In this document: piece after piece, positions 1 to 64,000 of the stretch
Layout of the letters: every line of letters starts with the position of its first letter
How positions within the stretch are numbered: position 1 is the stretch's first letter
Assembly (NCBI GenBank): GCA_051294905.1
Contig: CM119371.1
Location: 31,436,001-31,500,000, forward strand
Length of the DNA: 64,000 bases
Origin: Botryllus schlosseri
Taxonomy: Eukaryota
Reading direction: 5' to 3'
Made by a program: the position numbers and the translations under genes
The notes under the pieces: generated by a model
What the model saw: the letters and a program-made list of their open reading frames with translations, nothing else
Told to the model about the DNA's origin: nothing
Databases searched by the model: none

Positions 1-1709
1 TTATTGCAGATGTCTGATGTCTGATTTCAAAGACTACTCCAAGTCGTTTCGACGCATTCCTATCTTTTCAGAGTATCGCAGTCTTGTGATGTTTTGAAAG
101 GAAGAAAACATTATTAAATTGATGGTGATATCAAAAACTAGGCCTATATAATAACTTTTTTACATACTTGTAAAAAGTTAGTTTTACATCTACTTGAGTA
201 GAAATTGACACCGTTAAATCTACTTCTACTTGAGTAGAAATTGACGCCATTACCTCTACTTCTACTTGAGTACCTATGGTATGTACTTTGACCACCGCTC
301 ATGGCGTCACATTGGTGATAGTTATGACCAAACAGCAAGGAATACGTCACAGAACAGGCTTTTTTAGCACTAAAATGCAAAATTTTAAATCACAGATTAT
401 AAAAAATCCTGACGTGAGAGAAAAAAGCGACTTCATATTCGTAATCAGCGTACGGAAATTGACTTAATAGTCATCATTTTGGCCAGAAAAGAAAAATGAT
501 GTCGACCAGTGTTATTAATTACGTGCCCTAAATTTTCTAAGACAACACCTCACTCAGTTCTAACGGTAAATATGATTACGTGGGGTCATAGAGGATGAAA
601 TATTTCTTGCAAAATATATATGCATTGAACAATATTAATGACCGATTCAATCATGAATTATAGAAAATTTTCGAGCGATGAGGACGTTTAAACTCACTGT
701 TGATTACCAATATGAAATCTCGAACACGAGTGAAAACGGTCATTCCAACGAGGGATCTGGCGGGCTTCGTCCCCCAGACGTTTGGTCCAACACCCTATGG
801 AGAGGGCCAAGACCAACTTTTTTTGGGGAGATGATGAAGTGTTGTTTAGACCCTGATGCTGTATAACGTTAACCTCTTCGAAGAGATTAATAGTTTAGTA
901 ATTTTATGTTGCGGATCAGCCGCGGTGAGAAGTTTTTCCGTAGTCCATCATGGATTTCGGATTAGTTCTGTCAGCAGTCACTCACTGAATATTATGATTA
1001 CTTTATTAGCGCTATTTGAATGTTCGGTGTTTTGCTTCTGTACAAATAGTCCTGGTCGTGAAATACCATATAATTTCTCTGTGAAGCAGCTGCTATTATT
1101 TTCCATTGACCAAATAAGGTACAAATTAAAACTTGAGAAGTCATTCATTACGCTATGACATTATAACAGCAGGTAGTACTCAAATCCAGAGTTGGACATT
1201 TAATTGTAATTGTAATTGATCTGAATGTGATAATTACATTTATTCATGTAATTGTCATTGTAATTGTAATTTGATATTTTGAGCAAGGAGAAATTGTAAT
1301 TGTAATGTGATTGGAACATGCAAGAAAGTAATTAAAACTAGAATAATGTAATTGATCCAAATCTCATTCGCATATTTATGAAATAGTCTAATGAACTTTC
1401 ATTGACCATGATTTGCAGCAATCAAAGTTAATGACATGTGGAACTGTCAATACGTCAATTCCTGAATAATGTATGAGGTTCGTTCGATCAAATGATAGGC
1501 TCAAATTTTAGATTACAGCCGTAGACTTATTCGTTCGATCAGGTTTGTAATTAAACTAGAGCATGATTATCTAGAATGAGATATCTTGACACAGGCAGTA
1601 CTCTCTACTATATACTTTTAATATACCTTACATAACTATTATGCACAGTCTTATTTATATGTACATTCAATTTGTATTAGGATGTCATATATTCCACATC
1701 CACAATTAC

Positions 1710-1855
1710 CTTTACAAGATGCGTGCACCTTCACTGGCGTTCCTTCGGGCAACATACAAACGCGCGTACGATCATATGGATCCGTCTTGCGACAGAAGCT
1801 AACACTGGAGTTGTACTCGATACTGCTGTTAAAATATTGCTCGTCCGAACCGTCA
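1710..1855 (-). CDS. Gene 2 exon B9
   Basis: 146 nt, DGSDEQYFNSSIEYNSSVSFCRKTDPYDRTRVCMLPEGTPVKVHASCK; phase-1 donor, so the gene continues left of the window. Confidence 0.88.
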
Positions 1856-4800
1856 CTGAACAAGAATTGCACTTTCCGCATGGCACATGTCCGATTTACA
1901 TAGAATGACAGATATGTCTATATTAACAAATTAAAAAAGGTATTCTAAAAAAGGGTAACAATTTACGTACGGACATTGAGGGTACGAGTCACAGAAATAC
2001 CGATTTTGAAGGCATATCGTTCCGTCCAGACATGGAAATTCATCACCTCGACAAGTAGACCCTGAGAACATGAAGGGGAGATGGATCAACATCTCTTTTA
2101 TGGCTGAGATTGTTATAACAGATTGTTATAACAAAACGTAACTTCGACAAAAACACCTATTTCCCCCATCTCACGTTTTTATATTGCTGTAGCCCAGTCG
2201 TTTTTACCATGTCTCTAGCGCTAACAAGAAAAGGTTTGGAAAATTCTAATATATGAAAAAGGTTCACAGATCAGAAGGCATACACACCGAATAAGAACGT
2301 GAAACTCATATTGACACCATCCCTATAGTATATTCGATTTCATATACTATAATAAATAGGTATATCTGCTGTTGTGACCCAAAACAACACTCGTACGTAC
2401 AGTAGGGTTGTTCAAAATTATTATTTTTTTCAAATGTTCCGTGGCAATTTGATAAAATTGTAGGATTGGTTTGAAAAACGTTTCGGCTCAGTTTCAATTA
2501 CTGAATGTGAAGCTCATAGTTGGAATTAAGCCAAACTTGGTGTGCAACGTATTTTAAACCAACCTAACAATTCTATGAAAAAGCCGTGGAAATTTAAAAA
2601 CAAAAACGGTAATCTTTCAACAACCTGACTTACATGCCTAGTAAAGTTGAAAACTGGGTGCAGTGTTCACAGCATGAAAAAATAATCAAATTCAGCGTGA
2701 ACATACATCATCTAAATCACATTCTCAGTTGATTTACTATATAGTCGCACAAACCAATAAAACTGGGCCCAATGCAACTCCACCGTATCGCCAATCATAG
2801 ACGGGGTATGTACAATTTGTACATTGGTCTCGAACCCGATAGATATGAGTCCGTACCCGGCCTTGATTTGATCCCGAGAACAGTACAGAGAACGGCAATT
2901 AGTTGAGTGGTCGTCGGGTGCGATTCAATGTCGAACTATTCCTAATAGTCAAATCGAATTGACCGGAGTTCGACCTCTATCTAATCTTCTTCAGTACAAC
3001 CATATAACAATTTATAACGTATGGCTACGTTATAAATTGATATTCTACCACACTTGAAGCGAACATTTCTGAAAAGGGGCTCTGGACGAAAAACGGTAAA
3101 GACCGCTTTGTTTTGTTCGTTTGTTTTGTGGTATTCATGGTGCTTGTCGACTACTATGGTCATTTACACCAGGCCGATATTCTTCATTTTGATTCCGTAA
3201 CTGCCGACTTGCAGCACGGCCCACTTCGAGGCTTTTTGTAAGCCACAGCTTACGCGGACGAGGTGGCGAGAAGGAACTTAGTTAAACCTCCGACATTTAG
3301 GTATATGAATTCTGAAGTCGACCTCGGTCGGACTCAAACCCGCAATCCATTGGTGTTGCAGCCGCCGATTATACCACTGCGATATCTCGCCACAAGATCC
3401 AATGGTGTCGCCAACAGCGATGTATCTTGTCTATTTACAAGCTCCCAACTTCGGTCTGCGACTATTATCTTCGACTGTCTCTAACTATTTATATAGGCTA
3501 CTTCAGAGTACTTATTTGCTAATGATTTCCGCGTCTACTTAAAGTTGTATTGTTTTTGTAATATCTCCCAGTAGTCGCTGGTTTTATTATCCGACTCGGC
3601 CAAAATACACGAAGTACAAAGTTAATTACGAGATAGCTCTGTACCTTGTACTGATTTACTTCGACATCAAAATGATGGCTTGGATCATCTCTGTTTGCAG
3701 ATAAGTCTATTCATAAGTAGGTATATCCTAGGGGTGTATTGGAGGCTCGGTCTTGGCGTACCGCCATTAGGGGTGGTGATACACACTTTTCCATGAGCAT
3801 GGCAACCGATGTCCTAATTGATAATAATAAAAGAAGCATGCAGTAGGAAACCTTACCTGCACATATCGTGTTTACATGCGGGATGTGACTCAATGGCAGC
3901 ACACAGACGACATGTGACTTATATCTTGTCCCGACTACGATAACATGTTGTTCCCGACTTCGACAGAAAGTGGTTTCATCGCCATAATTTTCTGAGCTGT
4001 TCCTCAGTGGAGGCTCGTCGGATCCATCCCTATAAGAATTCGCGCCCACCATCAATGCTCATTTATAAGAATAATGTAATATGTAACACCCTCATATAAT
4101 ATGACGGATAACTGTGTGATTGCATAGCAATACAAAATGAAAATGCGTTCACAGTTTGCACAGTGATAATTATGTTTTATAAAATGCTGTACGTACAGGC
4201 AATCTGCGCGTCTATTGCAATACACACGTCCTGCAACGCACTGGGATCCATCAGAGCATGGGAATTGGTCGCGTGAACATGATGAACCTAGAATACATAA
4301 ATGACGCATGTATCAGTTACATATTGGAGGCAATTTAATTCTAAAACACATCAACTATATATCAATCGATGCATTTCGAGGCACAATTGCATCGCGTTCG
4401 ATGTGGGTCGTGCCAAAAGGACACTCAATGGATTCATACACATCAGTTTACGCCCACAGCGCGATGCTTACGATTACGCCGTAACTTATTAAAATAGAAG
4501 AGATCACGCCCCACTCCGGAGAGGATGCTGCATGTTGTTAAAATTGGTGATCGGATATAGCCTTTTTCACCTGCTCTAAAGATTCTTAAAATAGTTGACG
4601 GTTACAATTCTCTGCCGGCCAGGAGAACATATGCGGCCACTGATTGTAAATAATAATCCGGTTTGTATGTCAGTATGAGACGTGAGCGATAGTAGAGTGT
4701 CATTACGACTGAGTCCCGTCGTTTTGGGATCGAATAACCACCGTTGAGTAATAAGTCATTTCGAGTCACCGCAAATTTTGACTCGAGTGACTTCATGTAA

Positions 4801-7800
4801 TTTCCAGTTTTCGCAGATATAGTCACGAGTCAAGCAAATCTTCAACATCACTCAAATCAAGAAAATTCATCTGAATATTTCCTACATCGAACCAATATGA
4901 AGTTAACAAATATTTGCGGTTTGTATCGTTTCTATATTGTTCAGATGGTGATACATGTGCATTAGGGCTGTTCAAAAATAGCTTTTTTTCCTGAATCTTG
5001 CTGGTTACGTGATTAAATCGTTAGGTTGCCTTAAAAAACGACGCACACCAAATTTTATTTCATTCCAACCAATAATCGCTGATTTCGTACAGTTTGAAAA
5101 TTTTGAATTTACCCAAAGATGCAAAAAAAAAATTTTTGTCGGATTTTTCTGTTAACCCCATGAAATCGTTGCGCTGTCTTCAAAGACGACGCAAAACAAA
5201 TTTGACTCAATTCCAACCAGTAGAAGCGGAGTTATTCAAGTTTTACGATGATAATTCTTGGATTATCCACCTATCTAGGATAATCCCCGAAATATCGAAG
5301 AAAAACTCGAATAGCTCCGCTTCTACTGGTTGGAATTGAGTCAAATTTGTTTTGCATCGTCTTTGAAGACAGCGCAACGATTTCATGGGGTTAACAGAAA
5401 AATCCGACAAAATTTTTTTTTGGCATCTTTGAGTAAATTCAAAATTTTCAAACTGTACGAAATCAGCGATTATTGGTTGGAATGAAATAAAATTTGGTGT
5501 GCGTCGTTTTTTAAAGCAACCTAACGATTTAATCACGTAACCAGCAAGATTCAGGAAAAAAAGTGTTTTTTGAACAGCCCTAATGTGCATGTTGGCTAGA
5601 CCAATGCTCGTCAGCCGGTTTTATCGTACACTCTCCGGGGCAGGGGTGGGCAAACTACGGCGCGCGTGCCCTCATGTGGCTCGTAACACGGTTTTGTTTG
5701 GCCCGAGAAAGCCTCAAACGTGAAATTTTCTATAAAATGCGTACTAAAAATCAAAATACTGTAGGAACTTGATTAAACTTTTTTTACTATATTCCTTCAT
5801 GACAATGATAAGTTATATTCTTACTATGGTATTTCTTCATTTCATTGATGGCTCGATATTATGACCACGAGGCCCATACATTTTTAAAGTTTTCAATTGC
5901 CAAACATTACAGAAAGTGAAACGTATATGATTTAATTCGGACTACTGGTGTGATTTTAGATTGGCAACACGAGCTGGTTTATTACTTTTAGTGCTGTACT
6001 TGGAAAAACCGATGCGCAAGTGTGTTGGATAGATTCGGTCTTAGTATGTGTAGTACTTGTATTTATATATATATACTGTAGATGCGTATTTAAAATTAGC
6101 ATGGTTATGATGTTTTCAGCATCGCGTGTCCTGGAGTTATGCCAAATCAGCAAATTAATGAACAAATCGCCCCCGACATACTCAAATTTACATCCAATTT
6201 TAAGAATAGGAACAACCGAGTTACATCATCAATCTTGATAATGAGCACGACCAGCATATAAATTCTCGTCCATGTTTCTGACACGTGTACGTTATCATCA
6301 AATCAACATTGGTTTGTTTTAAATATAGAAATACATATATATTATTTCCATGTCGTAGGTCACTATATAATCAAATAGCAAATGGAATTTTGGGTCAGCA
6401 TCTGAATTTCATATGTTGCGACCCGCGAATGAATTCAAATGTTGAATACCTACGGCCCGCGAGCTGAAAAGTTAGCACACCCATGCTCTAGGGCAACATA
6501 CGGCCCACGAAAGGATTTTAAGCGGTCCGTGGAGAGTTTGCGGTCCTCCACGATAATGCGGCCTGCGGCGGAAGAAAGGTTGCCATGAAACTGCTTGTTC
6601 TGTCCGGGTCTACATACATTTGCGAGAAAACATTTTCGACCACGAAAATGGACATATTAAGCTGCATTTTACTCTAACTGACGCGCACGTGCGGTTTTTA
6701 CCAAGGGTTTTACGTCCGACATGCAATCATAGTTCAAAGAACTTGTCGACATTTTTGATCGGCCACAAATCTCATTGAGTTCAAATGCTATTGAAGTATG
6801 TTACGTTAATAAAGTCATTAAATACTGTTTTGCCCTCTATGCTTTCAACTGAAAATTCTCATCATATAAGATTTTATAGGTAGATAAATACACGACCTAT
6901 ACTGTATCAATTTAGGAATCCGGCCCGTCAAGTACTTTATTTTCGTATATCTGGCCCGCCGACTGGAGAAGTTGCCCGCCCCTGCTCTAGAGTCTACCAT
7001 AACCCGAGTGTCCTTGCAATATGAGCCCCACCGCACAAATGAGTAACGCTGAGGAAATGCCAAGTTGGAATCGTATGCGTCTCACGGATCAAGTTTTTTC
7101 CGGTACGTTTTGGCGATTCCAATATATTTTGACAATACCGACAATCCTGATATGAAGTAAAGAAATAACAACATGCAACAAAGTGATTGGTTAAAACGGA
7201 AGTTTTGTTCTCAATATTTTCGAAGACAGGCGTCCCATCATTTTTACCAGTTAATCATATCACGTGGGCTGAGAGTGGATAATATTGAAGAGTAATATGC
7301 TAAACTTTAAATATTATCGATGAAATTCATTCACGAAGTTGAAATTTTTTTGCGCTCCGCGAGACCAGCAAGCAACTCCCAATAATTTTTCATTACATTA
7401 ATACTCGCGATTTGGGTGAATTTATAGAGTAAGCCTGCGTTGGTGTTTTGCATCTACAATTAGAAACTCTTATACGAAAGGTATATCTCATGAAGATAGA
7501 GATGGCACAGAACACCACGAGGACTATCCGCGGTGCAAAGTTCACAGTAGCAAATTTAACACGAATATTTCTCGTCTGGATGGACTGTGGCGATTCTTCA
7601 CTGGAATGCGGCCGTATGTTAAATATGTTGTCGAAATGCGGTCATAAATTAGGCTAAACACATATGGATTAGGCTCACTACGGTGGCTGATGATGATGAT
7701 ATTGGTCACGGGATGAAGTGCATGCAAAAAACTAAAATTATATCATTCGATGTCACCGACGTTTTTGACTGAAATGCGGACGGCAGTTCAGGTAATTCCA

Positions 7801-10800
7801 ACTCTTTTTTTTTTCAACTCTTATTTATTCTTAGATGCCGCTACTGATGGACTCGACCATATCGAGAACCTAAATAACAATTGAATGCAACAAATGAAGA
7901 ATTGGTATTGACGACGGGTTCATTGTCAGTGACTCTCAGATGTTCGGAACGATTTTCTCATTGGTAGACTTGATGCGTTCAGAAATTTTTATTGAAAAAA
8001 GTTGTCTTCGATTCACGAAGCCTTCCATATTTATCATAAGTCGAGACCTAGCCAAGACCAATAATTTTAGAATCGTGACTCGAGTTTAATCAGGTCACTG
8101 AAAAAATGACTCGAGTTAAGTCTTGACTCGAGTAATTCCAAGAAAGCTGTCAGTTCGATCACGGTTGTGTAGCTATATACATCGATATACTTGAAAAAGC
8201 TTCTCATTGATGCAAAAGTTGTTACCATCACAAAGTATTTCGTGTTGCGACACAAGTGTCGACGGTAAAACGCAAAGAAAGGATTCCCCTCGCCCTCGAC
8301 AAAACGTAGTGTCGCGATCATACGATACGTTGGATCTCTTCAGCGGTGGCTCGTCGGATCCATCTCTTAACATTTAGATACAGTGAATGTAAAGGGAGAA
8401 GACTCTTCCGTTCAATACACAATCTATACTTACATGCAATCTGGTTTGCCATCACAGAAAGACGATATTGGAATGCACTTCGCGCCATCAAAGCAGGAAA
8501 ACTCATCTTCTTTGCACGATACACCTGTTAACATAAATGCACCAAAACCATATCATCATATACTATAGTACAGTGCTGGTTCTTAACCTTTTTTCCTCCA
8601 GCGCCCCCTTTCAAAAATTATCATGCTCTAGCGCCCCCCACCCCATATTGTAAGGACTGTAATAAAGACAATGGGTAAGAGGGAGGGCCGTAACAGCACT
8701 TCGTCAGTCCCCCTAAAATAACGATTTTATTGGGTACCCGTAGGGCGATAATCCAAACTTCTTGGGGCTTCGCCCCCAAGAACCCCTTCGCGTGATTTCG
8801 ATTGTCAGCAAAGTTTGTGTGACCTGGTCGCCCTAGGCACCAAAAATTTCTGTAATGCATGAATGAATAGCTGGTAATAGCATGTATAAGTCGCTCTCAA
8901 CATTTTATTCTCTCAGCCTACGTAATCCGATTTACCAGTAGCGATGAGTGAGCTGTTGTCTTGGAAAATGAAGACCAGATAACTATTAATTAAACATATT
9001 CGGGCGTGCTCGTTGGTACAAATTATTTCATTGCATGTTGTTATTTTGTTCCCTCTTGTCCGCTATAAAGTCAAAAGATATTGAGAGGCATAAACGTATT
9101 AAAGTAAAGTAAGCACACGGTTCAAAATTGGTATTTCTTCACTGGCAAATAATTTATCTCTGAGGGATGTTATTTATCCTGTGGGGTGCTGATTGTTACG
9201 ACGTGATAATTCGGCACGAGCGATTTAAGCACCTATGGACTGGACAATTAGACTTATATACAGGGGTCTATAAATGGTACTTAAGTACAATTTAGCAAAA
9301 ATAGCTTATTTTATACTCAACCAGAATTTTAAATTATACTAAATTATACTTTTATGAAAAATGGCTCTTTCCTGGCATAGGAGGGTACCATACTGAGACT
9401 TTTATGTGAAAACAAGCTCGTGTTTTGCGTTATTCCACCTCCCGGTGTTTCAAGTTTAATGATCTAACCAAAAATCACACAAGTTTCTACAGCTCTTGAA
9501 ACTGTTTTGCATGACGGCAGCCTTCGAGCGAGAAATCGGTCAGGCTCTCCCGGTAGTCATTCTTTTCAATTCCGATGGCGAAAAAATCCGCCTCCACTGG
9601 TGCCGTCGTTGGAAACACGGTCGAGAGCGTTCCGCAGAAGTCCTTTAGGGTGAGCAGGTTCATACCCTCGAGGACACCCCAAGCGTCCCTGAAGCTGCTG
9701 TCAGGGTCCTCCTCCTCTAACGTAATGCGGAAATTGTCATGGTCTCTGTAAAAGTCCCGCAGTTGAGCGTGCTCCGTCTCGACATCCTCGAGTTTTTCTT
9801 CGGCCCACCCAGCTGCTCGAAGCCGTCCTGACTGTTCGCGAACCAAGTCAGAGACAGCTGAACGACGGAACTTAACCAGTTCCTTTCGGAGCGTCGGTGG
9901 TATCTCGTTGTTTTTGATGTCCGCGTTGCTTGCCAGGAGATCACAGACGCCATGAAGTAGAGTGCAAACCAGCAGGCTGACTCCCTTTGAACAGTTTTCC
10001 TTGTAGCCGCCAAGATTTCATCAAGTTTTGCCTACAAAAAAGTCCTAAAGTCGAGGATGAATTCCTGAACATTTGTCATGGAAACAGAAACTGTTCAACT
10101 CTGACGTATTCTAATTCACCCTGGAAGCCATCCTCATCACAAAGCTCTGTAGTTACTGAACACAAGTCCTTCAGGTTGTCACACAACTTCATCGGCTTGT
10201 CGTGCTGCTCGGTGACCAGAGTTTTTTTTGCCTTGCAGGGACTTGACCACTTTCAGGACCTCTCCGGCGATTACAAGGACAGGGTGTTTGGTGACAATTT
10301 TGAGCTAGTTAAAAAAATGGGGGGGGGATTCTCGATTTTTCACGAAAATGAGAGATTTTAAATGGAATTTTAACCTACTTATTGCTTGAAATCATGCAAG
10401 ATGATTATATTCCATGAAAGAGCCGGTCTCATACTTTGTAATTCTGCCATAAAAAAGTATGAAACATTTTGACGATCTGGGTGGACCTTCCCCCCTTAAG
10501 AACTGATTCAACCAAGCAACCTATACTGCCGTTATATACACTGCAACAGTATATTCCGGTCTTGTCCAGTTCAGCAGGGATCGTCAGCCTTGCCACGTTA
10601 CAACCTTTAGTTGAGATTATTCACTCACTCACTAGAGTTTAGATTATAGCGAGCGAGAAAGATGAAATTTGGAAGCCTATATTATTTGAGCTGCGATAGA
10701 TCACAAAACAGAAAAAATGAACAAAGGAAGAGGAAAATGAGCTGAGCGTGGAATGAAATGAAGCGGAAATCAATCCCGCCGTGCGAGTAAAGCCACACAC

Positions 10801-13800
10801 ACAGCACTGCGCAGGAAGAACCCCAGTGCAGTGCGGCGTCTGCACCCCGCCGCTGCGGTCTCCCCACCCAACCGCCGGGCAGCACCTGTGGGAGCTATCA
10901 GGGCCCGAACGGAAGCGATAAACCCGCCAATGCGTTCTTACAGACTCCGGTGAACTGACAAACACCGAAAAACGGTAAACAAAAAAATCCTTATTTTATA
11001 CTCGACAGAAATTTTATTTTAAACTAAATTGTACTTTTGAGACCCAAAAGTACAATTTAAAGTGGCCTGCTTATATACATTGAAGTTTACGATCAACGTA
11101 AGGGCAATCTTCTTCGGCTAAGGATTTCTCGCTGACGCTCTTTTTGGCACACTTCTCGGAGTCCCATATTGGCCGAAACTTCATATGTCTTTGTGCATCG
11201 TGGCGTAGCAATGACCGACGCCTAAATGCCTATTTCAATGTTCTATAATTATTAGGGATGTTGTGAACGTGAGGCTCACGTTCGCGTTCTGTGTGTGAAC
11301 CTCGGAAATTTAGAGGTTCGCGTTCACAACAGAACCTTGATAGGTTCTGCACTGTGAACCTTTTTCATATATTACAATTTTCACTTCATTATAACATCTT
11401 TGGTTGAAAATTATTGCATTTCAACTGCGGGCCACTCTTATGCATGGCGCTGGCAGCATTAAAAATCAACACTAAACGAGCATGCGCCTTGACAATCTCA
11501 AAAGTTTTACTTGCTTTGTTGCAAAAGTTTGCTCGAAATATCCAGCTTTCCGTTTATGAATATTTAGAGACTCTCTGCTGTGAGTTTGACCCGCAATCAC
11601 ACAACATCACGAGCGAAATACATAGTCAGCGAATGATGCTTATTCAACCAATCGATGAGATTGATATCGTTTTCTGATGCAAAAAAATCAAGCAGGCGTA
11701 CGGGGTCAATCTTGACTTCATATCTTTACTGCATTATTAAAACCAAATCATTGCGATTGAGGTGTTGTTAATGGGGTAATATCGGTAGCAAGTATATAGA
11801 AACCCGTTTTACATTCAGCTTAATATCAATGTAGCGATACTCAGACGCCGAATACATTGTCCGGTCTGGCCGAGAACGTTAAGGCGTAAGCTTATGTTCC
11901 CTGGTAAGTCCTCATCGAAATTGTTGGCAAAGCGACGGAAGATATTGATTTTATAGGAGTATCATATCCTTTGATTGCCTCAGTTGATACATTTAGCGAC
12001 GTTTAAAACGCCAACATGTACTTCGGCATTGTGGAATGATGTGGCTCGAGTCGTCGCTAGGTATCGTGTACATTAATATAGGCTATCACTTCATTGAAAG
12101 ATAGGGTTGGAATTAGCAATATGACGTCACGTGACGTCATGAGGTTCACGTTCGTGTTCACACAGAACCTTGCAAAAAGGTTCGCGTTCACACGAACCTG
12201 AACCTTTCAGAGGTTCACACCATCCCTAATAATTATGCGTGTTTTATTCGTGGGTGAGTCGTTAAAACATGATATGTAATTTATGTTCCTTCACCGAAAT
12301 AATTTAGGGCACCCTTCGAGCTCACCCCCTCGATTGAGGGTTTGGGTTGCAGCAGTTTCGGTTCTGGTAAGAGGTGAAAGTCCAGTCGATCTTTTCGGGA
12401 CTTAAGTATTGGAAATATTTCGTGATTTTGTCGGGCTCGAGGACCACTCGATTATAATAAATCATATAATATTTGTATGTGGTATATTCAGGGTAAAATC
12501 AAGGTTGTTATAACAACAATAGGGTACGTTCTCATACCCTGTGGTTCGAACCATAGATGTACACATCCCGAATTCACATCTGCGATTGACAATACGGGAA
12601 ATTAATGGTATAGTATAGGCCCTATTTGATTTTGTTTTAGTGGTGTGTGTGACCAAGTGAGTCAACTGCGAGTGGGAAGCATATATCTGCTGACGTTGTA
12701 TTTAGTACTGAGCCCAGTTATTAACTTTATCATGAATGTATTCCAAACAAAGCAAGTCATTTTATATAACGTTCATGTGAGGCTGTGGACCAAAACACTA
12801 CATAGTATCATCCTTTATGATACGATGAAGAAATATTCTGACGATTCAACTTTGTAGCTCTACAATGCAAGTATAATTAGTTATTCCTTTCGTGCACAAA
12901 ACATATTATATGTACAAGGCGCTCTCACTCTCAAAAGTGATATACAGTGCCTCCTTCTTTGATTTCCACACGCTGTGCGCTGCAGGATATAATACATAGT
13001 TCGAAACATTTTGTTGAAAATAGCCCTAGTAAGCGTGACGGTATAGTGTTTTAATGGGAAATAGGCGATCTAAAAGTACGCGCAATTCGTTTTACATGAA
13101 TTATAATAACCCACTACATTTATGAAAACATATGTAGCACACGTCGCCGCGTAGCGCGACCAACAATTTCGAGATTTGACATGTTTTGTGGAATGTTTAT
13201 TTGCTCTGACTACTGATTAAGGATATGTCCTACTACTGCATCATCTACTGCGGAGCCATTTTTCTTCAGCGCCTTCATATCGCCCCCCTGAGCCCAGCGC
13301 CCCCCATTTCGCCCCCTGAGCGTTTCCGCCCTCTTCAAAATCGTCAGCGCTCCTTGGGGGGCGCTGGAGGCAAGGTTAAGGACAACTGCTATAGTATATG
13401 AAAAATGATGCAGGTACTTTTTGATTGTTTAAAGTCCCCAGTGTTATGATAGATTTTTCAGCACTGAATTCATTCACCGTGTCGTAAATGCATATGAAAG
13501 CTTTAGAATGATGCTAACTATTCTGATCCCTCGTCAAACCAAAGGTGGTAGCAGGTCAGTACCGTAGTACTTCTCCTTTTTGGACTACTCATGTAGATTC
13601 CGCGTCTATTCACAGCGTGATGAGGTCGATATGTTTTTAGATTGCTTTCACTCCTACAGTTGCCTTGGAAGGACAGAATTCCAAAATGAACAATAGCTGC
13701 CAAAGATGCTCACGAAAAACTAATCGATGTCAACTTACCGACAGCAAAAAAAGTATTAGTTCAACATTATGAAAGAGTGTTGGAATGCTACATTTCATTT

Positions 13801-16800
13801 AACTATTGGTGACTAAGCCTATATATCTCACCGTCGCAAAGTTGTCCCGATTGCGGCTCACGACTCGAAGGTAACAAGCAAACAAATCGGCCTTTTCCGG
13901 AACTCCTGGTCCCGCGACAAAAAGTATCATAGCGACTGTACGATGAATTGAAGTTCCTCAACGGTGGCTCGTCCGACCCATCACTTTACATTAGAAAATC
14001 ATAGGGTAATTGAGATTGGTAAGAATTCAGCTGTTCATCATTAGGCACTAGCGCAGTTATTGCTGAACTGTGTGCCGCCACAGATTCTCCGGCGTGCCAG
14101 GACATTTTTGGCAATTGTTGAAAATAATTGTTGAATATTTTATTGAATCTACTCACAAATATTAAATCCTTCCACAAATCATGGACATACTGCATGGAGT
14201 TTCAAACGCACTGCAACAATGTTTTCCAGAATCTTTTGTTAACACCCTTGGGTATAGGTAGGCCTAATCCATTTAAAAGCAATGGATTACGCAATCTTTT
14301 TGCAGGAGAAGAACAGCTCATTGATTTACGAAAGGACCCGCTTTTAAACAAAATTGAATGAGTTTTTACTGTCTACTTTCAAATCCTATACCGTGATCGG
14401 TGCAAAGGAGAGCTAATTCTATAGTCGTTGCAACTTCACAGCTATGTGAACGGGGCCGTAACTGCCATAGCACTATATGCTAATATGAAAGGGTCCAAGC
14501 ACGAAATGGGGCCAAAATCATTTCGCAAATTAATAAAAAAAATAACATTTTTGACAGACAGCATAATCCTAGAATTCTTGACTGTTATAGGGGTACAACC
14601 CCTTCCAGGAAATTCAAATAAATATAAAAAATTACCAAGAATTGACAGTAAAGACACAATAACCGTACTCGGAAATTTAAGAACCAATATAGTAATATCA
14701 GGTTCTTCTCGAGGCAGCTGGAATGCTTTATTCTGCACAATCGGCTGGTTAGGGACAATATGGGACCGTCATTTTGGCTCAGGAATAATATTAACCACGT
14801 GGCGTGAACAATTGAACATGGCGATGAACAATTACGTGCCAAAAATATCATTGGAATCATCACCTCCATCATCTCTACCTGGTGATACGACTCGTTCGTG
14901 AGTCAAGTAACACCTCCTTTCGTTCGTTATGGAAGGAGTGTGTGCGTGTTTGTGAATCACATGTATGAAGCATAGTGATTGAATTACTCGTAGAAGAAAG
15001 GTTGAACACCCTATGGTTCTCAAGCCCATTAACACGCGATAATAACTTATTTGAAGCAGCAGAGTGTCGCGGGCGTTTTAGAATTTTTCTAGTGTGTGAC
15101 AAGCTGAAAAAGCTTGAAAACCACTGCACTAGGGGTTTGTGCAAGTCCCTAACACGTTCTGGTTCGTGTGGAAACTATTAAGTTACGCCACGTCAGATCA
15201 ATCGCTTTTCCCTTTCATTTCTAAGCTTTGCTTGTACATACCAGGTATAGTTGAAGGATTAGTGATTCATGAGAGTATCATATGATTAGTGCCGTCACTC
15301 ATGGCAATGTGACTCTAGTGACATGTTCTATCATGATCTTGAAACACGTTGTTGGAAACATTTTAATAGAGCTGGGGTCATATTTCGGTGCATAAGACTC
15401 ATTCATTTAAACGCAGCATTGTTGGGCTGCTAAAATAATTCTTGAAGTCCAAGAAAAATTCTGCACCACTGAACCCGAATCATTCACAGCTGCTTCAGGG
15501 AACACATCTAACGCGGGAAGATATGCTCGTTATCTCGCAGCATCTAGCTGCTAGCCAGGCTCGTGGTAGTAAAGGTGGAGTGAGACTCAATTCACATTTT
15601 AAAACCGTATGGGCGCAATCTTTAAAGTAAAAAGAAAAACGAAAATCACACTAATAGTCTGCAATGTTTATGTTCGATTTCCTTTCCTGATGCGGCCTCA
15701 TGGCAGTGAGTGATGGGTAAAATAACTTTGGAGGATCTTGGTCAAGTTGTTGACGTTACTATAGCCTCGTTCTTAGTGGGGCACAAGGATTTATCAACTG
15801 GGGCTCATGAACCCCTTGGGAGTCAGCGGACTAGGTCTAAGGGGTCCCTGACAGGCCAGTCACGCAACTGCAACTATAAACTTTTATTCTCCTTTAAAAC
15901 GTTTGCTCTTACTTCTGACTTGCGTCCTAATTTGATCTTATTTAATTTTCCATCGAATGGATTTTCATGTAATATACTATATCGCAATATGAGGCCATGA
16001 CAAAATTGATAAGCTATTTAATCACCAGCTTTTCCAGATTGCAAGATGAAGGTATCCTAGCAATTACAAAAGAGATTTTAGCGTACTGCGCTAAGACAGA
16101 CGTTAAGAATCGCTGGTGTAGAACATGCCAAGATTCGCTTGCGAACGCTAACTTCCGGATTGTCAAGTATCGCATACCAAACAAGGATATAAACTGAGCG
16201 TTCGTATTATTCTTGTTAGACACTTCGCATTATTCATTTCCTATTATGACAATTGTCGTCACAAAGAAGTTACTGTATCTTTACCACTAAGACGAGAGCA
16301 TTTTTTTAGCTTTTGAGGGATAATTACGCTGCAGATACCCGAGTAAATATATTACGTGAAAGCAAAGCTGCCTTCTGAGGAAATTATTACTACAATACCT
16401 GCTTACCTGCAATCTCGATTTCCATCGCAAAACATCCAGTTTGGGATACATGTCGAACCATCCGAACACGTGAACTCGTCAGTTTTGCATGACGAACCTT
16501 GATCGAATTTGATACATGTTGAGGGAGAGTTCCTTAACCTTGGTTAAATTTACTTTATAATTGATAGGGTACTATTTTTAATTTACAGCAATAGAATAAA
16601 CCAATTCGACCATAAGTAGCTCTTATGACAGAACATAAAGCAAGCATAGAAGTTGTCTTGCAAAAACTCTTTCATATTGTCCCACGCTATATTCCACATC
16701 AAAGAATTGATTTGGCGGAAAACACCACGCCATGGACTACGAGAATCTAGCATAGGAGTGTCATGGACAGAGTATTCGCACAAACTTTTTCGGTCAAATT

Positions 16801-19800
16801 GAAAACTTCCTACCGTCACAAAGATCATCTTGAAGCGGCATCACATTAGGCGGTAGTACGCAGATTGAACGAACTTGAGCAGTCGTGTAATAATCAGCTC
16901 TTCGTCGACAAAATGTAGCGTTCGGCGCGTAATCATAGCTGGAGTTTCTCAATGGCGGCTCGTCGGACCCGTCACTAAAATATAACAATTATAACCCGAA
17001 TCAACGATTTTTTAAGTAAAATATCGTCTCGTTCATTCACATTCATCGATGAAGGCAACCCAGTACATATCCAAGATATTGTACTTGAAGGTATAATATC
17101 CATAGTCCAGAAGGATAGACGAGGATGAGTTGTTTAGCACCGACCTATCTGGTTTAAAACTTTTGATCGACTTTCAAACATGTTAATCAGTGCGGTGTGG
17201 TGTATTTCAATTATAATTTCACATACCAGAGAACTAGGTTACTTGATAAGTAATGTGGGCTCTGCTGAATTCTAGAAGCAAACACGCTAGGACGCTATAG
17301 AAGTGTGAGCCGGTGTATTGTCAAGGCAGGAACACAAATTCCTTGCACAGCAGCAAGGGCACGGTAAATTTGGAACGCTAACGGTTGCTGTCTAGCATTA
17401 TCATTATTCATATTACAACAACTTAAGTTGACTGCCTCCATGGCGTGGAATGCATGGGATGAATGACTGAAATAAGCAACGTGTCTCGTTGAGCAAAGCA
17501 TGGTCTGGACTGCCGATGTCGAAACGAAGCCGCATTTGTAGTTTTGATACGGTCATAATCGCTGTTCAGGCTATATGAGAATGACTATTGTAAGTACTAT
17601 GGATGGTGTGACCGTGAGGTTACCGTTCGCGTTCTGTGTGTGAACCTCAGAAATGTAGAGGTTCACGTTCACAAACGAAGCTTGGTAGGTTCTGGACAGT
17701 GAACCCTTTTCATATATTACAATTATCACTTCATAGTAACATCTTTGGTTGAAATTTACTGCATTTGAGCTGCATGGAGCTGGCAGCATAACAATCAACA
17801 CTAAACGTGCGTGCACCTAGACAATCTCAAAAATTTTACTTGAATTGTTCCAAAAGTGTGCTCGAAATATCCAGCTTTCCGTTTGTGAGTATTTAAAATG
17901 ACTCTGCTGTGGCCTTGACAACAACATCAAGAACGAACATTCACCAACTGTAGGTAGTCAGTGAATGATGCTTATTCAACAAATCAATGAAATTGATAAA
18001 GCTGTCTAATGTAGAAAATCTAGCCAGCGCACGGGGTAACATAAAAACCGAATCCGTATGATTGGGGTGTTGGCTATTACTGTATAACTTGTTAATGATG
18101 TGCTTTCGGTGGAAAGTATAGAATCCATTATACACGCTTCTAAATATCAACGTAGCAACACTCAGACGCCGAGTACATTGTCCGGTCTGGCCTATAGACC
18201 GTTAAGGCGTGAGCAGTGGTGGATTTTGGGGAGGGCAAGGTGGGCGGTCGCACAGGCGCCTGATCGAAAGGCCCACTTTTTCTTTTAGGCAATTTTTCAA
18301 GTAATATACGGAATAAACGTGGAAATCCGTGTACTTATCAAAAAGATGACTACGTAAAGATGGGTCAATCATCAAATCTCTGCATTTGTTAAAATAATTC
18401 CATATCCCGCTAATCATCAAGTCTCTGTATGCGGTAGAGGTACTTAAGTTTGATGTAGTCTATCCTTGCACACATACAATAATATATATGACCTAATGCA
18501 GCGCTTGTTCAAACCTTGACGTGGTATGCTGGCTTATTACTAATGCCGGCCGAAAGCTTTCTAGATTAGTGTGGTCTATTTAGCGTGCAGCAGTTGTGTC
18601 GCTATTCGGTTATTTCACGCTACACGCTATACATCTTCAACATGAAAACATGAGCAATAGATAACTGGGTCACTCCTTTTATAATTTGACAATGAATGAT
18701 GAAAGAAGGCTCAGGAGCTAGAACAATTCCACATTGAAGCCCACTTCAAAGCCGTATAATAGTGTCATACACACAACACGTAATACTTACAGCCCCCCAC
18801 ACTTGAAATTGTCGCCCAGTCCCCCCCCCCCACACACACACACAATCGTATGGTCACCACTGGGCGAATGCTTATATAGCAAGCAATGTTCCCTCTAAGC
18901 TGCGCACGTGCGCAAATGCGCAGTGCTGAAACGGTCTCTGCGCACAGAAAATTAACGCTGCGCACAAGAAATTAGAAATGATGTTTTTTTTATAGTTGTT
19001 GCGCACTGTTGTCCATGGACCAAGCAGGCGCGCAGATTCGTGAAAATTAAGACGGAACATTGCCAGGGCCAAATATTGTTATCACTGAAGTCTGAAACCG
19101 AGGTACAAGTGCGCCCCGCGAAGGTAACTATTGCGCTCCGTTAAGAAATGACAATTCACCATCACGTGCGCCTCGCGGAAGATATTTTTTAAGTATTGTC
19201 TCGTATGCGTGAGCGATACTGATATCGCTGAAATAACATGGTTTGACAAAGTTATGAATAACAATGGGCTAGTTCGAAGTTAATCTGCGAGAAACTAACG
19301 AATAGTCTTCTCCGCGTGTATTGTATTTATTGAACAATTTTTGGCGCTTATCGCCGATAAGGTCATTTGCGCCCGATCATGAATATTGTCCGTTTTGCTT
19401 GGCCTTTGCTTGTGGTACGATTTCTCAGGACGACTTCCAGTCACACTCTCATTCACGTCTTTCACGCGCGTCCTCGTCAGAGTCAGTTGCAGCCGATTTT
19501 CGTAAGCTCGACTTTACTTGCTTCGTCTGGGCTTTTCGTACGACACTGCATATGCAGTGAGGTCAGCGATGAGGAGCCCAGATCCGCGTGTCATGAACAT
19601 TGCGTAAGATTTACTCAGGACCGTAACTTTCGCACCTCAAACCACCCGGTTGGAGGGGCCGAGCTCGAAGGCGGTTCAAAATTATTTCGAGAATTAACAT
19701 AAATCATGGTGTATTTTTTTGGAATTTTTCAGGAATTATTTTTCGCCCTACGCGCGTTTTATTATGTTCAGATATCTGATTATTCGGTACCCGTTCCCAA

Positions 19801-22800
19801 CAAAAATTACGCATGATTCATAAATATGGGCAGTTGGGCGTCGGCCATTATCGCACCATGACGCGCCAAGACATATGATGTCAAAGGCTATGTAACATGC
19901 GACTCCAAGAAGTGCGCCAGAACGATCAGCAGCGAGAAAACCTTGGGCGAAAAGGACTGCCCCGGTGCTGACCAAAACCTTCGATGTATACAAATATATG
20001 TGTAATTGTCATGTCCATAGACGCCTAAATGACTGGCGCCGAATGTTCCTGTCCTGGCGATCCAAGTACCACAATAAGACAAAAGCCATATCGAAGGAAC
20101 ATTATTTTCCAGTTAAGAAATACCAATTTGAAATAGTGTACGTCTTTTACTTTAGTACGTTTTGGCGATTTCAATATTTTTTGACATAGCAGATAGGGGG
20201 TCAGGACATAGCATCATGTAACGAAGTCATTATATCAACGAGTACGCCCGAATATGTTATATTATTATTTCGAGGGCCTATCTATTCCAACACACCTCAC
20301 TGGATCAGCTCTACCGGTAAATCTGATTATGTGAGCAGGGTGAGGATAAAAATTAATAGCAATATATAGGCAATTCCCGATCATATTGGCCGATGCAATC
20401 ATGAATTATAGAATTTTTTCGCGCATGGCGCGTTTATGGACGCTACTACTTATTATTCACCCAATATAGATGATAAGTACCGGGAAAAGCCTATAGCCCA
20501 AGGGGGTCTGGGGGGCTAAGCCCCCAGTAGTTAGTTTTATCACCCTATTGGAGTGTGGTTGCGCACTGTTGTCCGAGGGCCTGCGCAGTGAGTTGGCGTG
20601 TTTGCGCAGACTCTTGAAAAATTAGAGGGAACATTGCTTGCAAGTCCCCGTCAAAATGACTCGCAAAGCGACTAAAGATATTTATTTCATTGGAAATTTA
20701 TATCATTTGATTGCCCCAGTTGATACATTTGGCGACGTTTAGAAAGTCAGTATGTACTTCAGCATTCTGGCATCATGTGGCCCAAGTCGTCGCTGGTTCT
20801 CGTGTACATTATTATATCACAACACTAGAATTTAGGGTTGTAATTAGCAATATGACGTCACGTGGCGTGATGAGGCTCACGTTCGCACAGAAATTTTCAG
20901 AGGTTCACACCACCCTTAGTAGCTTCCCATCACACGCCAGTATAACCGCCTATACAAACCTGTTTTCAACTCGAACCTGTGAGTTTTTATTGTCATATTT
21001 CTTTTGTTACAGTATTTAATATTTGGCCGGAACCAGTGGTTCTCAACCTTTTTCACCTCACTGTTGGGATGACTCGAGTCATGACCTGACTCGGCGTCTC
21101 AAAACCGTGGACTTACTCGTGACCAGGACCAAAACAGCACTTCGTCATCCCCCTCCCCCTTAAAAAAACGTTGGTCGTGGGCCCCCGTAGGGTGATAAAC
21201 CAAACTTATGGGGGCTTAACCCTCAGACCCCAACAGCATATACGTTTTGTCCGCTATTTATCAGCGACATACGTTGTGCTGTGTGTCAGCTCGAGTCACC
21301 TAACCGCACCAAGTGCAAAAATATCATACAATTTATGATTGAATAGGTCAATATGATCGGAATTGTATATAAATTGCTATCAATCTTTAATCTCTCTCTG
21401 CTCACGTAATGAGATATACCAGTAGAGCTGAGTGGACCCGTTGGTATATTGACTTCGATGCAGGATTTTATTTCGTGACCTCCTGTCTGCTATGTCAAAA
21501 GATACTGAAATCGCCCAAACGAACTAAACTAAAAGAGGCAAACGATTTCAAATTGTCATTTCTTTACTGGCTAATAACTTTTCTCTGCGGGATTGCATTA
21601 TTCTTGTGGGGTTCGGATTGCCAGGACAGTAATATCCGGAGCCAGCCATTTAGGTGCCTATCGAAAATTAAACATATATGCATATATATATATATATATA
21701 TATATTCGGGTCAGCATAAGGGCAGTCTTTGTCGGTGAAGGTTTTTCCGCTGCCGATCATCCTGGTCTAAAACTTCAGATGTCGTGGTGCGTCGTGGCGC
21801 GGTAATAACCGACGTCGAAATGCCCATTTCTATAGATCATGCGTTGCTTGTTGGGGGTAGGTTACCAAATATTCAATAGATCTGGCAACAATAAATCGCG
21901 CCAACAGTGCGAAAAATATTTGAGGAAGATGCATAAATGTTCCAAAAAAATGCTACATAATTTATGCTAATTCACGAAATAATTTTGACCTCCGTCGGCA
22001 AGTCACAAATAAATTGACCGCTAACGTAGGGATTAGAGGTTACATTGTCGGAGACTAGTAGTATTCTATCAGTAGCAGTGTCTTTCTGCTCAGCACCAAT
22101 CTTAACGAACTTCTTGCATAATTTAAATCGGACTGCTATATTAGTTTATACATTTATATTACTCGTCAACAATTGGTACAGTCTTCAATTGCATCTTATG
22201 GATATATAGGTGGATTGAGTATTGGATCATATCAATTTCTTTGAAGTTCTGAGATTTCATATTCTGTCCTCCATTTGGCGGACAGTCACCGACGTGGCCT
22301 AATACGTCTACGTATCGGCTATTTGAGCCATACAGTGCCTATTGAAGGGATAATTACCTCGATATTCGTATCTCGATTCATAATGCCTAGTAAATCAATA
22401 TGTACTACAATCAGCTCGCAAAATTGAATGGCTTGAATCATGCCTCGAACTGCGAAAATTCGACACGACTCGAGTCACCTTCAAAAATCTAGTGACATGA
22501 CTTGACTCGAGTTGACTTGTGACTCGAATGTAGTGGGTTGTTCCCAACACTGGACCAATCACCTTGTTGTGCTACCTTGCTCATTTCCCACTACCACCAG
22601 TCGTACTGGGAATGCAATACGCCGCACGGAAACACCTGGCAACCGCGATCCATATCCATAAAATGAATGAATTGATAACTAATGATCGTGCAAACTGCGC
22701 GGTATAGCGAGTCAGCTCGTATACTTGTCGCTCGGATGTCGTCAGAGGATACGGCTTTAACTTCAAGTTAAATCGAACATGTTTCCAGGCTTCATGTCAC

Positions 22801-25800
22801 CTCAGGAAGTTTTGAAAATGTTGATGTTGCTGTTTTATTACATTAATTGACAAGCCTTCCACATTTTGCATCTTGAAATTAAGGTATAAAATTTTAAAAT
22901 ACCTGGCGGACCTGCGGTTGAGAACCCCTGACCTGAACCGTTGCCGTATGCCCTTATGAAGTAATGTTTTTTTTTTGTAGTTTACCCGAAATAGCTACTC
23001 ATATATTGTCATGTCGGAGTTTTTCGGAATTGATGTGAGTCATTTCATGAATACGGCTCATGAAATGCCTTCGTGTTACACACACTCGAAATTTTGAAAT
23101 TGTATGGCTCATTTATAGCTCAGGACGTGCTAATACCAAGAAATAATTATGCGCGTGTATGTGTTTGGTTGGGATTCCCTACACGCACTCAACAAAAACC
23201 TTGGTGGTAAAATGTCGGACTGTATCCAGTGATAGTGACATTGCAGCTTGACACTTGTTATTTAGGTGGCAACTATAACAATAAATCTCATGACCCAGCT
23301 CAATGAAGTCGAATTTAACTAAAAGTAAGATTACCATAATTTTGCGGGTCAAATTCCGGACACTCTTTACTGCCCACTAGCGAGTTTTACAATGATGTAT
23401 GCTCACATTTTAAGCAAATATGACGTCACACTAGTAAAAATTAGCTGTATATACGAGTGAAGTGGAGCATAGGTTCTGAATTTAGCCATCTCTAATGTGA
23501 GCTCTGGTGATTGTATGGGTCTACAACAGATTTCTTCACGGGCTGGATGAAATCGTCTGGTCGACCTTTTCAAGTCCGCCGCCGGCTCCGTGTTTTACAG
23601 CCCCGATATACTGTTCGGTCGGTGCGGTTATTCGGTTGTGTGTTGTAACCAGGCCCGAAACAATATTTTCTCAGGTCCCTTCCGCCCCAAAAAACACTGA
23701 TCTTTGAGCCATCATGGGGTAACCGATGCAACTTCTTGGGGCCTTACTATATGCATCTGCTTATTGAAATTTGTCAATGAATTATGTCAATACTATTGGT
23801 TCTTCCATATATTTCTATAAAATACAACAGTAGGTTGCACATCCGCTGGTTTCCAACCGTTTATGGCTGCGAACTTATATCCAGTTGGAAGATGTTCCGT
23901 AGTCAAGCTCAGGGAATAAGCTGATTAATAAAAAAAAGTCAGCTTGCCCAGACTTACTGACTATTATGGAAGCTGAAAACGGCCAACATATTCGCGAGTC
24001 CCAGAATAAAGGCAAACGACCCCCAGGTGTTGAACGACTGTCTTTGACTAAAGCATGTGAACGATTGTGATTACAATAAGACTTATTTCAGTAAATGATG
24101 GTAATTTTTGTTTACTATTGATTGCATTTTTTTGCGAGGGCGGTGCGTGGTTCCCATATTAATATTAGGATATTTATATTAGGTATTAAATCACGCGCGG
24201 CGCGAAAAAAAAAATTCGAATAGCATAAATCTGCTCAAAATATCGTTATGTATGTTGATTTACGAATAAATTTTGAGCCTACTTCAAGCCCTGAAAAATG
24301 CGGACATTAAGGCATATTTTAGAATTACCTCCCGGACGCAGTTTTTACAGTGAAATTCCTGACATGTCCGGGAAATTCCGGACGTATGGCAACTAGGGTT
24401 ATGACATGAAAAAAAATTAGAATTTTTTTGTGTCCTGTAGTCACAAATGATGAACTTCTTTGTCCTGATTTCAAAATTCAGGAAAGTTAAGACTGTGTTA
24501 AAGACTGGCTCTCTTATCTAGATACATACTATATGATATATACCTCGACTGATTTAACTGGTCCAATTTCAATTGCCAAGATTTAAAATAGTATTTTGAT
24601 AAGTCGTTATTGCCCAGATCGAATTAATCGTATCGTGTTCATGTCTACAGTCAAAAATAAATATTTAATAAATAATCATTAATTTAGATTTTGGATGTAG
24701 ACTGCATATAACGTATACTTTCAATTTGCCTGACGCACATCAAACTGGGTGTTCGAAAAGGCGGAAGTAGAGCAACTCAAGATGTTTTCAGCGGCCTAGA
24801 AAGCCGATTAGAGGAATATGATGCTTAAGAAAATTTGAAAATGTCATATCATATGTGACACAGCGTCTGTTAATGCCGGGCGTCGGAATGGCGTTGTTGT
24901 GAAACTGCAAAATGCAATGATTAGCAGGCGTTTTTATAAACCACAATATATTGGTTGCCAACATCATACTATCGAGTCTTAAAGCATACATCAGAGCTCT
25001 TCAATCCAACGTCTTCAACAAATCCAACTCTCAGCTACAAATTTGGAGATGACATGGTAAAACACTACAAAAATATGGTATAATCCACCAAGTCAGAAAT
25101 TTAGATGAAAATATTAGAAAACCGAGGATGGAGGGATGATTTTAAGATTATCTTTGAGCTGTGCAGAGCATGCCGCTCTTCAAAGAAAATGGTAGATTAC
25201 CACTAATCAAATGGCATAAACTTCCATCTCTACGCAATGCGAGATGGAGCTCAGGGGCCACGATTGCGTATTTACAGATCCCCAGATGGAGAGTAACTCT
25301 AGCGATATCATGCTTTTTCATCACAAACGCATGTCAGGAAGCCTGGTATTCTAACAAGAAGTCCAAAAATGGAATACACTAGAGCCCGACCGATTATCGG
25401 ATGGCTGATAATATCGAGACGATAACCCACTTTGAATGAATTATCGGTATCGAATTATCGGTAAGTGATAAGCTGCTATCTTTGAGCTCGAACGTCCTGC
25501 AGCGATACAGTGCCATAAAACTCCATAGGAAGTAGGGTAAGTCCGTTGTAGATGTCCCGGCCACTAACATGATTACCCAATGGGAGGTCAAATTGATAGA
25601 AGAACCTTACCAGCAGTACAAAAGGGGAAATATGTGAAGAATAAATTTGTAGCAAAGAATAATTTTTGAATTGTAATTTTTTTCTTTATTTGGACCAATG
25701 TCGAATATTGAAGTTACTATGTGCGGGACATTTTTTACAATTCGAACAAAATAATTATAATTTTATTAATTTATATCCAAATGTTCATTAATTCCTGCTA

Positions 25801-28800
25801 CAGGTCATTTTTTTTTTCAAGTCATAACCCTAATGGCAACCTTACATTATAGCTGGAGACTTGGAAAACACCGAAACAATTGGGAATATTATTGTTCTTG
25901 GTTACGCTTTAGGCGGTATATGTATTGTACATGCAGCGATGGACAGAGTCAAAGTGCATACCGACAATCATTCTTTCCATCACAGAAGTTCTGACGTGGA
26001 ATACAAGCAGAGCCATCGGAACATGGATATTCTCTCTTTAGGCATGTCGGATCTGAATGAAATGCAATATGTAACCTAAGCAATTAAAGTTGAGTATTGT
26101 AATTAAAAAAGGATGACTAACGATTAAGCGGCGCCCGTTTAATATCGATCGATGTATCCTTAGGTAATAAATGCTATCTAAATTGTTATCTAGGCTCCTC
26201 CTCGCCATCCCATTCGTGCAAGCGGAGTCTTATAAAAGCCTGCGGAAGTTGGTCGTGATACAAGTCTGCAGTTACGGAATAAAAAATGAAGAAAATTGGC
26301 CTTTCGTTCAGTGGTTTATATTAACGGTATCCAATGAGCGAATCATCGCAATTTGTCATCCCCATTGTTAGCGAATAACGGTGTTGCTAGAACGGAGTCG
26401 CTATGATCCGTGATATAAAATATAATACTATTTTGCATGGTGGTTGATAATAAAGCATTCCAGTGAAAAACTAAGCTATGGATTTGAAGATAACATTTTG
26501 GATCATTTGACACTTTTATTATATTGAAGCGAATTCTGTAGCTGCATTTGTTGACATACGTGGTCGAGTCTCAAAAATCCACGACGTCGATTAGATATGA
26601 ACGATTGCCGAGAATCCATTTCCTCAAAGATATGTGGCGGGGAATGTCATGATAACGCGTGAAGTTTCCGACGACACCTTCTTCAGGTATAATCGCATGT
26701 TGCAACATATATGGCACCAAATTACGAAACGTATTTTAATGGACATATAACGTCTAGCCTAACGTCTAGCAGCTCATCTTGAAGTTATTCGGAATAACGG
26801 TTATGCATATCACGCGAAAAAATGGGTTTTTGCAAACAAATGTTTCTATAACCCCACAAAACAGATCGAAACAGCAATATATTTAGTCTACTGGAAATTT
26901 GGCAATTGGAATGAATTTGTACAGTAGAATATTTCATCTCATATGGCCATTCTGTTTATGTGGGTCCTGAGGTTTTAGCAGTTATGGAGTGAAAATGCCT
27001 CGGGATTTCTCTATTTAAAAAAAATCCTAATTAGAGTTATCAACCATCTTGGAAAAATTAGAAGCTTCGCGGACCCCTGAAAATGCTTCACGGACCCCGG
27101 TTGACAACCACCGTTTTCGTCCAACGAAAACTGATAAACGCCACTAGCAACGGGCGAAATTGTCGAAAAATTGTTGGATTACCGTGATACAGCGGCCATT
27201 TTACTCCTTTGATATGACAATTTTCCTCACATACGTGACGAATCTATCAGATACCGTCCACTTCACGAAACTCATAATGTGGATAATAATTAATTTTGCT
27301 GCAAAAGCAGAGGTATACATATTGTCGAAAAACATAACTTTTGGTTGAGTATAAAGTGCAATTATAGACGAACCCTACTTCAGTTCATCCGAAATGTTGA
27401 AGGACTTCGTTACTGAGGACCTACGAGTGAATATGCACTAATTTGAACATCAGAACTATCGCAAGTAAACTGAATTATGCAACACAGACGCTTACCTCTG
27501 CATCGTAATATTTCAGCAGCTTCAGGGGTAACCATGCATACATTTCTTGGTAAGTCGATAAATACTGCTCTTCCGTTACATGCAGTCAAATTGTTACCAC
27601 GAGCTATAGAGTGGTTGCGATATAGCTCGTCCGATCCATCACTTAACACATATCAACATATCCGTAATTATTATGTATTAACTACACCATCAGAGATTTT
27701 CAACATTATTGTTCTCTAGGGATGGTGTGAACGGGAGGTTCACGTTCACAAACGAACCTTGGTAGGTTATGTACTGTAAACCTTTTTCATTTATTACAAT
27801 TTCCCACGTCATTATAACATCTTTGGTTTAAATTATTTGCATTTCAACTGCGGGAAACTTTATGCATGGCGCTTGCTGCATAAAAAATCAACAATAAACG
27901 AGAATGCACCTTGACAATCTTAAAAATTCTACTTGCTTTGTTACAAATGTTTGCTCCAAATATCCAGTTTTCCGTTTGTTAATGTTTAGGGACTATGTTG
28001 TGAGCCTGACAAGCTATCGAACAACATCAAGAGCGAAATACGCTAGATATAGGTTGTCAGCGAATGATGCGTATTCAATCAATGAATGAAATTCATATAA
28101 AGGACACATCGTTGTTCAATGTAAAGAATCTAGCAGACGTATGGGGTCCATCTTGATTTGATATGTTTATTTTGTCATAAAAAACAAATCCGTTGATTGG
28201 GGTGTTGGCTACTCATGCATAACTTGTTAATATGATATTATCGGTAGCAAGTTTACATACCCGTTTTACACTCTGCTTAATATCAATGTAGCAATAATCA
28301 GACGCCGAATACATTGTCAGGTCTGATCTAGACCGTCACGGCATAAGCTTATATTTCGTTGCAAGTACTCGTCGAAATTGTTGGCAAAGCAACGGAAGAT
28401 ATTGATTTTATGGGATAATTATATCATATGATTGCTCCAGTTGATACATTTGGCGACGGTTAAAAAGTCACTATGTACTTTAACTTTGTGGCATAATTTG
28501 ACCCAATTTGTCGCTAGGTAGGCTATCGTGTACAGTACGTAAATATATCAATTCATTGAAATGTAGGATTGAAATTAGCAATATGATGTCACGAGGTTCA
28601 CGTTCGCGTTCACACAGAACCTTTAAAAAAGATTCGCATTCACACGAACCTGAGCCTTTCAGAGGTTCACACCATCCTTAGTAACTACCATCCACACGTC
28701 AGTATAGCCGCCTATACAGACCTGTTTTCAACCCGAACCTGTAAGTTGTTATTGTCAATTTTATTTTGTTGCAATATTCAATGTACGACCTGAACCAGTG

Positions 28801-31800
28801 GTTTTCAACCTTGTTCCTCGCGGACCGGTAAAATTTCAAGAAATATTTGATGGCTTTAGTTCTTATACATCTGACTCATTGTCAGGATTTCCCAAATATC
28901 ATTGAATGCCTAATGATACTGCTAGGTTGTCCAGCAATTGCCGCATATCATAGTAATATCGCATCGTTAGTCGGAGGCCTAATTGCTAGAGGAATATCGT
29001 AGTCATAAAATGCCAAAACGCATACCATATTTAGTTGTGCAGAAGACAGCCACAGGCTTTGTTCGGATTTCATGAAATCGACATAGGCGCGGTAAAAGAT
29101 ACTTTCATCTACTGACCATCCCTTGGGTAACATATTTTCCAATATATTACCTGCTTGTCGGGTTAAGCTCCTCACTTCTCCGTTATCTATTTCAATGTGT
29201 AGAGCATTTTATTTGCGTATTTTATCACCATGGTGTTTAAGGTACCATGTCAAGAAAGTATTATATTTTCCATCTAATCACAGCTGTAATTTGTTTTCAT
29301 TGATTAGCAATTTCTTCACCCAAACCTAGCCTCAGCCGGTCTCAATATTTAGGCTTGTAAAAAAGCTTCAATCATTCATGCCTTGTATACGATCATTACA
29401 AAGTGAGGAATTACGGCATGTCGAGCATGTTTTGGCTGAGACGTCGCTGCTGTTGAATTTGACGGAAACAGAATTTAGCAAATGAATCATTAGTATCTAT
29501 TGATTATGCGGCTTGGAAGAAAAGAATATTTGATGACTTGAATATTGACTGAAAAATTTAGTTCCTAGTCAGGAGTAGTTCAATATTTTTCTTACGTCAA
29601 TTCATGACATTCAGAAAAGCTAAGGTATCCCTTTCAACACTGAAGTAGGGGGACACAGAGATTCCTCTATAATGTTTCTGCTGTGCATTTCAGATACGCA
29701 CTTGCATTGTACAATCCCGTCGCAAAACATGGAATTTGGTAGACATTGAGAACCATCCGAGCACGAGAATTCCCCATAGCTGCAGGTCGATCCTAAAACA
29801 TTTAATATGGGTGGGTATCATATTGGTTCCACTCACAAAATTAATATAGCACTATTTTAAGGTGGGGGTTCCAAACATATGGGCAGAGGTGACCAAAGTA
29901 GTCAAGAAAGCTACTCAAGTAGAAGTAGATGTAGCGACGAAATAATCTACTCAAGTACGATTACAAGTACTTCTTCCACAAGCAACTTAAAACTACTTGA
30001 AGTAGAAGTAGAATTGACTCACTTTAAATCTACTCAAGTAAGTAAGTAGTTATGAAAACGATCGTAATTCGTTCGCATGGATTGTCAAAAGTTGCAAATT
30101 GAGCTATGCGAAAGGTGTAGACCAGGGGTTCTCAACTTCGCATGTACAACGGGCCGCATTTTACCCACAAAAGACGCTGCGGGCCGCAAAAACATTATTA
30201 CCATGCATTTGTGAGCTTCTATCAAATTTAGACTACTGGAGCCTATTTATTAGTCGTATACGGGCGTCGAGTCCATTTTGTTTGCATTCCAAAGCATGAA
30301 TGGTCACTTGGACAGCGTTCGTAAGTTTTCAATCGCTGTTTTTGTGAGAATATGTATCTTCCGGCGTCGCAAGTAAATCACTTCATGGACCGTGCATTGC
30401 ATTCATTTCCAAGTCGGTATACGTACCTTATTATTATTATTACACGCGGAATTACTGTGACGCTTATCGCCGTTCAGGCCATGTGCGTCACAACACAGGC
30501 ACTTTTGTGCTACAACAGAGGCCATTATTTATTTGAGCTCTCAGTGAAATGAGAAGAAGTCTGGCGTTTCGGGGTCATTTCAGAGCAAACCAATCAACTC
30601 ATGTCCTTTCCTTCCATGGCTGGAGCCCTCCACCAATAGCTACATAAGTCAACTTTGTCAAGTTGATGTTTTTCGCTGGTCAGCTCCCCACGTTTGCCAT
30701 GCCAGCATTCCTTCTGCAAATATGTCCACTCTGACAAAATGTACCAAGAAAATTTGCTATTCAATGTCTGTGAAGTCGGTGGATTCGTCCAATGCTAGGC
30801 TAAAGTAGTATACGCGGCAACGTGTTTCAGAACATGCGATAAAATGTCGACGGGCTACTCTTCTGGTCACGGTGGAATCGGACAACTTTAGCTTCAAAAT
30901 TTGTCGGGTAATGTTGTCCTTGCTGCTAAGCAGTGTTTCCTCTAATTTTGACGAGTCTGCGCACACTCATCAACTTACTGCGCAGACCCTTGGACAACCG
31001 TGCGTAAAGACTAAAATAAAGGTCATCATTTCGGATTTTTGTGCGCAACTGTGCGCACAGATCGTGTCAGCACTGCGCATTTGTGCACGTGCCCAGTTTG
31101 GAGGAAACAATGCTGCTAAGTCCCGAAAACAGCGAATATTCGCACAGTAGATTAAAGTATTAGTGAAATCACACCTTCTCTAGCAGATTTCTTGGGTTTA
31201 GCGATATTCCAAAGCGTCTGTAACGTCGTCGGCAATTTTAATAATTCCTCGAACTACGGATTGCTGGGCTTGACGCCTAGGTCGTAGGTAGTAACGTTTT
31301 TTCCAAGATCAGGTGATATGTAACCTATGTAACCGCGGTGAGTTGGTGAGTGCACGCAGACAGACTAGTGAAAAATTAAAGGCCCATACCAATACTGATT
31401 CAGAACAATAACAATCTAAACTCGAGAAAATATCAAGAGACCAGAACACGTCAAAGAATGGGTATTCAAACGAAGCAGCGACGCTGCGATAAGAGAGCTT
31501 AGTAGCTAAATTAATATGCAACAATGCTGGGCCAGTAGTAATTGCTAGGGCCATTTAAAGTCATTAAAGTCATATTTTTTTCTATGCATCAGTAAGTCGT
31601 GAAATCAATTTTAACGCAAAAATCGCATCCATATGGGGTATATTAAGAAAGTTATAAAGTCATATAAAGTCATATTTTCCTGGTTAGGTCATATTTGAGT
31701 TATAAAGTCATATTGTTGTATACTTTAAATAAAATGTGTCAATTGAAGCAATTACGCACTAAGAAAGTAAGGCAATGTCTGATTGAACGAAGGCAAACTG

Positions 31801-34800
31801 TAAGGTTAGCCTACATAACATTACAGTCGCAGACCTATGAGGTCACACATTGCATTGTGTTGCTACACAATCTGTTTTACTTCTGTGCACTGAAGTGGGA
31901 CGTAATTTGAAGTTCAGAGCCTTTCACAAGTGTAAGAAATAGTCAACGCATGGGAAGCTGAAGGAGTTATTGTAAAGAGCGTCAAAGATTCAGTGAACGA
32001 TCCAAAGTTGACGAGTCAGTTAACAGAAATATGCCTCCACTATAACAATATTTCAAACTTGATACTGAAAATGGAGTTGTACGTACACTATCAAAGAGGC
32101 TCATGCTGATCAAAATGCTCTTGATTTCGGAAAAGATCCGCTTGAGCTCAAAAATTACATTAAGAAGCGATTGGAAAAAAACGACGTGAAACAAATTATG
32201 GAGCTACAAAGACACGACATTTCACCAGCGCTTTATGCAAATCTGCAGAAGTGTCAACAAACATCTGCGTCTGTGGAGCGCTCATTTTCCTTACAAAACT
32301 CATTTTTACGTCCAAATAGTAACTTTAAAGACTTCAACATTCCACACTATACATGAAACTGTACTACCAAACTGGTTAAAATAAAAATGGAAGTGTATTA
32401 CTGTTATGTTGTTCATGTTTTACTCGTCAGTTCCATGAGTGACGTTGGTTACATGTAAAAATACACGATTTTCGCATAAAGTCATATAAAGTCATATTTT
32501 CCCAAAAATAAAGTCATATAATTGATTTTTTAAGGTCATATAAAAATGGCCCTAGTAATTGCGTTCGCAATGAAAGAGGCCGCGGGCCGCAAAATAGACC
32601 TCTGCGGGCCGCATGCGGCCCGCGGGCCGCGGGTTGAGAACCCCTGGTGTAGACTGTAGAGCATGATTCATATTGATGCATACCAGGAGGTATCCAATTT
32701 TCGACAGCATAAGCATTCGTCAGCATCGTGGGATTAAAATGAAAGTATTGATATGGAAATGCTATAATAATCGTCTGTTTACTTGAACATCACGTTTTAG
32801 AAAATATCATGGTATGGCGCACTTCCCTATATTGTAAGGCACATAGTTGAGTCGAAGAGCAACGCGTAGAAGTTGTTTAGGATACGGAGTAAACCAGTCG
32901 TACCCAACTTTTTTCGTCTCATTGCCCCCTATTGAAGCTCCACACCAATCATCGCCCCCGAAATATTGGGAACCGAAAACTCTGCATACAAACTGGGGTC
33001 ACCGGCGAGTTGACTAATGAGAAAAAAGCTCATATTTTTGGTTCGACCTCGAAATTACACTATTACAGCTAAATTTTCGTAAGTTGACTAAACAAAGGTC
33101 ATTTTTCCGACTTGACTCCCATCAGGACCGTAACAGCAATTCGTCAGTCCCCTAAAAACACGTTGGTCTTGGGCCCCAATAGGGTGATAAACCAAACTTC
33201 AGACCCCCATCAACCACTGGACTTTTTGCCGTTACTATTTCATGTACTGTTTGGTGAGTCACAGTACGTCGCCTACACGCGCGAAAAGCGACAAATTTAT
33301 ATAATTCATGTTTGAATCGGTCAATATGGTCAGGAATTGCATATATATTGCTATCAATTTTTTATCCTCCCTCTGCTCACGTAATCAGATTTACCGGTAG
33401 AGCTGAGTGTGGTGTCTTGGTAAAGGTGGGACCCCTAAATAATAATTAAACATCTTCGGGCGGACCCGTTGTTATATTGAATTAGGTACATGATGCTATT
33501 TCGTGACCACCTATATCAGCTATGTCAAAAGATATGGAAATCGCCAAAATGTACCAAACTGAAAGACACACATGGTTTCAAATTTGTATTTCTTTAGTGG
33601 CATATAATTTTTTCCTTGCGGGGTGGCATATGTCCTGACGGGTTCAGCTCGTATGGACAGGAATATTCGACGCCAGCCATTGAGGTGCCTATGGACAATT
33701 AAAGATATATGTATATATATCGAAGTTTTCGGTCAGCACAAGGCCAAGGTCTTCTCGCTGCTGATCGTTCTGGCACACTGGTCGGAGTCTCGTGTTACAT
33801 TAACCATAACTTCATATGAATTGTTGCGTCGTGGCGCAGTAATGGCCGACGGCGAAGTCTCCATTTTCATAAACCATGGGTATTTTTGTTGGGAAAGGGT
33901 ACCCCAACGCGTAGAAATTTTACAATATGAAATCGCGCGCAGCACGAAAAATTTTTGAAAAAGTTGCGGGAATTTCTAAAAAATTACTCCATAATTTATG
34001 TTAATTCATGAAATAATTTTGGGTCCCTTTCGAGTTCGGTCCCCAATTGGGGGTTTAGGGTGCGGCAGTTAAGGACGTCACTCCAACATAGCCGTTTTAC
34101 CACCCCCTTGTTGTTTTCGCCTCCTATCGCTTCCTTCGTCCGTTTTCGCCCCCTATCGCCCCTTTCGTTATTTTCGCCCCCCCTAGACCGCCAAATAGCC
34201 CCCTGGGGGGGGGCGATATCGCCCACGTTGGGAACTACTGTTGTAAACACTTTGCGCGATTAGTAAAGGTTAATAAAAAATATGGTGGAACGTAAAAATG
34301 CCATGTTGTGTAGCTTTATTTCCGGAAATTAAAGGCATTACCACACCTGCTTTTATACATCAACATGTATGTTATCCAGAGAAAAGAAATGAAGTTATTA
34401 GAACTCAACGCATATGATACTGGGAATTGAAAGTGAAATATACGGTAATTACTATTTCTAGAAGCGGAAATGTATTTCGTGTCTTTAGTCCAGAAAGTTT
34501 CAAAGGTAGTATGCTAAAACAGCTGTAAAACTAAAAATAAAGTCAGAGTCCACTTTTGCAGATTAGGACACGGTATGGACTGGTAGATTGCGATATGATG
34601 AGTAAATACTAGATTGGGAAACATGAGTTTCAAGCGTTATGATGAGCTATATATACTGTGATGAAATATTTCATATTGGCGAAAGGCGATGACGCGGTGT
34701 GAGCGGAACCACGCCTACCCGCTACTTATATTATATAAAACTTTCGTGAAATCATACTGGCTACTCCTTATCCACTGAGCGCGAAGCGCGACGAAAGTTC

Positions 34801-37800
34801 TGGGCTTTACTTGACTCTTATGAAAATTAAATGTTGATACTCCGTGAAAACAGCCCCGAAATTCCTCAGGCTATCTTCCTAATTGGAGGACTAAATTACT
34901 TCTAATTGACAAGCTGGAAATAGCGAAAAGTAAGTAAGTAGATCACAAAATATTGCAGAGTAGAAGTAGAAGTAGCAAAAATCAAATCTACTTTAGTAAG
35001 TAACAGAAGTAGAAGAAAACTACTGAGTACTTCGAAAAAGTAGAAGTACTTCGTTACTGACCACCTCTGCATATGATCCACGCCTCAGAGCTGAATCGCC
35101 TGTATAAGCGGTAACGATGTTGCGAGACCTGGTTCGTGTGAGCATCATAACAATAGGTTGGTTATGAAGACGAACTTTAACACGTAGCCTACCTCTGACA
35201 ACACCGTTTCGTCATGTGTATGCGTGTACTGGAAAATGATTGGGGAATAAGTATTTTCCTAAACGCATTGGTATAATATTTACATTGTGCCGTTGTGCCG
35301 AAAATATTATGGTGGTAGAATCACTTTATCCAAAAGTGTAGATAGTACTAGCCAATGAGCTCGTCAACTGTTCAGACTACTTTCATGCACGAACAAGAGT
35401 ACCCCAACGTAACTTTTGAGTATATTTAATTTTATTGATAGATGCTGCATTCTGAAGCCCGTTGTCGAAATTAAAAGGAATCCAGATTGTTTGTTTCGAA
35501 GATTCGCTATTTTATTTGAATTTTTCGATTGGAGTACTATAGGAAAGCGCTTTTTGGCTTTCTTTCCAGCATCTGTCGGCATGGTAAAATATAATTGGTT
35601 TATTAGTAATCAATAATCGAGATAAGTTTGGTGCCATTAGTAAGATCAATCACACCGTTATAATTGGAATGTATCTTTTGAAATTTTAGAATACCTCGAT
35701 CGTAAAGCTTAAAGGTCAACTATATGACCAAAACAACTTCGGCAGATTCTGCTGTATTTTTCCCGCTGATTTCAATAACAGGTGTCTTAACTGCTAAAAT
35801 TAAGTATTTTCTGAGATATCGAACTGCAAAAGTCGCATAATGCCACCACCGGCAAAAGCACTAGTAAAATCGCTGAACCGTCTAATGCAGGACGGGTTTA
35901 GGTGCTGCTGCTGTAGTTTAGCCAATGGAGCAGGTTAATGTCAACATCTGCAGAGGATATTGGTATCAGCTGATTGCGTTGCACGGTGTAGGTAAATCTC
36001 ATTGTGACACCCGTGAGGAATTATCATGTAGAGGTAAGTCCTTGGATGATATATACGATTTGAGCGTCCTCGGACGACGAGAATACCCTCATGTAGAAAG
36101 TATTGGGCCTACATTTTCAAAACAATATCCGAAAATATTTAGGTTCATTTCGATATGACTATACTATTCAATTGTATATTGAAGCTATGTACCTCCAAGA
36201 AGCTGTTTAATACAATGGTATGCAAGGCATGTTATGTTTGCCAGTAATCAAAGCTTGGAGACTGATGCACATTAGGGCTCTTCAAAAATGACATTTTTTC
36301 TCAGATCGTACTGGCTACTTGATAAAATTGTTAGGTTACCTAATTTAAGCCTACACACAAAATTTGGTTCAATTCCAGCCAGTAACCGCTTTGCTACAGG
36401 AGAAGAAACTTTCTATTTATTATATAAAAATGAATAATAAAAAAATAAAAAATTTTCTGTTCACCCCATGAAAGTGTTAGGCTGTCAATAGAAACGATTC
36501 TCACAAAATTTGGTTCAATTCCAACCAGTGGAAGCGGAGTTATTGCCGTCGAAAAATTTGGATTTCAATGAAATAGTATTTACGGTGAGCACAACTATAA
36601 TAAATAAACAAAGAATCGGTCTAAATGACAGCAACCAATGATGACCATGACGGTCGTGTCATAACCAGGCCCATTTTGTTTACCAGAAGAACGGAAGATA
36701 TTGACATTTGATTATGAAAGGCTGTTGATCTCATGTATGTAAATAAGGTGTTTTCACTCATAATGTTAGATTTGTACTACTTATCTTCATTTTTGGTTGA
36801 AGTTGTTTGATCTAAAAAATCTGTATTTTATCGAACTCTGCACTTATGAAGAATTCCGGCAGTTCCATCACGCATTATGGCAGAAATAGTTTAAATTTGC
36901 TTTCCTACATTTTCGGGTCAAAAGTGTCTGTCCTTACTAAGTAGCTTGCCAAGAATGGAGAAAGAATGTTAAACAGAAGCAATTGTTGGCTGGCAACACC
37001 AAAGCTGTGCGTACACTACCGGTGCGTACAATGTTGTCGACTATATCATAATTTTTCATCATGTGCTTCCTAATATAAGAACCAATGCCCACGCAGTCTT
37101 GATTCAGTTAGGACAGTGGTTCCCAACCTTTTTTCATTAACGTACCATTTCGATATTTTATGCAGAGCTCGCATACCAAGTTACGCGCACATCAGTAGGC
37201 CTACTCTCACCGAAACACAGGCTGTTCTGATATCGTTCGAGACTTGGTTCTAGTACGCAAATCCATCTTATTAGCAATTCTTGAAAGTGATTGAGAGATG
37301 CGTGTCCTCTTCCGCGGCAAAACTTGGTATTGGGATCATAACTGATGTTGCTGTATCTCAACGGCGGCTCGTCGGATTTGTCTCTAAATGAAAATGATGC
37401 ATTCAATCGACGTTGTCTGGATTACCTGCAGTAATTTGCAAAGAGAAATTACCAAGATCCTAATGCTTGAACCTACAGCAATACAAAAAACTCGAAAAGA
37501 TTTAGTCGCTTGACTGCACTGTAGCCTGGTGGTTCCCAACGTTTTCGACTATACGCCTGCTTATCAAGCTCGACACATATTTCGCTCTCCAATATTTACG
37601 TATTCCAAAGAGGACACATTATGTCACATATATACGAGGAACTTATTCACGTAACTCCGATCGCTGGTGCATTGACTACTTTCCATTACTTGACCTTTTT
37701 ATAGTCAACTTTTTCGTCATATGCAGAATAAACCGTCTTCACGCGCATTTTATGACCATGGTAATTAAATATATCTCGTCGGAAGTTCTAATATCTATGC

Positions 37801-40800
37801 CCCATGTCCCCCCCGAGAGACTCTTCAGTATTTTCGCCCCCTTGTTTCCCAAGCCACTGCTGTAACCAAACAAGAAAATGACATTTGCCAAACCATTCTG
37901 TACGAAATTTTCTTCCTCGCCTTCATCAATCATAAATTGCATTATCTTTGTTTTGGATGATATGAGGACAGGTGACTTTCGAAAGTAGGGACATACTCCC
38001 TAGCGCAATGTCTACCATAAATGAATTAAAGGCATTCTATGTATTGAGATAAAGGTGTTATAGCCGTCCACGAAATCACCATGTTTTACAAAATGCAAAA
38101 AACATAGGACATAGACAAGATTTTGCAACTCAGCGCTCACTTATTCAGCGTGACATGTATTTATCGCTTTAAAAAATCCTGGGACATTTGCAAAGAAAAA
38201 AATCCACTTTTTCGAGGCATTCAAGTTGCTTTCATCCACTTGTATTACTTTAATTCAGCGCGTTCTCAAACTTCTTCGGACATGCCCCTTGGCGATAGTG
38301 AAGAAGTCCGTGCCCCCTCCTAACGTCATATCCGTAAAACTATTAAAAAGAGGAACCCGAACCCATCGCATAGTTTATGGCATGGAAGACTGTTGCGTGA
38401 CCTCTGAAATATGAAATTGACAATACACAAATGAAGAATATGAGCTAAAAGTAAATTGCGTAGAGCGCAAAAAGGTTTTCAGTGGAATATTTTGTCAAAA
38501 ATAATCATATGCAGGTAGCCCACACTTAAGCTTCACTCAGACCATAAGCTAAATAAGAAATCAATGGCGCGTCTCACACGCCATTCAAAATTGGCACTTC
38601 TTCGAGGAATAAACAACTACTGCTAGGCAAAAGTAATTCAAGTGAGTACTATTGCGCGGTAATAAAATGCGCTACTTAAGAACTGCATTCAAGGACATGT
38701 CTCCACATTGAGAATACTCGGACTAGTGGCTACCGAGACGTTGTAAATCGCTTCGAATTAAATCCTTGTTGAATAGTATATTCAAATTGAAATGAACCCG
38801 ATTATTTTCGGCTGATACTCGTCAGGGGTAATCGTCAGCAACTAGCAGAGAATTCAAAAGAACATTATTATGGGCAATCGTGTCACAAAATGAGACGTCA
38901 CCTGCATGAAATGCCGAATACGAGAGCGTTAAATGTACTATTTTTAGATGATACACGAACTCTTTTTGTTGGCAAGGCCTTGGCTAATGTATTTTGATTA
39001 AAGCCGACGCCAAGGCACACAAATGACAGTGTGAACGACGCTTTCCCAGTACGCGAAACCCGTCGTCTGAATAGTTTTTCGCATAGGCGGGATTATCCAA
39101 CAAGTGTTTGCCATTTACAGAATTTATGACCATTGCTTTTTCCATATCGATCTTGAGCGGGTGAGTCAAGGGAGAGCTTTTCACCGAGGATGATGCGCAT
39201 GTTTTAATGAGTCCAGGGACATACTGATTTATGCGTCCCTGCAAGCGCTTTGACGTCCTTCCCACGTAGCCACTATCACAGTGACACTTAAATTCTTCAA
39301 CAGAGCAACGTAGTTTACGAATTTAGGTGTCACTGTGATTGTAGCTACGTGTCCTTCATGAATTTCTGTTTCACACGACGCCACCAAAACATCTCTTAAC
39401 AGCAATATGTTTGTATCAATACGCTATTGGCAATTTGGCGATTAAAATGAGTTTGCACTGTAGGATATTTTATCTCAGAAGACCATTCGAATGATGTGAA
39501 ACTTGAAATCTCAGCAATTATGAAGCGAAACTGTCTCTTGCTTTCTCTAATTTAAAATATTACAAATTAGGTTATCAATTATTTTACAAAAAGGTTTCGA
39601 GGACCCCCTGAAAACGCCTCGCGGACCCCAGGTTGGGAACCACTGCTTTAGAGCAGTGGCTCCCATCCTTTTTTCTTCATTCCCCACTTCAGATTTATTC
39701 CAAGCCTTCATTCCCCACCAGGACCGTAACAGCACTTCCTCAGCCCCCTCCCCAAAGATATAACGTTGGTCTATGGCCCCACACATGGTGATAAACCCCT
39801 CAAACCCCCTAAGCCTGTACGCTCTCCCCCGTTATTTATCAGCTACATTGGGTCTACTGTTTAGTGCGTGGTATAATGACTTCGTTACATTTTGCTATTT
39901 CGTGACCTCCTATCTGGTATGGCAAAAGATATGAAAATCGCCAAAAACTAAAAGGCACACACGAATTCAAATTGGTATTGCTTTACTGGCAAATAATTTT
40001 TCCCTGCGGGATGGAATTTGTCATGTGGGGTACAGATAACCAGGATAGGAACATTCGGTGCCAGCCATTAAGCCGCCTATGCACAATTAAATATATAGGT
40101 ATATTGTATATGTATCGAAGTTTTCGGTCAGCACAAGGACATTCCTTCTCGGCCAAGCTCTTCTCGCTGCTGATCGTTCTGGCACACTTCTCGGAGTCGC
40201 ATGTTATATGGCCTATAACTTCATATGTCTTGGTACGTCGAAGCGCAGTAATGGCCGACGCCGAAGTCTCCATTTCTATAACATCTACGTATTTTCATGG
40301 GGCAAGGGTACCCAATATTCAATATAATTGGCAATATTAAATCGCGACCCCAGCGCGAGAAGATTTTGAAAAAGTGGCGTACTTTCTAAAAATACTCTAT
40401 AATTTATGTTAATTCACGAAATAATTTTGGAGCCCTTCGAGCTTGCCCCCCCCTCCCAATAGGGGGGTTTGGGGTGCGGCACTTACGGTCCTGCCCCCCA
40501 CTACCCAACACTTTTGTCATCACAGAGCAGCTATTTTCTGGTTTGACTACACAAGACACACAACCACACCATGCGGTACGCAAGACAATCGCCTACAGCT
40601 GCAACACGAAACGTATTGTGAACCGATACCAGTAACGGTCGAAATTTTGCGAAAACGTTATTTCACGTCAAACTAGTCGTGCTCGATGCATTAGCGATGC
40701 CATGATTGGCCATATAGAGTTAAAAATGAGGTTTTGTGAACAACACACAATATTATTTTCGATACATACAATCCAGAGCAGTTAACTGGCAACCAGGGTT

Positions 40801-43800
40801 GTAACCAAGTCACAAGGCTCCGAGTCACAAGTCAATCTCAGTTTTATAGTTTTGACTCGAGTCAAGTCGAGTCATTTTCAATTCACCACCGAGTCAAGTC
40901 CGAGTCCAAGTCACCGAGCAGAGGTTCGAGTCCGAGTCATGGTATTATGACTCGAGTCGAGTCCAAGTCATGATGTTGACTTCCCAGTTTACAGTTAAAG
41001 GCTTGTTAAATCTACTTTTTATGACTCTGTTTGGTGATATCGAATGGTTCACATTTATAATATACTAATTTTCGTCATTTTCAGCAGTTTGTGGACGTGT
41101 TTTCAAGTACCAGTAACAATAGACGAAATCCCAATAGTGTGATTACTGTACTATTCCTCGAAATTACAATGAAACGTCGGTCTTGGCCGTCTGAGTCTCT
41201 AGTCATATGACTTGGTTCGAGTCATGCACAATGACTCGAGTCCAAGTCGAGTCAATACACAAATTGACTCGAGTCGAGTCGAGTCATTTCCGTATTTTGA
41301 GAAAATGACTCGAGTCAAGTCGAGTCATCTGAAAAACGTGACTCGAGTCCGACTCGAGTCGAGTCATGACTCGAGTCATTACAACCCTGCTGGCAACGGT
41401 AATTGCGCATGTGTCTCCGTGAATATGTAGGCTGTCATGGATATAATTTTGAACAAATGAGTCTATTCCCCACCAGAAGCCATTGAATTCCCCACCGTTT
41501 GGGAACCACTGCTCTAGAGGGTGACATCGCTTGCATTCACAACAATGACACAGGACATGGAAAAATAGTGACGATATTACGAGGAAACGCCTACCGGCAA
41601 TGGGCTTCTCCGTCGCAAAACAAGGCGTTCATCACACACCCAGATCCATCGAAACAAGCAAAGCTGTCTGTAGGACAATGGGGACCTGGAACGTAAGTCA
41701 CAATGACTTGAGTCTACTCCTATGCTGGTTTTCACGATTTGATCGTTCTATTGCTAACGCCGAACATAGGTATAGGACGTTGTATATTTTGATATTATGT
41801 TTTCGCGGCATTGATATACAGTTTACATTATACCAGGTCACATGATATATGCATACACACACACACACACATACACGATGTGTGCATATGCACACCCTCC
41901 ATGCCATCCTTGTGTTACTGCCAGATTTAGTAATCAGGTATACTGTCTGATCCGGCCGGGGATCGAACCCACGACCCACCTATCAAGACGTCGGACTCTC
42001 TGCCCTTACCCTATCTTGTGAATCTATCGCCTGGGAACTGTGTGGACCAGAGTTGGATCAATTACAATATTTTAATTCAATTACAATTACAATTACTTCC
42101 TTGCATGTTTCAATTACATTACAATTACAATTACTCAATGCTAAAAATATCAAATTACAATTACAATTACTGTTAAACATGTATTTAATTACAATTATAA
42201 TTACAATTACAATTACTTTTAAACAGGTGATTGATTCAGTAAAGAGGTGTGCTTTGAAAACCGTAGCGACGTAATTAGCAACAATCTCAAGCTATTCATG
42301 TTTCATTCCTGATATGTAGAATACCCTTTAAAAAAAAATCGAACATATTCGAACTATTCCTAATCATGAGTATTGAAAACTACATGCACAGAAAATTGTT
42401 TCAAGTGACTGTTAAGAACCAAAGGTTTGAGCGACTAACAGCGAATAGGCTACGACAGTCAATGAAATGTAATCAAACGATTAGGCTACTCAGAGCTGAG
42501 TGAGGATAATGAAATGTAATTGGTAAGGCGTCACCAATAAGGATGATACCGATAAGGTGCGTGAAATGAAAATGAATGCAAAAGGAAAGAATCTCCTGAT
42601 AACTAAGAATTACAATATTTTGGTTCGCATTTATATTTTCACTTGCTCGGAAACTGTTAGATTGCATATGATGAACATTAGGGTGCGAAAAGCTTCTGGC
42701 CCCAGTAAACTTGGCCAATATTGGAGGTAAGATTGGGATAACATCTCTGCAAAAGCGTGATCAAGTTTGATGAAGCCTTAGTTGAAAACTTGAATTTATT
42801 TTGGCTTTTGTTGCGACAAGCCTCGGTACTGGTCAGAGATTTAAAAAAAAACTTTGACCGTGGTGTAGGAAATGGTTCAGCACAGGTTTCAGAAGAGTTT
42901 ATTGGCTGTTCAACCATTTTTTAAATATTAAGATTTAGTTTAGCTCACTGGTTCTCTAACTTTTTTAGACACGCCCCCCTTTATGACAGTGAATATTTCG
43001 TGCCTCTTATCGTCATAGCACACAATGAAACCAAAAAGTTAGCAATCCTTACGTATATTTTCATGGTATGGAAGGTTATGACTGTTGATGAGAGAATTTT
43101 GCAACACGAAATTCAGACTATAGACCGAACAACAGCCATAAAACGGATGTGAATCGGGCCAAGCGCGGAAAAGATTTCAGTTCACCGGAGCGTCGCGCCC
43201 CGTTCAGATGCTTTCACGCCGCCAAGGGGGCACGCCCCTAGTTTGCGAGCCACTGGTTTAGCCTACATTGTTATTCACAAAGTTTTTTGTTGCTACTGAA
43301 GTATGGGAAACAGTTTAGCGTGACTGAATTATCTATAGCTATAACGCAGCAGGCATAAAACAGGCATAAAACATAAATAGGCTAATTATTACATGTGGTG
43401 CCTGTTTACCAAGGCCTTAAGGCACCTCGTCGTCATCCTGGCTCGTACCGGATTTTCACTGGTGCGACGAATAAATGATTGATTAAATGATTATTTTATG
43501 TTGTGATTGTCAGGTTTCCATGAAAATGTAATTGAGATTGTAATTGAGCAAAATTTTGATCAAATTACAATTACAATTACAATTACACGAAATAGAAATA
43601 CTTCAATTACAATTACAATTACATGAAAAAATGTAATTAATGACATTCAGCTCAATTACAAATTACAATTGATCCAACTCTGGTGTGGACTGTGGAGTCG
43701 AAGACAATTTGTAGTCATGGTATGATGTTATAGTGGCGTAAACTTGAGATTGAACGACAGCAAAAATCTTTATCTCATACTTTTACAAAATCCTTCTTTA

Positions 43801-46800
43801 TCTTGTATAAACTGAGTTGTGACTTCGCAAAATCGATTGTCTTTGCGGCATATGATGTCATCTGTGTCGTTTGAAACGCTGCTGTCGTGATATAGCTCGT
43901 CCGAACCGTCTCTGAATCACAGAAAAGAAATAGAAAAAATACTGATACGCCACTCTCGTACATTAATATGACGTAACCAGAATTGTATTGGCGTTGTTTA
44001 ATAGTTATCATGAATCCATATGGATACATTTAAAAAGAGTATTCGGTTGTTGCTACGGCGTAAGACTTTTGTGAATGACAAAGATATTTTTGCCCATTTT
44101 TCGCATTCAGGACCACTGCTGCGTAAGCAGAAAGAACCGCATTTTATATATCAAGGGCATGGCATCGTTGCTTTAATCAAATCGATAGAGACAGAAAGTA
44201 CTTTTGTTTCTCCCGTATGTGGTGCTGCCACAGTATATCAAGGGTCTGCGATTCGTGTTATGATTTGGTTGAAGTACGGTGCATGCCCTTCCTGCCTCAA
44301 TCCTGTTCATGCTTGGAAACGGCAGTGTTTTGATCGCGAGTGGCTGTGTTCTGTGTTCTGTGTTCTGGTTTCGGGTACGGTATCATTATTGAGCTATGGA
44401 GTATTCTTGTGACTCAAGTGGTGACATATCGAATATCAATCGAGACGATGAAAAAAACTTTATCACGACTATGCTTATAGAAAGTCAGTTGGAAATTTTA
44501 AATTCAGCGTACTTGATCAATTCACACATATCGGTGGAGCCAAAAAGGCTTCGCCCGACTTTGATCACGTGACTGGTTGCACATATAGCAACCCGATCGA
44601 TTGGTTAACAAGTTACTCTGTTTTTGCGTCTGTGATTCAGGTAAAGTTATTATTCAGAAACCTAATCCCGGTTTTACGGTTGCAAACGTATCAAAATCTC
44701 GCGACGAAAGTCACTTGAGACTTGACTAAGTTACATGTGTTCTCTAATAGCTACGCATCGCATTACTTCCGGTGCAAACTGTGGATAGGTTTACACGGGT
44801 TATAATGACTCGATTAAAGATTTTCTGAGAGTAAATTTGAGAACTTTACCACAAGCACAAGCTTGTCAGCCAGTTGATATTTGCTGTGAGCAATCACTCA
44901 CTTGGTGAAGTCGTGCAAATTAGACTATTGGACAATATACGCACTGACAGTTCTTTATCCCGTCACAAAAAGAAGACTTCGGCACGCACTGCGATCCGTC
45001 CGCACATGGAAATTCGTTATGTATACACGTCGAACCTGGATAGATATACACAACATTGATGAAAGTCCCACCTGCACTAGATTTTACGCAGTTGCATTAA
45101 ATGCAAGAACGAAATGGATGCAGTATATCGGCAAGGCAGCGTAAACATTTTTCGAACTATTCATTTGTTCGAACGTTTGTGGGTAATTCGATCACACGAG
45201 CACGTGATGTTTTTATATATATGCGTGGCAAGAAAATGAGCCGTGCTATAAGTCGAAATCACAGGAATGTTAACACGTACTCAGCGTGATGTGGAAAGAC
45301 GATATATATGTCACAAAATCATAAATAACAAACAACAACATGCCAACGGGCTCTGGTTATAGCTCATGGGAATTCGCGCATGCAAATACAAGTCACAGAG
45401 CATATTGGCATAGATTGATTCAGGTCTCTTCATCAATTTTTCAAAATCTCCCCGATTTACATTTCTCTCATTCTAATACCAAACCTTGTCAAATGATTCG
45501 TACAGATGGTGAGCGCCCGTACAAACGTACATTAGACCAGGACTCTTCAACCGGGTGTATTGTACACCATGGGGTGTACCAAAATTTTAAAACGGTGTAC
45601 CACTCAGATGGGGTGTACTGGGGTGTAGCAGACGTGCTTTCAAAGGGACCAATGACTAGCTATAACCACAATAAATAGGTCAGTTTCTGCTTTTTAGAAC
45701 ATGTTGACCGGGTTTGGAATATCATACAATGTTCATATCCGCTGTTCGCAGCTTGTAAACTACGTTCCTTTTGTATTGTCACGTAAGCGAATGCTTCTCA
45801 TCATATAAACGCTGGTATTGGACTTATTGGATCCTTTTGGAATGGAACAGGTTGAAGTTGACACGTGTTCATCTTGCGAAATCTGTCTATATACTCTATA
45901 TTGAATCTTGGGGAAACCGCTGCGATAGCTCAGACATTTTGAATTGATGAGTTCTGCGAGATAGTTATAAATAACGGAGTTTACATAATTGCAGAGGGAT
46001 CCATGAGGTCGAGTTTGAAAGCCATTGAGCTCGATGCGGTACGGTAACGTAGAGCCCTGAATAATAGTAAGCATTTCAAATACGTTGCAGCCTTGCTCAT
46101 CCTTATTTCAACAGGCCAGGGGTGGCCAATCTGTAGACGTAAGGTTGCGTGCAGTCGTTGAACAATAATTATGCGTCCCTTCACAAGTAACTAAAATAGA
46201 ATGTGTTGGCGTCTGTCAATATGCAACTTGAATTAACGAATTGGTTCCCAAATCTTTGAAGGGTTTTAATTAAATTCGTAAATTTTATTCACGCTTGGCG
46301 TGATTCAGGGTGACTTTGATTTAACCTTTTTCCTTCTAGAGTGTTAACTGAGCCCCACCGTACAAATGCGAGCTGCAGAGGAAAGTGATGCACCCCATAA
46401 CGAAATACCAAGTCGAAATCGTGTGCGTCTCACGAATGAAAATTTTTGTCGTATGTTTGCGCGATTCCAATATATATTTCGACTATACCAACAATCCTGA
46501 TTGGAGTTCTAAAAATAAAGACATGCAACAAAGTGATTACTAAAACCGGACGATGCATCATCAATAATTTTGAGCCCAAAATTTTCGAAGATACCCCCTC
46601 CACCATCTCCAATGGTTATTTCCATCAAGGGGACGAAGAAAGGATAAATATTTTACAGTAATATATGAAACAACCCATTATCGACGAAACAAATTTTCCT
46701 GTAGCTATGCGCGACTAAAAAGAGTTTCCAGATAACTTTTCCAATAGCATTTACACTCGCGATTTTGGTGCATGTATCGTAAGCATGCAGGGGTGTTCTG

Positions 46801-48270
46801 CTTCTACAGTTAAAAACCTTTATACGCAAGGTATAACTCAAGAAATCAGTGATGGCACAGAACACTACAAGGGTTCTCCGCGGTGCGAAGCTCCCACTAG
46901 CCAATTTAACATGAGTATATGACGTCCAGATTGCCCATGAAGACTTTCCGCGGGAATGCGGAATGAAGTATGTAATGGAAATACGGCGGTAAATAGCAAA
47001 TAGGTTTAACACCCCTGGATTACGCTTGCCATACCGAATCAATGTGGTATGTGGTCTGGGGTGTAGGCTACGAGTCTCGAGTAAACACTGAAGGGGTGTA
47101 CCACGGCAAAAAAGGTTGAAGAGCACTGCATTAGACTGAACTTCAGTATACGATAGCTACTAACCTACATCTTCAGTAGGCCTACATCAAGATATCGTAT
47201 ATCTCACTCAAGCAATAGTGAACATATGATCAGACTCACCATCACAAAGCTCGTCCTCTTGTGCACGCAGCTGAGATGGCAATATGCAGATTCTTGGAGT
47301 GAATGAATCCTTCCTTCTGCGGCATACAGTCGTATTACCGCTATAGTTGGCACTGACAGTCCAATAAGGTTCATCTGATCCATCGCTGTTGAGAAAAATC
47401 ATTTCCATTTTTTCACCACCAAGTGGATCTTATAACATTGTTCAGGGATGTGCAACTCGCGGCCCGCGATCACAAAACTCGTCAAAGTTAATATGTGTGC
47501 ACGCGCCTCACGCTTTTCCTTTAGTTAATCACGATCCTCAGCGCGCCTTTAAGGAACAAGACCATATAATGACCCGGTAAAGTACGACTGAAAAGGCTCT
47601 TACGTAATTGCATGGAAAACTTTCAAAAAGGACAGCCGAAGGATCAAAATCGATCACCGAGGATCAAGGCAGGCGCACTTAGTCGTTTCGTAATCCTGTA
47701 GGCTACATAGTGTGTATCGCCTAGTCTTAAAACGTAAATATTATATAACAGGTCATTTTTGTATTTTTAGGTGTATTGAGATGTCGTACTTCATTGACAT
47801 GTGTCATCGTCATCGTTGGATCGTGGACCTCGCTAATACAGGAATATATATGTGCGGCCCGTGATGTCGCTAGCGTATTTATATCAGAATCACTTGTCAA
47901 ACAAGGAACACAGTGAACACCCATGGTGTAGTTGAATGTCGTGGTAACACTATTCGAAAGTTATTTCCTCACGAATATTGCAATTTGAATGGACACCGCA
48001 TTTGGCAACGCTCACCTGCAATCATTCGAACCATCGCAATATTTCTGCATCGGAATGCACCTTGTCTCGTCCTTGCATTCAAATAAGTTGTCCGGACACG
48101 TCAAACCTGTATCGAAGGTATTGTAATGCTCATCATGATAATAATAAACAAGATTCAATGCAAGTCCAACCTTCACAGCAAGTGATTAATACCATGACTG
48201 CAGTTCCAATGTAAACATGAAACATCCTCCATTTTGTAAGTGACCTTTGGATATTCTGTGCACGTGCCAT
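1710..48270 (-). CDS. Gene 2 (spliced, 3'-incomplete): secreted or membrane protein with nine tandem variant LDLa modules; possibly the N-terminal part of a second LDLa-GPCR
   Basis: Nineteen GT-AG exons join in one open frame (2287 nt, about 762 aa): 48171-48270, 48016-48106, 47240-47385, 44945-45035, 43781-43911, 41595-41685, 37211-37383, 29702-29792, 27496-27641, 25962-26052, 16814-16974, 16407-16497, 13832-13983, 8434-8524, 8226-8365, 4197-4287, 3857-4029, 1971-2061, 1710-1855. Repeated motif C-x4-F-x-C-x-DG-x2-C-x6-CDG-x3-C-x-DGSDE. No stop codon is reached inside the window. Confidence 0.88.
1971..2061 (-). CDS. Gene 2 exon A9
   Basis: 91 nt, GSTCRGDEFPCLDGTICLQNRYFCDSYPQCP. Confidence 0.9.
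3170..3385 (-). mobile_element. tRNA-derived SINE remnant
   Basis: Minus strand tcgcagtggtataatcggcggctgcaacacc...gcgGGTTTGAGTCCgacc (A-box-like and B-box-like). Confidence 0.45.
3857..4029 (-). CDS. Gene 2 exon B8
   Basis: 173 nt, DGSDEPPLRNSSENYGDETTFCRSREQHVIVVGTRYKSHVVCVLPLSHIPHVNTICAG. Confidence 0.9.
4197..4287 (-). CDS. Gene 2 exon A8
   Basis: 91 nt, GSSCSRDQFPCSDGSQCVAGRVYCNRRADCL. Confidence 0.9.
4963..5582. mobile_element. Foldback MITE (hAT-like), about 280-bp inverted arms
   Basis: Termini TAGGGCTGTTCAAAAA / TTTTTGAACAGCCCTA; perfect 8-bp TSD ATGTGCAT; related single arms at ~36273-36545 and ~2403-2600. Confidence 0.92.
5641..6984. mobile_element. Degenerate hAT (Buster/SPIN-like) element or MITE nest
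   Basis: TIRs CAGGGGTGGGCAAACT / AAGTTGCCCGCCCCTG; plus-strand remnant LLVLSGSTYICEKTFSTTK (~6591-6647) resembles the hAT C-terminal GSTYxCExxFS motif. Confidence 0.65.
8226..8365 (-). CDS. Gene 2 exon B7
   Basis: 140 nt, DGSDEPPLKRSNVSYDRDTTFCRGRGESFLCVLPSTLVSQHEILCDG. Confidence 0.9.
8434..8524 (-). CDS. Gene 2 exon A7
   Basis: 91 nt, GVSCKEDEFSCFDGAKCIPISSFCDGKPDCI. Confidence 0.9.
9261..11069 (-). mobile_element. hAT-like transposon with GC-rich transposase remnant
   Basis: Perfect TSD CTTATATA; CAGG/CCTG ends; ORF 9487-9846 LKDFCGTLSTVFPTTAPVEADFFAIGIEKNDYRESLTDFSLEG resembles the hAT C-terminal P-x-T-x-x-x-E-x-x-F motif. Confidence 0.8.
11253..12228 (+). mobile_element. Non-autonomous hAT family 'TAGGGATG' (GTTCAC/GTGAAC-rich), copy 1
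   Basis: TIR TAGGGATGTTGTGAAC / GTTCACACCATCCCTA; perfect TSD ATAATTAT. Confidence 0.9.
13832..13983 (-). CDS. Gene 2 exon B6
   Basis: 152 nt, DGSDEPPLRNFNSSYSRYDTFCRGTRSSGKGRFVCLLPSSREPQSGQLCDG. Confidence 0.9.
16407..16497 (-). CDS. Gene 2 exon A6
   Basis: 91 nt, GSSCKTDEFTCSDGSTCIPNWMFCDGNRDCS. Confidence 0.9.
16814..16974 (-). CDS. Gene 2 exon B5
   Basis: 161 nt, DGSDEPPLRNSSYDYAPNATFCRRRADYYTTAQVRSICVLPPNVMPLQDDLCDG. Confidence 0.9.
17598..20918 (+). mobile_element. 'TAGGGATG' family copy 2, interrupted by nested insertions (~18210-20636)
   Basis: Homology to 11253-12228 over 17598-18208 and 20637-20918. Confidence 0.82.
21034..22930. mobile_element. hAT-type MITE nest
   Basis: TIRs CAGTGGTTCTCAACC / GGTTGAGAACCCCTG; TSD GCCGGAAC/ACCTGAAC; contains GACTCGAGTC-family and CAGGACCGTAAC-family pieces. 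Confidence 0.7.
21682..21705. repeat. (TA)n microsatellite
   Basis: Direct reading. Confidence 0.9.
24394..25832. mobile_element. Non-autonomous hAT element
   Basis: TIR TAGGGTTATGAC / GTCATAACCCTA; perfect TSD ATGGCAAC; inserted into the terminal repeat of an older element. Confidence 0.85.
25962..26052 (-). CDS. Gene 2 exon A5
   Basis: 91 nt, DPTCLKREYPCSDGSACIPRQNFCDGKNDCR. Confidence 0.9.
27496..27641 (-). CDS. Gene 2 exon B4
   Basis: 146 nt, DGSDELYRNHSIARGNNLTACNGRAVFIDLPRNVCMVTPEAAEILRCR. Confidence 0.9.
27717..28680 (+). mobile_element. 'TAGGGATG' family copy 3
   Basis: Full-length homology to copy 1; both TIRs present. Confidence 0.88.
29702..29792 (-). CDS. Gene 2 exon A4
   Basis: 91 nt, GSTCSYGEFSCSDGSQCLPNSMFCDGIVQCN. 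Confidence 0.9.
30931..31112. mobile_element. Short TGCGCA-rich MITE
   Basis: TIR CAGTGTTTCCTC / GAGGAAACAATG; perfect TSD CTGCTAAG; relatives at 18884-19063 and ~20560-20636. Confidence 0.85.
31546..32554 (+). mobile_element. hAT derivative with transposase C-terminal remnant
   Basis: TIR TAGGGCCATTT / AAATGGCCCTA; perfect TSD GTAATTGC; QTSASVERSFS motif in ORF 32171-32356; AAAGTCATA subterminal repeats. Confidence 0.88.
37211..37383 (-). CDS. Gene 2 exon B3
   Basis: 173 nt, DKSDEPPLRYSNISYDPNTKFCRGRGHASLNHFQELLIRWICVLEPSLERYQNSLCFG. Confidence 0.9.
38760..39351 (-). mobile_element. Penelope-like retroelement 3' fragment (GIY-YIG endonuclease remnant and 3' region)
   Basis: FKCHCDSGYVGRTSKRLQGRINQY...GKHLLDNPAYAKNYSDDGFRVL...LIKIH; inverted duplication 39263-39295 / 39319-39351; hammerhead motif downstream. 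Confidence 0.8.
38796..38839 (-). ncRNA. Minimal type I hammerhead ribozyme motif (Penelope-associated)
   Basis: Minus strand reads gctgacgatt-ACCC-CTGACGA-G-tatcagc-C-GAAA-ataa-TC-GGGT: intact core, ACCC/GGGT stem I, UC cleavage site, located downstream of a GIY-YIG remnant. Confidence 0.7.
39719..40493 (+). mobile_element. 'CAGGACCGTAAC' non-autonomous family
   Basis: TIR CAGGACCGTAA / TTACGGTCCTG; near TSD TTCCCCAC/CCCCCCAC; other copies at ~33123-34078, ~21124-22010, ~8683-12366 (interrupted), and in reverse at ~19616-20555 and ~510-830. Confidence 0.85.
40794..41389. mobile_element. MITE with GACTCGAGTC palindromic subterminal arrays
   Basis: TIR CAGGGTTGTAA / TTACAACCCTG; perfect TSD CTGGCAAC; related motifs at ~4780, 8070-8135, 21070 and 22465-22550. 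Confidence 0.9.
41595..41685 (-). CDS. Gene 2 exon A3
   Basis: 91 nt, PHCPTDSFACFDGSGCVMNALFCDGEAHCR. Confidence 0.9.
41850..42010 (-). mobile_element. tRNA-derived SINE remnant
   Basis: Minus strand ggtaagggcagagagtccgacgtcttgataggtgggtcgtgGGTTCGATCCCcggccgg (B-box-like) with a downstream (TG)n tail; no complete cloverleaf. Confidence 0.55.
42048..43682. mobile_element. hAT-type element with (AATTAC)n subterminal repeats
   Basis: TIR CAGAGTTGGATCAATT / AATTGATCCAACTCTG; perfect TSD GTGTGGAC; nested MITE 42946-43255 (TSD GTTTAGCT/GTTTAGCC); short relative at ~1187-1365. Confidence 0.9.
43781..43911 (-). CDS. Gene 2 exon B2
   Basis: 131 nt, DGSDELYHDSSVSNDTDDIICRKDNRFCEVTTQFIQDKEGFCK. Confidence 0.88.
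44945..45035 (-). CDS. Gene 2 exon A2
   Basis: 91 nt, GSTCIHNEFPCADGSQCVPKSSFCDGIKNCQ. Confidence 0.9.
45538..47128. mobile_element. hAT-type element
   Basis: TIR CAGGACTCTTCAACC / GGTTGAAGAGCACTG; perfect TSD CATTAGAC; internal ~46340-47070 is homologous to ~7000-7700. Confidence 0.85.
47240..47385 (-). CDS. Gene 2 exon B1
   Basis: 146 nt, DGSDEPYWTVSANYSGNTTVCRRRKDSFTPRICILPSQLRAQEDELCDG. Confidence 0.9.
48016..48106 (-). CDS. Gene 2 exon A1 (LDLa N-half)
   Basis: 91 nt, GLTCPDNLFECKDETRCIPMQKYCDGSNDCS; cag| and |gtgag. Confidence 0.9.
48171..48270 (-). CDS. Gene 2 first coding exon, signal-peptide-like
   Basis: ATG at 48270; MARAQNIQRSLTKWRMFHVYIGTAVMVLITCCEG (basic N-terminus, then hydrophobic core); phase-1 GT donor. 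Confidence 0.7.
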
Positions 48271-51200
48271 TTATGCTATAGAAAGAATATTGAATATATA
48301 TAGTTCATAACGCGATATCGGAAATTGTCGGTTGACAAATCCAACATAGGTTTTCTTTTGACAACTTAGATTCAATATTGACCGGGAGTCATGCTTGTTG
48401 TATACTCAATGCCATGCAATATAGTCTGATGTTAGCTGGCGCAATCGCGTGGTAAGACTGAAAAGTACCAATATTGCAATTATGTAGTACTCAACCTCAT
48501 TTTCTGGATAACACTGTATACGCATACATAACATATCTAACGACCTCTACAAAAGAGTTTTCAAATTGATTTCTTCTATTGTTTCATATTGCTCCATAAT
48601 TTCAAGTATATATCTCATGTTATTCTAGCTATAGTAAAAATGCAGAAAAATCAGCGTCAAACTTGATGTATATTCTGATCATCACAAATCAATAGAGAAT
48701 AGATACTCACTTTCTGTTAAACTCAGGCACCAATAAATAATATTAAAATTTCATTGTGAATTCTAAATTTCTTTCGCCTAAACTAAAATAGGACGTAGAA
48801 AATAAAGAGAACGAAAGCTTTTGCGCATCACACTCTGAGAGATGGGCTTCCAGAAATAATATGATAGTTTTCGCATGATGTTCGAAACAAACTGATTGAC
48901 GTAGAAGAAATATGAAGTGATTATACGCCAAGTTTGTACAGGTCATTGCAAAATAGACAGCGTTGGTAGTAATCGATCAATGAATGATCTAAAACCGATG
49001 AGTGCTGTTCAGGTCAATATGTGTTACGTCAATACGTACTGTATTTAGTTTTGATAATACGGTTCGTTGACGAATGCGTACTAAAAAATCCTTAAGTTGA
49101 GTAACATTTCATCGTAAAACATCGCAAATACTACTCATCTGTATTTGAACCATTACCGCCAGAAATTCCTATTGACATTACTGCGTTCTCTACAACTTAT
49201 ATCCTCGTTCGCATTGAGATGATGTCATCGCATTCCAATTCTGTGCGTCCAGATTGCATTTACATATAGCAATGTGATATGATGTAATCCTGTGCTTCTC
49301 AAATCTTGCGACACAAAACATTATCCGTTGGTCAGAGATGGATATAAGCGAAGGTCTATCGATTGCACAAGGACGTTTAACTCGTTTTCAATACCCCTTA
49401 TGCCATCGCTAGCTTGTTGTCCCGCTGCTTCCGATAACTTTGCTATTACTCTCGACTTTGTAAGAGTGGTTATAACATCACAAAAACTCGATTCTCTTGA
49501 TATGCGTTTTTCTCTTTTATCTTCTACCAAGGTGGCTTTCAACCAGGAGGTCGCGAATCTCGCGGTGGTCGAGCGAATTTTTGCTGGTGGTCACGAAGGT
49601 GGCCGTTAGTATTATCGGTGCCGACTTTTCTAGTAATCGCCTTATAATACTTGGAGGTCGGTCACGGAGCATTTCCAAATGATAGATTGAGCCATGACAA
49701 TGTTGCAAAGCGCTTTTTCAGAGATATACTATCAAATTATAGAATGCTTGGATAATACTGTGAGGCGGTGGGTCCGATATTTTGGTTCCTGTAAGCTTTG
49801 GGAATAATCGTGTACCTTATTGAATTCATTAGCAATCGATTATTAAGTTTGGAATACAGTCGAGTAGCGCTCATTATGATGTCATATTATTGTGCATTTT
49901 GTGACATTGCTGCAGGTTGAACATGAATCAACGGATACGTCATTTTAACTGACACGCGTATAGCTGTTAGTAGGCTACATGTTTTGGAACTGCGATTCAA
50001 CCTATCGAGGTTTCAAGTCTTCTGCGGTCTGAAAAGATTCGTTAAAACGACAATTCTAGTTGTAAATGGAAAAAAGCTTATATTTTCAGTACTCGCATAA
50101 TTCGTCTTTCACAACTCGAATCAAAGCATTACAATTACTACTCGATTGGGATTTGATCACTCGAATCATTGCGCCGAGCCACAGTGATTATTTGGTGCTG
50201 TATCTTTCTACAGCGATGCTTCTGTCGCATTTCTCGATTAAAACTGTTAAGCCACGATAGGCGTGGCTTCAGAGCCTGCTTACCTCACTGAATTTATTCT
50301 GATTGCATGATACCTATTGACGAAGACAGTTGGCAGAAACCGGCTTTGTTATCTTCAATGAATTGTAAAGCGATAGCTGTTTATTATGAACGTGAGGGTA
50401 AAGGTTTCAGCTCTTACTAAAACACTGGAAGGACACAGAATAAAATGTCGTCTTTGTGATGCGAAAAGTACATGCTCTCATATAGTATATTCAAGTTGCT
50501 ACCTAAATTCAAAATGGGTGTCATAGCATACGTCGCAGGTATCAATTTATACTTTCAATGCTCTGCATATAGTTCCATGTATGGGTATTGATGTCATATA
50601 TGGAGCTTACTAAACGACATATATGAATCACTAATATGCTGTCAATTTAGTTATCAAATCCATTAAATATTTCGAAGAGTAACCACCCATAAAGATGTTA
50701 ATCCTTCATCAAAATCCCCAAGGTCATAAACTGTTTGTTTTTGTATGCCTTGCTATTCCCGCACAAAAAAATTTATCACATGACCAAATGTATTCTTCAA
50801 ACGCCATAGAACTCTACTCAATAACAAGCAGAATTAGCCAAAAGTACTTCAACTGGAAATGAAATCTGAAAGTTTGAAATATACTTTAGCAAGTAGTTTA
50901 AGAAAGCATACGTATGTAGCATACGTTTAGCAGTTTACCGGAAGTCGCTATGTTAGTAATTGCAAGATACATCTTACTGACTGCATGGCGCCATATGATT
51001 ATTGACACAACAAATAGGTGCATTTTAGCAATATCAGAATTTATTTACTTAGCGTGAAACAAGTGGCTATTTCGTGTAGAACGTATATATATTTTGATGT
51101 AGTATAAAATTAAAAGCACTCAAGTGAGTATATTGCAAGCAGGCAAACCCTTCAGAATTATTCCGAAAAAATTGAAGTACTTCGTCTTCGTTACTGACTA

Positions 51201-51408
51201 TCTCTGGTGACCGCCCATAAAGTGTGAATATCTTCCATCTGAGTACTCGACTGAGAAATTGAACAAATTTGATTTACGACAATTTTTTTACACGATCATT
51301 TATTATGTAGGCCCGATGATTGACATTTTATCTCCATTATACATACACATATATCATTCAAATTCAGAAAGACATTTTCGATCTCAGCTTCTGTCCTGAC
51401 AGTGCACT

Positions 51409-51596
51409 TCATCGGTCAGTCATTGCCACAGCCTCGGTCTCGCCCGGAGCTGGAGCCGGTAAAGGTCTTCTGATTCTCTTTATCTTGTTCCAAACGATTT
51501 CAGAAAGATTCGAATAGAGCAGCGGATTCAACGCACTATTTATGGGCACGACGAGCAAACCTGCCGGCAGATACACATCTTTCGGTATGTCAACTC
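51409..51596 (-). CDS. Gene 1 TM7 and C-terminal exon
   Basis: GVDIPKDVYLPAGLLVVPINSALNPLLYSNLSEIVWNKIKRIRRPLPAPAPGETEAVAMTDR*. Confidence 0.92.
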
Positions 51597-54500
51597 CTGC
51601 ACGAAATAGAAATGATATGTACTGGTTCATCAGCTATTTATTCATTGTTTAATAGTTTACAACATCATAGAGCCGATATATCTCTAAATTGAAACATGTG
51701 TATTGTGAACTTTTGATTAACATTATGGATATTCAGACGATTCACGCGAGGAAGCGTTTCCATTGTCATAAATAGAATATACTGAAAGTCGAATGGAGAA
51801 AAGTTTTGGATTATCTTATGCATTTTTATTAACCAATGGTAGAGAATATACTAAATAGAGGTCGACCGATCATCGACCCGGCCGATTATCGAGGCCGATA
51901 TTTGGAACTTTCCCGAATATCGATATCGGCCTATGAAGGCGGATATTTTATATATAAAAAAATTCAAAAATATTGGAAATTCAATGCTCCGTGTTCTCAA
52001 TCTCAAGAAATCGACGACGCAAAGGGCGATAGGTGACAGATTTGCCCTTACATGACGAGTTTAACTGGGTGAGCATGCAGAGAAACTATGCTTCCTGCAT
52101 TACAATCTACCTCTACATGACTGATCTGCAATTCTGTATCACCTGTTGCATTTTGGGTTATTCCAAATTCCAAGGAATGTGCACAATTATTCAATAAATA
52201 TTTTTAATTTCAGTTTTCTCGTTTGTTGTTCAGCTTTCTGTCGTATGTTCAAGCGCTATCTTGCCTAATATATAATATTTTTGGGCAAATAGTTTTCTGC
52301 TCCTTCCATATTAATATCGGCCTATGATCTCGGTTATGGGCCTTGTCAGTGTGTCGGTAGTCGGTATCGGCAGTAAAAATCAATATCGGTCGACCTCCAA
52401 TTCTAAATATGCGGAATTATTCCATCGATAAAAGTAGTTAGCGCACACCAAAATGCATACACGTCTCGTGTAGCGGTTTTGTCTTTCATCAAGATATAAA
52501 CTGACAATAGAACTACTCTCATTTCGCAATATGCCCGATGATGTCTTGACCAAGTGGAAATCTTTTCAGCCGTTGTTGAATATATTTCTTGAATCTACCT
52601 AAGTATTGTAAGAAGTGTAGAAAGTAAGATAAAATCGCTAAAGTTTTTATAGCTGAATTCAGGTAATATGCCTTTCAGAACGAATTGAAGATTCATATTC
52701 CCGCGAGAAAGTAACATGAGCATAATTCCGTGATTGGTCTTTTTGCTGCTCAATTCTCAAGCAATTGCGGCGGGGGTACCGCCATTCACACTTTTATGGT
52801 CTCGACCATAAGCCACACATGTTCTACTTACGGATGGTGCGAACCTCTGAAAGGTTCAGATTCGTGTGAACGCGAACGTGAACCTCATGCCGTCACGTGA
52901 GGTCATATTACTAATTCCAACCCTATATCTCAGTGAAGCGATGGCCTATGTTAATGTATACGATACCTAGCGACGACTCGAGCCACATAATGCGACAATG
53001 CTGAAGTACATATTGACGTTTTAAACGTTGCAAAATGTATCAAATGATATAATAATGCCATAAAATCATAATCTTCCGTCGCTTTGCCAACAACTTCGAC
53101 GAGGACTCGCAAGGAAATATAAGCTAACGCCGTTACAATCCAGGCCAGACCGGACAATGTATTAGGCGTCTGAGTATTGCTACGTTGATATTGAGCATGG
53201 AATGTGAAACGGGCTTATATAATTGCTACCGATATTACCCCATAAACAAGTTATACAACATTGACCAACACCCAAATCGCACGAATTTGGTTTTAATGAT
53301 GCAATACACATATGAAGTCAAGATGGACCCCGTACTCCTGCTACATATTTCATATCAGACAACGATATCAATATCATTGATTGGTTGAATAAGCATCAGT
53401 CGCATGTAGTGTATTTCGCTCTTAGTGTTGTGTGATTGCGGGTCAAACTCACAGCAGAGAGTCACAAACGCAAAGCTGGATATTTCGAGCAAACTTTTAT
53501 AACAAAGCAAAAAATTTTTGTGATTGTCAAGGTGCATGCTCGTTTAGTGTTGATTTTTTTCATGCTGACAATGCCATGCATAGAGTGGCTCGCAGTTGAA
53601 GTGCAATAAATTTCAACCAAAGATGTTATAGTGAAGCGAAAATAGTAATATATGAAAAATGTTAACAGTGCAGAACCTACCAAGGTTCCTTTGTGAACGT
53701 GAACCTCTAAATTTCTGAGGTTCACACACAAAACGCGAACGTGAACCTCACGTTCACATCATCCCTAGTACCACTTACCATTGAAACTCAAGAAGCCGAT
53801 GATACAAATCGGTATCCAGCATAAGGAATCAGATATCACTATTCTTGTCAGCTTGCGCTGCAGTCTCTTGCTCTCCTTATTATTCTTTTCTTCGCTGGCG
53901 TTTGTCTCATTCACTGTTGAAGTAACCATGGCATGTCTGCAAAAATAGGGCTAGTCGAACCCGAACTACAAACCGGATAAGTATTCGACCACCGTTCACA
54001 CTTTCATCTGTGTGCCTTGAAGTCGACTTTTATCAAAATGCACCAACCAAAACTCTATCAACAAAATGAGTTCGTGTACCACCTAAAGATAGTACATTAA
54101 ACGCTCTCTCATTCGAGATTTCATGCTGGTGACGTCATATTTTGTGATACGATTGTTGATATACAATGTTCTTTCCAATTCTCTACTAGTTGCTGACGAT
54201 TACCACTGACGAGCGTCAGCCGAAAATATTCGGGCTCATCTCAATATGAATATACTATTCAATGGTATTTGACCACGCACACTGCAAGCTAATTTATTCG
54301 AATTGTTATATTGGAACCACAAGGACTTACCTGAACAATAAAACGTAGCAAACGAGCATGTAAAGAAAAGCTACAAAATTCAGAAGCAGCAGAAAGAATG
54401 AATATCCCCAAGCCCTGTCCACGGATGGATCGGGGAAAAAAGTCGGAAGGCAAACACCGTGACTGGAATAGTATCCAAATTCGTACGCCACTGTCATGTT

Positions 54501-54762
54501 CGGGTTTACGTCAAGAATCATGTTATTTAATCGAATCCACTCAGTAGATCTGCAAATATATTCGTAGAACTTAGAAAAGGGTTATCCACATGTTCTACTA
54601 TGCGTACCCTTCTTGGGGCTTGGAAGTAGTTTGAATAAGGTTGAGCCACTGTTCCATATACTGAATATCTTGATACTTCAACACCTTGAACATTCGGTTT
54701 TCGTTGAACCTTTAATATACGAATATAGGCTATATGTGCATACAAGTTCAATACATTTGATT

Positions 54763-54798
<36 letters not shown>

Positions 54799-57700
54799 TG
54801 GTTTATTAGCAATTTGATCAGTTCAATACACCACAAAAATGCGATACAATCAAAAGACAGGAAGACGTCGAAGCGACTTGGAGTGGTCTATGGAATCAGA
54901 CACCCACCTTGGCCTAGGCCCTAGGCGATGTAAAAAGGAGGCATGCACACTGAATGAAAGTAAAGAAGATAGTATAGATAAAACTACAAGAAATCGGGCG
55001 GCATGTCATGGGAAGCGAGATCGATAGGTCAGTCGTGGTCCGGTAATCTTGAGGATGGACTGTATTCATTTAGTAGTAATTGTTTGCATTTCGACTTGAA
55101 TGTGGACATGCTCGTCGACTGTCGGATGACCGGCGGGTTACCGTTCCACACATCAGGTCCGGCATATTTGAGAGAGCGATGATCTTTCCGGTCGATCATA
55201 TGATATTTGGACGACGTGGACTCGCGTTTGTTGTACTTGTACGCTTTTGATTCCGAGGTAAAGACGTCATTGAAATATTCGGGACAACGACCGCAGTGGT
55301 ACAGATACATAAACGTGGCGATCCAGCGTCTACAAGATATATTTAAAGCGATGCGAAGTTGACGTTCGTAACGTCTCGTGATTCTTGGAAAATCAGTCGC
55401 AAATATATTGCTGGGTATGGTTGAGATCTCCATGTGTAGGCTATTAACGAAATGTTGGAAGTGTTATCGGAGTAATGTTCGCTTTGCAATTTCGTTATGC
55501 CATAAGTTATATGAAAAGGTACTTAACCCAGGAACAATTCAAAAGTTATGGAAACAAATTATGTTGCAATTGTTACACATGGATAAGCGTCAGCAATAAT
55601 GGGTTATGTCATTGTCAGTCGGTTCAAGGTTTTATTTGCTGCAGTAAAGAAATAGATGATGTAGGCTACATAGTTGCTGATGTGAAGTATGTGTTATTTC
55701 ACAACATTCCTGAAAGTCTGCCATTTGGGCCCGAAAATAAATTTCACAAATCTCGCAGTGAATATAGAGTGCAAAAATACTTAATTCCAAACATTGTTGT
55801 CACAGGTATAATTGCTTTGAATCACAATTATATAAGCGTGTTCAGTGACCCGCAATCAGGTGGATACTTACGAAACGCTGCCCACAAAGTAATCTGCCAT
55901 ATGCGGAAGGAGGGGGATTATGCCAAGCAATATCGATAGAAACCATGAAATCGAAACTGCCATGGTTGCGACAGCAAGGCGTGGTCGAGAAAACGGTCTG
56001 AAAATAATGAGAATCAGCAGAAAATCATGGGTATAAAAGAAGATCGACCAAACTGAGCATTGAATAATATATAGCCACGACTATGAAGCATTATAAATTT
56101 GAGAAACGATCAGAAATGAAAATATTTGCTGCTGAAACGATTTTTACTTTCATTTTTTGTAGTTATAATCTCTCATATGTTTACACTATATACGCATGGC
56201 TGCAGCACCACAGCTGCACTGATTCGAAATTTTCACTACCAACCATGGCGTCCTACAGAAGTGCTGACAAAACAAAGTGCAGTGACTTGCAGCCGAGTAT
56301 GCATTTTTCACTTGCTCGTGAGCTGCGGCATCGATTTTTCAAGAAAGAATAGTTGCATCACAATGCCAAACCCCGTCACAATGCAAAATTCAAGGATTAT
56401 TTCAGGGATGATACAGGTTCACGAGAAAAATATTTTTTATATTACCGTAATCAGTACCGCGGTAGCTTTCGACTGATATCGATATAGTATCATATTTCGC
56501 GCTCGGCCAGGCCAATTTAAATAGTACCGTAAAAGTGCTTTAGTCATATGGAGTTAATGACGTAACGCTGTGGAAAAACTATTTCTGTAAGTTACTGACG
56601 TAACAGCCAGATTGTACCTAAGCACTGGCATTTTTTGACCAGTGGCACACAAGATCGATATCTAAAACATTATTACAGTTCTGACGTCATAGCAGGGGGC
56701 ACTTAAACCCTCATCTCGATTCAAAATATCATATTCGAATTGTGATCGAATTCACCAGACATGCCTATTCGGACAGTCATAGATACCACCCTTTATTACA
56801 CTTATCCATTTTCGAGAGTTCTTAAACTTTTTCGGATTAAATGAAGCATAACAAACCTCATAACAGAGTATAGTCTGTGGCTTGCAATGATTACCATTGT
56901 GAAGACGGATTGCTCGGACCCAATGACCATGATCGCACCCAATGCCGAACAAGTGCCACTACTTCTCCATTCGCGATCGACCTGACAATAGTCGCTGTCA
57001 GTTTGTGAAGCCTTTATGGATATTGAAAAGGCATAAATCTGAAAAAGTGCCATGCTTGTTGTCGAGTTTTGATTCTAAATGGCATCCACATCCTACTCAC
57101 TCCCACCAGTAAATCAGAGAATGATAGGCTTAATATCAATCTGTTAATGAGCTTGGTGCGTCTCGAAGTGCTTGCCACATTATCGGATATTAATGGTTTG
57201 ATTGCCGCCAGAATGGTTATCACTATCACGGCTGTACACCCGATCACCGCCCCTAAGCCTGAGAAAAATAAATAGCAATGATGGTATTTGTGGAAAGCTA
57301 TTTTACGTTCGCAAATCCCCAAAATGAGATATGACGTTCGTTGTCGCGTAATTCATTGCCGCACTACTATGGACTGTATAAAATTCAAATTTCGAAATTT
57401 TGTGCACAATTTCAACACCAAAGCGATTTGATAGGTTAAGACGTTCTAGCGATATTCTACTGCTTAATGAAATAAATAACAATCTTTTACTCATTGATTG
57501 ATTGCTCCTAAGTTTTTCTTGTAACAAATACCAAATGAATTTTGGTAAGATGATGATAATTATTTGCAAGTTGGATACAGCAACATGAAACCATCCGGCT
57601 TACTTATTATCCAGCTGAGCGCAAGAATCGCTTTACTAGTTATCATCGATTTTTCATCTGAAAAAGCACTGTCAATGCATCCTGGCTGACATTCATCGAT

Positions 57701-60700
57701 TCCGGACTTGCAATCCTTAATTCCGTCGCACACCTGCAATTGACTGACAAAATTTGAATTGAGTTGCAGTACCTTTCACGTCAGCGGCCGCAGATAGACC
57801 AGGCATAGCGTGTATGTCAATTAATATCGTGCGATACCTTAATGCAAGGTTAACTAATACGCGGCCCGCGATCTGATTTGAGATTTTAGAGGAACACTCA
57901 GTAAGTAGTACGAAACGCTGTAATTGATCTCAGTTTCAATTGTTGTTGTTGTTTTAAAATAAGCTATTCGCGTGTGCCCAATCTGGCTAGTCCGCACTAT
58001 AGCTGAAACGACTTCGGTGATGGTAACACTATCCGATGATGTGAATGGGTAAGGGTATATTATTGCCTTGACCTTGACATGCAATGGCCCAGACACTGCC
58101 AAGACCGAGACGCTTAGAAAACGGCTTAGGACTTTCCCACAATATCAAAGGCTTAAGGATGAGATAGTCTTTAAGTTAGTTACGTGTCTCGCTAGCACCT
58201 ATATCGATTCCTTAGTCGCTGAAAAGCGTTGTCAGGTATCGTTCGCAGCTCATAGTTCAAAATAAAATGAAACTGATGATTAGGGCAAGTTGTCGCAACT
58301 TTTGAAACTTTTATCACGGCTTCCGATAGCTTCCTAAATACTCAGAACTTATGTAGTATGGGTTTTTAAGCTGTTTGGAGGAGTCTTATATTGCAACTTT
58401 TTGCAACTTTTATCCATTTTTTCATGCAACTTTTCCGATTTTTCATGCAACTGACTTTTTACTGGAAATACTTGGCACAATATTTAAATAGATCACTCAA
58501 TTATTTATTTCACTGCCATTTAAATTTGGAGTCCTTTCTGATTTGACGCACATTCAGGATAAACCGCCGAAAATTATATATTCACTGGGTCAATTTGTTC
58601 ATGCTATTGAATTGGTTGAAGTCGCCACCACTGAGTTTTACTGCAGTGCCTTGCATACGGATCGATTCTAGTATCTCAGACCCTAATAATTTCAAGGAAC
58701 TTTTCCATATATGCAACTTTTCACTGCCACTTTTGTGAAAAATAAATGCAACTTTCCACGGATTTTACTGCAACAAAAACTTGCCCTACTGATGATCATT
58801 ATGGGTCTTTTTGTAATTGTACTTCTTCAATAAAATATTACTTCTTTGCGGTAACTATGCCTATCGCCCATGATTGGGAGCTATACCAACGCTAAGTTTA
58901 AAACGTGGTTGCTCGAATGTTCGGCCTATTTTGTCTAGATATTGCATTCCTGCGGCCCGCGGCCTCTACAAAATTGGCAAAGTGGCTCACGACTAGTTTT
59001 GAGTTGGCGACCGCTGTCGTAAGGTATTTCGATCAAAATGTCGACACTAATGATTTATAATTGAATTGATATTCGCAGCAACCCTGGCTGAATCGATCTA
59101 AGATGTAAAATAACTTAAGTGTTTTCGCTCTAATATTGACCCCTTTTACCTCCTTGCATTATAAAACTTGTAATTGATAGTGTAATTCGGTAATAGCAGC
59201 CTGGCCTGGAGTCGCACATTTTTAGGGGTCTGGAGGTACCGCAGTAAACCTCCCCCCGTAACGCTCGTGACAGTACTGTGGGTTTGCACCACAGCACGGC
59301 GTCACAAGCGCCGTAACGGGGTCCCAAAGCACCCAACTCGGTCTCTTTTGTTTTACCGTCAAAGTTTCCATCTGGCTTAGGTACAAATGGCTGGCACAAG
59401 CAGGCTTTGAATGGGGGCGTCTGCGGCCACTGATCCCTTTCGCTACCGTGCTTGTGTCTGGGAAGGACAGCCTTGAACTACGGGCTGCATCACCGGGGTC
59501 GGAATATGAAGACCTGGCGGCCATACTCTTCCTGGGTTCTTGAGACAGTGATTGGATAGTATTTTGGTTGGACCACTAGGGTTTCGCATCGCCCAGCGTC
59601 CAGGATGGCAATGCTTACTTTAATACAACCAAATACTCACACATACCTAGATACGACTCCATAACTGTCTTTCAAAGAAAAGGGTACAATATGATTTCGA
59701 CATGCAAATTATCATATGATAGGTAGGCTACATGGTTTTCAGTATCGCGTACGAATTGAAATTGTTGTAATATAGTTACGTTATCACGAGAAATATACTG
59801 CAGACTTCCGTCATCTCTACAGCTGAAATGGAAACATCCTTCCTCGTCTGCTGCATTATCGCAATCCTAGAAAGATGAAATGAATTGTAAGCCGGGTACT
59901 ATAGCATCTGGGCATTTATCTGGAGCAGGGGTCACCACCACGGTGCCCGCGGGAGACAGGTCGCCCGTCAGGACAAACGGAATCGCATGCAGTCGCAGTA
60001 GCAAATATTCAAATGATAGCTGTGAAGATCGAAGGGACGAAGGGTTCCATATTAACAGTAGTTAAGCATGGATTACTTGACCCTTAAGGAATATACGAGC
60101 GCAGTTTTTAATCAGACGTTGCTCGTTTACGTACACGCGGAGGCAGAACAGGAATCTATAGTTCATATTCTCGAGCTTCGATGCAGAGATTGCGCTTCGG
60201 CGCGTAATGCAGCTTAATTCGAAGGCGCTGGTGTGACTTATCTGTTCTTGTCAAGGAGCGGAAACCCTGCCCCGTGCTCTGAATGTTTAAGTTAAGAAAT
60301 CCAACCTAGCACGGGTAAACAGCGAGAGTAACTGACAGTTACCCCTCCGAATTAATCAGTATACCCAAGAAGTAGCTCTTGGTTTCAAAAAGGTTGGTAA
60401 CATCTAATCTAGATATTCATCAACTACATCAAAGGCTGGCCATCACGCCGTAAGTCGATACTGTTAGCATAATCATGAATCGACTGATCGGATGTGACAA
60501 TGACGAAAATCGAAATGCTATACTGATACGGTGAAATGCCCATAATAAATTCCACCGAGGAGACTTTCAAAACAGTACACTTTGAAAACTGCAGGGCTCC
60601 GCAAAGTGAAGTACCTGGCTGATACGATCCGAATGGAGCCGGTCATTCGAGTACCAGCCATTATGGCATCATATGATGAATAATGAGCAGATAACCTCAC

Positions 60701-63700
60701 GAATGTGTCCATAAAATTATATTTTTTATCGTTAAACTCATATTGTGTAAGCCAGAGGGACTATTCCTGTTACGATAACTATCCGAGTCGAATTCTAACG
60801 TTTGATACTTGATCACGATTCGAGTATTCTATAGATTCATTGCTAAAAGCTTGTTAGCAAATCGTGGTGTTCTTACTAACATACGACATAAAAACGTACG
60901 GCCTGCTTGTCACACTGGTTCTTCATCGGGATACTGGGCGTAGGCTCGTCGGTGCAATAGAACCTGTATAAAATATCTGAGACTTTATATACTCATGATC
61001 GCGGAGGCAGCAGAGCAGATATGTTATTTTGGAAGGTGGTATATCATATCAAGGATTAAGACTTGGTAAAATAGGTTACATACTTGACTGTATCAACAAG
61101 GTCAATATAAAGATAGCGGGAACCTTTCCTATCTTATGTTAAGTCAAACAATTATTTGGACAGTTCTATTCCCCTCTGCTATTGTCTCAACAGGGCAATG
61201 AAGTGCTAATGTAGTGCGAAATAAGCGAAGGTGAATCGATATTCATAGTAACGAGTGAACTTAGAATTCACCTTGAATTGCAGCCACGTTCGTCGGCGTG
61301 GCCTTCGCAACTGGTGGTCCCATCACACATCATATCCAGTGAAAGAACTAATCTCTCCCCCGTTTCAAAATGTTTGCACCTTTGGAGGAAATTATATTGA
61401 ATGTTATCTTGTATTATAATGTGGATGTGGAAATCGGGTCACGGGTAGGTCAGTCGTAATAATTGTGTGAATATATTATATGTTCATCCACCCAAAATAC
61501 CCAATACCCGATGCGATGTACAAGAGTCGATGCGATCTATTGAACAGATAAAAAGGTTTTCGGAAGGACCAGCTGCGGTCCTTTAATCTGGCATTTATGT
61601 CATACCTTTGTACACGATGTAACTACCATCAAATGCATTACCATTGGCGGTTCTGCAAATCTCAACTCTTGAGAGAAATTTGCCGGATAATATTGACTTT
61701 CCTTTCGTTGCAACATTGCTTTGTGGGTCAGATGAAATCGTCAAGGGGTCTGATTCAGCTAAGACTCGGCTCCAGGCAATCCGAATTCACGGTGTTTTAC
61801 ATAAAGTAGGCATATATGACGAAATTAGGCCGTGCTAAACCCCGATTGCTTCTGTAGCTGCTCAACCGTTGTTACAGGTTGTTCTGTGTCGCGCTTGCCA
61901 TCGTTTCGTTACTTGTAAGGTGAATCGTCCCATCAATTCATACAGTGGCTAAGTTAGCATTATTGAATATTACGCAGACTAAATACAAGCTTTAAAACAC
62001 TCCTTATTCCAGGAAAAAGAATATTTCAACCCACATTGGGTAAACTATGCTGTTGGAATAGTGACGTCCCCTGCTATCATCGTATTCATCGATAAGGTCG
62101 CAGAATCTAGGTGTCACGTCACAGCGGCATTCTTCGTCCATGAAATCGTTGCATTCGGGTATCCCATCACACGCCGTCGCATCTAAACAGCAGACGTGTA
62201 TCCAATCTCATACTTGTCAACGAGAAGATATTTTTGGAGTGTGATCCACTTACATTTGCCTACCGGATCGCCGCATTCGTAATCCAGTTTTCTTTGGCCT
62301 TGAAACGGAATGCCGCTTGGTTCTAAAGTTAGCAAGGAATGAAGTATCGTCGCAAATCACGTCAATTACAAGGTAGGCATTGTTGTCGTGCCTCATGTAA
62401 CAAGATTAGGGGCTATAAAACACTGGTTTAGTGTGTTTTTCGTAATGCAGATATTATGCTATAATGGATTTGACTTTGTTACCAGAATCTACTTCACTTG
62501 TACTTGCATTTTTAGCTAAAATACATATTATATTTGACAAATTTTATGCTATTCGAAATTATGTGTTTGAAAATCCCTCCACGGCGAATTTAGTTTGACG
62601 GAAGATCATAGTCATTTTAAGGAGTGACATTGTCGTAAACGATATGAAACTGGGACCGAGAAAACAACCCTCAATCTGATTCAGGATATGTTGCAATATT
62701 TGTTGCTCCTTTACCTTCATGGCATTAGTTACAGGAATGTATTTGGAAATTGCCAATTGTCTCGGAGCCCTACCAAATATTCTTTATACTTTCAGACTAC
62801 TACAGTGAGGTGTATAACCTTCATGAGGCTGACACAACGTATAACAAGACATCATTTGCGAATGCTCGATGACTAATGTTTACAACCCTGGAGCAATCGT
62901 AGCAAATAGAAATGTGTCTTAACGGGTGAGTTTCTACGTTTGAGTTTGAGTAATAGTCACGATCGACATAACGAAATCGGAACTCTTATCCAGATGCGGA
63001 ATAATAAACGTGTCAGACTACTTTGGTATCAACTATTGCATGGATTCTTTACCTGGGATGCTCGCATCCGCAAGGGATGCTAAAACTGCTCCTACGGGGT
63101 GTTGAGAATCATTAAGAATATTTAGGTCTACCAACTCGACGCCCGAGATTCCCCGCTCTCCTTAATTCGGCCCACAATTCGTGTCCTTTTTAGTTCCATT
63201 GTAACATACCTTTCCGTATGCAATATGCTTCATCTTCACCGCCCGGGCAATCTAACCTGGGAACATGACACGAGTTTGAGCATCATTTGTACCCATTGAT
63301 GTGAGCGAGGCCTGAACTACTGCGAAAGTACGTTGCCCTAAATCATCGAAATCTGGATAAAGAAACCAGCGGACATGGGGGGAAATTAAGTTATGTCCAA
63401 TTTACAAGGCCATTGCTGCAGCCAGCAAGTATGAGAATTTGAGCGGGAAATAATTACCATATTAGTTCATATAATGCCACTGTGAAGCAGAGAACAAGGA
63501 AATTATATGTCGTATGATATTTTTGAAAGGCATCCCACCTACTATCGCAGACGCTTGTTGTTTTCACCAGTAGCCTAGCTCCATTTCCCCAACTACTGCA
63601 TCGAATTGACGGTGTACTTGAAATTTCACCTAAGCTGGTGTCTGTGACAGACGTGTTTATTCATTAACATTGATGAAATTCGAAACATTTCACTTACTCC

Positions 63701-63954
63701 AGACAAAGTTTTTGCAAAGATTCGGCCGAGCTGCTTCGGGACAGAGGCACTCATCAGTGAGGTCGCCACAGTCAAATACTCCGTCACATAGCTTGGAAAT
63801 CGGTAGGACGACTAATGGATCTCTAAGGCATTTAAAACAGCTCTCGTCCGTGAAATCTGAGACATGATCGTATACTTTGTAATTGCACGCCATACGTTAG
63901 CAGTAACGTTTTGCTTACATTTTCCATCCTCGGGACAGATGCACTCGTCAATAT
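51409..63954 (-). CDS. Gene 1 (spliced, 5'-incomplete): LDLa-repeat rhodopsin-class GPCR, LGR/RXFP/GRL101-like 7TM, no LRRs seen
   Basis: Well-supported exons: 63919-63954, 63698-63856, 63539-63641, 63210-63256, 62254-62322, ~62031-62182, 61272-~61407, 60900-60963, 59780-59866, 57604-57733, 57101-57258, 56857-57038, 55872-55997, 54608-54709, 54331-54549, 53779-53936, 51409-51596 (TGA). Tentative linker exons: 61867-61948, 61606-61749, ~61492-61536. 7TM motifs: LSFSDLLVG (TM2), YCQVDREWRSSGTC (ECL1), YSSHGVCLP (ECL2), SDSLCWIP (TM6), PINSALNPLLY (TM7). Confidence 0.9.
51856..52399. mobile_element. ATCGG-rich MITE
   Basis: TIR TAGAGGTCGACCGAT / ATCGGTCGACCTCCA; TSD ATACTAAA/ATTCTAAA; related end at ~25380. 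Confidence 0.85.
52829..53767 (-). mobile_element. 'TAGGGATG' family copy 4 (reverse orientation)
   Basis: Reverse-complement homology to copy 1; degenerate TSD GTTCTACT/GTACCACT. Confidence 0.88.
53779..53936 (-). CDS. Gene 1 ICL3 and TM6 exon
   Basis: RHAMVTSTVNETNASEEKNNKESKRLQRKLTRIVISDSLCWIPICIIGFLSFN. Confidence 0.92.
53990..54290 (+). mobile_element. Penelope-like retroelement 3' fragment, second copy
   Basis: Aligns by eye to the reverse complement of ~38770-39010 (aaaatgcaccaacc...gagttcgtgtaccacctaaagatagtacattaaacgctctc...). Confidence 0.75.
54192..54235 (+). ncRNA. Second hammerhead motif copy (stem I degenerate)
   Basis: gctgacgatt-acca-CTGACGA-G-cgtcagc-C-GAAA-atat-TC-gggc; homologous to 38796-38839; palindromic AATATT stem III. 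Confidence 0.6.
54331..54709 (-). CDS. Gene 1 ECL2 and TM5 exons (54608-54709 and 54331-54549)
   Basis: FNENRMFKVLKYQDIQYMEQWLNLIQTTSKPQEG|STEWIRLNNMILDVNPNMTVAYEFGYYSSHGVCLPTFFPDPSVDRAWGYSFFLLLLNFVAFLYMLVCYVLLF. Confidence 0.88.
54764..55420 (-). mobile_element. 5'-truncated CR1/L2-group LINE 3' end with (ATG)n tail
   Basis: ORF2 C-terminal signature FMYLYHCGRCPEYFNDVF...SLKYAGPDVWNGNPPVIRQSTSMSTFKSKCKQLL, then 3' UTR, AATAAA and an (ATG)n microsatellite tail at ~54764-54797. Confidence 0.78.
55872..55997 (-). CDS. Gene 1 TM4 exon
   Basis: RPFSRPRLAVATMAVSISWFLSILLGIIPLLPHMADYFVGSV. Confidence 0.9.
56857..57258 (-). CDS. Gene 1 TM1-TM3 exons (57101-57258 and 56857-57038)
   Basis: SLGAVIGCTAVIVIT...LSLSFSDLLVG|IYAFSISIK...CSALGAIMVIGSEQSVFTMVIIASHRLYSVM. 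Confidence 0.92.
57604..57733 (-). CDS. Gene 1 last LDLa, hinge and start of TM1
   Basis: VCDGIKDCKSGIDECQPGCIDSAFSDEKSMITSKAILALSWII. Confidence 0.9.
58281..58788. mobile_element. GCAACTTT-rich MITE
   Basis: TIR TAGGGCAAGTT / AACTTGCCCTA; perfect TSD CTGATGAT. Confidence 0.88.
59780..60963 (-). CDS. Gene 1 LDLa exons (60900-60963 and 59780-59866)
   Basis: RFYCTDEPTPSIPMKNQCDKQA|DCDNAADEEGCFHFSCRDDGSLQYISRDN. Confidence 0.85.
61272..61407 (-). CDS. Gene 1 LDLa exon
   Basis: RCKHFETGERLVLSLDMMCDGTTSCEGHADERGCNS; exon starts at either 61407 or 61379. Confidence 0.8.
62031..62322 (-). CDS. Gene 1 LDLa exon pair (62254-62322 and ~62031-62182)
   Basis: ...DYECGDPVGK|YATACDGIPECNDFMDEECRCDVTPRFCDL...; donor position uncertain by a few nt. 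Confidence 0.8.
63210..63641 (-). CDS. Gene 1 LDLa exon pair (63539-63641 and 63210-63256)
   Basis: ...IRCSSWGNGARLLVKTTSVCDSR|LDCPGGEDEAYCIRK; phases are consistent. Confidence 0.82.
63698..63856 (-). CDS. Gene 1 LDLa exon
   Basis: FTDESCFKCLRDPLVVLPISKLCDGVFDCGDLTDECLCPEAARPNLCKNFVW; ctcag| and |gtaagt. Confidence 0.88.
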
Positions 63955-64000
63955 CTGCAATGCAGACAGATCGTCATTAATATAATAGAAGCGTCATAAT

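Follow-up and report, generated by a model that had tools for sequence, protein, structure and literature searches.

Does the variable loop encoded at this Botryllus schlosseri locus act in recognition, or is its variation merely tolerated? A sequence-only reading had described a hypervariable, CDR-like loop inside a fixed cysteine framework, as expected of an allorecognition receptor. The locus is an array on the minus strand, running from 48270 to 1710 of the 64,000-nucleotide stretch analysed here (the window), and consists of a signal exon (48171..48270) followed by nine pairs of exons, A and B. All 18 A and B exons are bounded by an AG acceptor and a GT donor; the nine A exons measure 91 nt each and the nine B exons 131-173 nt. 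The ATG of the signal exon shares its frame with unit 1; the exon has a phase-1 GT donor and would supply a signal-peptide-like N-terminus: a 15-mer within it is the hydrophobic maximum of the whole frame (1.87, versus at most 1.22 past residue 40). Joined, the 19 exons give 762 codons in a single stop-free frame, which runs out of the window at its left end, B9 having a phase-1 donor. In all nine units the summed length of A and B is divisible by three, and because each pair forms a phase 1-1 cassette, the units would be freely copyable. A six-frame scan with HMMs of the A and B exons, built from eight of the nine units, found no copies beyond the nine of each. The copies are old, with saturated synonymous sites (between-unit pS 0.51-0.98); separate trees of the A and B halves had poor support, and nothing here is drawn from them. 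Splicing of units 7-9 is shown by an RNA-type contig of 825 nt (X7 contig 10), of which 196 nt remain beyond B9, and X7 depth in the bin at B5 is consistent with exon-only cover. Exon-only bins had almost no depth in X13, a raw RNA run sampled at about 6 in 100; it says nothing on the site of expression because its tissue is not given.

The framework had been taken for a generic cysteine frame, which overlooked its identity. Profile matches identify exon A as a repeat of the LDL-receptor class A type (LDLa; PF00057), covering C1 to C5: the three A exons scanned (A1, 48016..48106, E 1.7e-6; A6, 16407..16497, E 4.2e-7; A7, 8434..8524, E 5.5e-7) scored 28.6-30.5 bits, the curated cut-off being 24.1. 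The remaining six (A2, 44945..45035; A3, 41595..41685; A4, 29702..29792; A5, 25962..26052; A8, 4197..4287; A9, 1971..2061), which have the expected exon signals, match the local A profile. The calcium cage of LDLa repeats follows the pattern D-x-x-x-D-C-x-D-x-S-D-E. In the array, the DE pair is present in 9/9 units, the Asp after C4 in eight and the Asp before C5 in five, and this LDLa is predicted to bind calcium. Exon B opens with the acidic DxSDE end of the repeat. In all nine units the canonical sixth LDLa cysteine directly after this motif is absent, and the next cysteine lies 15 (five units) or 16 (four units) residues past DE, in agreement with the earlier measurement; a loop then separates C6 from C7, and C8 follows.

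Exon B is likely a remnant of a second LDLa, and the loop would then be the tip of that repeat's C2-C3 hairpin. In the homologous protein P0003, the last array unit extends into a complete LDLa, whose C3-C5 distance (7 + 1 + 5 = 13 residues) equals the fixed C7-C8 spacing of B. Among the Ciona models in the available part of their source, ci0100145358 has, by eye, an intact terminal LDLa with the same 13 residues from C3 to C5, and four others show the 13-residue form, followed in three of them by an acidic Asp motif and a cysteine. A profile-profile comparison (hhalign) of the B modules with A-type LDLa repeats found no match (probability 0.8%), PF00057 was detected in none of the four B exons scanned, and the B alignment had no match among PDB sequences. 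Because the profile-profile comparison was blank, the argument for an LDLa origin of B is one of cysteine spacing and context. We found no published work on the length of LDLa hairpins.

The spacings first reported for the array were all reproduced: the A exon is fixed at 91 nt in all nine units, the last Cys-Cys spacing is 13 aa in eight, and every loop length was recovered. From unit 1 to unit 9, these are 11 aa (47289-47321, in B1, 47240..47385), 6 aa (43830-43847; B2, 43781..43911), 19 aa (37260-37316; B3, 37211..37383), 13 aa (27539-27577; B4, 27496..27641, the sole unit with a C7-C8 spacing of 11), 15 aa (16863-16907; B5, 16814..16974), 12 aa (13881-13916; B6, 13832..13983), 8 aa (8275-8298; B7, 8226..8365), 19 aa (3906-3962; B8, 3857..4029) and 11 aa (1759-1791; B9, 1710..1855). 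The basic start of the loop was likewise confirmed, Arg being the first residue in 8/9. With the smallest number of length changes assigned to each unit, at least six of eight fall in the loop, which makes up 18% of the non-cysteine length (binomial P = 0.0008, a post hoc value that becomes about 0.003 after allowing for four segments). The loop is thus a genuine indel hot spot, and it is as variable in length as had been claimed. In sequence, however, it is not the most divergent part between units, the C7-C8 segment being more so: mean pairwise identity is 0.31 in the loop (0.28 when shuffled) and 0.22 in the fixed-length C7-C8 segment (0.19 when shuffled). The between-unit pN/pS of the loop (0.64) is also lower than that of C7-C8 (0.74), with pS saturated. 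Loop 8 carries an 8-nt direct repeat, a possible trace of local duplication, but shuffles yield such a repeat in 4.5% of cases. Furin-type processing was considered as a general role and rejected, R-x-x-R occurring in just one of nine units.

Burial of the loops would have spoken against a binding role, and the predicted structures show a protruding hairpin tip instead, at pLDDT of only 60-69. In both models (pLDDT 60 and 69) strands flank the loop and a helix follows it; in B8 the predicted hairpin is extended. The prediction is therefore of a loop exposed at the tip of a beta-hairpin. The models gave no disulfide pairs. Fold searches with the unit and B8 models returned nothing at E 0.001 or better; the best rows for the unit model were LDLa clusters, weak at E 0.006 and worse. 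With VIA-align, no row for the unit model reached Z 2, and the B8 model had three, at Z 2.0-2.1. In the ESM Atlas, B5 had no usable match, and part of P0003 matched LDLa clusters at 0.88-0.89. These blank fold searches are no evidence of a fold that is new or different.

The same module was found in other proteins. A full HMM search gave 15 matches, 11 of them with the module once four unrelated repetitive proteins (P0010, P0012, P0014 and P0015) were dropped from the counts. A word-index protein search with the B alignment gave one match among longer proteins (P0001) and none among those of near length, and the two loci found in a metagenome scan both lacked the module. Across the 37 modules compared, the C7-C8 spacing is 13 in 33, the loop spans 6-27 aa, and C7 is followed by Leu in 34 and by Pro in 29; within the aligned loops, conservation is restricted to the ends, with a basic first residue in 31/37 and a hydrophobic last residue in 32/37. 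Compared with seven outside modules, the best identity of the loop (0.28) is at the shuffled level (0.26), while the flanks reach 0.58 and 0.47 (shuffled 0.33 and 0.32). P0005, the closest outside module to unit 3, has a loop of equal length, in which 14/19 positions differ, versus 9/29 in the flanks (P = 0.007). In these alignments the loop diverges faster than its flanks when close relatives are compared, a pattern that fits relaxed constraint and positive selection equally well. In Styela clava the loop is neither length-variable nor faster than the rest among young duplicates: it measures 8-9 aa in 15/15 units, and among the young copies of P0002 the positions differing are 6/79 in the loop, 36/223 in the LDLa, 7/135 in the linker and 17/113 in C7-C8 (P = 0.26).

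To which kind of protein does the array belong? Upstream on the same strand lies a gene (51409..63953, its start beyond 64000) with LDLa-like exons and then a rhodopsin-class seven-transmembrane (7TM) region, as in the LDL-repeat-bearing G-protein-coupled receptors (LDLRR-GPCRs). Seven of its exons (57733 to 51409) form an open frame with seven hydrophobic stretches, ending in a stop at 51409-51411. The best PDB match of its TM6 exon is RXFP1 (7tmw, E 0.0017), its 7TM region matches Pfam 7tm_1 weakly (E 0.007 and 0.014), and its TM5 exon had no match in the word-index protein search. A further exon, at 63696-63854, matches the part of P0003 that follows its array (E 7e-11). P0003 thus continues past the array into sequence that precedes the 7TM region in the upstream gene; the 7TM region itself is absent from all four long homologs. 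The array gene is thus likely the front end of an LDLRR-GPCR like its neighbour, its 7TM end being deduced by way of P0003. To our knowledge LDLRR-GPCRs are orphan receptors, expanded in ascidians and with no known ligand.

All together, we consider it on balance probable that the array is the repetitive front end of a likely LDLRR-GPCR, built of nine old eight-cysteine copies in which the loop is a tolerated hairpin tip. Each unit would combine a predicted calcium-binding LDLa with the likely remnant of a second one. Disulfides would join C1-C3, C2-C5 and C6-C8, and the orphaned C4 and C7 would pair across the halves. The loop likely varies because the cysteines pin its base and changes are tolerated: at the tip of the remnant's beta-hairpin, insertions and substitutions would be accepted rather than selected, and relaxed constraint appears likelier than selection. 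Through avidity, the chain of acidic calcium cages would capture a large extracellular (lipo)protein, with no more than secondary contacts from the loops. The ligand signal would then pass through the putative 7TM part, in line with what has been proposed for the family in Ciona.

The strongest competitor is that the loop is a specificity site, each unit or paralogue showing a different hairpin tip whose turnover is driven by selection. The concentration of at least six of the eight minimal length changes in a segment predicted to protrude, the shuffle-level identity to the closest outside modules with flanks above it (P0005 against unit 3 included), and the ESTs of Ciona LDLRR-GPCRs, mostly from blood and haemocytes in the available part of PMC2396169, would all suit such a site. 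Because pS is saturated between units, the loop lacks a synonymous baseline, and its pN/pS stays below that of C7-C8. Moreover, the young Styela duplicates show no acceleration in loops of 8-9 aa, eight of nine loops in P0011 are 6 aa long, and two other samples carry loop 8 without a change; we therefore regard selection for specificity as possible but unlikely. Slightly less likely is its furthest extension, in which the fused double LDLa is a calcium-pinned scaffold showing one free hairpin loop, multiplied in tandem as well as across blood-cell GPCRs and diversified by selection into a germline antibody-like repertoire wired to G-protein signalling. If the loop were selected, invertebrates would have a recognition repertoire of a new type, carried by a GPCR; if it is just a tolerant hairpin tip, the array is a tidy example of repeat evolution. 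The loop is the obvious place for testing ligand specificity in these orphan receptors.

Alternatively, the array might lie in a secreted or single-pass LDLa protein, for example of a scavenger or matrix type derived from an LDLRR-GPCR front end, with the loop as neutral decoration. The array gene shows no 7TM region within the window, no transmembrane region stands at the end of Styela P0002 (1122 aa, 13 units) or P0008, and the C-terminus of P0011 is a short hydrophobic tail. However, the Styela models stop inside a repeat and look truncated, P0003 goes on past its array with the segment typical of the family at that place, the available part of the Ciona source lists the models with the module as GPCRs, and the direct neighbour on the same strand is such a GPCR, which makes a non-GPCR protein improbable.

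Lysines of RAP occupy LDLa cages, and the basic loop start could similarly fold onto an acidic calcium cage, either that of its own LDLa or that of the following one, as a built-in ligand mimic keeping the receptor closed until a ligand or protease acts. The conserved basic first residue and the opposite net charges (loops +1 to +4, LDLa halves -2 to -6 in the eight units tallied) would allow this; yet the structure models lend it no support, hairpin stability may be reason enough for conserving a basic residue, the middle of several loops in Styela and P0003 is acidic, and R-x-x-R is confined to one unit. We consider this mimicry still less probable.

The reading that prompted the analysis, a highly polymorphic immune or allorecognition receptor of CDR-like kind, draws on the fixed cysteine frame with a variable loop and on the allorecognition that ascidians as a group possess. 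What survives of it is a predicted protruding tip that is rich in indels and, against close relatives, faster than its flanks, in a protein that probably belongs to a receptor family with mainly blood and haemocyte ESTs in Ciona; the CDR and allorecognition role is not supported. All nine loops are encoded in the germline as parts of a single polypeptide, each inside one exon, and are not alleles or separate receptors. In lymphocyte-type rearrangement, heptamer and nonamer motifs serve as signals; none flanks a loop here, the seven heptamer and one nonamer matches in the 64 kb lying elsewhere. In other samples, X7 contig 10 (on 3856-4028) has no difference from B8, and neither has an X8 piece covering it (3608-4038); X6 pieces show three other letters and no gap over B9 (1705-1881, 177 nt) and one other letter and two gaps over B7 (8145-8383). 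These are few samples of unstated kinship, and contigs drop rare variants; with these limits, the comparison leans against high allelic polymorphism of the loop region. Alleles of fuhc-sec differ at about 40 residues according to the available part of PMC12582321, in which the known Botryllus allorecognition receptors have Ig and Sushi domains together with tyrosine motifs; "LDL" does not appear in its accessible main text. A CDR-like or allorecognition role is very improbable because the loops share one chain, the copies are old, loop 8 is identical between samples and the Styela loops neither vary in length nor diverge fast.

How does the array compare with known systems? Like the Fester family, FcoR and fuhc-sec, as described in the available part of PMC12582321, it encodes a germline-encoded ascidian surface protein with a diversified extracellular part. 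Those proteins have Ig and Sushi domains as well as tyrosine motifs, and they occur in many alleles and in haplotypes of differing copy number; the 762 aa here hold a signal region and LDLa-type units only, neither Ig nor Sushi domains being present, and nothing seen here points to many alleles. With the LDLa repeats of LDLR, LRP1/2, CD320 and RXFP1 (PF00057) the unit shares the C1-C5 spacing and the acidic DxSDE calcium motif, but it lacks the sixth cysteine two residues after DE and has three extra cysteines 15-16 residues on.

The closest likenesses are in other ascidians: the eight-cysteine unit is common to Ciona, Styela and this species, and we found no published description of it; the accessible text of PMC2396169, its domain drawings aside, does not describe the module. 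Two "uncharacterized" Styela clava proteins, XP_077966781.1 (P0002) and XP_039271181.1 (P0008), carry it in tandem, with 13 and 2 complete units, the same 15-16-aa linker and the same 11/13 spacing. Their loops are uniformly 8-9 aa, versus 6-19 aa here, and P0002 expanded by recent copying of a four-unit block, whereas all units here are old. The LDLRR-GPCRs of Ciona intestinalis, in the available part of PMC2396169 (Kamesh et al. 2008), have N-terminal tandem LDLa repeats as here. Their relaxin-receptor-like 7TM region is matched in the neighbour gene, the putative 7TM end of the array gene lying outside the window. They lack leucine-rich repeats, and inspection found none in the 762 aa visible here. 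By eye, six of these models show a DE-linker-C-loop-C-x-L pattern, four with the spacing of 13; in the portion of the source available, each has the module once, with an 8-aa linker (5/6) and a loop of 8-12 aa, unlike the array described here, which has nine or more copies of the whole unit, linkers of 15-16 aa and loops of 6-19 aa.

A first exon (48171-48270, minus strand), with an ATG and a hydrophobic stretch, is followed from 48106 down to 1710 on the same strand by nine A exons of 91 nt each, in strict alternation with nine B exons of 131-173 nt. All A and B exons are bounded by AG and GT ends. The introns of the window are long and rich in repeats, and the DNA is of animal type. Joining the 19 exons gave 762 codons without a stop, thus the nine loops, one per unit, are portions of a single protein, neither alleles nor separate genes. 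The exons, spacings and loop lengths measured in the sequence-only reading were recounted and every figure was reproduced. This repeat gene runs out of the window past B9, the B exon of the ninth unit, and no tenth unit was found by local HMMs within the window. Every A exon has phases 1-2 and every B exon 2-1 (1710-48106, minus strand), so skipping B(i) together with A(i+1) would yield in-frame hybrid units. No such joint was seen; a contig of sequencing run X7 agrees with consecutive splicing.

Run X7 is presumed to be RNA, and on that presumption the repeat gene is transcribed and spliced. The contig, 825 nt long, aligned to 3856-4028, the limits of B8, with zero differences. Per-exonic-base depth was 6.75-6.89 in the X7 bins with A8, B8, A9 and B9, compared with 6.85 for the contig itself; exon-only cover, at a depth of 5-9, also fits the bins that hold B5, A6, B6, A7 and B7. 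The run comparison covered the stretch with B5 through B9, and the pieces cited here are among the matches listed (24 of about 33,000). Because 196 nt of the contig remain unplaced past B9, further exons are expected beyond it.

The framework of the unit is an LDL-receptor class A (LDLa) repeat: the Pfam cut-off for PF00057 was passed by all three A exons scanned. Exon A carries cysteines C1-C5, and the acidic DxSDE end sits in exon B. The canonical sixth LDLa cysteine is absent; 15-16 residues on, there are instead three cysteines, C6, C7 and C8, the first two of which bracket the variable loop. N-glycosylation sequons (13 in the 762-residue frame) all fall in the DE-to-C6 linkers of the B exons, none in the loops. 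Of the 15 matches that an HMM found among 1.84 billion proteins, 11 bear the module: two Styela clava proteins, two multi-unit proteins (P0003 and P0011) and seven single-exon fragments. These matches point to an ascidian as the likely source of the window. We assembled 37 modules: nine from the repeat gene, seven from the fragments, four of 13 from P0002 (Styela XP_077966781.1), six of seven from P0003, two from P0008 (Styela XP_039271181.1) and nine from P0011. The C7-C8 spacing is 13 residues in 33 of the 37, loops range from 6 to 27 residues, the loop start is basic in 31 and its end hydrophobic in 32. The loop of P0009, another module bearer, has 27 residues, and the last unit of P0011 (residues 604-690) alone is long-looped, with 21 residues versus 6 in the other eight. 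No description of the repeated eight-cysteine unit was found in the literature searched, nor in the available text of PMC2396169, domain drawings aside.

From sequence comparison, we infer that exon B is a second LDLa that keeps C2, C3 and C5 and is without C1, C4 and C6. The last unit of P0003 continues past the three cysteines into an intact LDLa, whose C3 and C5 are separated by 7 + 1 (a cysteine) + 5 residues, 13 in all. By eye, in the portions of the Ciona models available, ci0100145358 has a continuation like this terminal LDLa, and the 13-residue form occurs in four other models, with an acidic Asp motif plus a Cys after it in three of them. However, hhalign detected no likeness of the B profile to the A profile, which counts against an LDLa origin of B. 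If B retains C2, C3 and C5, the loop would be the C2-C3 hairpin turn. The canonical LDLa disulfides are C1-C3, C2-C5 and C4-C6; this pairing leaves C7 and the first half's C4 without partners, and these two would form a putative disulfide. AlphaFold models are consistent in outline, with strands flanking the loop and a helix after it (pLDDT 60 and 69); the 19-residue loop 8 appears as an extended hairpin in a low-confidence model. In loop 8 (3906-3962, minus strand), an 8-nt stretch also recurs in direct orientation at a distance of 23 nt (chance 4.5%), possibly the trace of a local duplication behind loop length.

Both ends of the loop, the basic first and the hydrophobic last residue, are most likely structural, and its middle would be free to lengthen and drift. 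The loop had been proposed to be hypervariable in the manner of a CDR. What stands is that it is a hot spot for indels, since six of the eight minimal indels fall in a segment that makes up 18% of the non-Cys length (post hoc P = 0.0008), and that it diverges faster than its flanks from the seven outside fragments: best loop identity to these is 0.28 (shuffled, 0.26), whereas the linker (0.58 versus 0.33) and C7-C8 (0.47 versus 0.32) are both above shuffle. In one equal-length pair, the flanks kept 20 of 29 residues and the loop 5 of 19 (P = 0.007). Such fast turnover is what selection for new loop specificities would predict, a real though less likely rival explanation. Against a CDR-like loop, the nine units diverge from one another no more in the loop (identity 0.31) than in C7-C8 (0.22); their synonymous sites are at saturation (pS 0.51-0.98), which marks the units as old and leaves dN/dS unreadable. 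In the Styela protein P0002, where a block of four units was recently copied, loops have 8-9 residues, and the young copies differ at 6 of 79 loop positions versus 60 of 471 positions outside the loop (P = 0.26, from pairs that are not independent); the Styela loops are not faster. In P0011, eight of nine units share the six-residue length. X7 and X8, which come from two separate studies, both carry B8 unchanged (few samples, possibly related). In run X6, the B9 region (177 nt) differs at three positions and is free of gaps, and the B7 region has one difference and two gaps, anywhere within it.

The window also holds putative mobile-element sequence. A ~630-nt element with long inverted arms (4960-5590), found in great abundance in the sequencing runs and kin to 36265-36544, is likely a MITE. 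Two interspersed repeat families have intronic copies, several 70-83% identical, at 11246-12235, 17591-18214, 27735-28816 and 52824-53771, and at 8684-9259, 19616-21997, 33118-34074 and 39714-40493. An open frame at 38984-39322 (minus strand), which matches GIY-YIG weakly (E 0.034), is possibly a Penelope-like retroelement fragment; frames 9487-10017 and 55029-55463 look by eye like retroelement remnants and gave no Pfam match.

A second gene (51409-63953) lies on the same strand, its end 3.1 kb upstream of the repeat gene start. Its last seven exons join into an uninterrupted frame that has seven hydrophobic stretches, the 7TM exons being intact, and RXFP1 is nearest to its TM6 exon among solved structures. 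The LDLa-like exons at 63953-59800 are a partial model; one of them (63696-63854) matches the post-array segment of P0003 (E 7e-11). The Ciona LDLRR-GPCRs are built in this way, with LDLa repeats, no LRR and a relaxin-receptor-like 7TM region. The position of such a gene 3.1 kb from the repeat gene and on its strand suggests a tandem cluster. We infer that the repeat gene too ends in a 7TM region. In the parts of Kamesh et al. available (PMC2396169), these receptors are proposed to bind lipoproteins or large complexes, and the Ciona ESTs are mainly from blood and haemocytes. Judging from the family and LDLa biology, calcium-pinned LDLa cages in a string would most likely rely on avidity to bind a large extracellular ligand, and the signal would then most likely pass via the relaxin-receptor-like 7TM region. 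All together, the loop is a real and correctly measured feature, in a receptor family that is known but orphan. As far as the accessible part of PMC12582321 goes, the Botryllus allorecognition receptors known so far have Ig and Sushi domains, whereas the 762 residues of the repeat gene are a signal-like region and LDLa-type units; and fuhc-sec alleles differ at about 40 residues, of which the few differences between samples in the repeat gene (few samples, maybe related) fall far short.

Follow-up and report, generated by a model that had tools for sequence, protein, structure and literature searches.

Genes in the window

The window analysed here is a 64,000-nucleotide stretch of Botryllus schlosseri DNA (assembly GCA_051294905.1, contig CM119371.1, positions 31,436,001 to 31,500,000), numbered from its first letter, and both genes discussed below lie on its minus strand. 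In silico splicing yielded one open frame of 762 amino acids, consisting of a signal-peptide exon and nine pairs of exons (A and B), with GT-AG borders throughout the predicted gene. The nine two-exon repeats are genuine parts of one gene. The A exons, which encode C1-C5 of an LDLa repeat, were each recognized by a PF00057 match and a pattern scan. The frame supports all nine: A1 (48016..48106), A2 (44945..45035), A3 (41595..41685), A4 (29702..29792), A5 (25962..26052), and, with read depth in bins of run X2 as further support, A6 (16407..16497, where it is consistent with exon-only cover), A7 (8434..8524), A8 (4197..4287), and A9 (1971..2061). The B exons encode D-x-S-D-E, a linker, and C6-C8. 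Frame and pattern scan support all nine: B1 (47240..47385), B2 (43781..43911), B3 (37211..37383), B4 (27496..27641), B5 (16814..16974), B6 (13832..13983), B7 (8226..8365), B8 (3857..4029), and B9 (1710..1855). B7, separated from A7 by a 68-nt intron, has X2 bin depth as further support, and B5, B6, and B8 have X2 contigs. The pattern scan returned precisely nine A and nine B exons on the minus strand of the window, and none on the plus strand or in 30 shuffles. Profile searches of the window found no tenth cassette, and no additional exon was found 3' of B9 in positions 1-1709.

The coding part of the candidate signal-peptide exon (48171..48270, ATG at 48270) has a phase-1 donor and is joined in frame to the array by a 64-nt intron before A1. 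This exon sits just beyond the range 1710..48106 given in the preliminary description, and its donor is weak. The predicted N-terminus is signal-like, residues 19-31 being the most hydrophobic 13-mer of the 762 residues, and a similar stretch lies immediately ahead of the array in the database proteins P0003, P0004, and P0012. A signal peptide and N-terminal LDLa-type repeats are among the features of LDLRR-GPCRs, and the array protein has both.

Directly upstream, a gene at 51409..63955, with its stop near 51410 and its start beyond 64000, has variant LDLa exons followed by 7TM exons and is LDLRR-GPCR-like; its last LDLa exon leads directly to TM1. Pfam recognizes it only weakly, one exon at a time (E 0.014 for 7tm_1, E 0.008 and 0.05 for LDLa). 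The TM3 exon has 58% identity to P0002, a bearer of PF00001, and the exon at 63848-63699 aligns, with an E value of 1.7e-9, to the block behind the P0004 array.

Transcript evidence

Contigs of run X2, which like the other runs is not recorded as RNA, cover exons and skip introns, the A/B junctions themselves not being among the matches listed. An 825-nt contig contains a 173-nt piece (3856-4028) with 0 differences and the length of the predicted exon B8, a 537-nt contig contains a piece at B5 (16812-16975) with 0 differences, and a 278-nt contig contains a piece at B6 (13829-13985). The implied depth was 6.8-6.9 in three bins, compared with 6.85 for the 825-nt contig, and zero in two intron bins. 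Raw reads of runs X5 (6% read) and X9 (13% read) gave nearly no exon cover, and run X1 gave intronic pieces; these three runs have no bearing on expression.

An eight-cysteine unit

The nine units are 74-88 residues long, and all contain eight cysteines, in agreement with the preliminary description, which had reported eight per unit of about 80 residues; their mutual identity is 32-59%. As it had also stated, every A exon is 91 nt long (AG..GT, phase 1 to phase 2) and encodes C1-C5. Their spacing is 6, 5, 6, and 5 in all nine, and every A exon matches PF00057 at positions 1/2-28 of 37 with E values from 1e-7 to 5e-5; eight pass the curated cut-off, and the ninth scores 23.8 against 24.1 bits. 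The B exons (131-173 nt) begin with one base followed by D-x-S-D-E, which bears out a further observation of that description, and end with a phase-1 GT donor two codons past their third cysteine in 9/9. The next cysteine after SDE had been placed 15-16 residues away, and the distance from the E is indeed 15 residues in units 1, 2, 4, and 9 and 16 in units 3 and 5-8. The C6-C7 gap varies from 6 (B2) to 19 (B3) residues, and the C7-C8 gap is 13 in eight units and 11 in one (B4). The LDLa halves, with their DxSDE motif, are acidic, and the C6-C7 loop is basic and variable in length.

The segment after SDE had been described as rich in N-glycosylation sequons, and the array's 13 sequons are indeed all confined to the linkers (140 residues), the other 589 residues having none; when residues were shuffled within the linkers 20,000 times, the count never rose to 13 (mean 3.35). 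Sequons occur in 13 of 31 linkers of homologous units, and the sequon-rich linker is a trait of the array gene more than of the module.

The units keep the C1-C5 spacing, F-x-C2, C3-I-P, C4-D-G, and D-x-S-D-E of canonical LDLa (PF00057), but they lack a C6 shortly after SDE and have eight cysteines in about 80 residues rather than six in about 40. An aromatic residue stands just ahead of C4 in 9/9 units and ahead of C6 in 6/9. In LDLa modules, a Trp two residues before C4 binds ligand lysines; this Trp is missing from all nine units, one of which has Tyr. At the positions that we take to form the calcium cage (the D following C4, the D preceding C5, and D and E of SDE), four acidic residues are present in 4/9 units, units 6 and 7 among them, and three in 5/9, which weighs somewhat against calcium binding by every unit; among 40 units, including the homologs described below, the counts are 13 with four and 23 with three.

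The nine A-B introns yielded no alternative exon that would bring back the canonical C6, and the X2 contigs do not restore it. None of the nine B exons exceeded the cut-off of any Pfam family; rows for MARF1_LOTUS and DM9 were below cut-off and were rejected. A PDB sequence search with the extension gave no match at E up to 10, and an Atlas search returned only ordinary LDLa clusters with scores below 0.9. No defined family matching the whole unit over its full length was found in Pfam, PDB, or Atlas, and no description of an eight-cysteine LDLa variant was found in the literature searched, which was mostly open-access. The unit is an apparently undescribed ascidian variant module, probably within a known orphan receptor family.

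Homologous units in ascidians

A full profile search gave 15 matches, none of them a Ciona protein, of which 11 were kept; P0011, P0013, P0015, and P0016 contain unrelated repeats that match by chance and were discarded. A word-indexed protein search gave one match for the B alignment, one for the TM3 exon, and none for exon B8. Thirty-one further units with the same cysteine spacing were found in four proteins, two from Styela clava and two others. Over the array and these homologs, the C7-C8 gap is 13 in 33/40 units and the C6-C7 loop spans 6-27 residues. P0003 contains 13 units and P0012 contains 9, and neither reaches a 7TM domain; P0004 runs from a signal peptide through its array to the block matching the upstream 7TM gene of the window. 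Among the sequences examined, none combined a multi-unit array with a 7TM domain, P0003, P0004, P0009, and P0012 all ending without 7TM.

Both S. clava models are annotated as 'uncharacterized protein' and lack a 7TM domain. XP_077966781.1 (LOC120342772) has 13 units with the same eight-cysteine spacing and, like the array gene, a signal-like start followed by the array; XP_039271181.1 (LOC120345702) has two full units with this spacing. The array of XP_077966781.1 is a superrepeat of four units that arose recently; its loops are 8-9 residues long and 6/13 of its linkers carry sequons, whereas the loops of the mutually divergent Botryllus units range from 6 to 19 residues.

LDLRR-GPCRs of Ciona intestinalis combine LDLa repeats with an RXFP-like 7TM domain and have no LRR (Kamesh et al. 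2008, PMC2396169). The upstream gene of the window shares this architecture. In the sections of that paper considered here, the repeats are described as mostly classical, most ESTs come from blood cells, and the text gives no description of the hinge that we recognize in the published models. This hinge (D-E..C..C-x-L-P..C) is present in at least eight Ciona models in the part of the source covered; the seven that are named are all among the 14 LDLRR-GPCRs, at least seven of which therefore carry a single copy. In the same material, the hinge precedes a conserved C-F-x-C..C-D-G..D-E-C-L-C block, occurs once per model, and has a linker mostly of 8 residues. The Botryllus array differs in its nine tandem copies, its glycosylation-rich linker of 15-16 residues, and its truncation after C8. 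Judged by these sequences, the module is not special to this locus and occurs across ascidians.

Origin of the extension and cysteine pairing

Four disulfides per unit are expected by parity because there are eight cysteines, and the fourth disulfide proposed in the preliminary description would follow from this count. Canonical LDLa disulfides are C1-C3, C2-C5, and C4-C6 (PMC5897026). We infer bonds 1-3, 2-5, 6-8, and 4-7 for the units; with C4-C7 and C6-C8 paired, the sixth cysteine is unlikely to be the canonical C6 in a delayed position. Transition forms indicate that a second LDLa was fused on and has degenerated. Unit 7 of P0004, its last, and the Ciona models ci0100145358 and ci0100153351 have C7-x7-C-DG-x3-C-x6-C, which is a complete LDLa C-half, and the distance from C7 to C5' (primes denote the second LDLa) is 13 residues in all three (counted by eye for Ciona). 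In three Ciona models, as far as the source was covered, C8 is followed by E-D-[GK]-S-D, the motif found after C5 in LDLa. Hydrophobic residues occupy C6-2 in 29/40 units and C7+1 in 38/40, comparable to C2-2 (39/40) and C3+1 (40/40). The joint loss of C4' and C6' is as expected of a canonical bonded pair. Residues around C8 resemble C4 more than C5 (hydrophobic at -1 in 37/40, D/N at +1 in 21/40). Profile-profile comparison of the extension with LDLa detected no homology (probability 1.7% and 2.5%), so the case for this origin relies on spacing and the transition forms. Taken together, the sequences suggest that the extension is what remains of an eroded second LDLa, with C2', C3', and C5' retained.

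AlphaFold2 models of two homologous units had pLDDT values of 48.7 and 56.1 and were too weak to assign the bonds. Foldseek searches with these weak models gave nothing at E 0.001 or better, only weak LDLa rows with rmsd of at least 7 Å, and a wide fold search reached a best Z of 2.4.

The preliminary description had envisaged a distinct, possibly undescribed extended-LDLa fold. Read as a topology, this would make the first exon-B cysteine a canonical C6 (bonded to C4) displaced by an inserted glycosylated loop, and C7-C8 would close an appended element unrelated to LDLa. The conserved eight-cysteine module stands, but the transition forms speak against a separate fold in which the sixth cysteine has simply moved away: C3'-C5' pairing would be forced in unit 7 of P0004, ci0100145358, and ci0100153351, a non-LDLa pattern, and G-F-x-C at that cysteine in Ciona resembles F-x-C2 of LDLa. 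A delayed C6 would also satisfy parity and sit well with the missing statistical homology, and the aromatic residues before C4 and C6 could pack together; we nevertheless regard it as doubtful. Somewhat less likely again is a C8-C4 bond, with C8 either the old C4' shifted by a six-residue insertion or left over by a C6-C7 hairpin staple. The L/I-C-D/N context of C8 does recall F-C-D at C4, the pLDDT-56 model puts C6 and C7 on two facing hairpin strands and C8 on a helix, which would permit a C6-C7 bond, and the C6-C7 loop tolerates any length from 6 to 27. Against this, the 13-residue gap exactly equals C3'-C5', and E-D-x-S-D follows C8 in Ciona.

The product of the array gene

Lying directly behind an LDLa-7TM gene, the array gene is probably its tandem paralog with a 7TM domain beyond the window. 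Our overall reading, to which we assign a probability of about 0.6, is that one spliced frame of nine fused double-LDLa modules would make up the N-terminal ectodomain portion of an ascidian LDLRR-GPCR, with the 7TM region located outside the window. A secreted or single-pass product without 7TM, such as a soluble binding protein or decoy derived from the receptor family, is unlikely but deserves some weight. P0003 and P0012 end without 7TM, read-through past the B9 donor meets a stop after 19 extra codons, and the final 196 nt of the 825-nt X2 contig are not among the matches listed. On the other side, B9 has a good, intact phase-1 donor positioned as in the other eight B exons, the tails of P0003 and P0012 look like products of frameshift or intron read-through, and P0004 continues into the receptor-type block. 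Every A+B pair has phase 1 at both ends, so that its omission would leave the reading frame intact, which would allow alternative splicing to shuffle cassettes into a repertoire of receptor isoforms. We consider this very improbable: the lengths of the X2 contigs and the depths of the bins agree with B7-A8-B8-A9-B9 being spliced one after another, an argument that is weak because contigs drop rare forms, and the introns hold no duplicate alternative exons.

The proposal resembles RXFP1/RXFP2 and snail GRL101 (the latter per PMC2396169, as far as considered here) in that a related 7TM protein carries LDLa in its extracellular part, but those receptors have LRRs and canonical LDLa modules, neither of which was seen at this locus. 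A role as tethered activator has been proposed for the LDLa of RXFP1/RXFP2, according to the portion of PMC4561518 considered.

Evolution and implications

We propose that each module joins an LDLa with a predicted calcium site to what is left of a second LDLa. In an ancestral two-LDLa hinge, still single in Ciona receptors, C6 and C1' would have been lost at the junction, and C4' and C6' later. C1-C3 and C2-C5 would remain canonical, C6-C8 would be the old C2'-C5', and C4-C7, assigned by elimination, would hold the two halves together as a single domain that has one predicted calcium site. The hinge may then have been multiplied by exon duplication, which is possible because A+B pairs run from phase 1 to phase 1, giving arrays of 7-13 in styelid ascidians. 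The array would be a putative long multivalent binding arm, stiffened and spaced by its linker glycans; the variable hairpin loops would set the bound partner, and the membrane-proximal conserved LDLa block would relay the signal to the relaxin-receptor-like 7TM domain. Rather improbably, the modules might even serve as an antibody-like display, in which a fixed disulfide/calcium scaffold presents a free hairpin loop, basic and 6-27 residues long, at least nine per receptor and in many paralogs, as a diversified blood-cell recognition repertoire wired directly to G-protein signalling.

The surprise is moderate, as the module is lineage-restricted and knowledge of the receptor family dates back to 2008. 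Pfam annotates only the first half of the module, which is defined here. The graded series from a complete second LDLa through disulfide-pair loss and truncation to tandem amplification would show how two existing domains can give rise to a new disulfide-bonded one, and the module offers a small, expressible unit with a variable loop from an orphan receptor family.

Structure and splicing of the array gene

The array gene consists of nine A exons, encoding Cys1 to Cys5 (C1-C5) of an LDLa domain, alternating on the minus strand with nine B exons that encode a DxSDE motif, a linker and C6-C8; splice sites and an open frame support all of them. A strict pattern scan of the window found exactly these nine A and nine B exons on the minus strand, with no match on the plus strand or in 30 shuffles. 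The A exons are all 91 nt long (phase 1 to 2), as the preliminary description stated, and the B exons are 131-173 nt long (phase 2 to 1). GT-AG boundaries delimit each of the 18 introns, including the one following the signal-peptide exon (48270-48171, minus strand). Joining the exons gives an open frame of 762 codons, which confirms eight cysteines in each of the nine units, with gaps of 6, 5, 6, 5, 21-22, 6-19, and 11-13. The A exons match PF00057 as far as position 28 of 37, and none of the nine B exons passes the Pfam cut-off. Pairwise identity among the units is 32-59%, from which we judge the repeats to be old. In every unit the LDLa half is acidic (net charge -2 to -6) and the C6-C7 loop is basic (+1 to +4). 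The N-glycosylation sequons do lie before C6, as previously noted: all 13 are in the linker from SDE to C6, a result reached by none of 20,000 shuffles.

The possibility that B exons are spliced otherwise to restore a canonical C6 found no support, as the A-B introns contain no such alternative exon. Sequences of four runs were compared with window bases 1-17100. In run X2, presumed to be RNA, an 825-nt contig includes a 173-nt segment that has the length of exon B8 and matches it without differences, and exons B5 and B6 are found in two other contigs. Three bins imply an X2 depth of 6.8-6.9 over exons, against 6.85 for the 825-nt contig, and depth is zero in two intron bins. These data fit consecutive splicing of B7-A8-B8-A9-B9, the exon joints themselves lying outside the alignment rows listed. 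The contig extends 196 nt past B9, a segment placed by none of the rows listed. Exon cover in the raw-read runs is almost nil over the same bases.

Several other elements are present in the window. The B6-A7 intron contains a stretch (about 9261-10800) matched by contigs of X2 and a second run, X1, at ~97% identity and a depth of 20-47; it encloses a 176-aa ORF (9487-10017, minus strand) with no Pfam match and is possibly a low-copy transposon. A composite repeat of ~1 kb occurs in introns of both this gene and its upstream neighbour, in both orientations (about 11250-12160, 17590-18190, and 27730-28800; inverted, 52860-53770), with copies 75-91% identical. At 4953-5592 is a 640-nt element resembling a foldback element or MITE, whose long inverted arms are nested (184 nt at 96% and 144 nt at 92%); a related copy lies near 36265-36544. 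A decayed ORF (38984-39322, minus strand) with a below-cut-off GIY-YIG match (E 0.034) is perhaps a retroelement remnant.

Relatives of the unit and origin of the extension

A B-exon profile searched against 1.84 billion representatives gave 15 matches, four of which were discarded as unrelated repeats. Four relatives have multiple units: Styela clava XP_077966781.1 (13 units) and XP_039271181.1 (2), P0004 (7), and P0012 (9); Styela is the only named source among them, which makes a stolidobranch ascidian the likely origin of the window. The seven further relatives are single B-exon ORFs with boundaries as in the window. They share 42-58% identity with the closest window unit, and all seven have a C7-C8 gap of 13 and loops of 10-27. 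Among 40 units chosen for comparison by their cysteine pattern, the C3-C4 gap is always 6, the C7-C8 gap is 13 in 33, and the C6-C7 gap ranges from 6 to 21. Sequons outside the array gene are less regular (13 of 31 linkers). The 13 units of XP_077966781.1 form a recent four-unit superrepeat, whereas the nine window units are old and divergent. In XP_039271181.1, ~750 low-complexity residues come before an isolated B-type segment together with two complete units, and this gene model is probably a chimera.

The preliminary description proposed an extended LDLa fold. While the eight-cysteine unit is real, P0004 and a series in Ciona lead us to read the extension as the remnant of a second LDLa. 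Instead of ending with an eighth cysteine, unit 7 of P0004 goes on as C7-x7-C-DG-x3-C-x6-C. This is the arrangement of a regular LDLa in its C-terminal half, and 13 residues separate C7 from the C5-type cysteine. In this register, C8 meets the C5-type cysteine in all 33 gap-13 units, and none has a cysteine at the C4-type position. Several Ciona LDLRR-GPCR models carry, in the sequences seen, a single copy of the putative fused module (the hinge), whose spacings we counted by eye in the sequence supplement of PMC2396169. There, ci0100145358 and ci0100153351 have complete forms; ci0100137355, ci0100142353, ci0100149830, ci0100150116, and one further model have gap-13 forms, three of them with E-D-[GK]-S-D directly after C8; and ci0100144713 has a gap of 20. 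Word searches of the supplement give at least seven hinge-bearing models among the 14 LDLRR-GPCRs, counting named models (7/7). By sequence register, C6, C7, and C8 would correspond to C2', C3', and C5' of the second LDLa. Against this, profile-profile comparison detected no homology between the extension and LDLa, and the surroundings of C8 resemble those of C4.

Since canonical LDLa disulfides are C1-C3, C2-C5, and C4-C6 according to PMC5897026, this register predicts bonds 1-3, 2-5, and 6-8 and, by elimination, 4-7. Models of homologous units (pLDDT 48.7 and 56.1) are too weak to choose a disulfide topology. Because the higher-scoring model places C6 and C7 in a hairpin, with a helix ending at C8, the variable C6-C7 loop is likely the hairpin tip whatever the topology.

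Identity and proposed function of the gene

About 3.1 kb separates the start of the array gene from the end of the adjoining upstream gene (51409-63955, minus strand). The upstream gene has variant LDLa exons, several ending in D-E-C-x-C, followed by 7TM exons on the same strand, with no LRR exon seen between them, and shares its build with the Ciona LDLRR-GPCRs (PMC2396169). Within the window, the block that comes after the P0004 array matches this gene best (63848-63699, E 1.7e-9), and in the Ciona sequences seen the hinge stands ahead of the corresponding block (PMC2396169). On the basis of this neighbour, the block match, the hinge position, and the intact donor of B9 at the 3' end of the array, we consider the array gene to be most likely a tandem paralog of the upstream gene, with its 7TM region beyond the window (probability about 0.65-0.7). 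The main rival is a secreted product without 7TM, and 7TM is indeed absent from all four multi-unit relatives; the retained B9 donor argues against secretion. No further exon was found after B9 in window bases 1-1709.

Four acidic calcium ligands are kept in four of the nine units and three in the other five, at predicted sites that we take to be those of LDLa. LDL receptors grip ligand lysines by a Trp. This residue is missing from the array units, so lipoprotein-type binding appears less likely than binding via the variable loops. While the LDLRR-GPCR family is already known from Ciona, a description of the eight-cysteine module is absent from the available portion of the Ciona GPCR text (PMC2396169) and from the literature searched. 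That paper reports blood tissue and haemocytes as the source of most ESTs of the Ciona family. In the presumed tandem paralog, the array would likely serve as an extended arm for binding, stabilised by calcium and glycosylated, on an orphan GPCR. The membrane-proximal block might, by analogy, act after the model in which the LDLa of RXFP1/2 is proposed as a tethered activator (PMC4561518).
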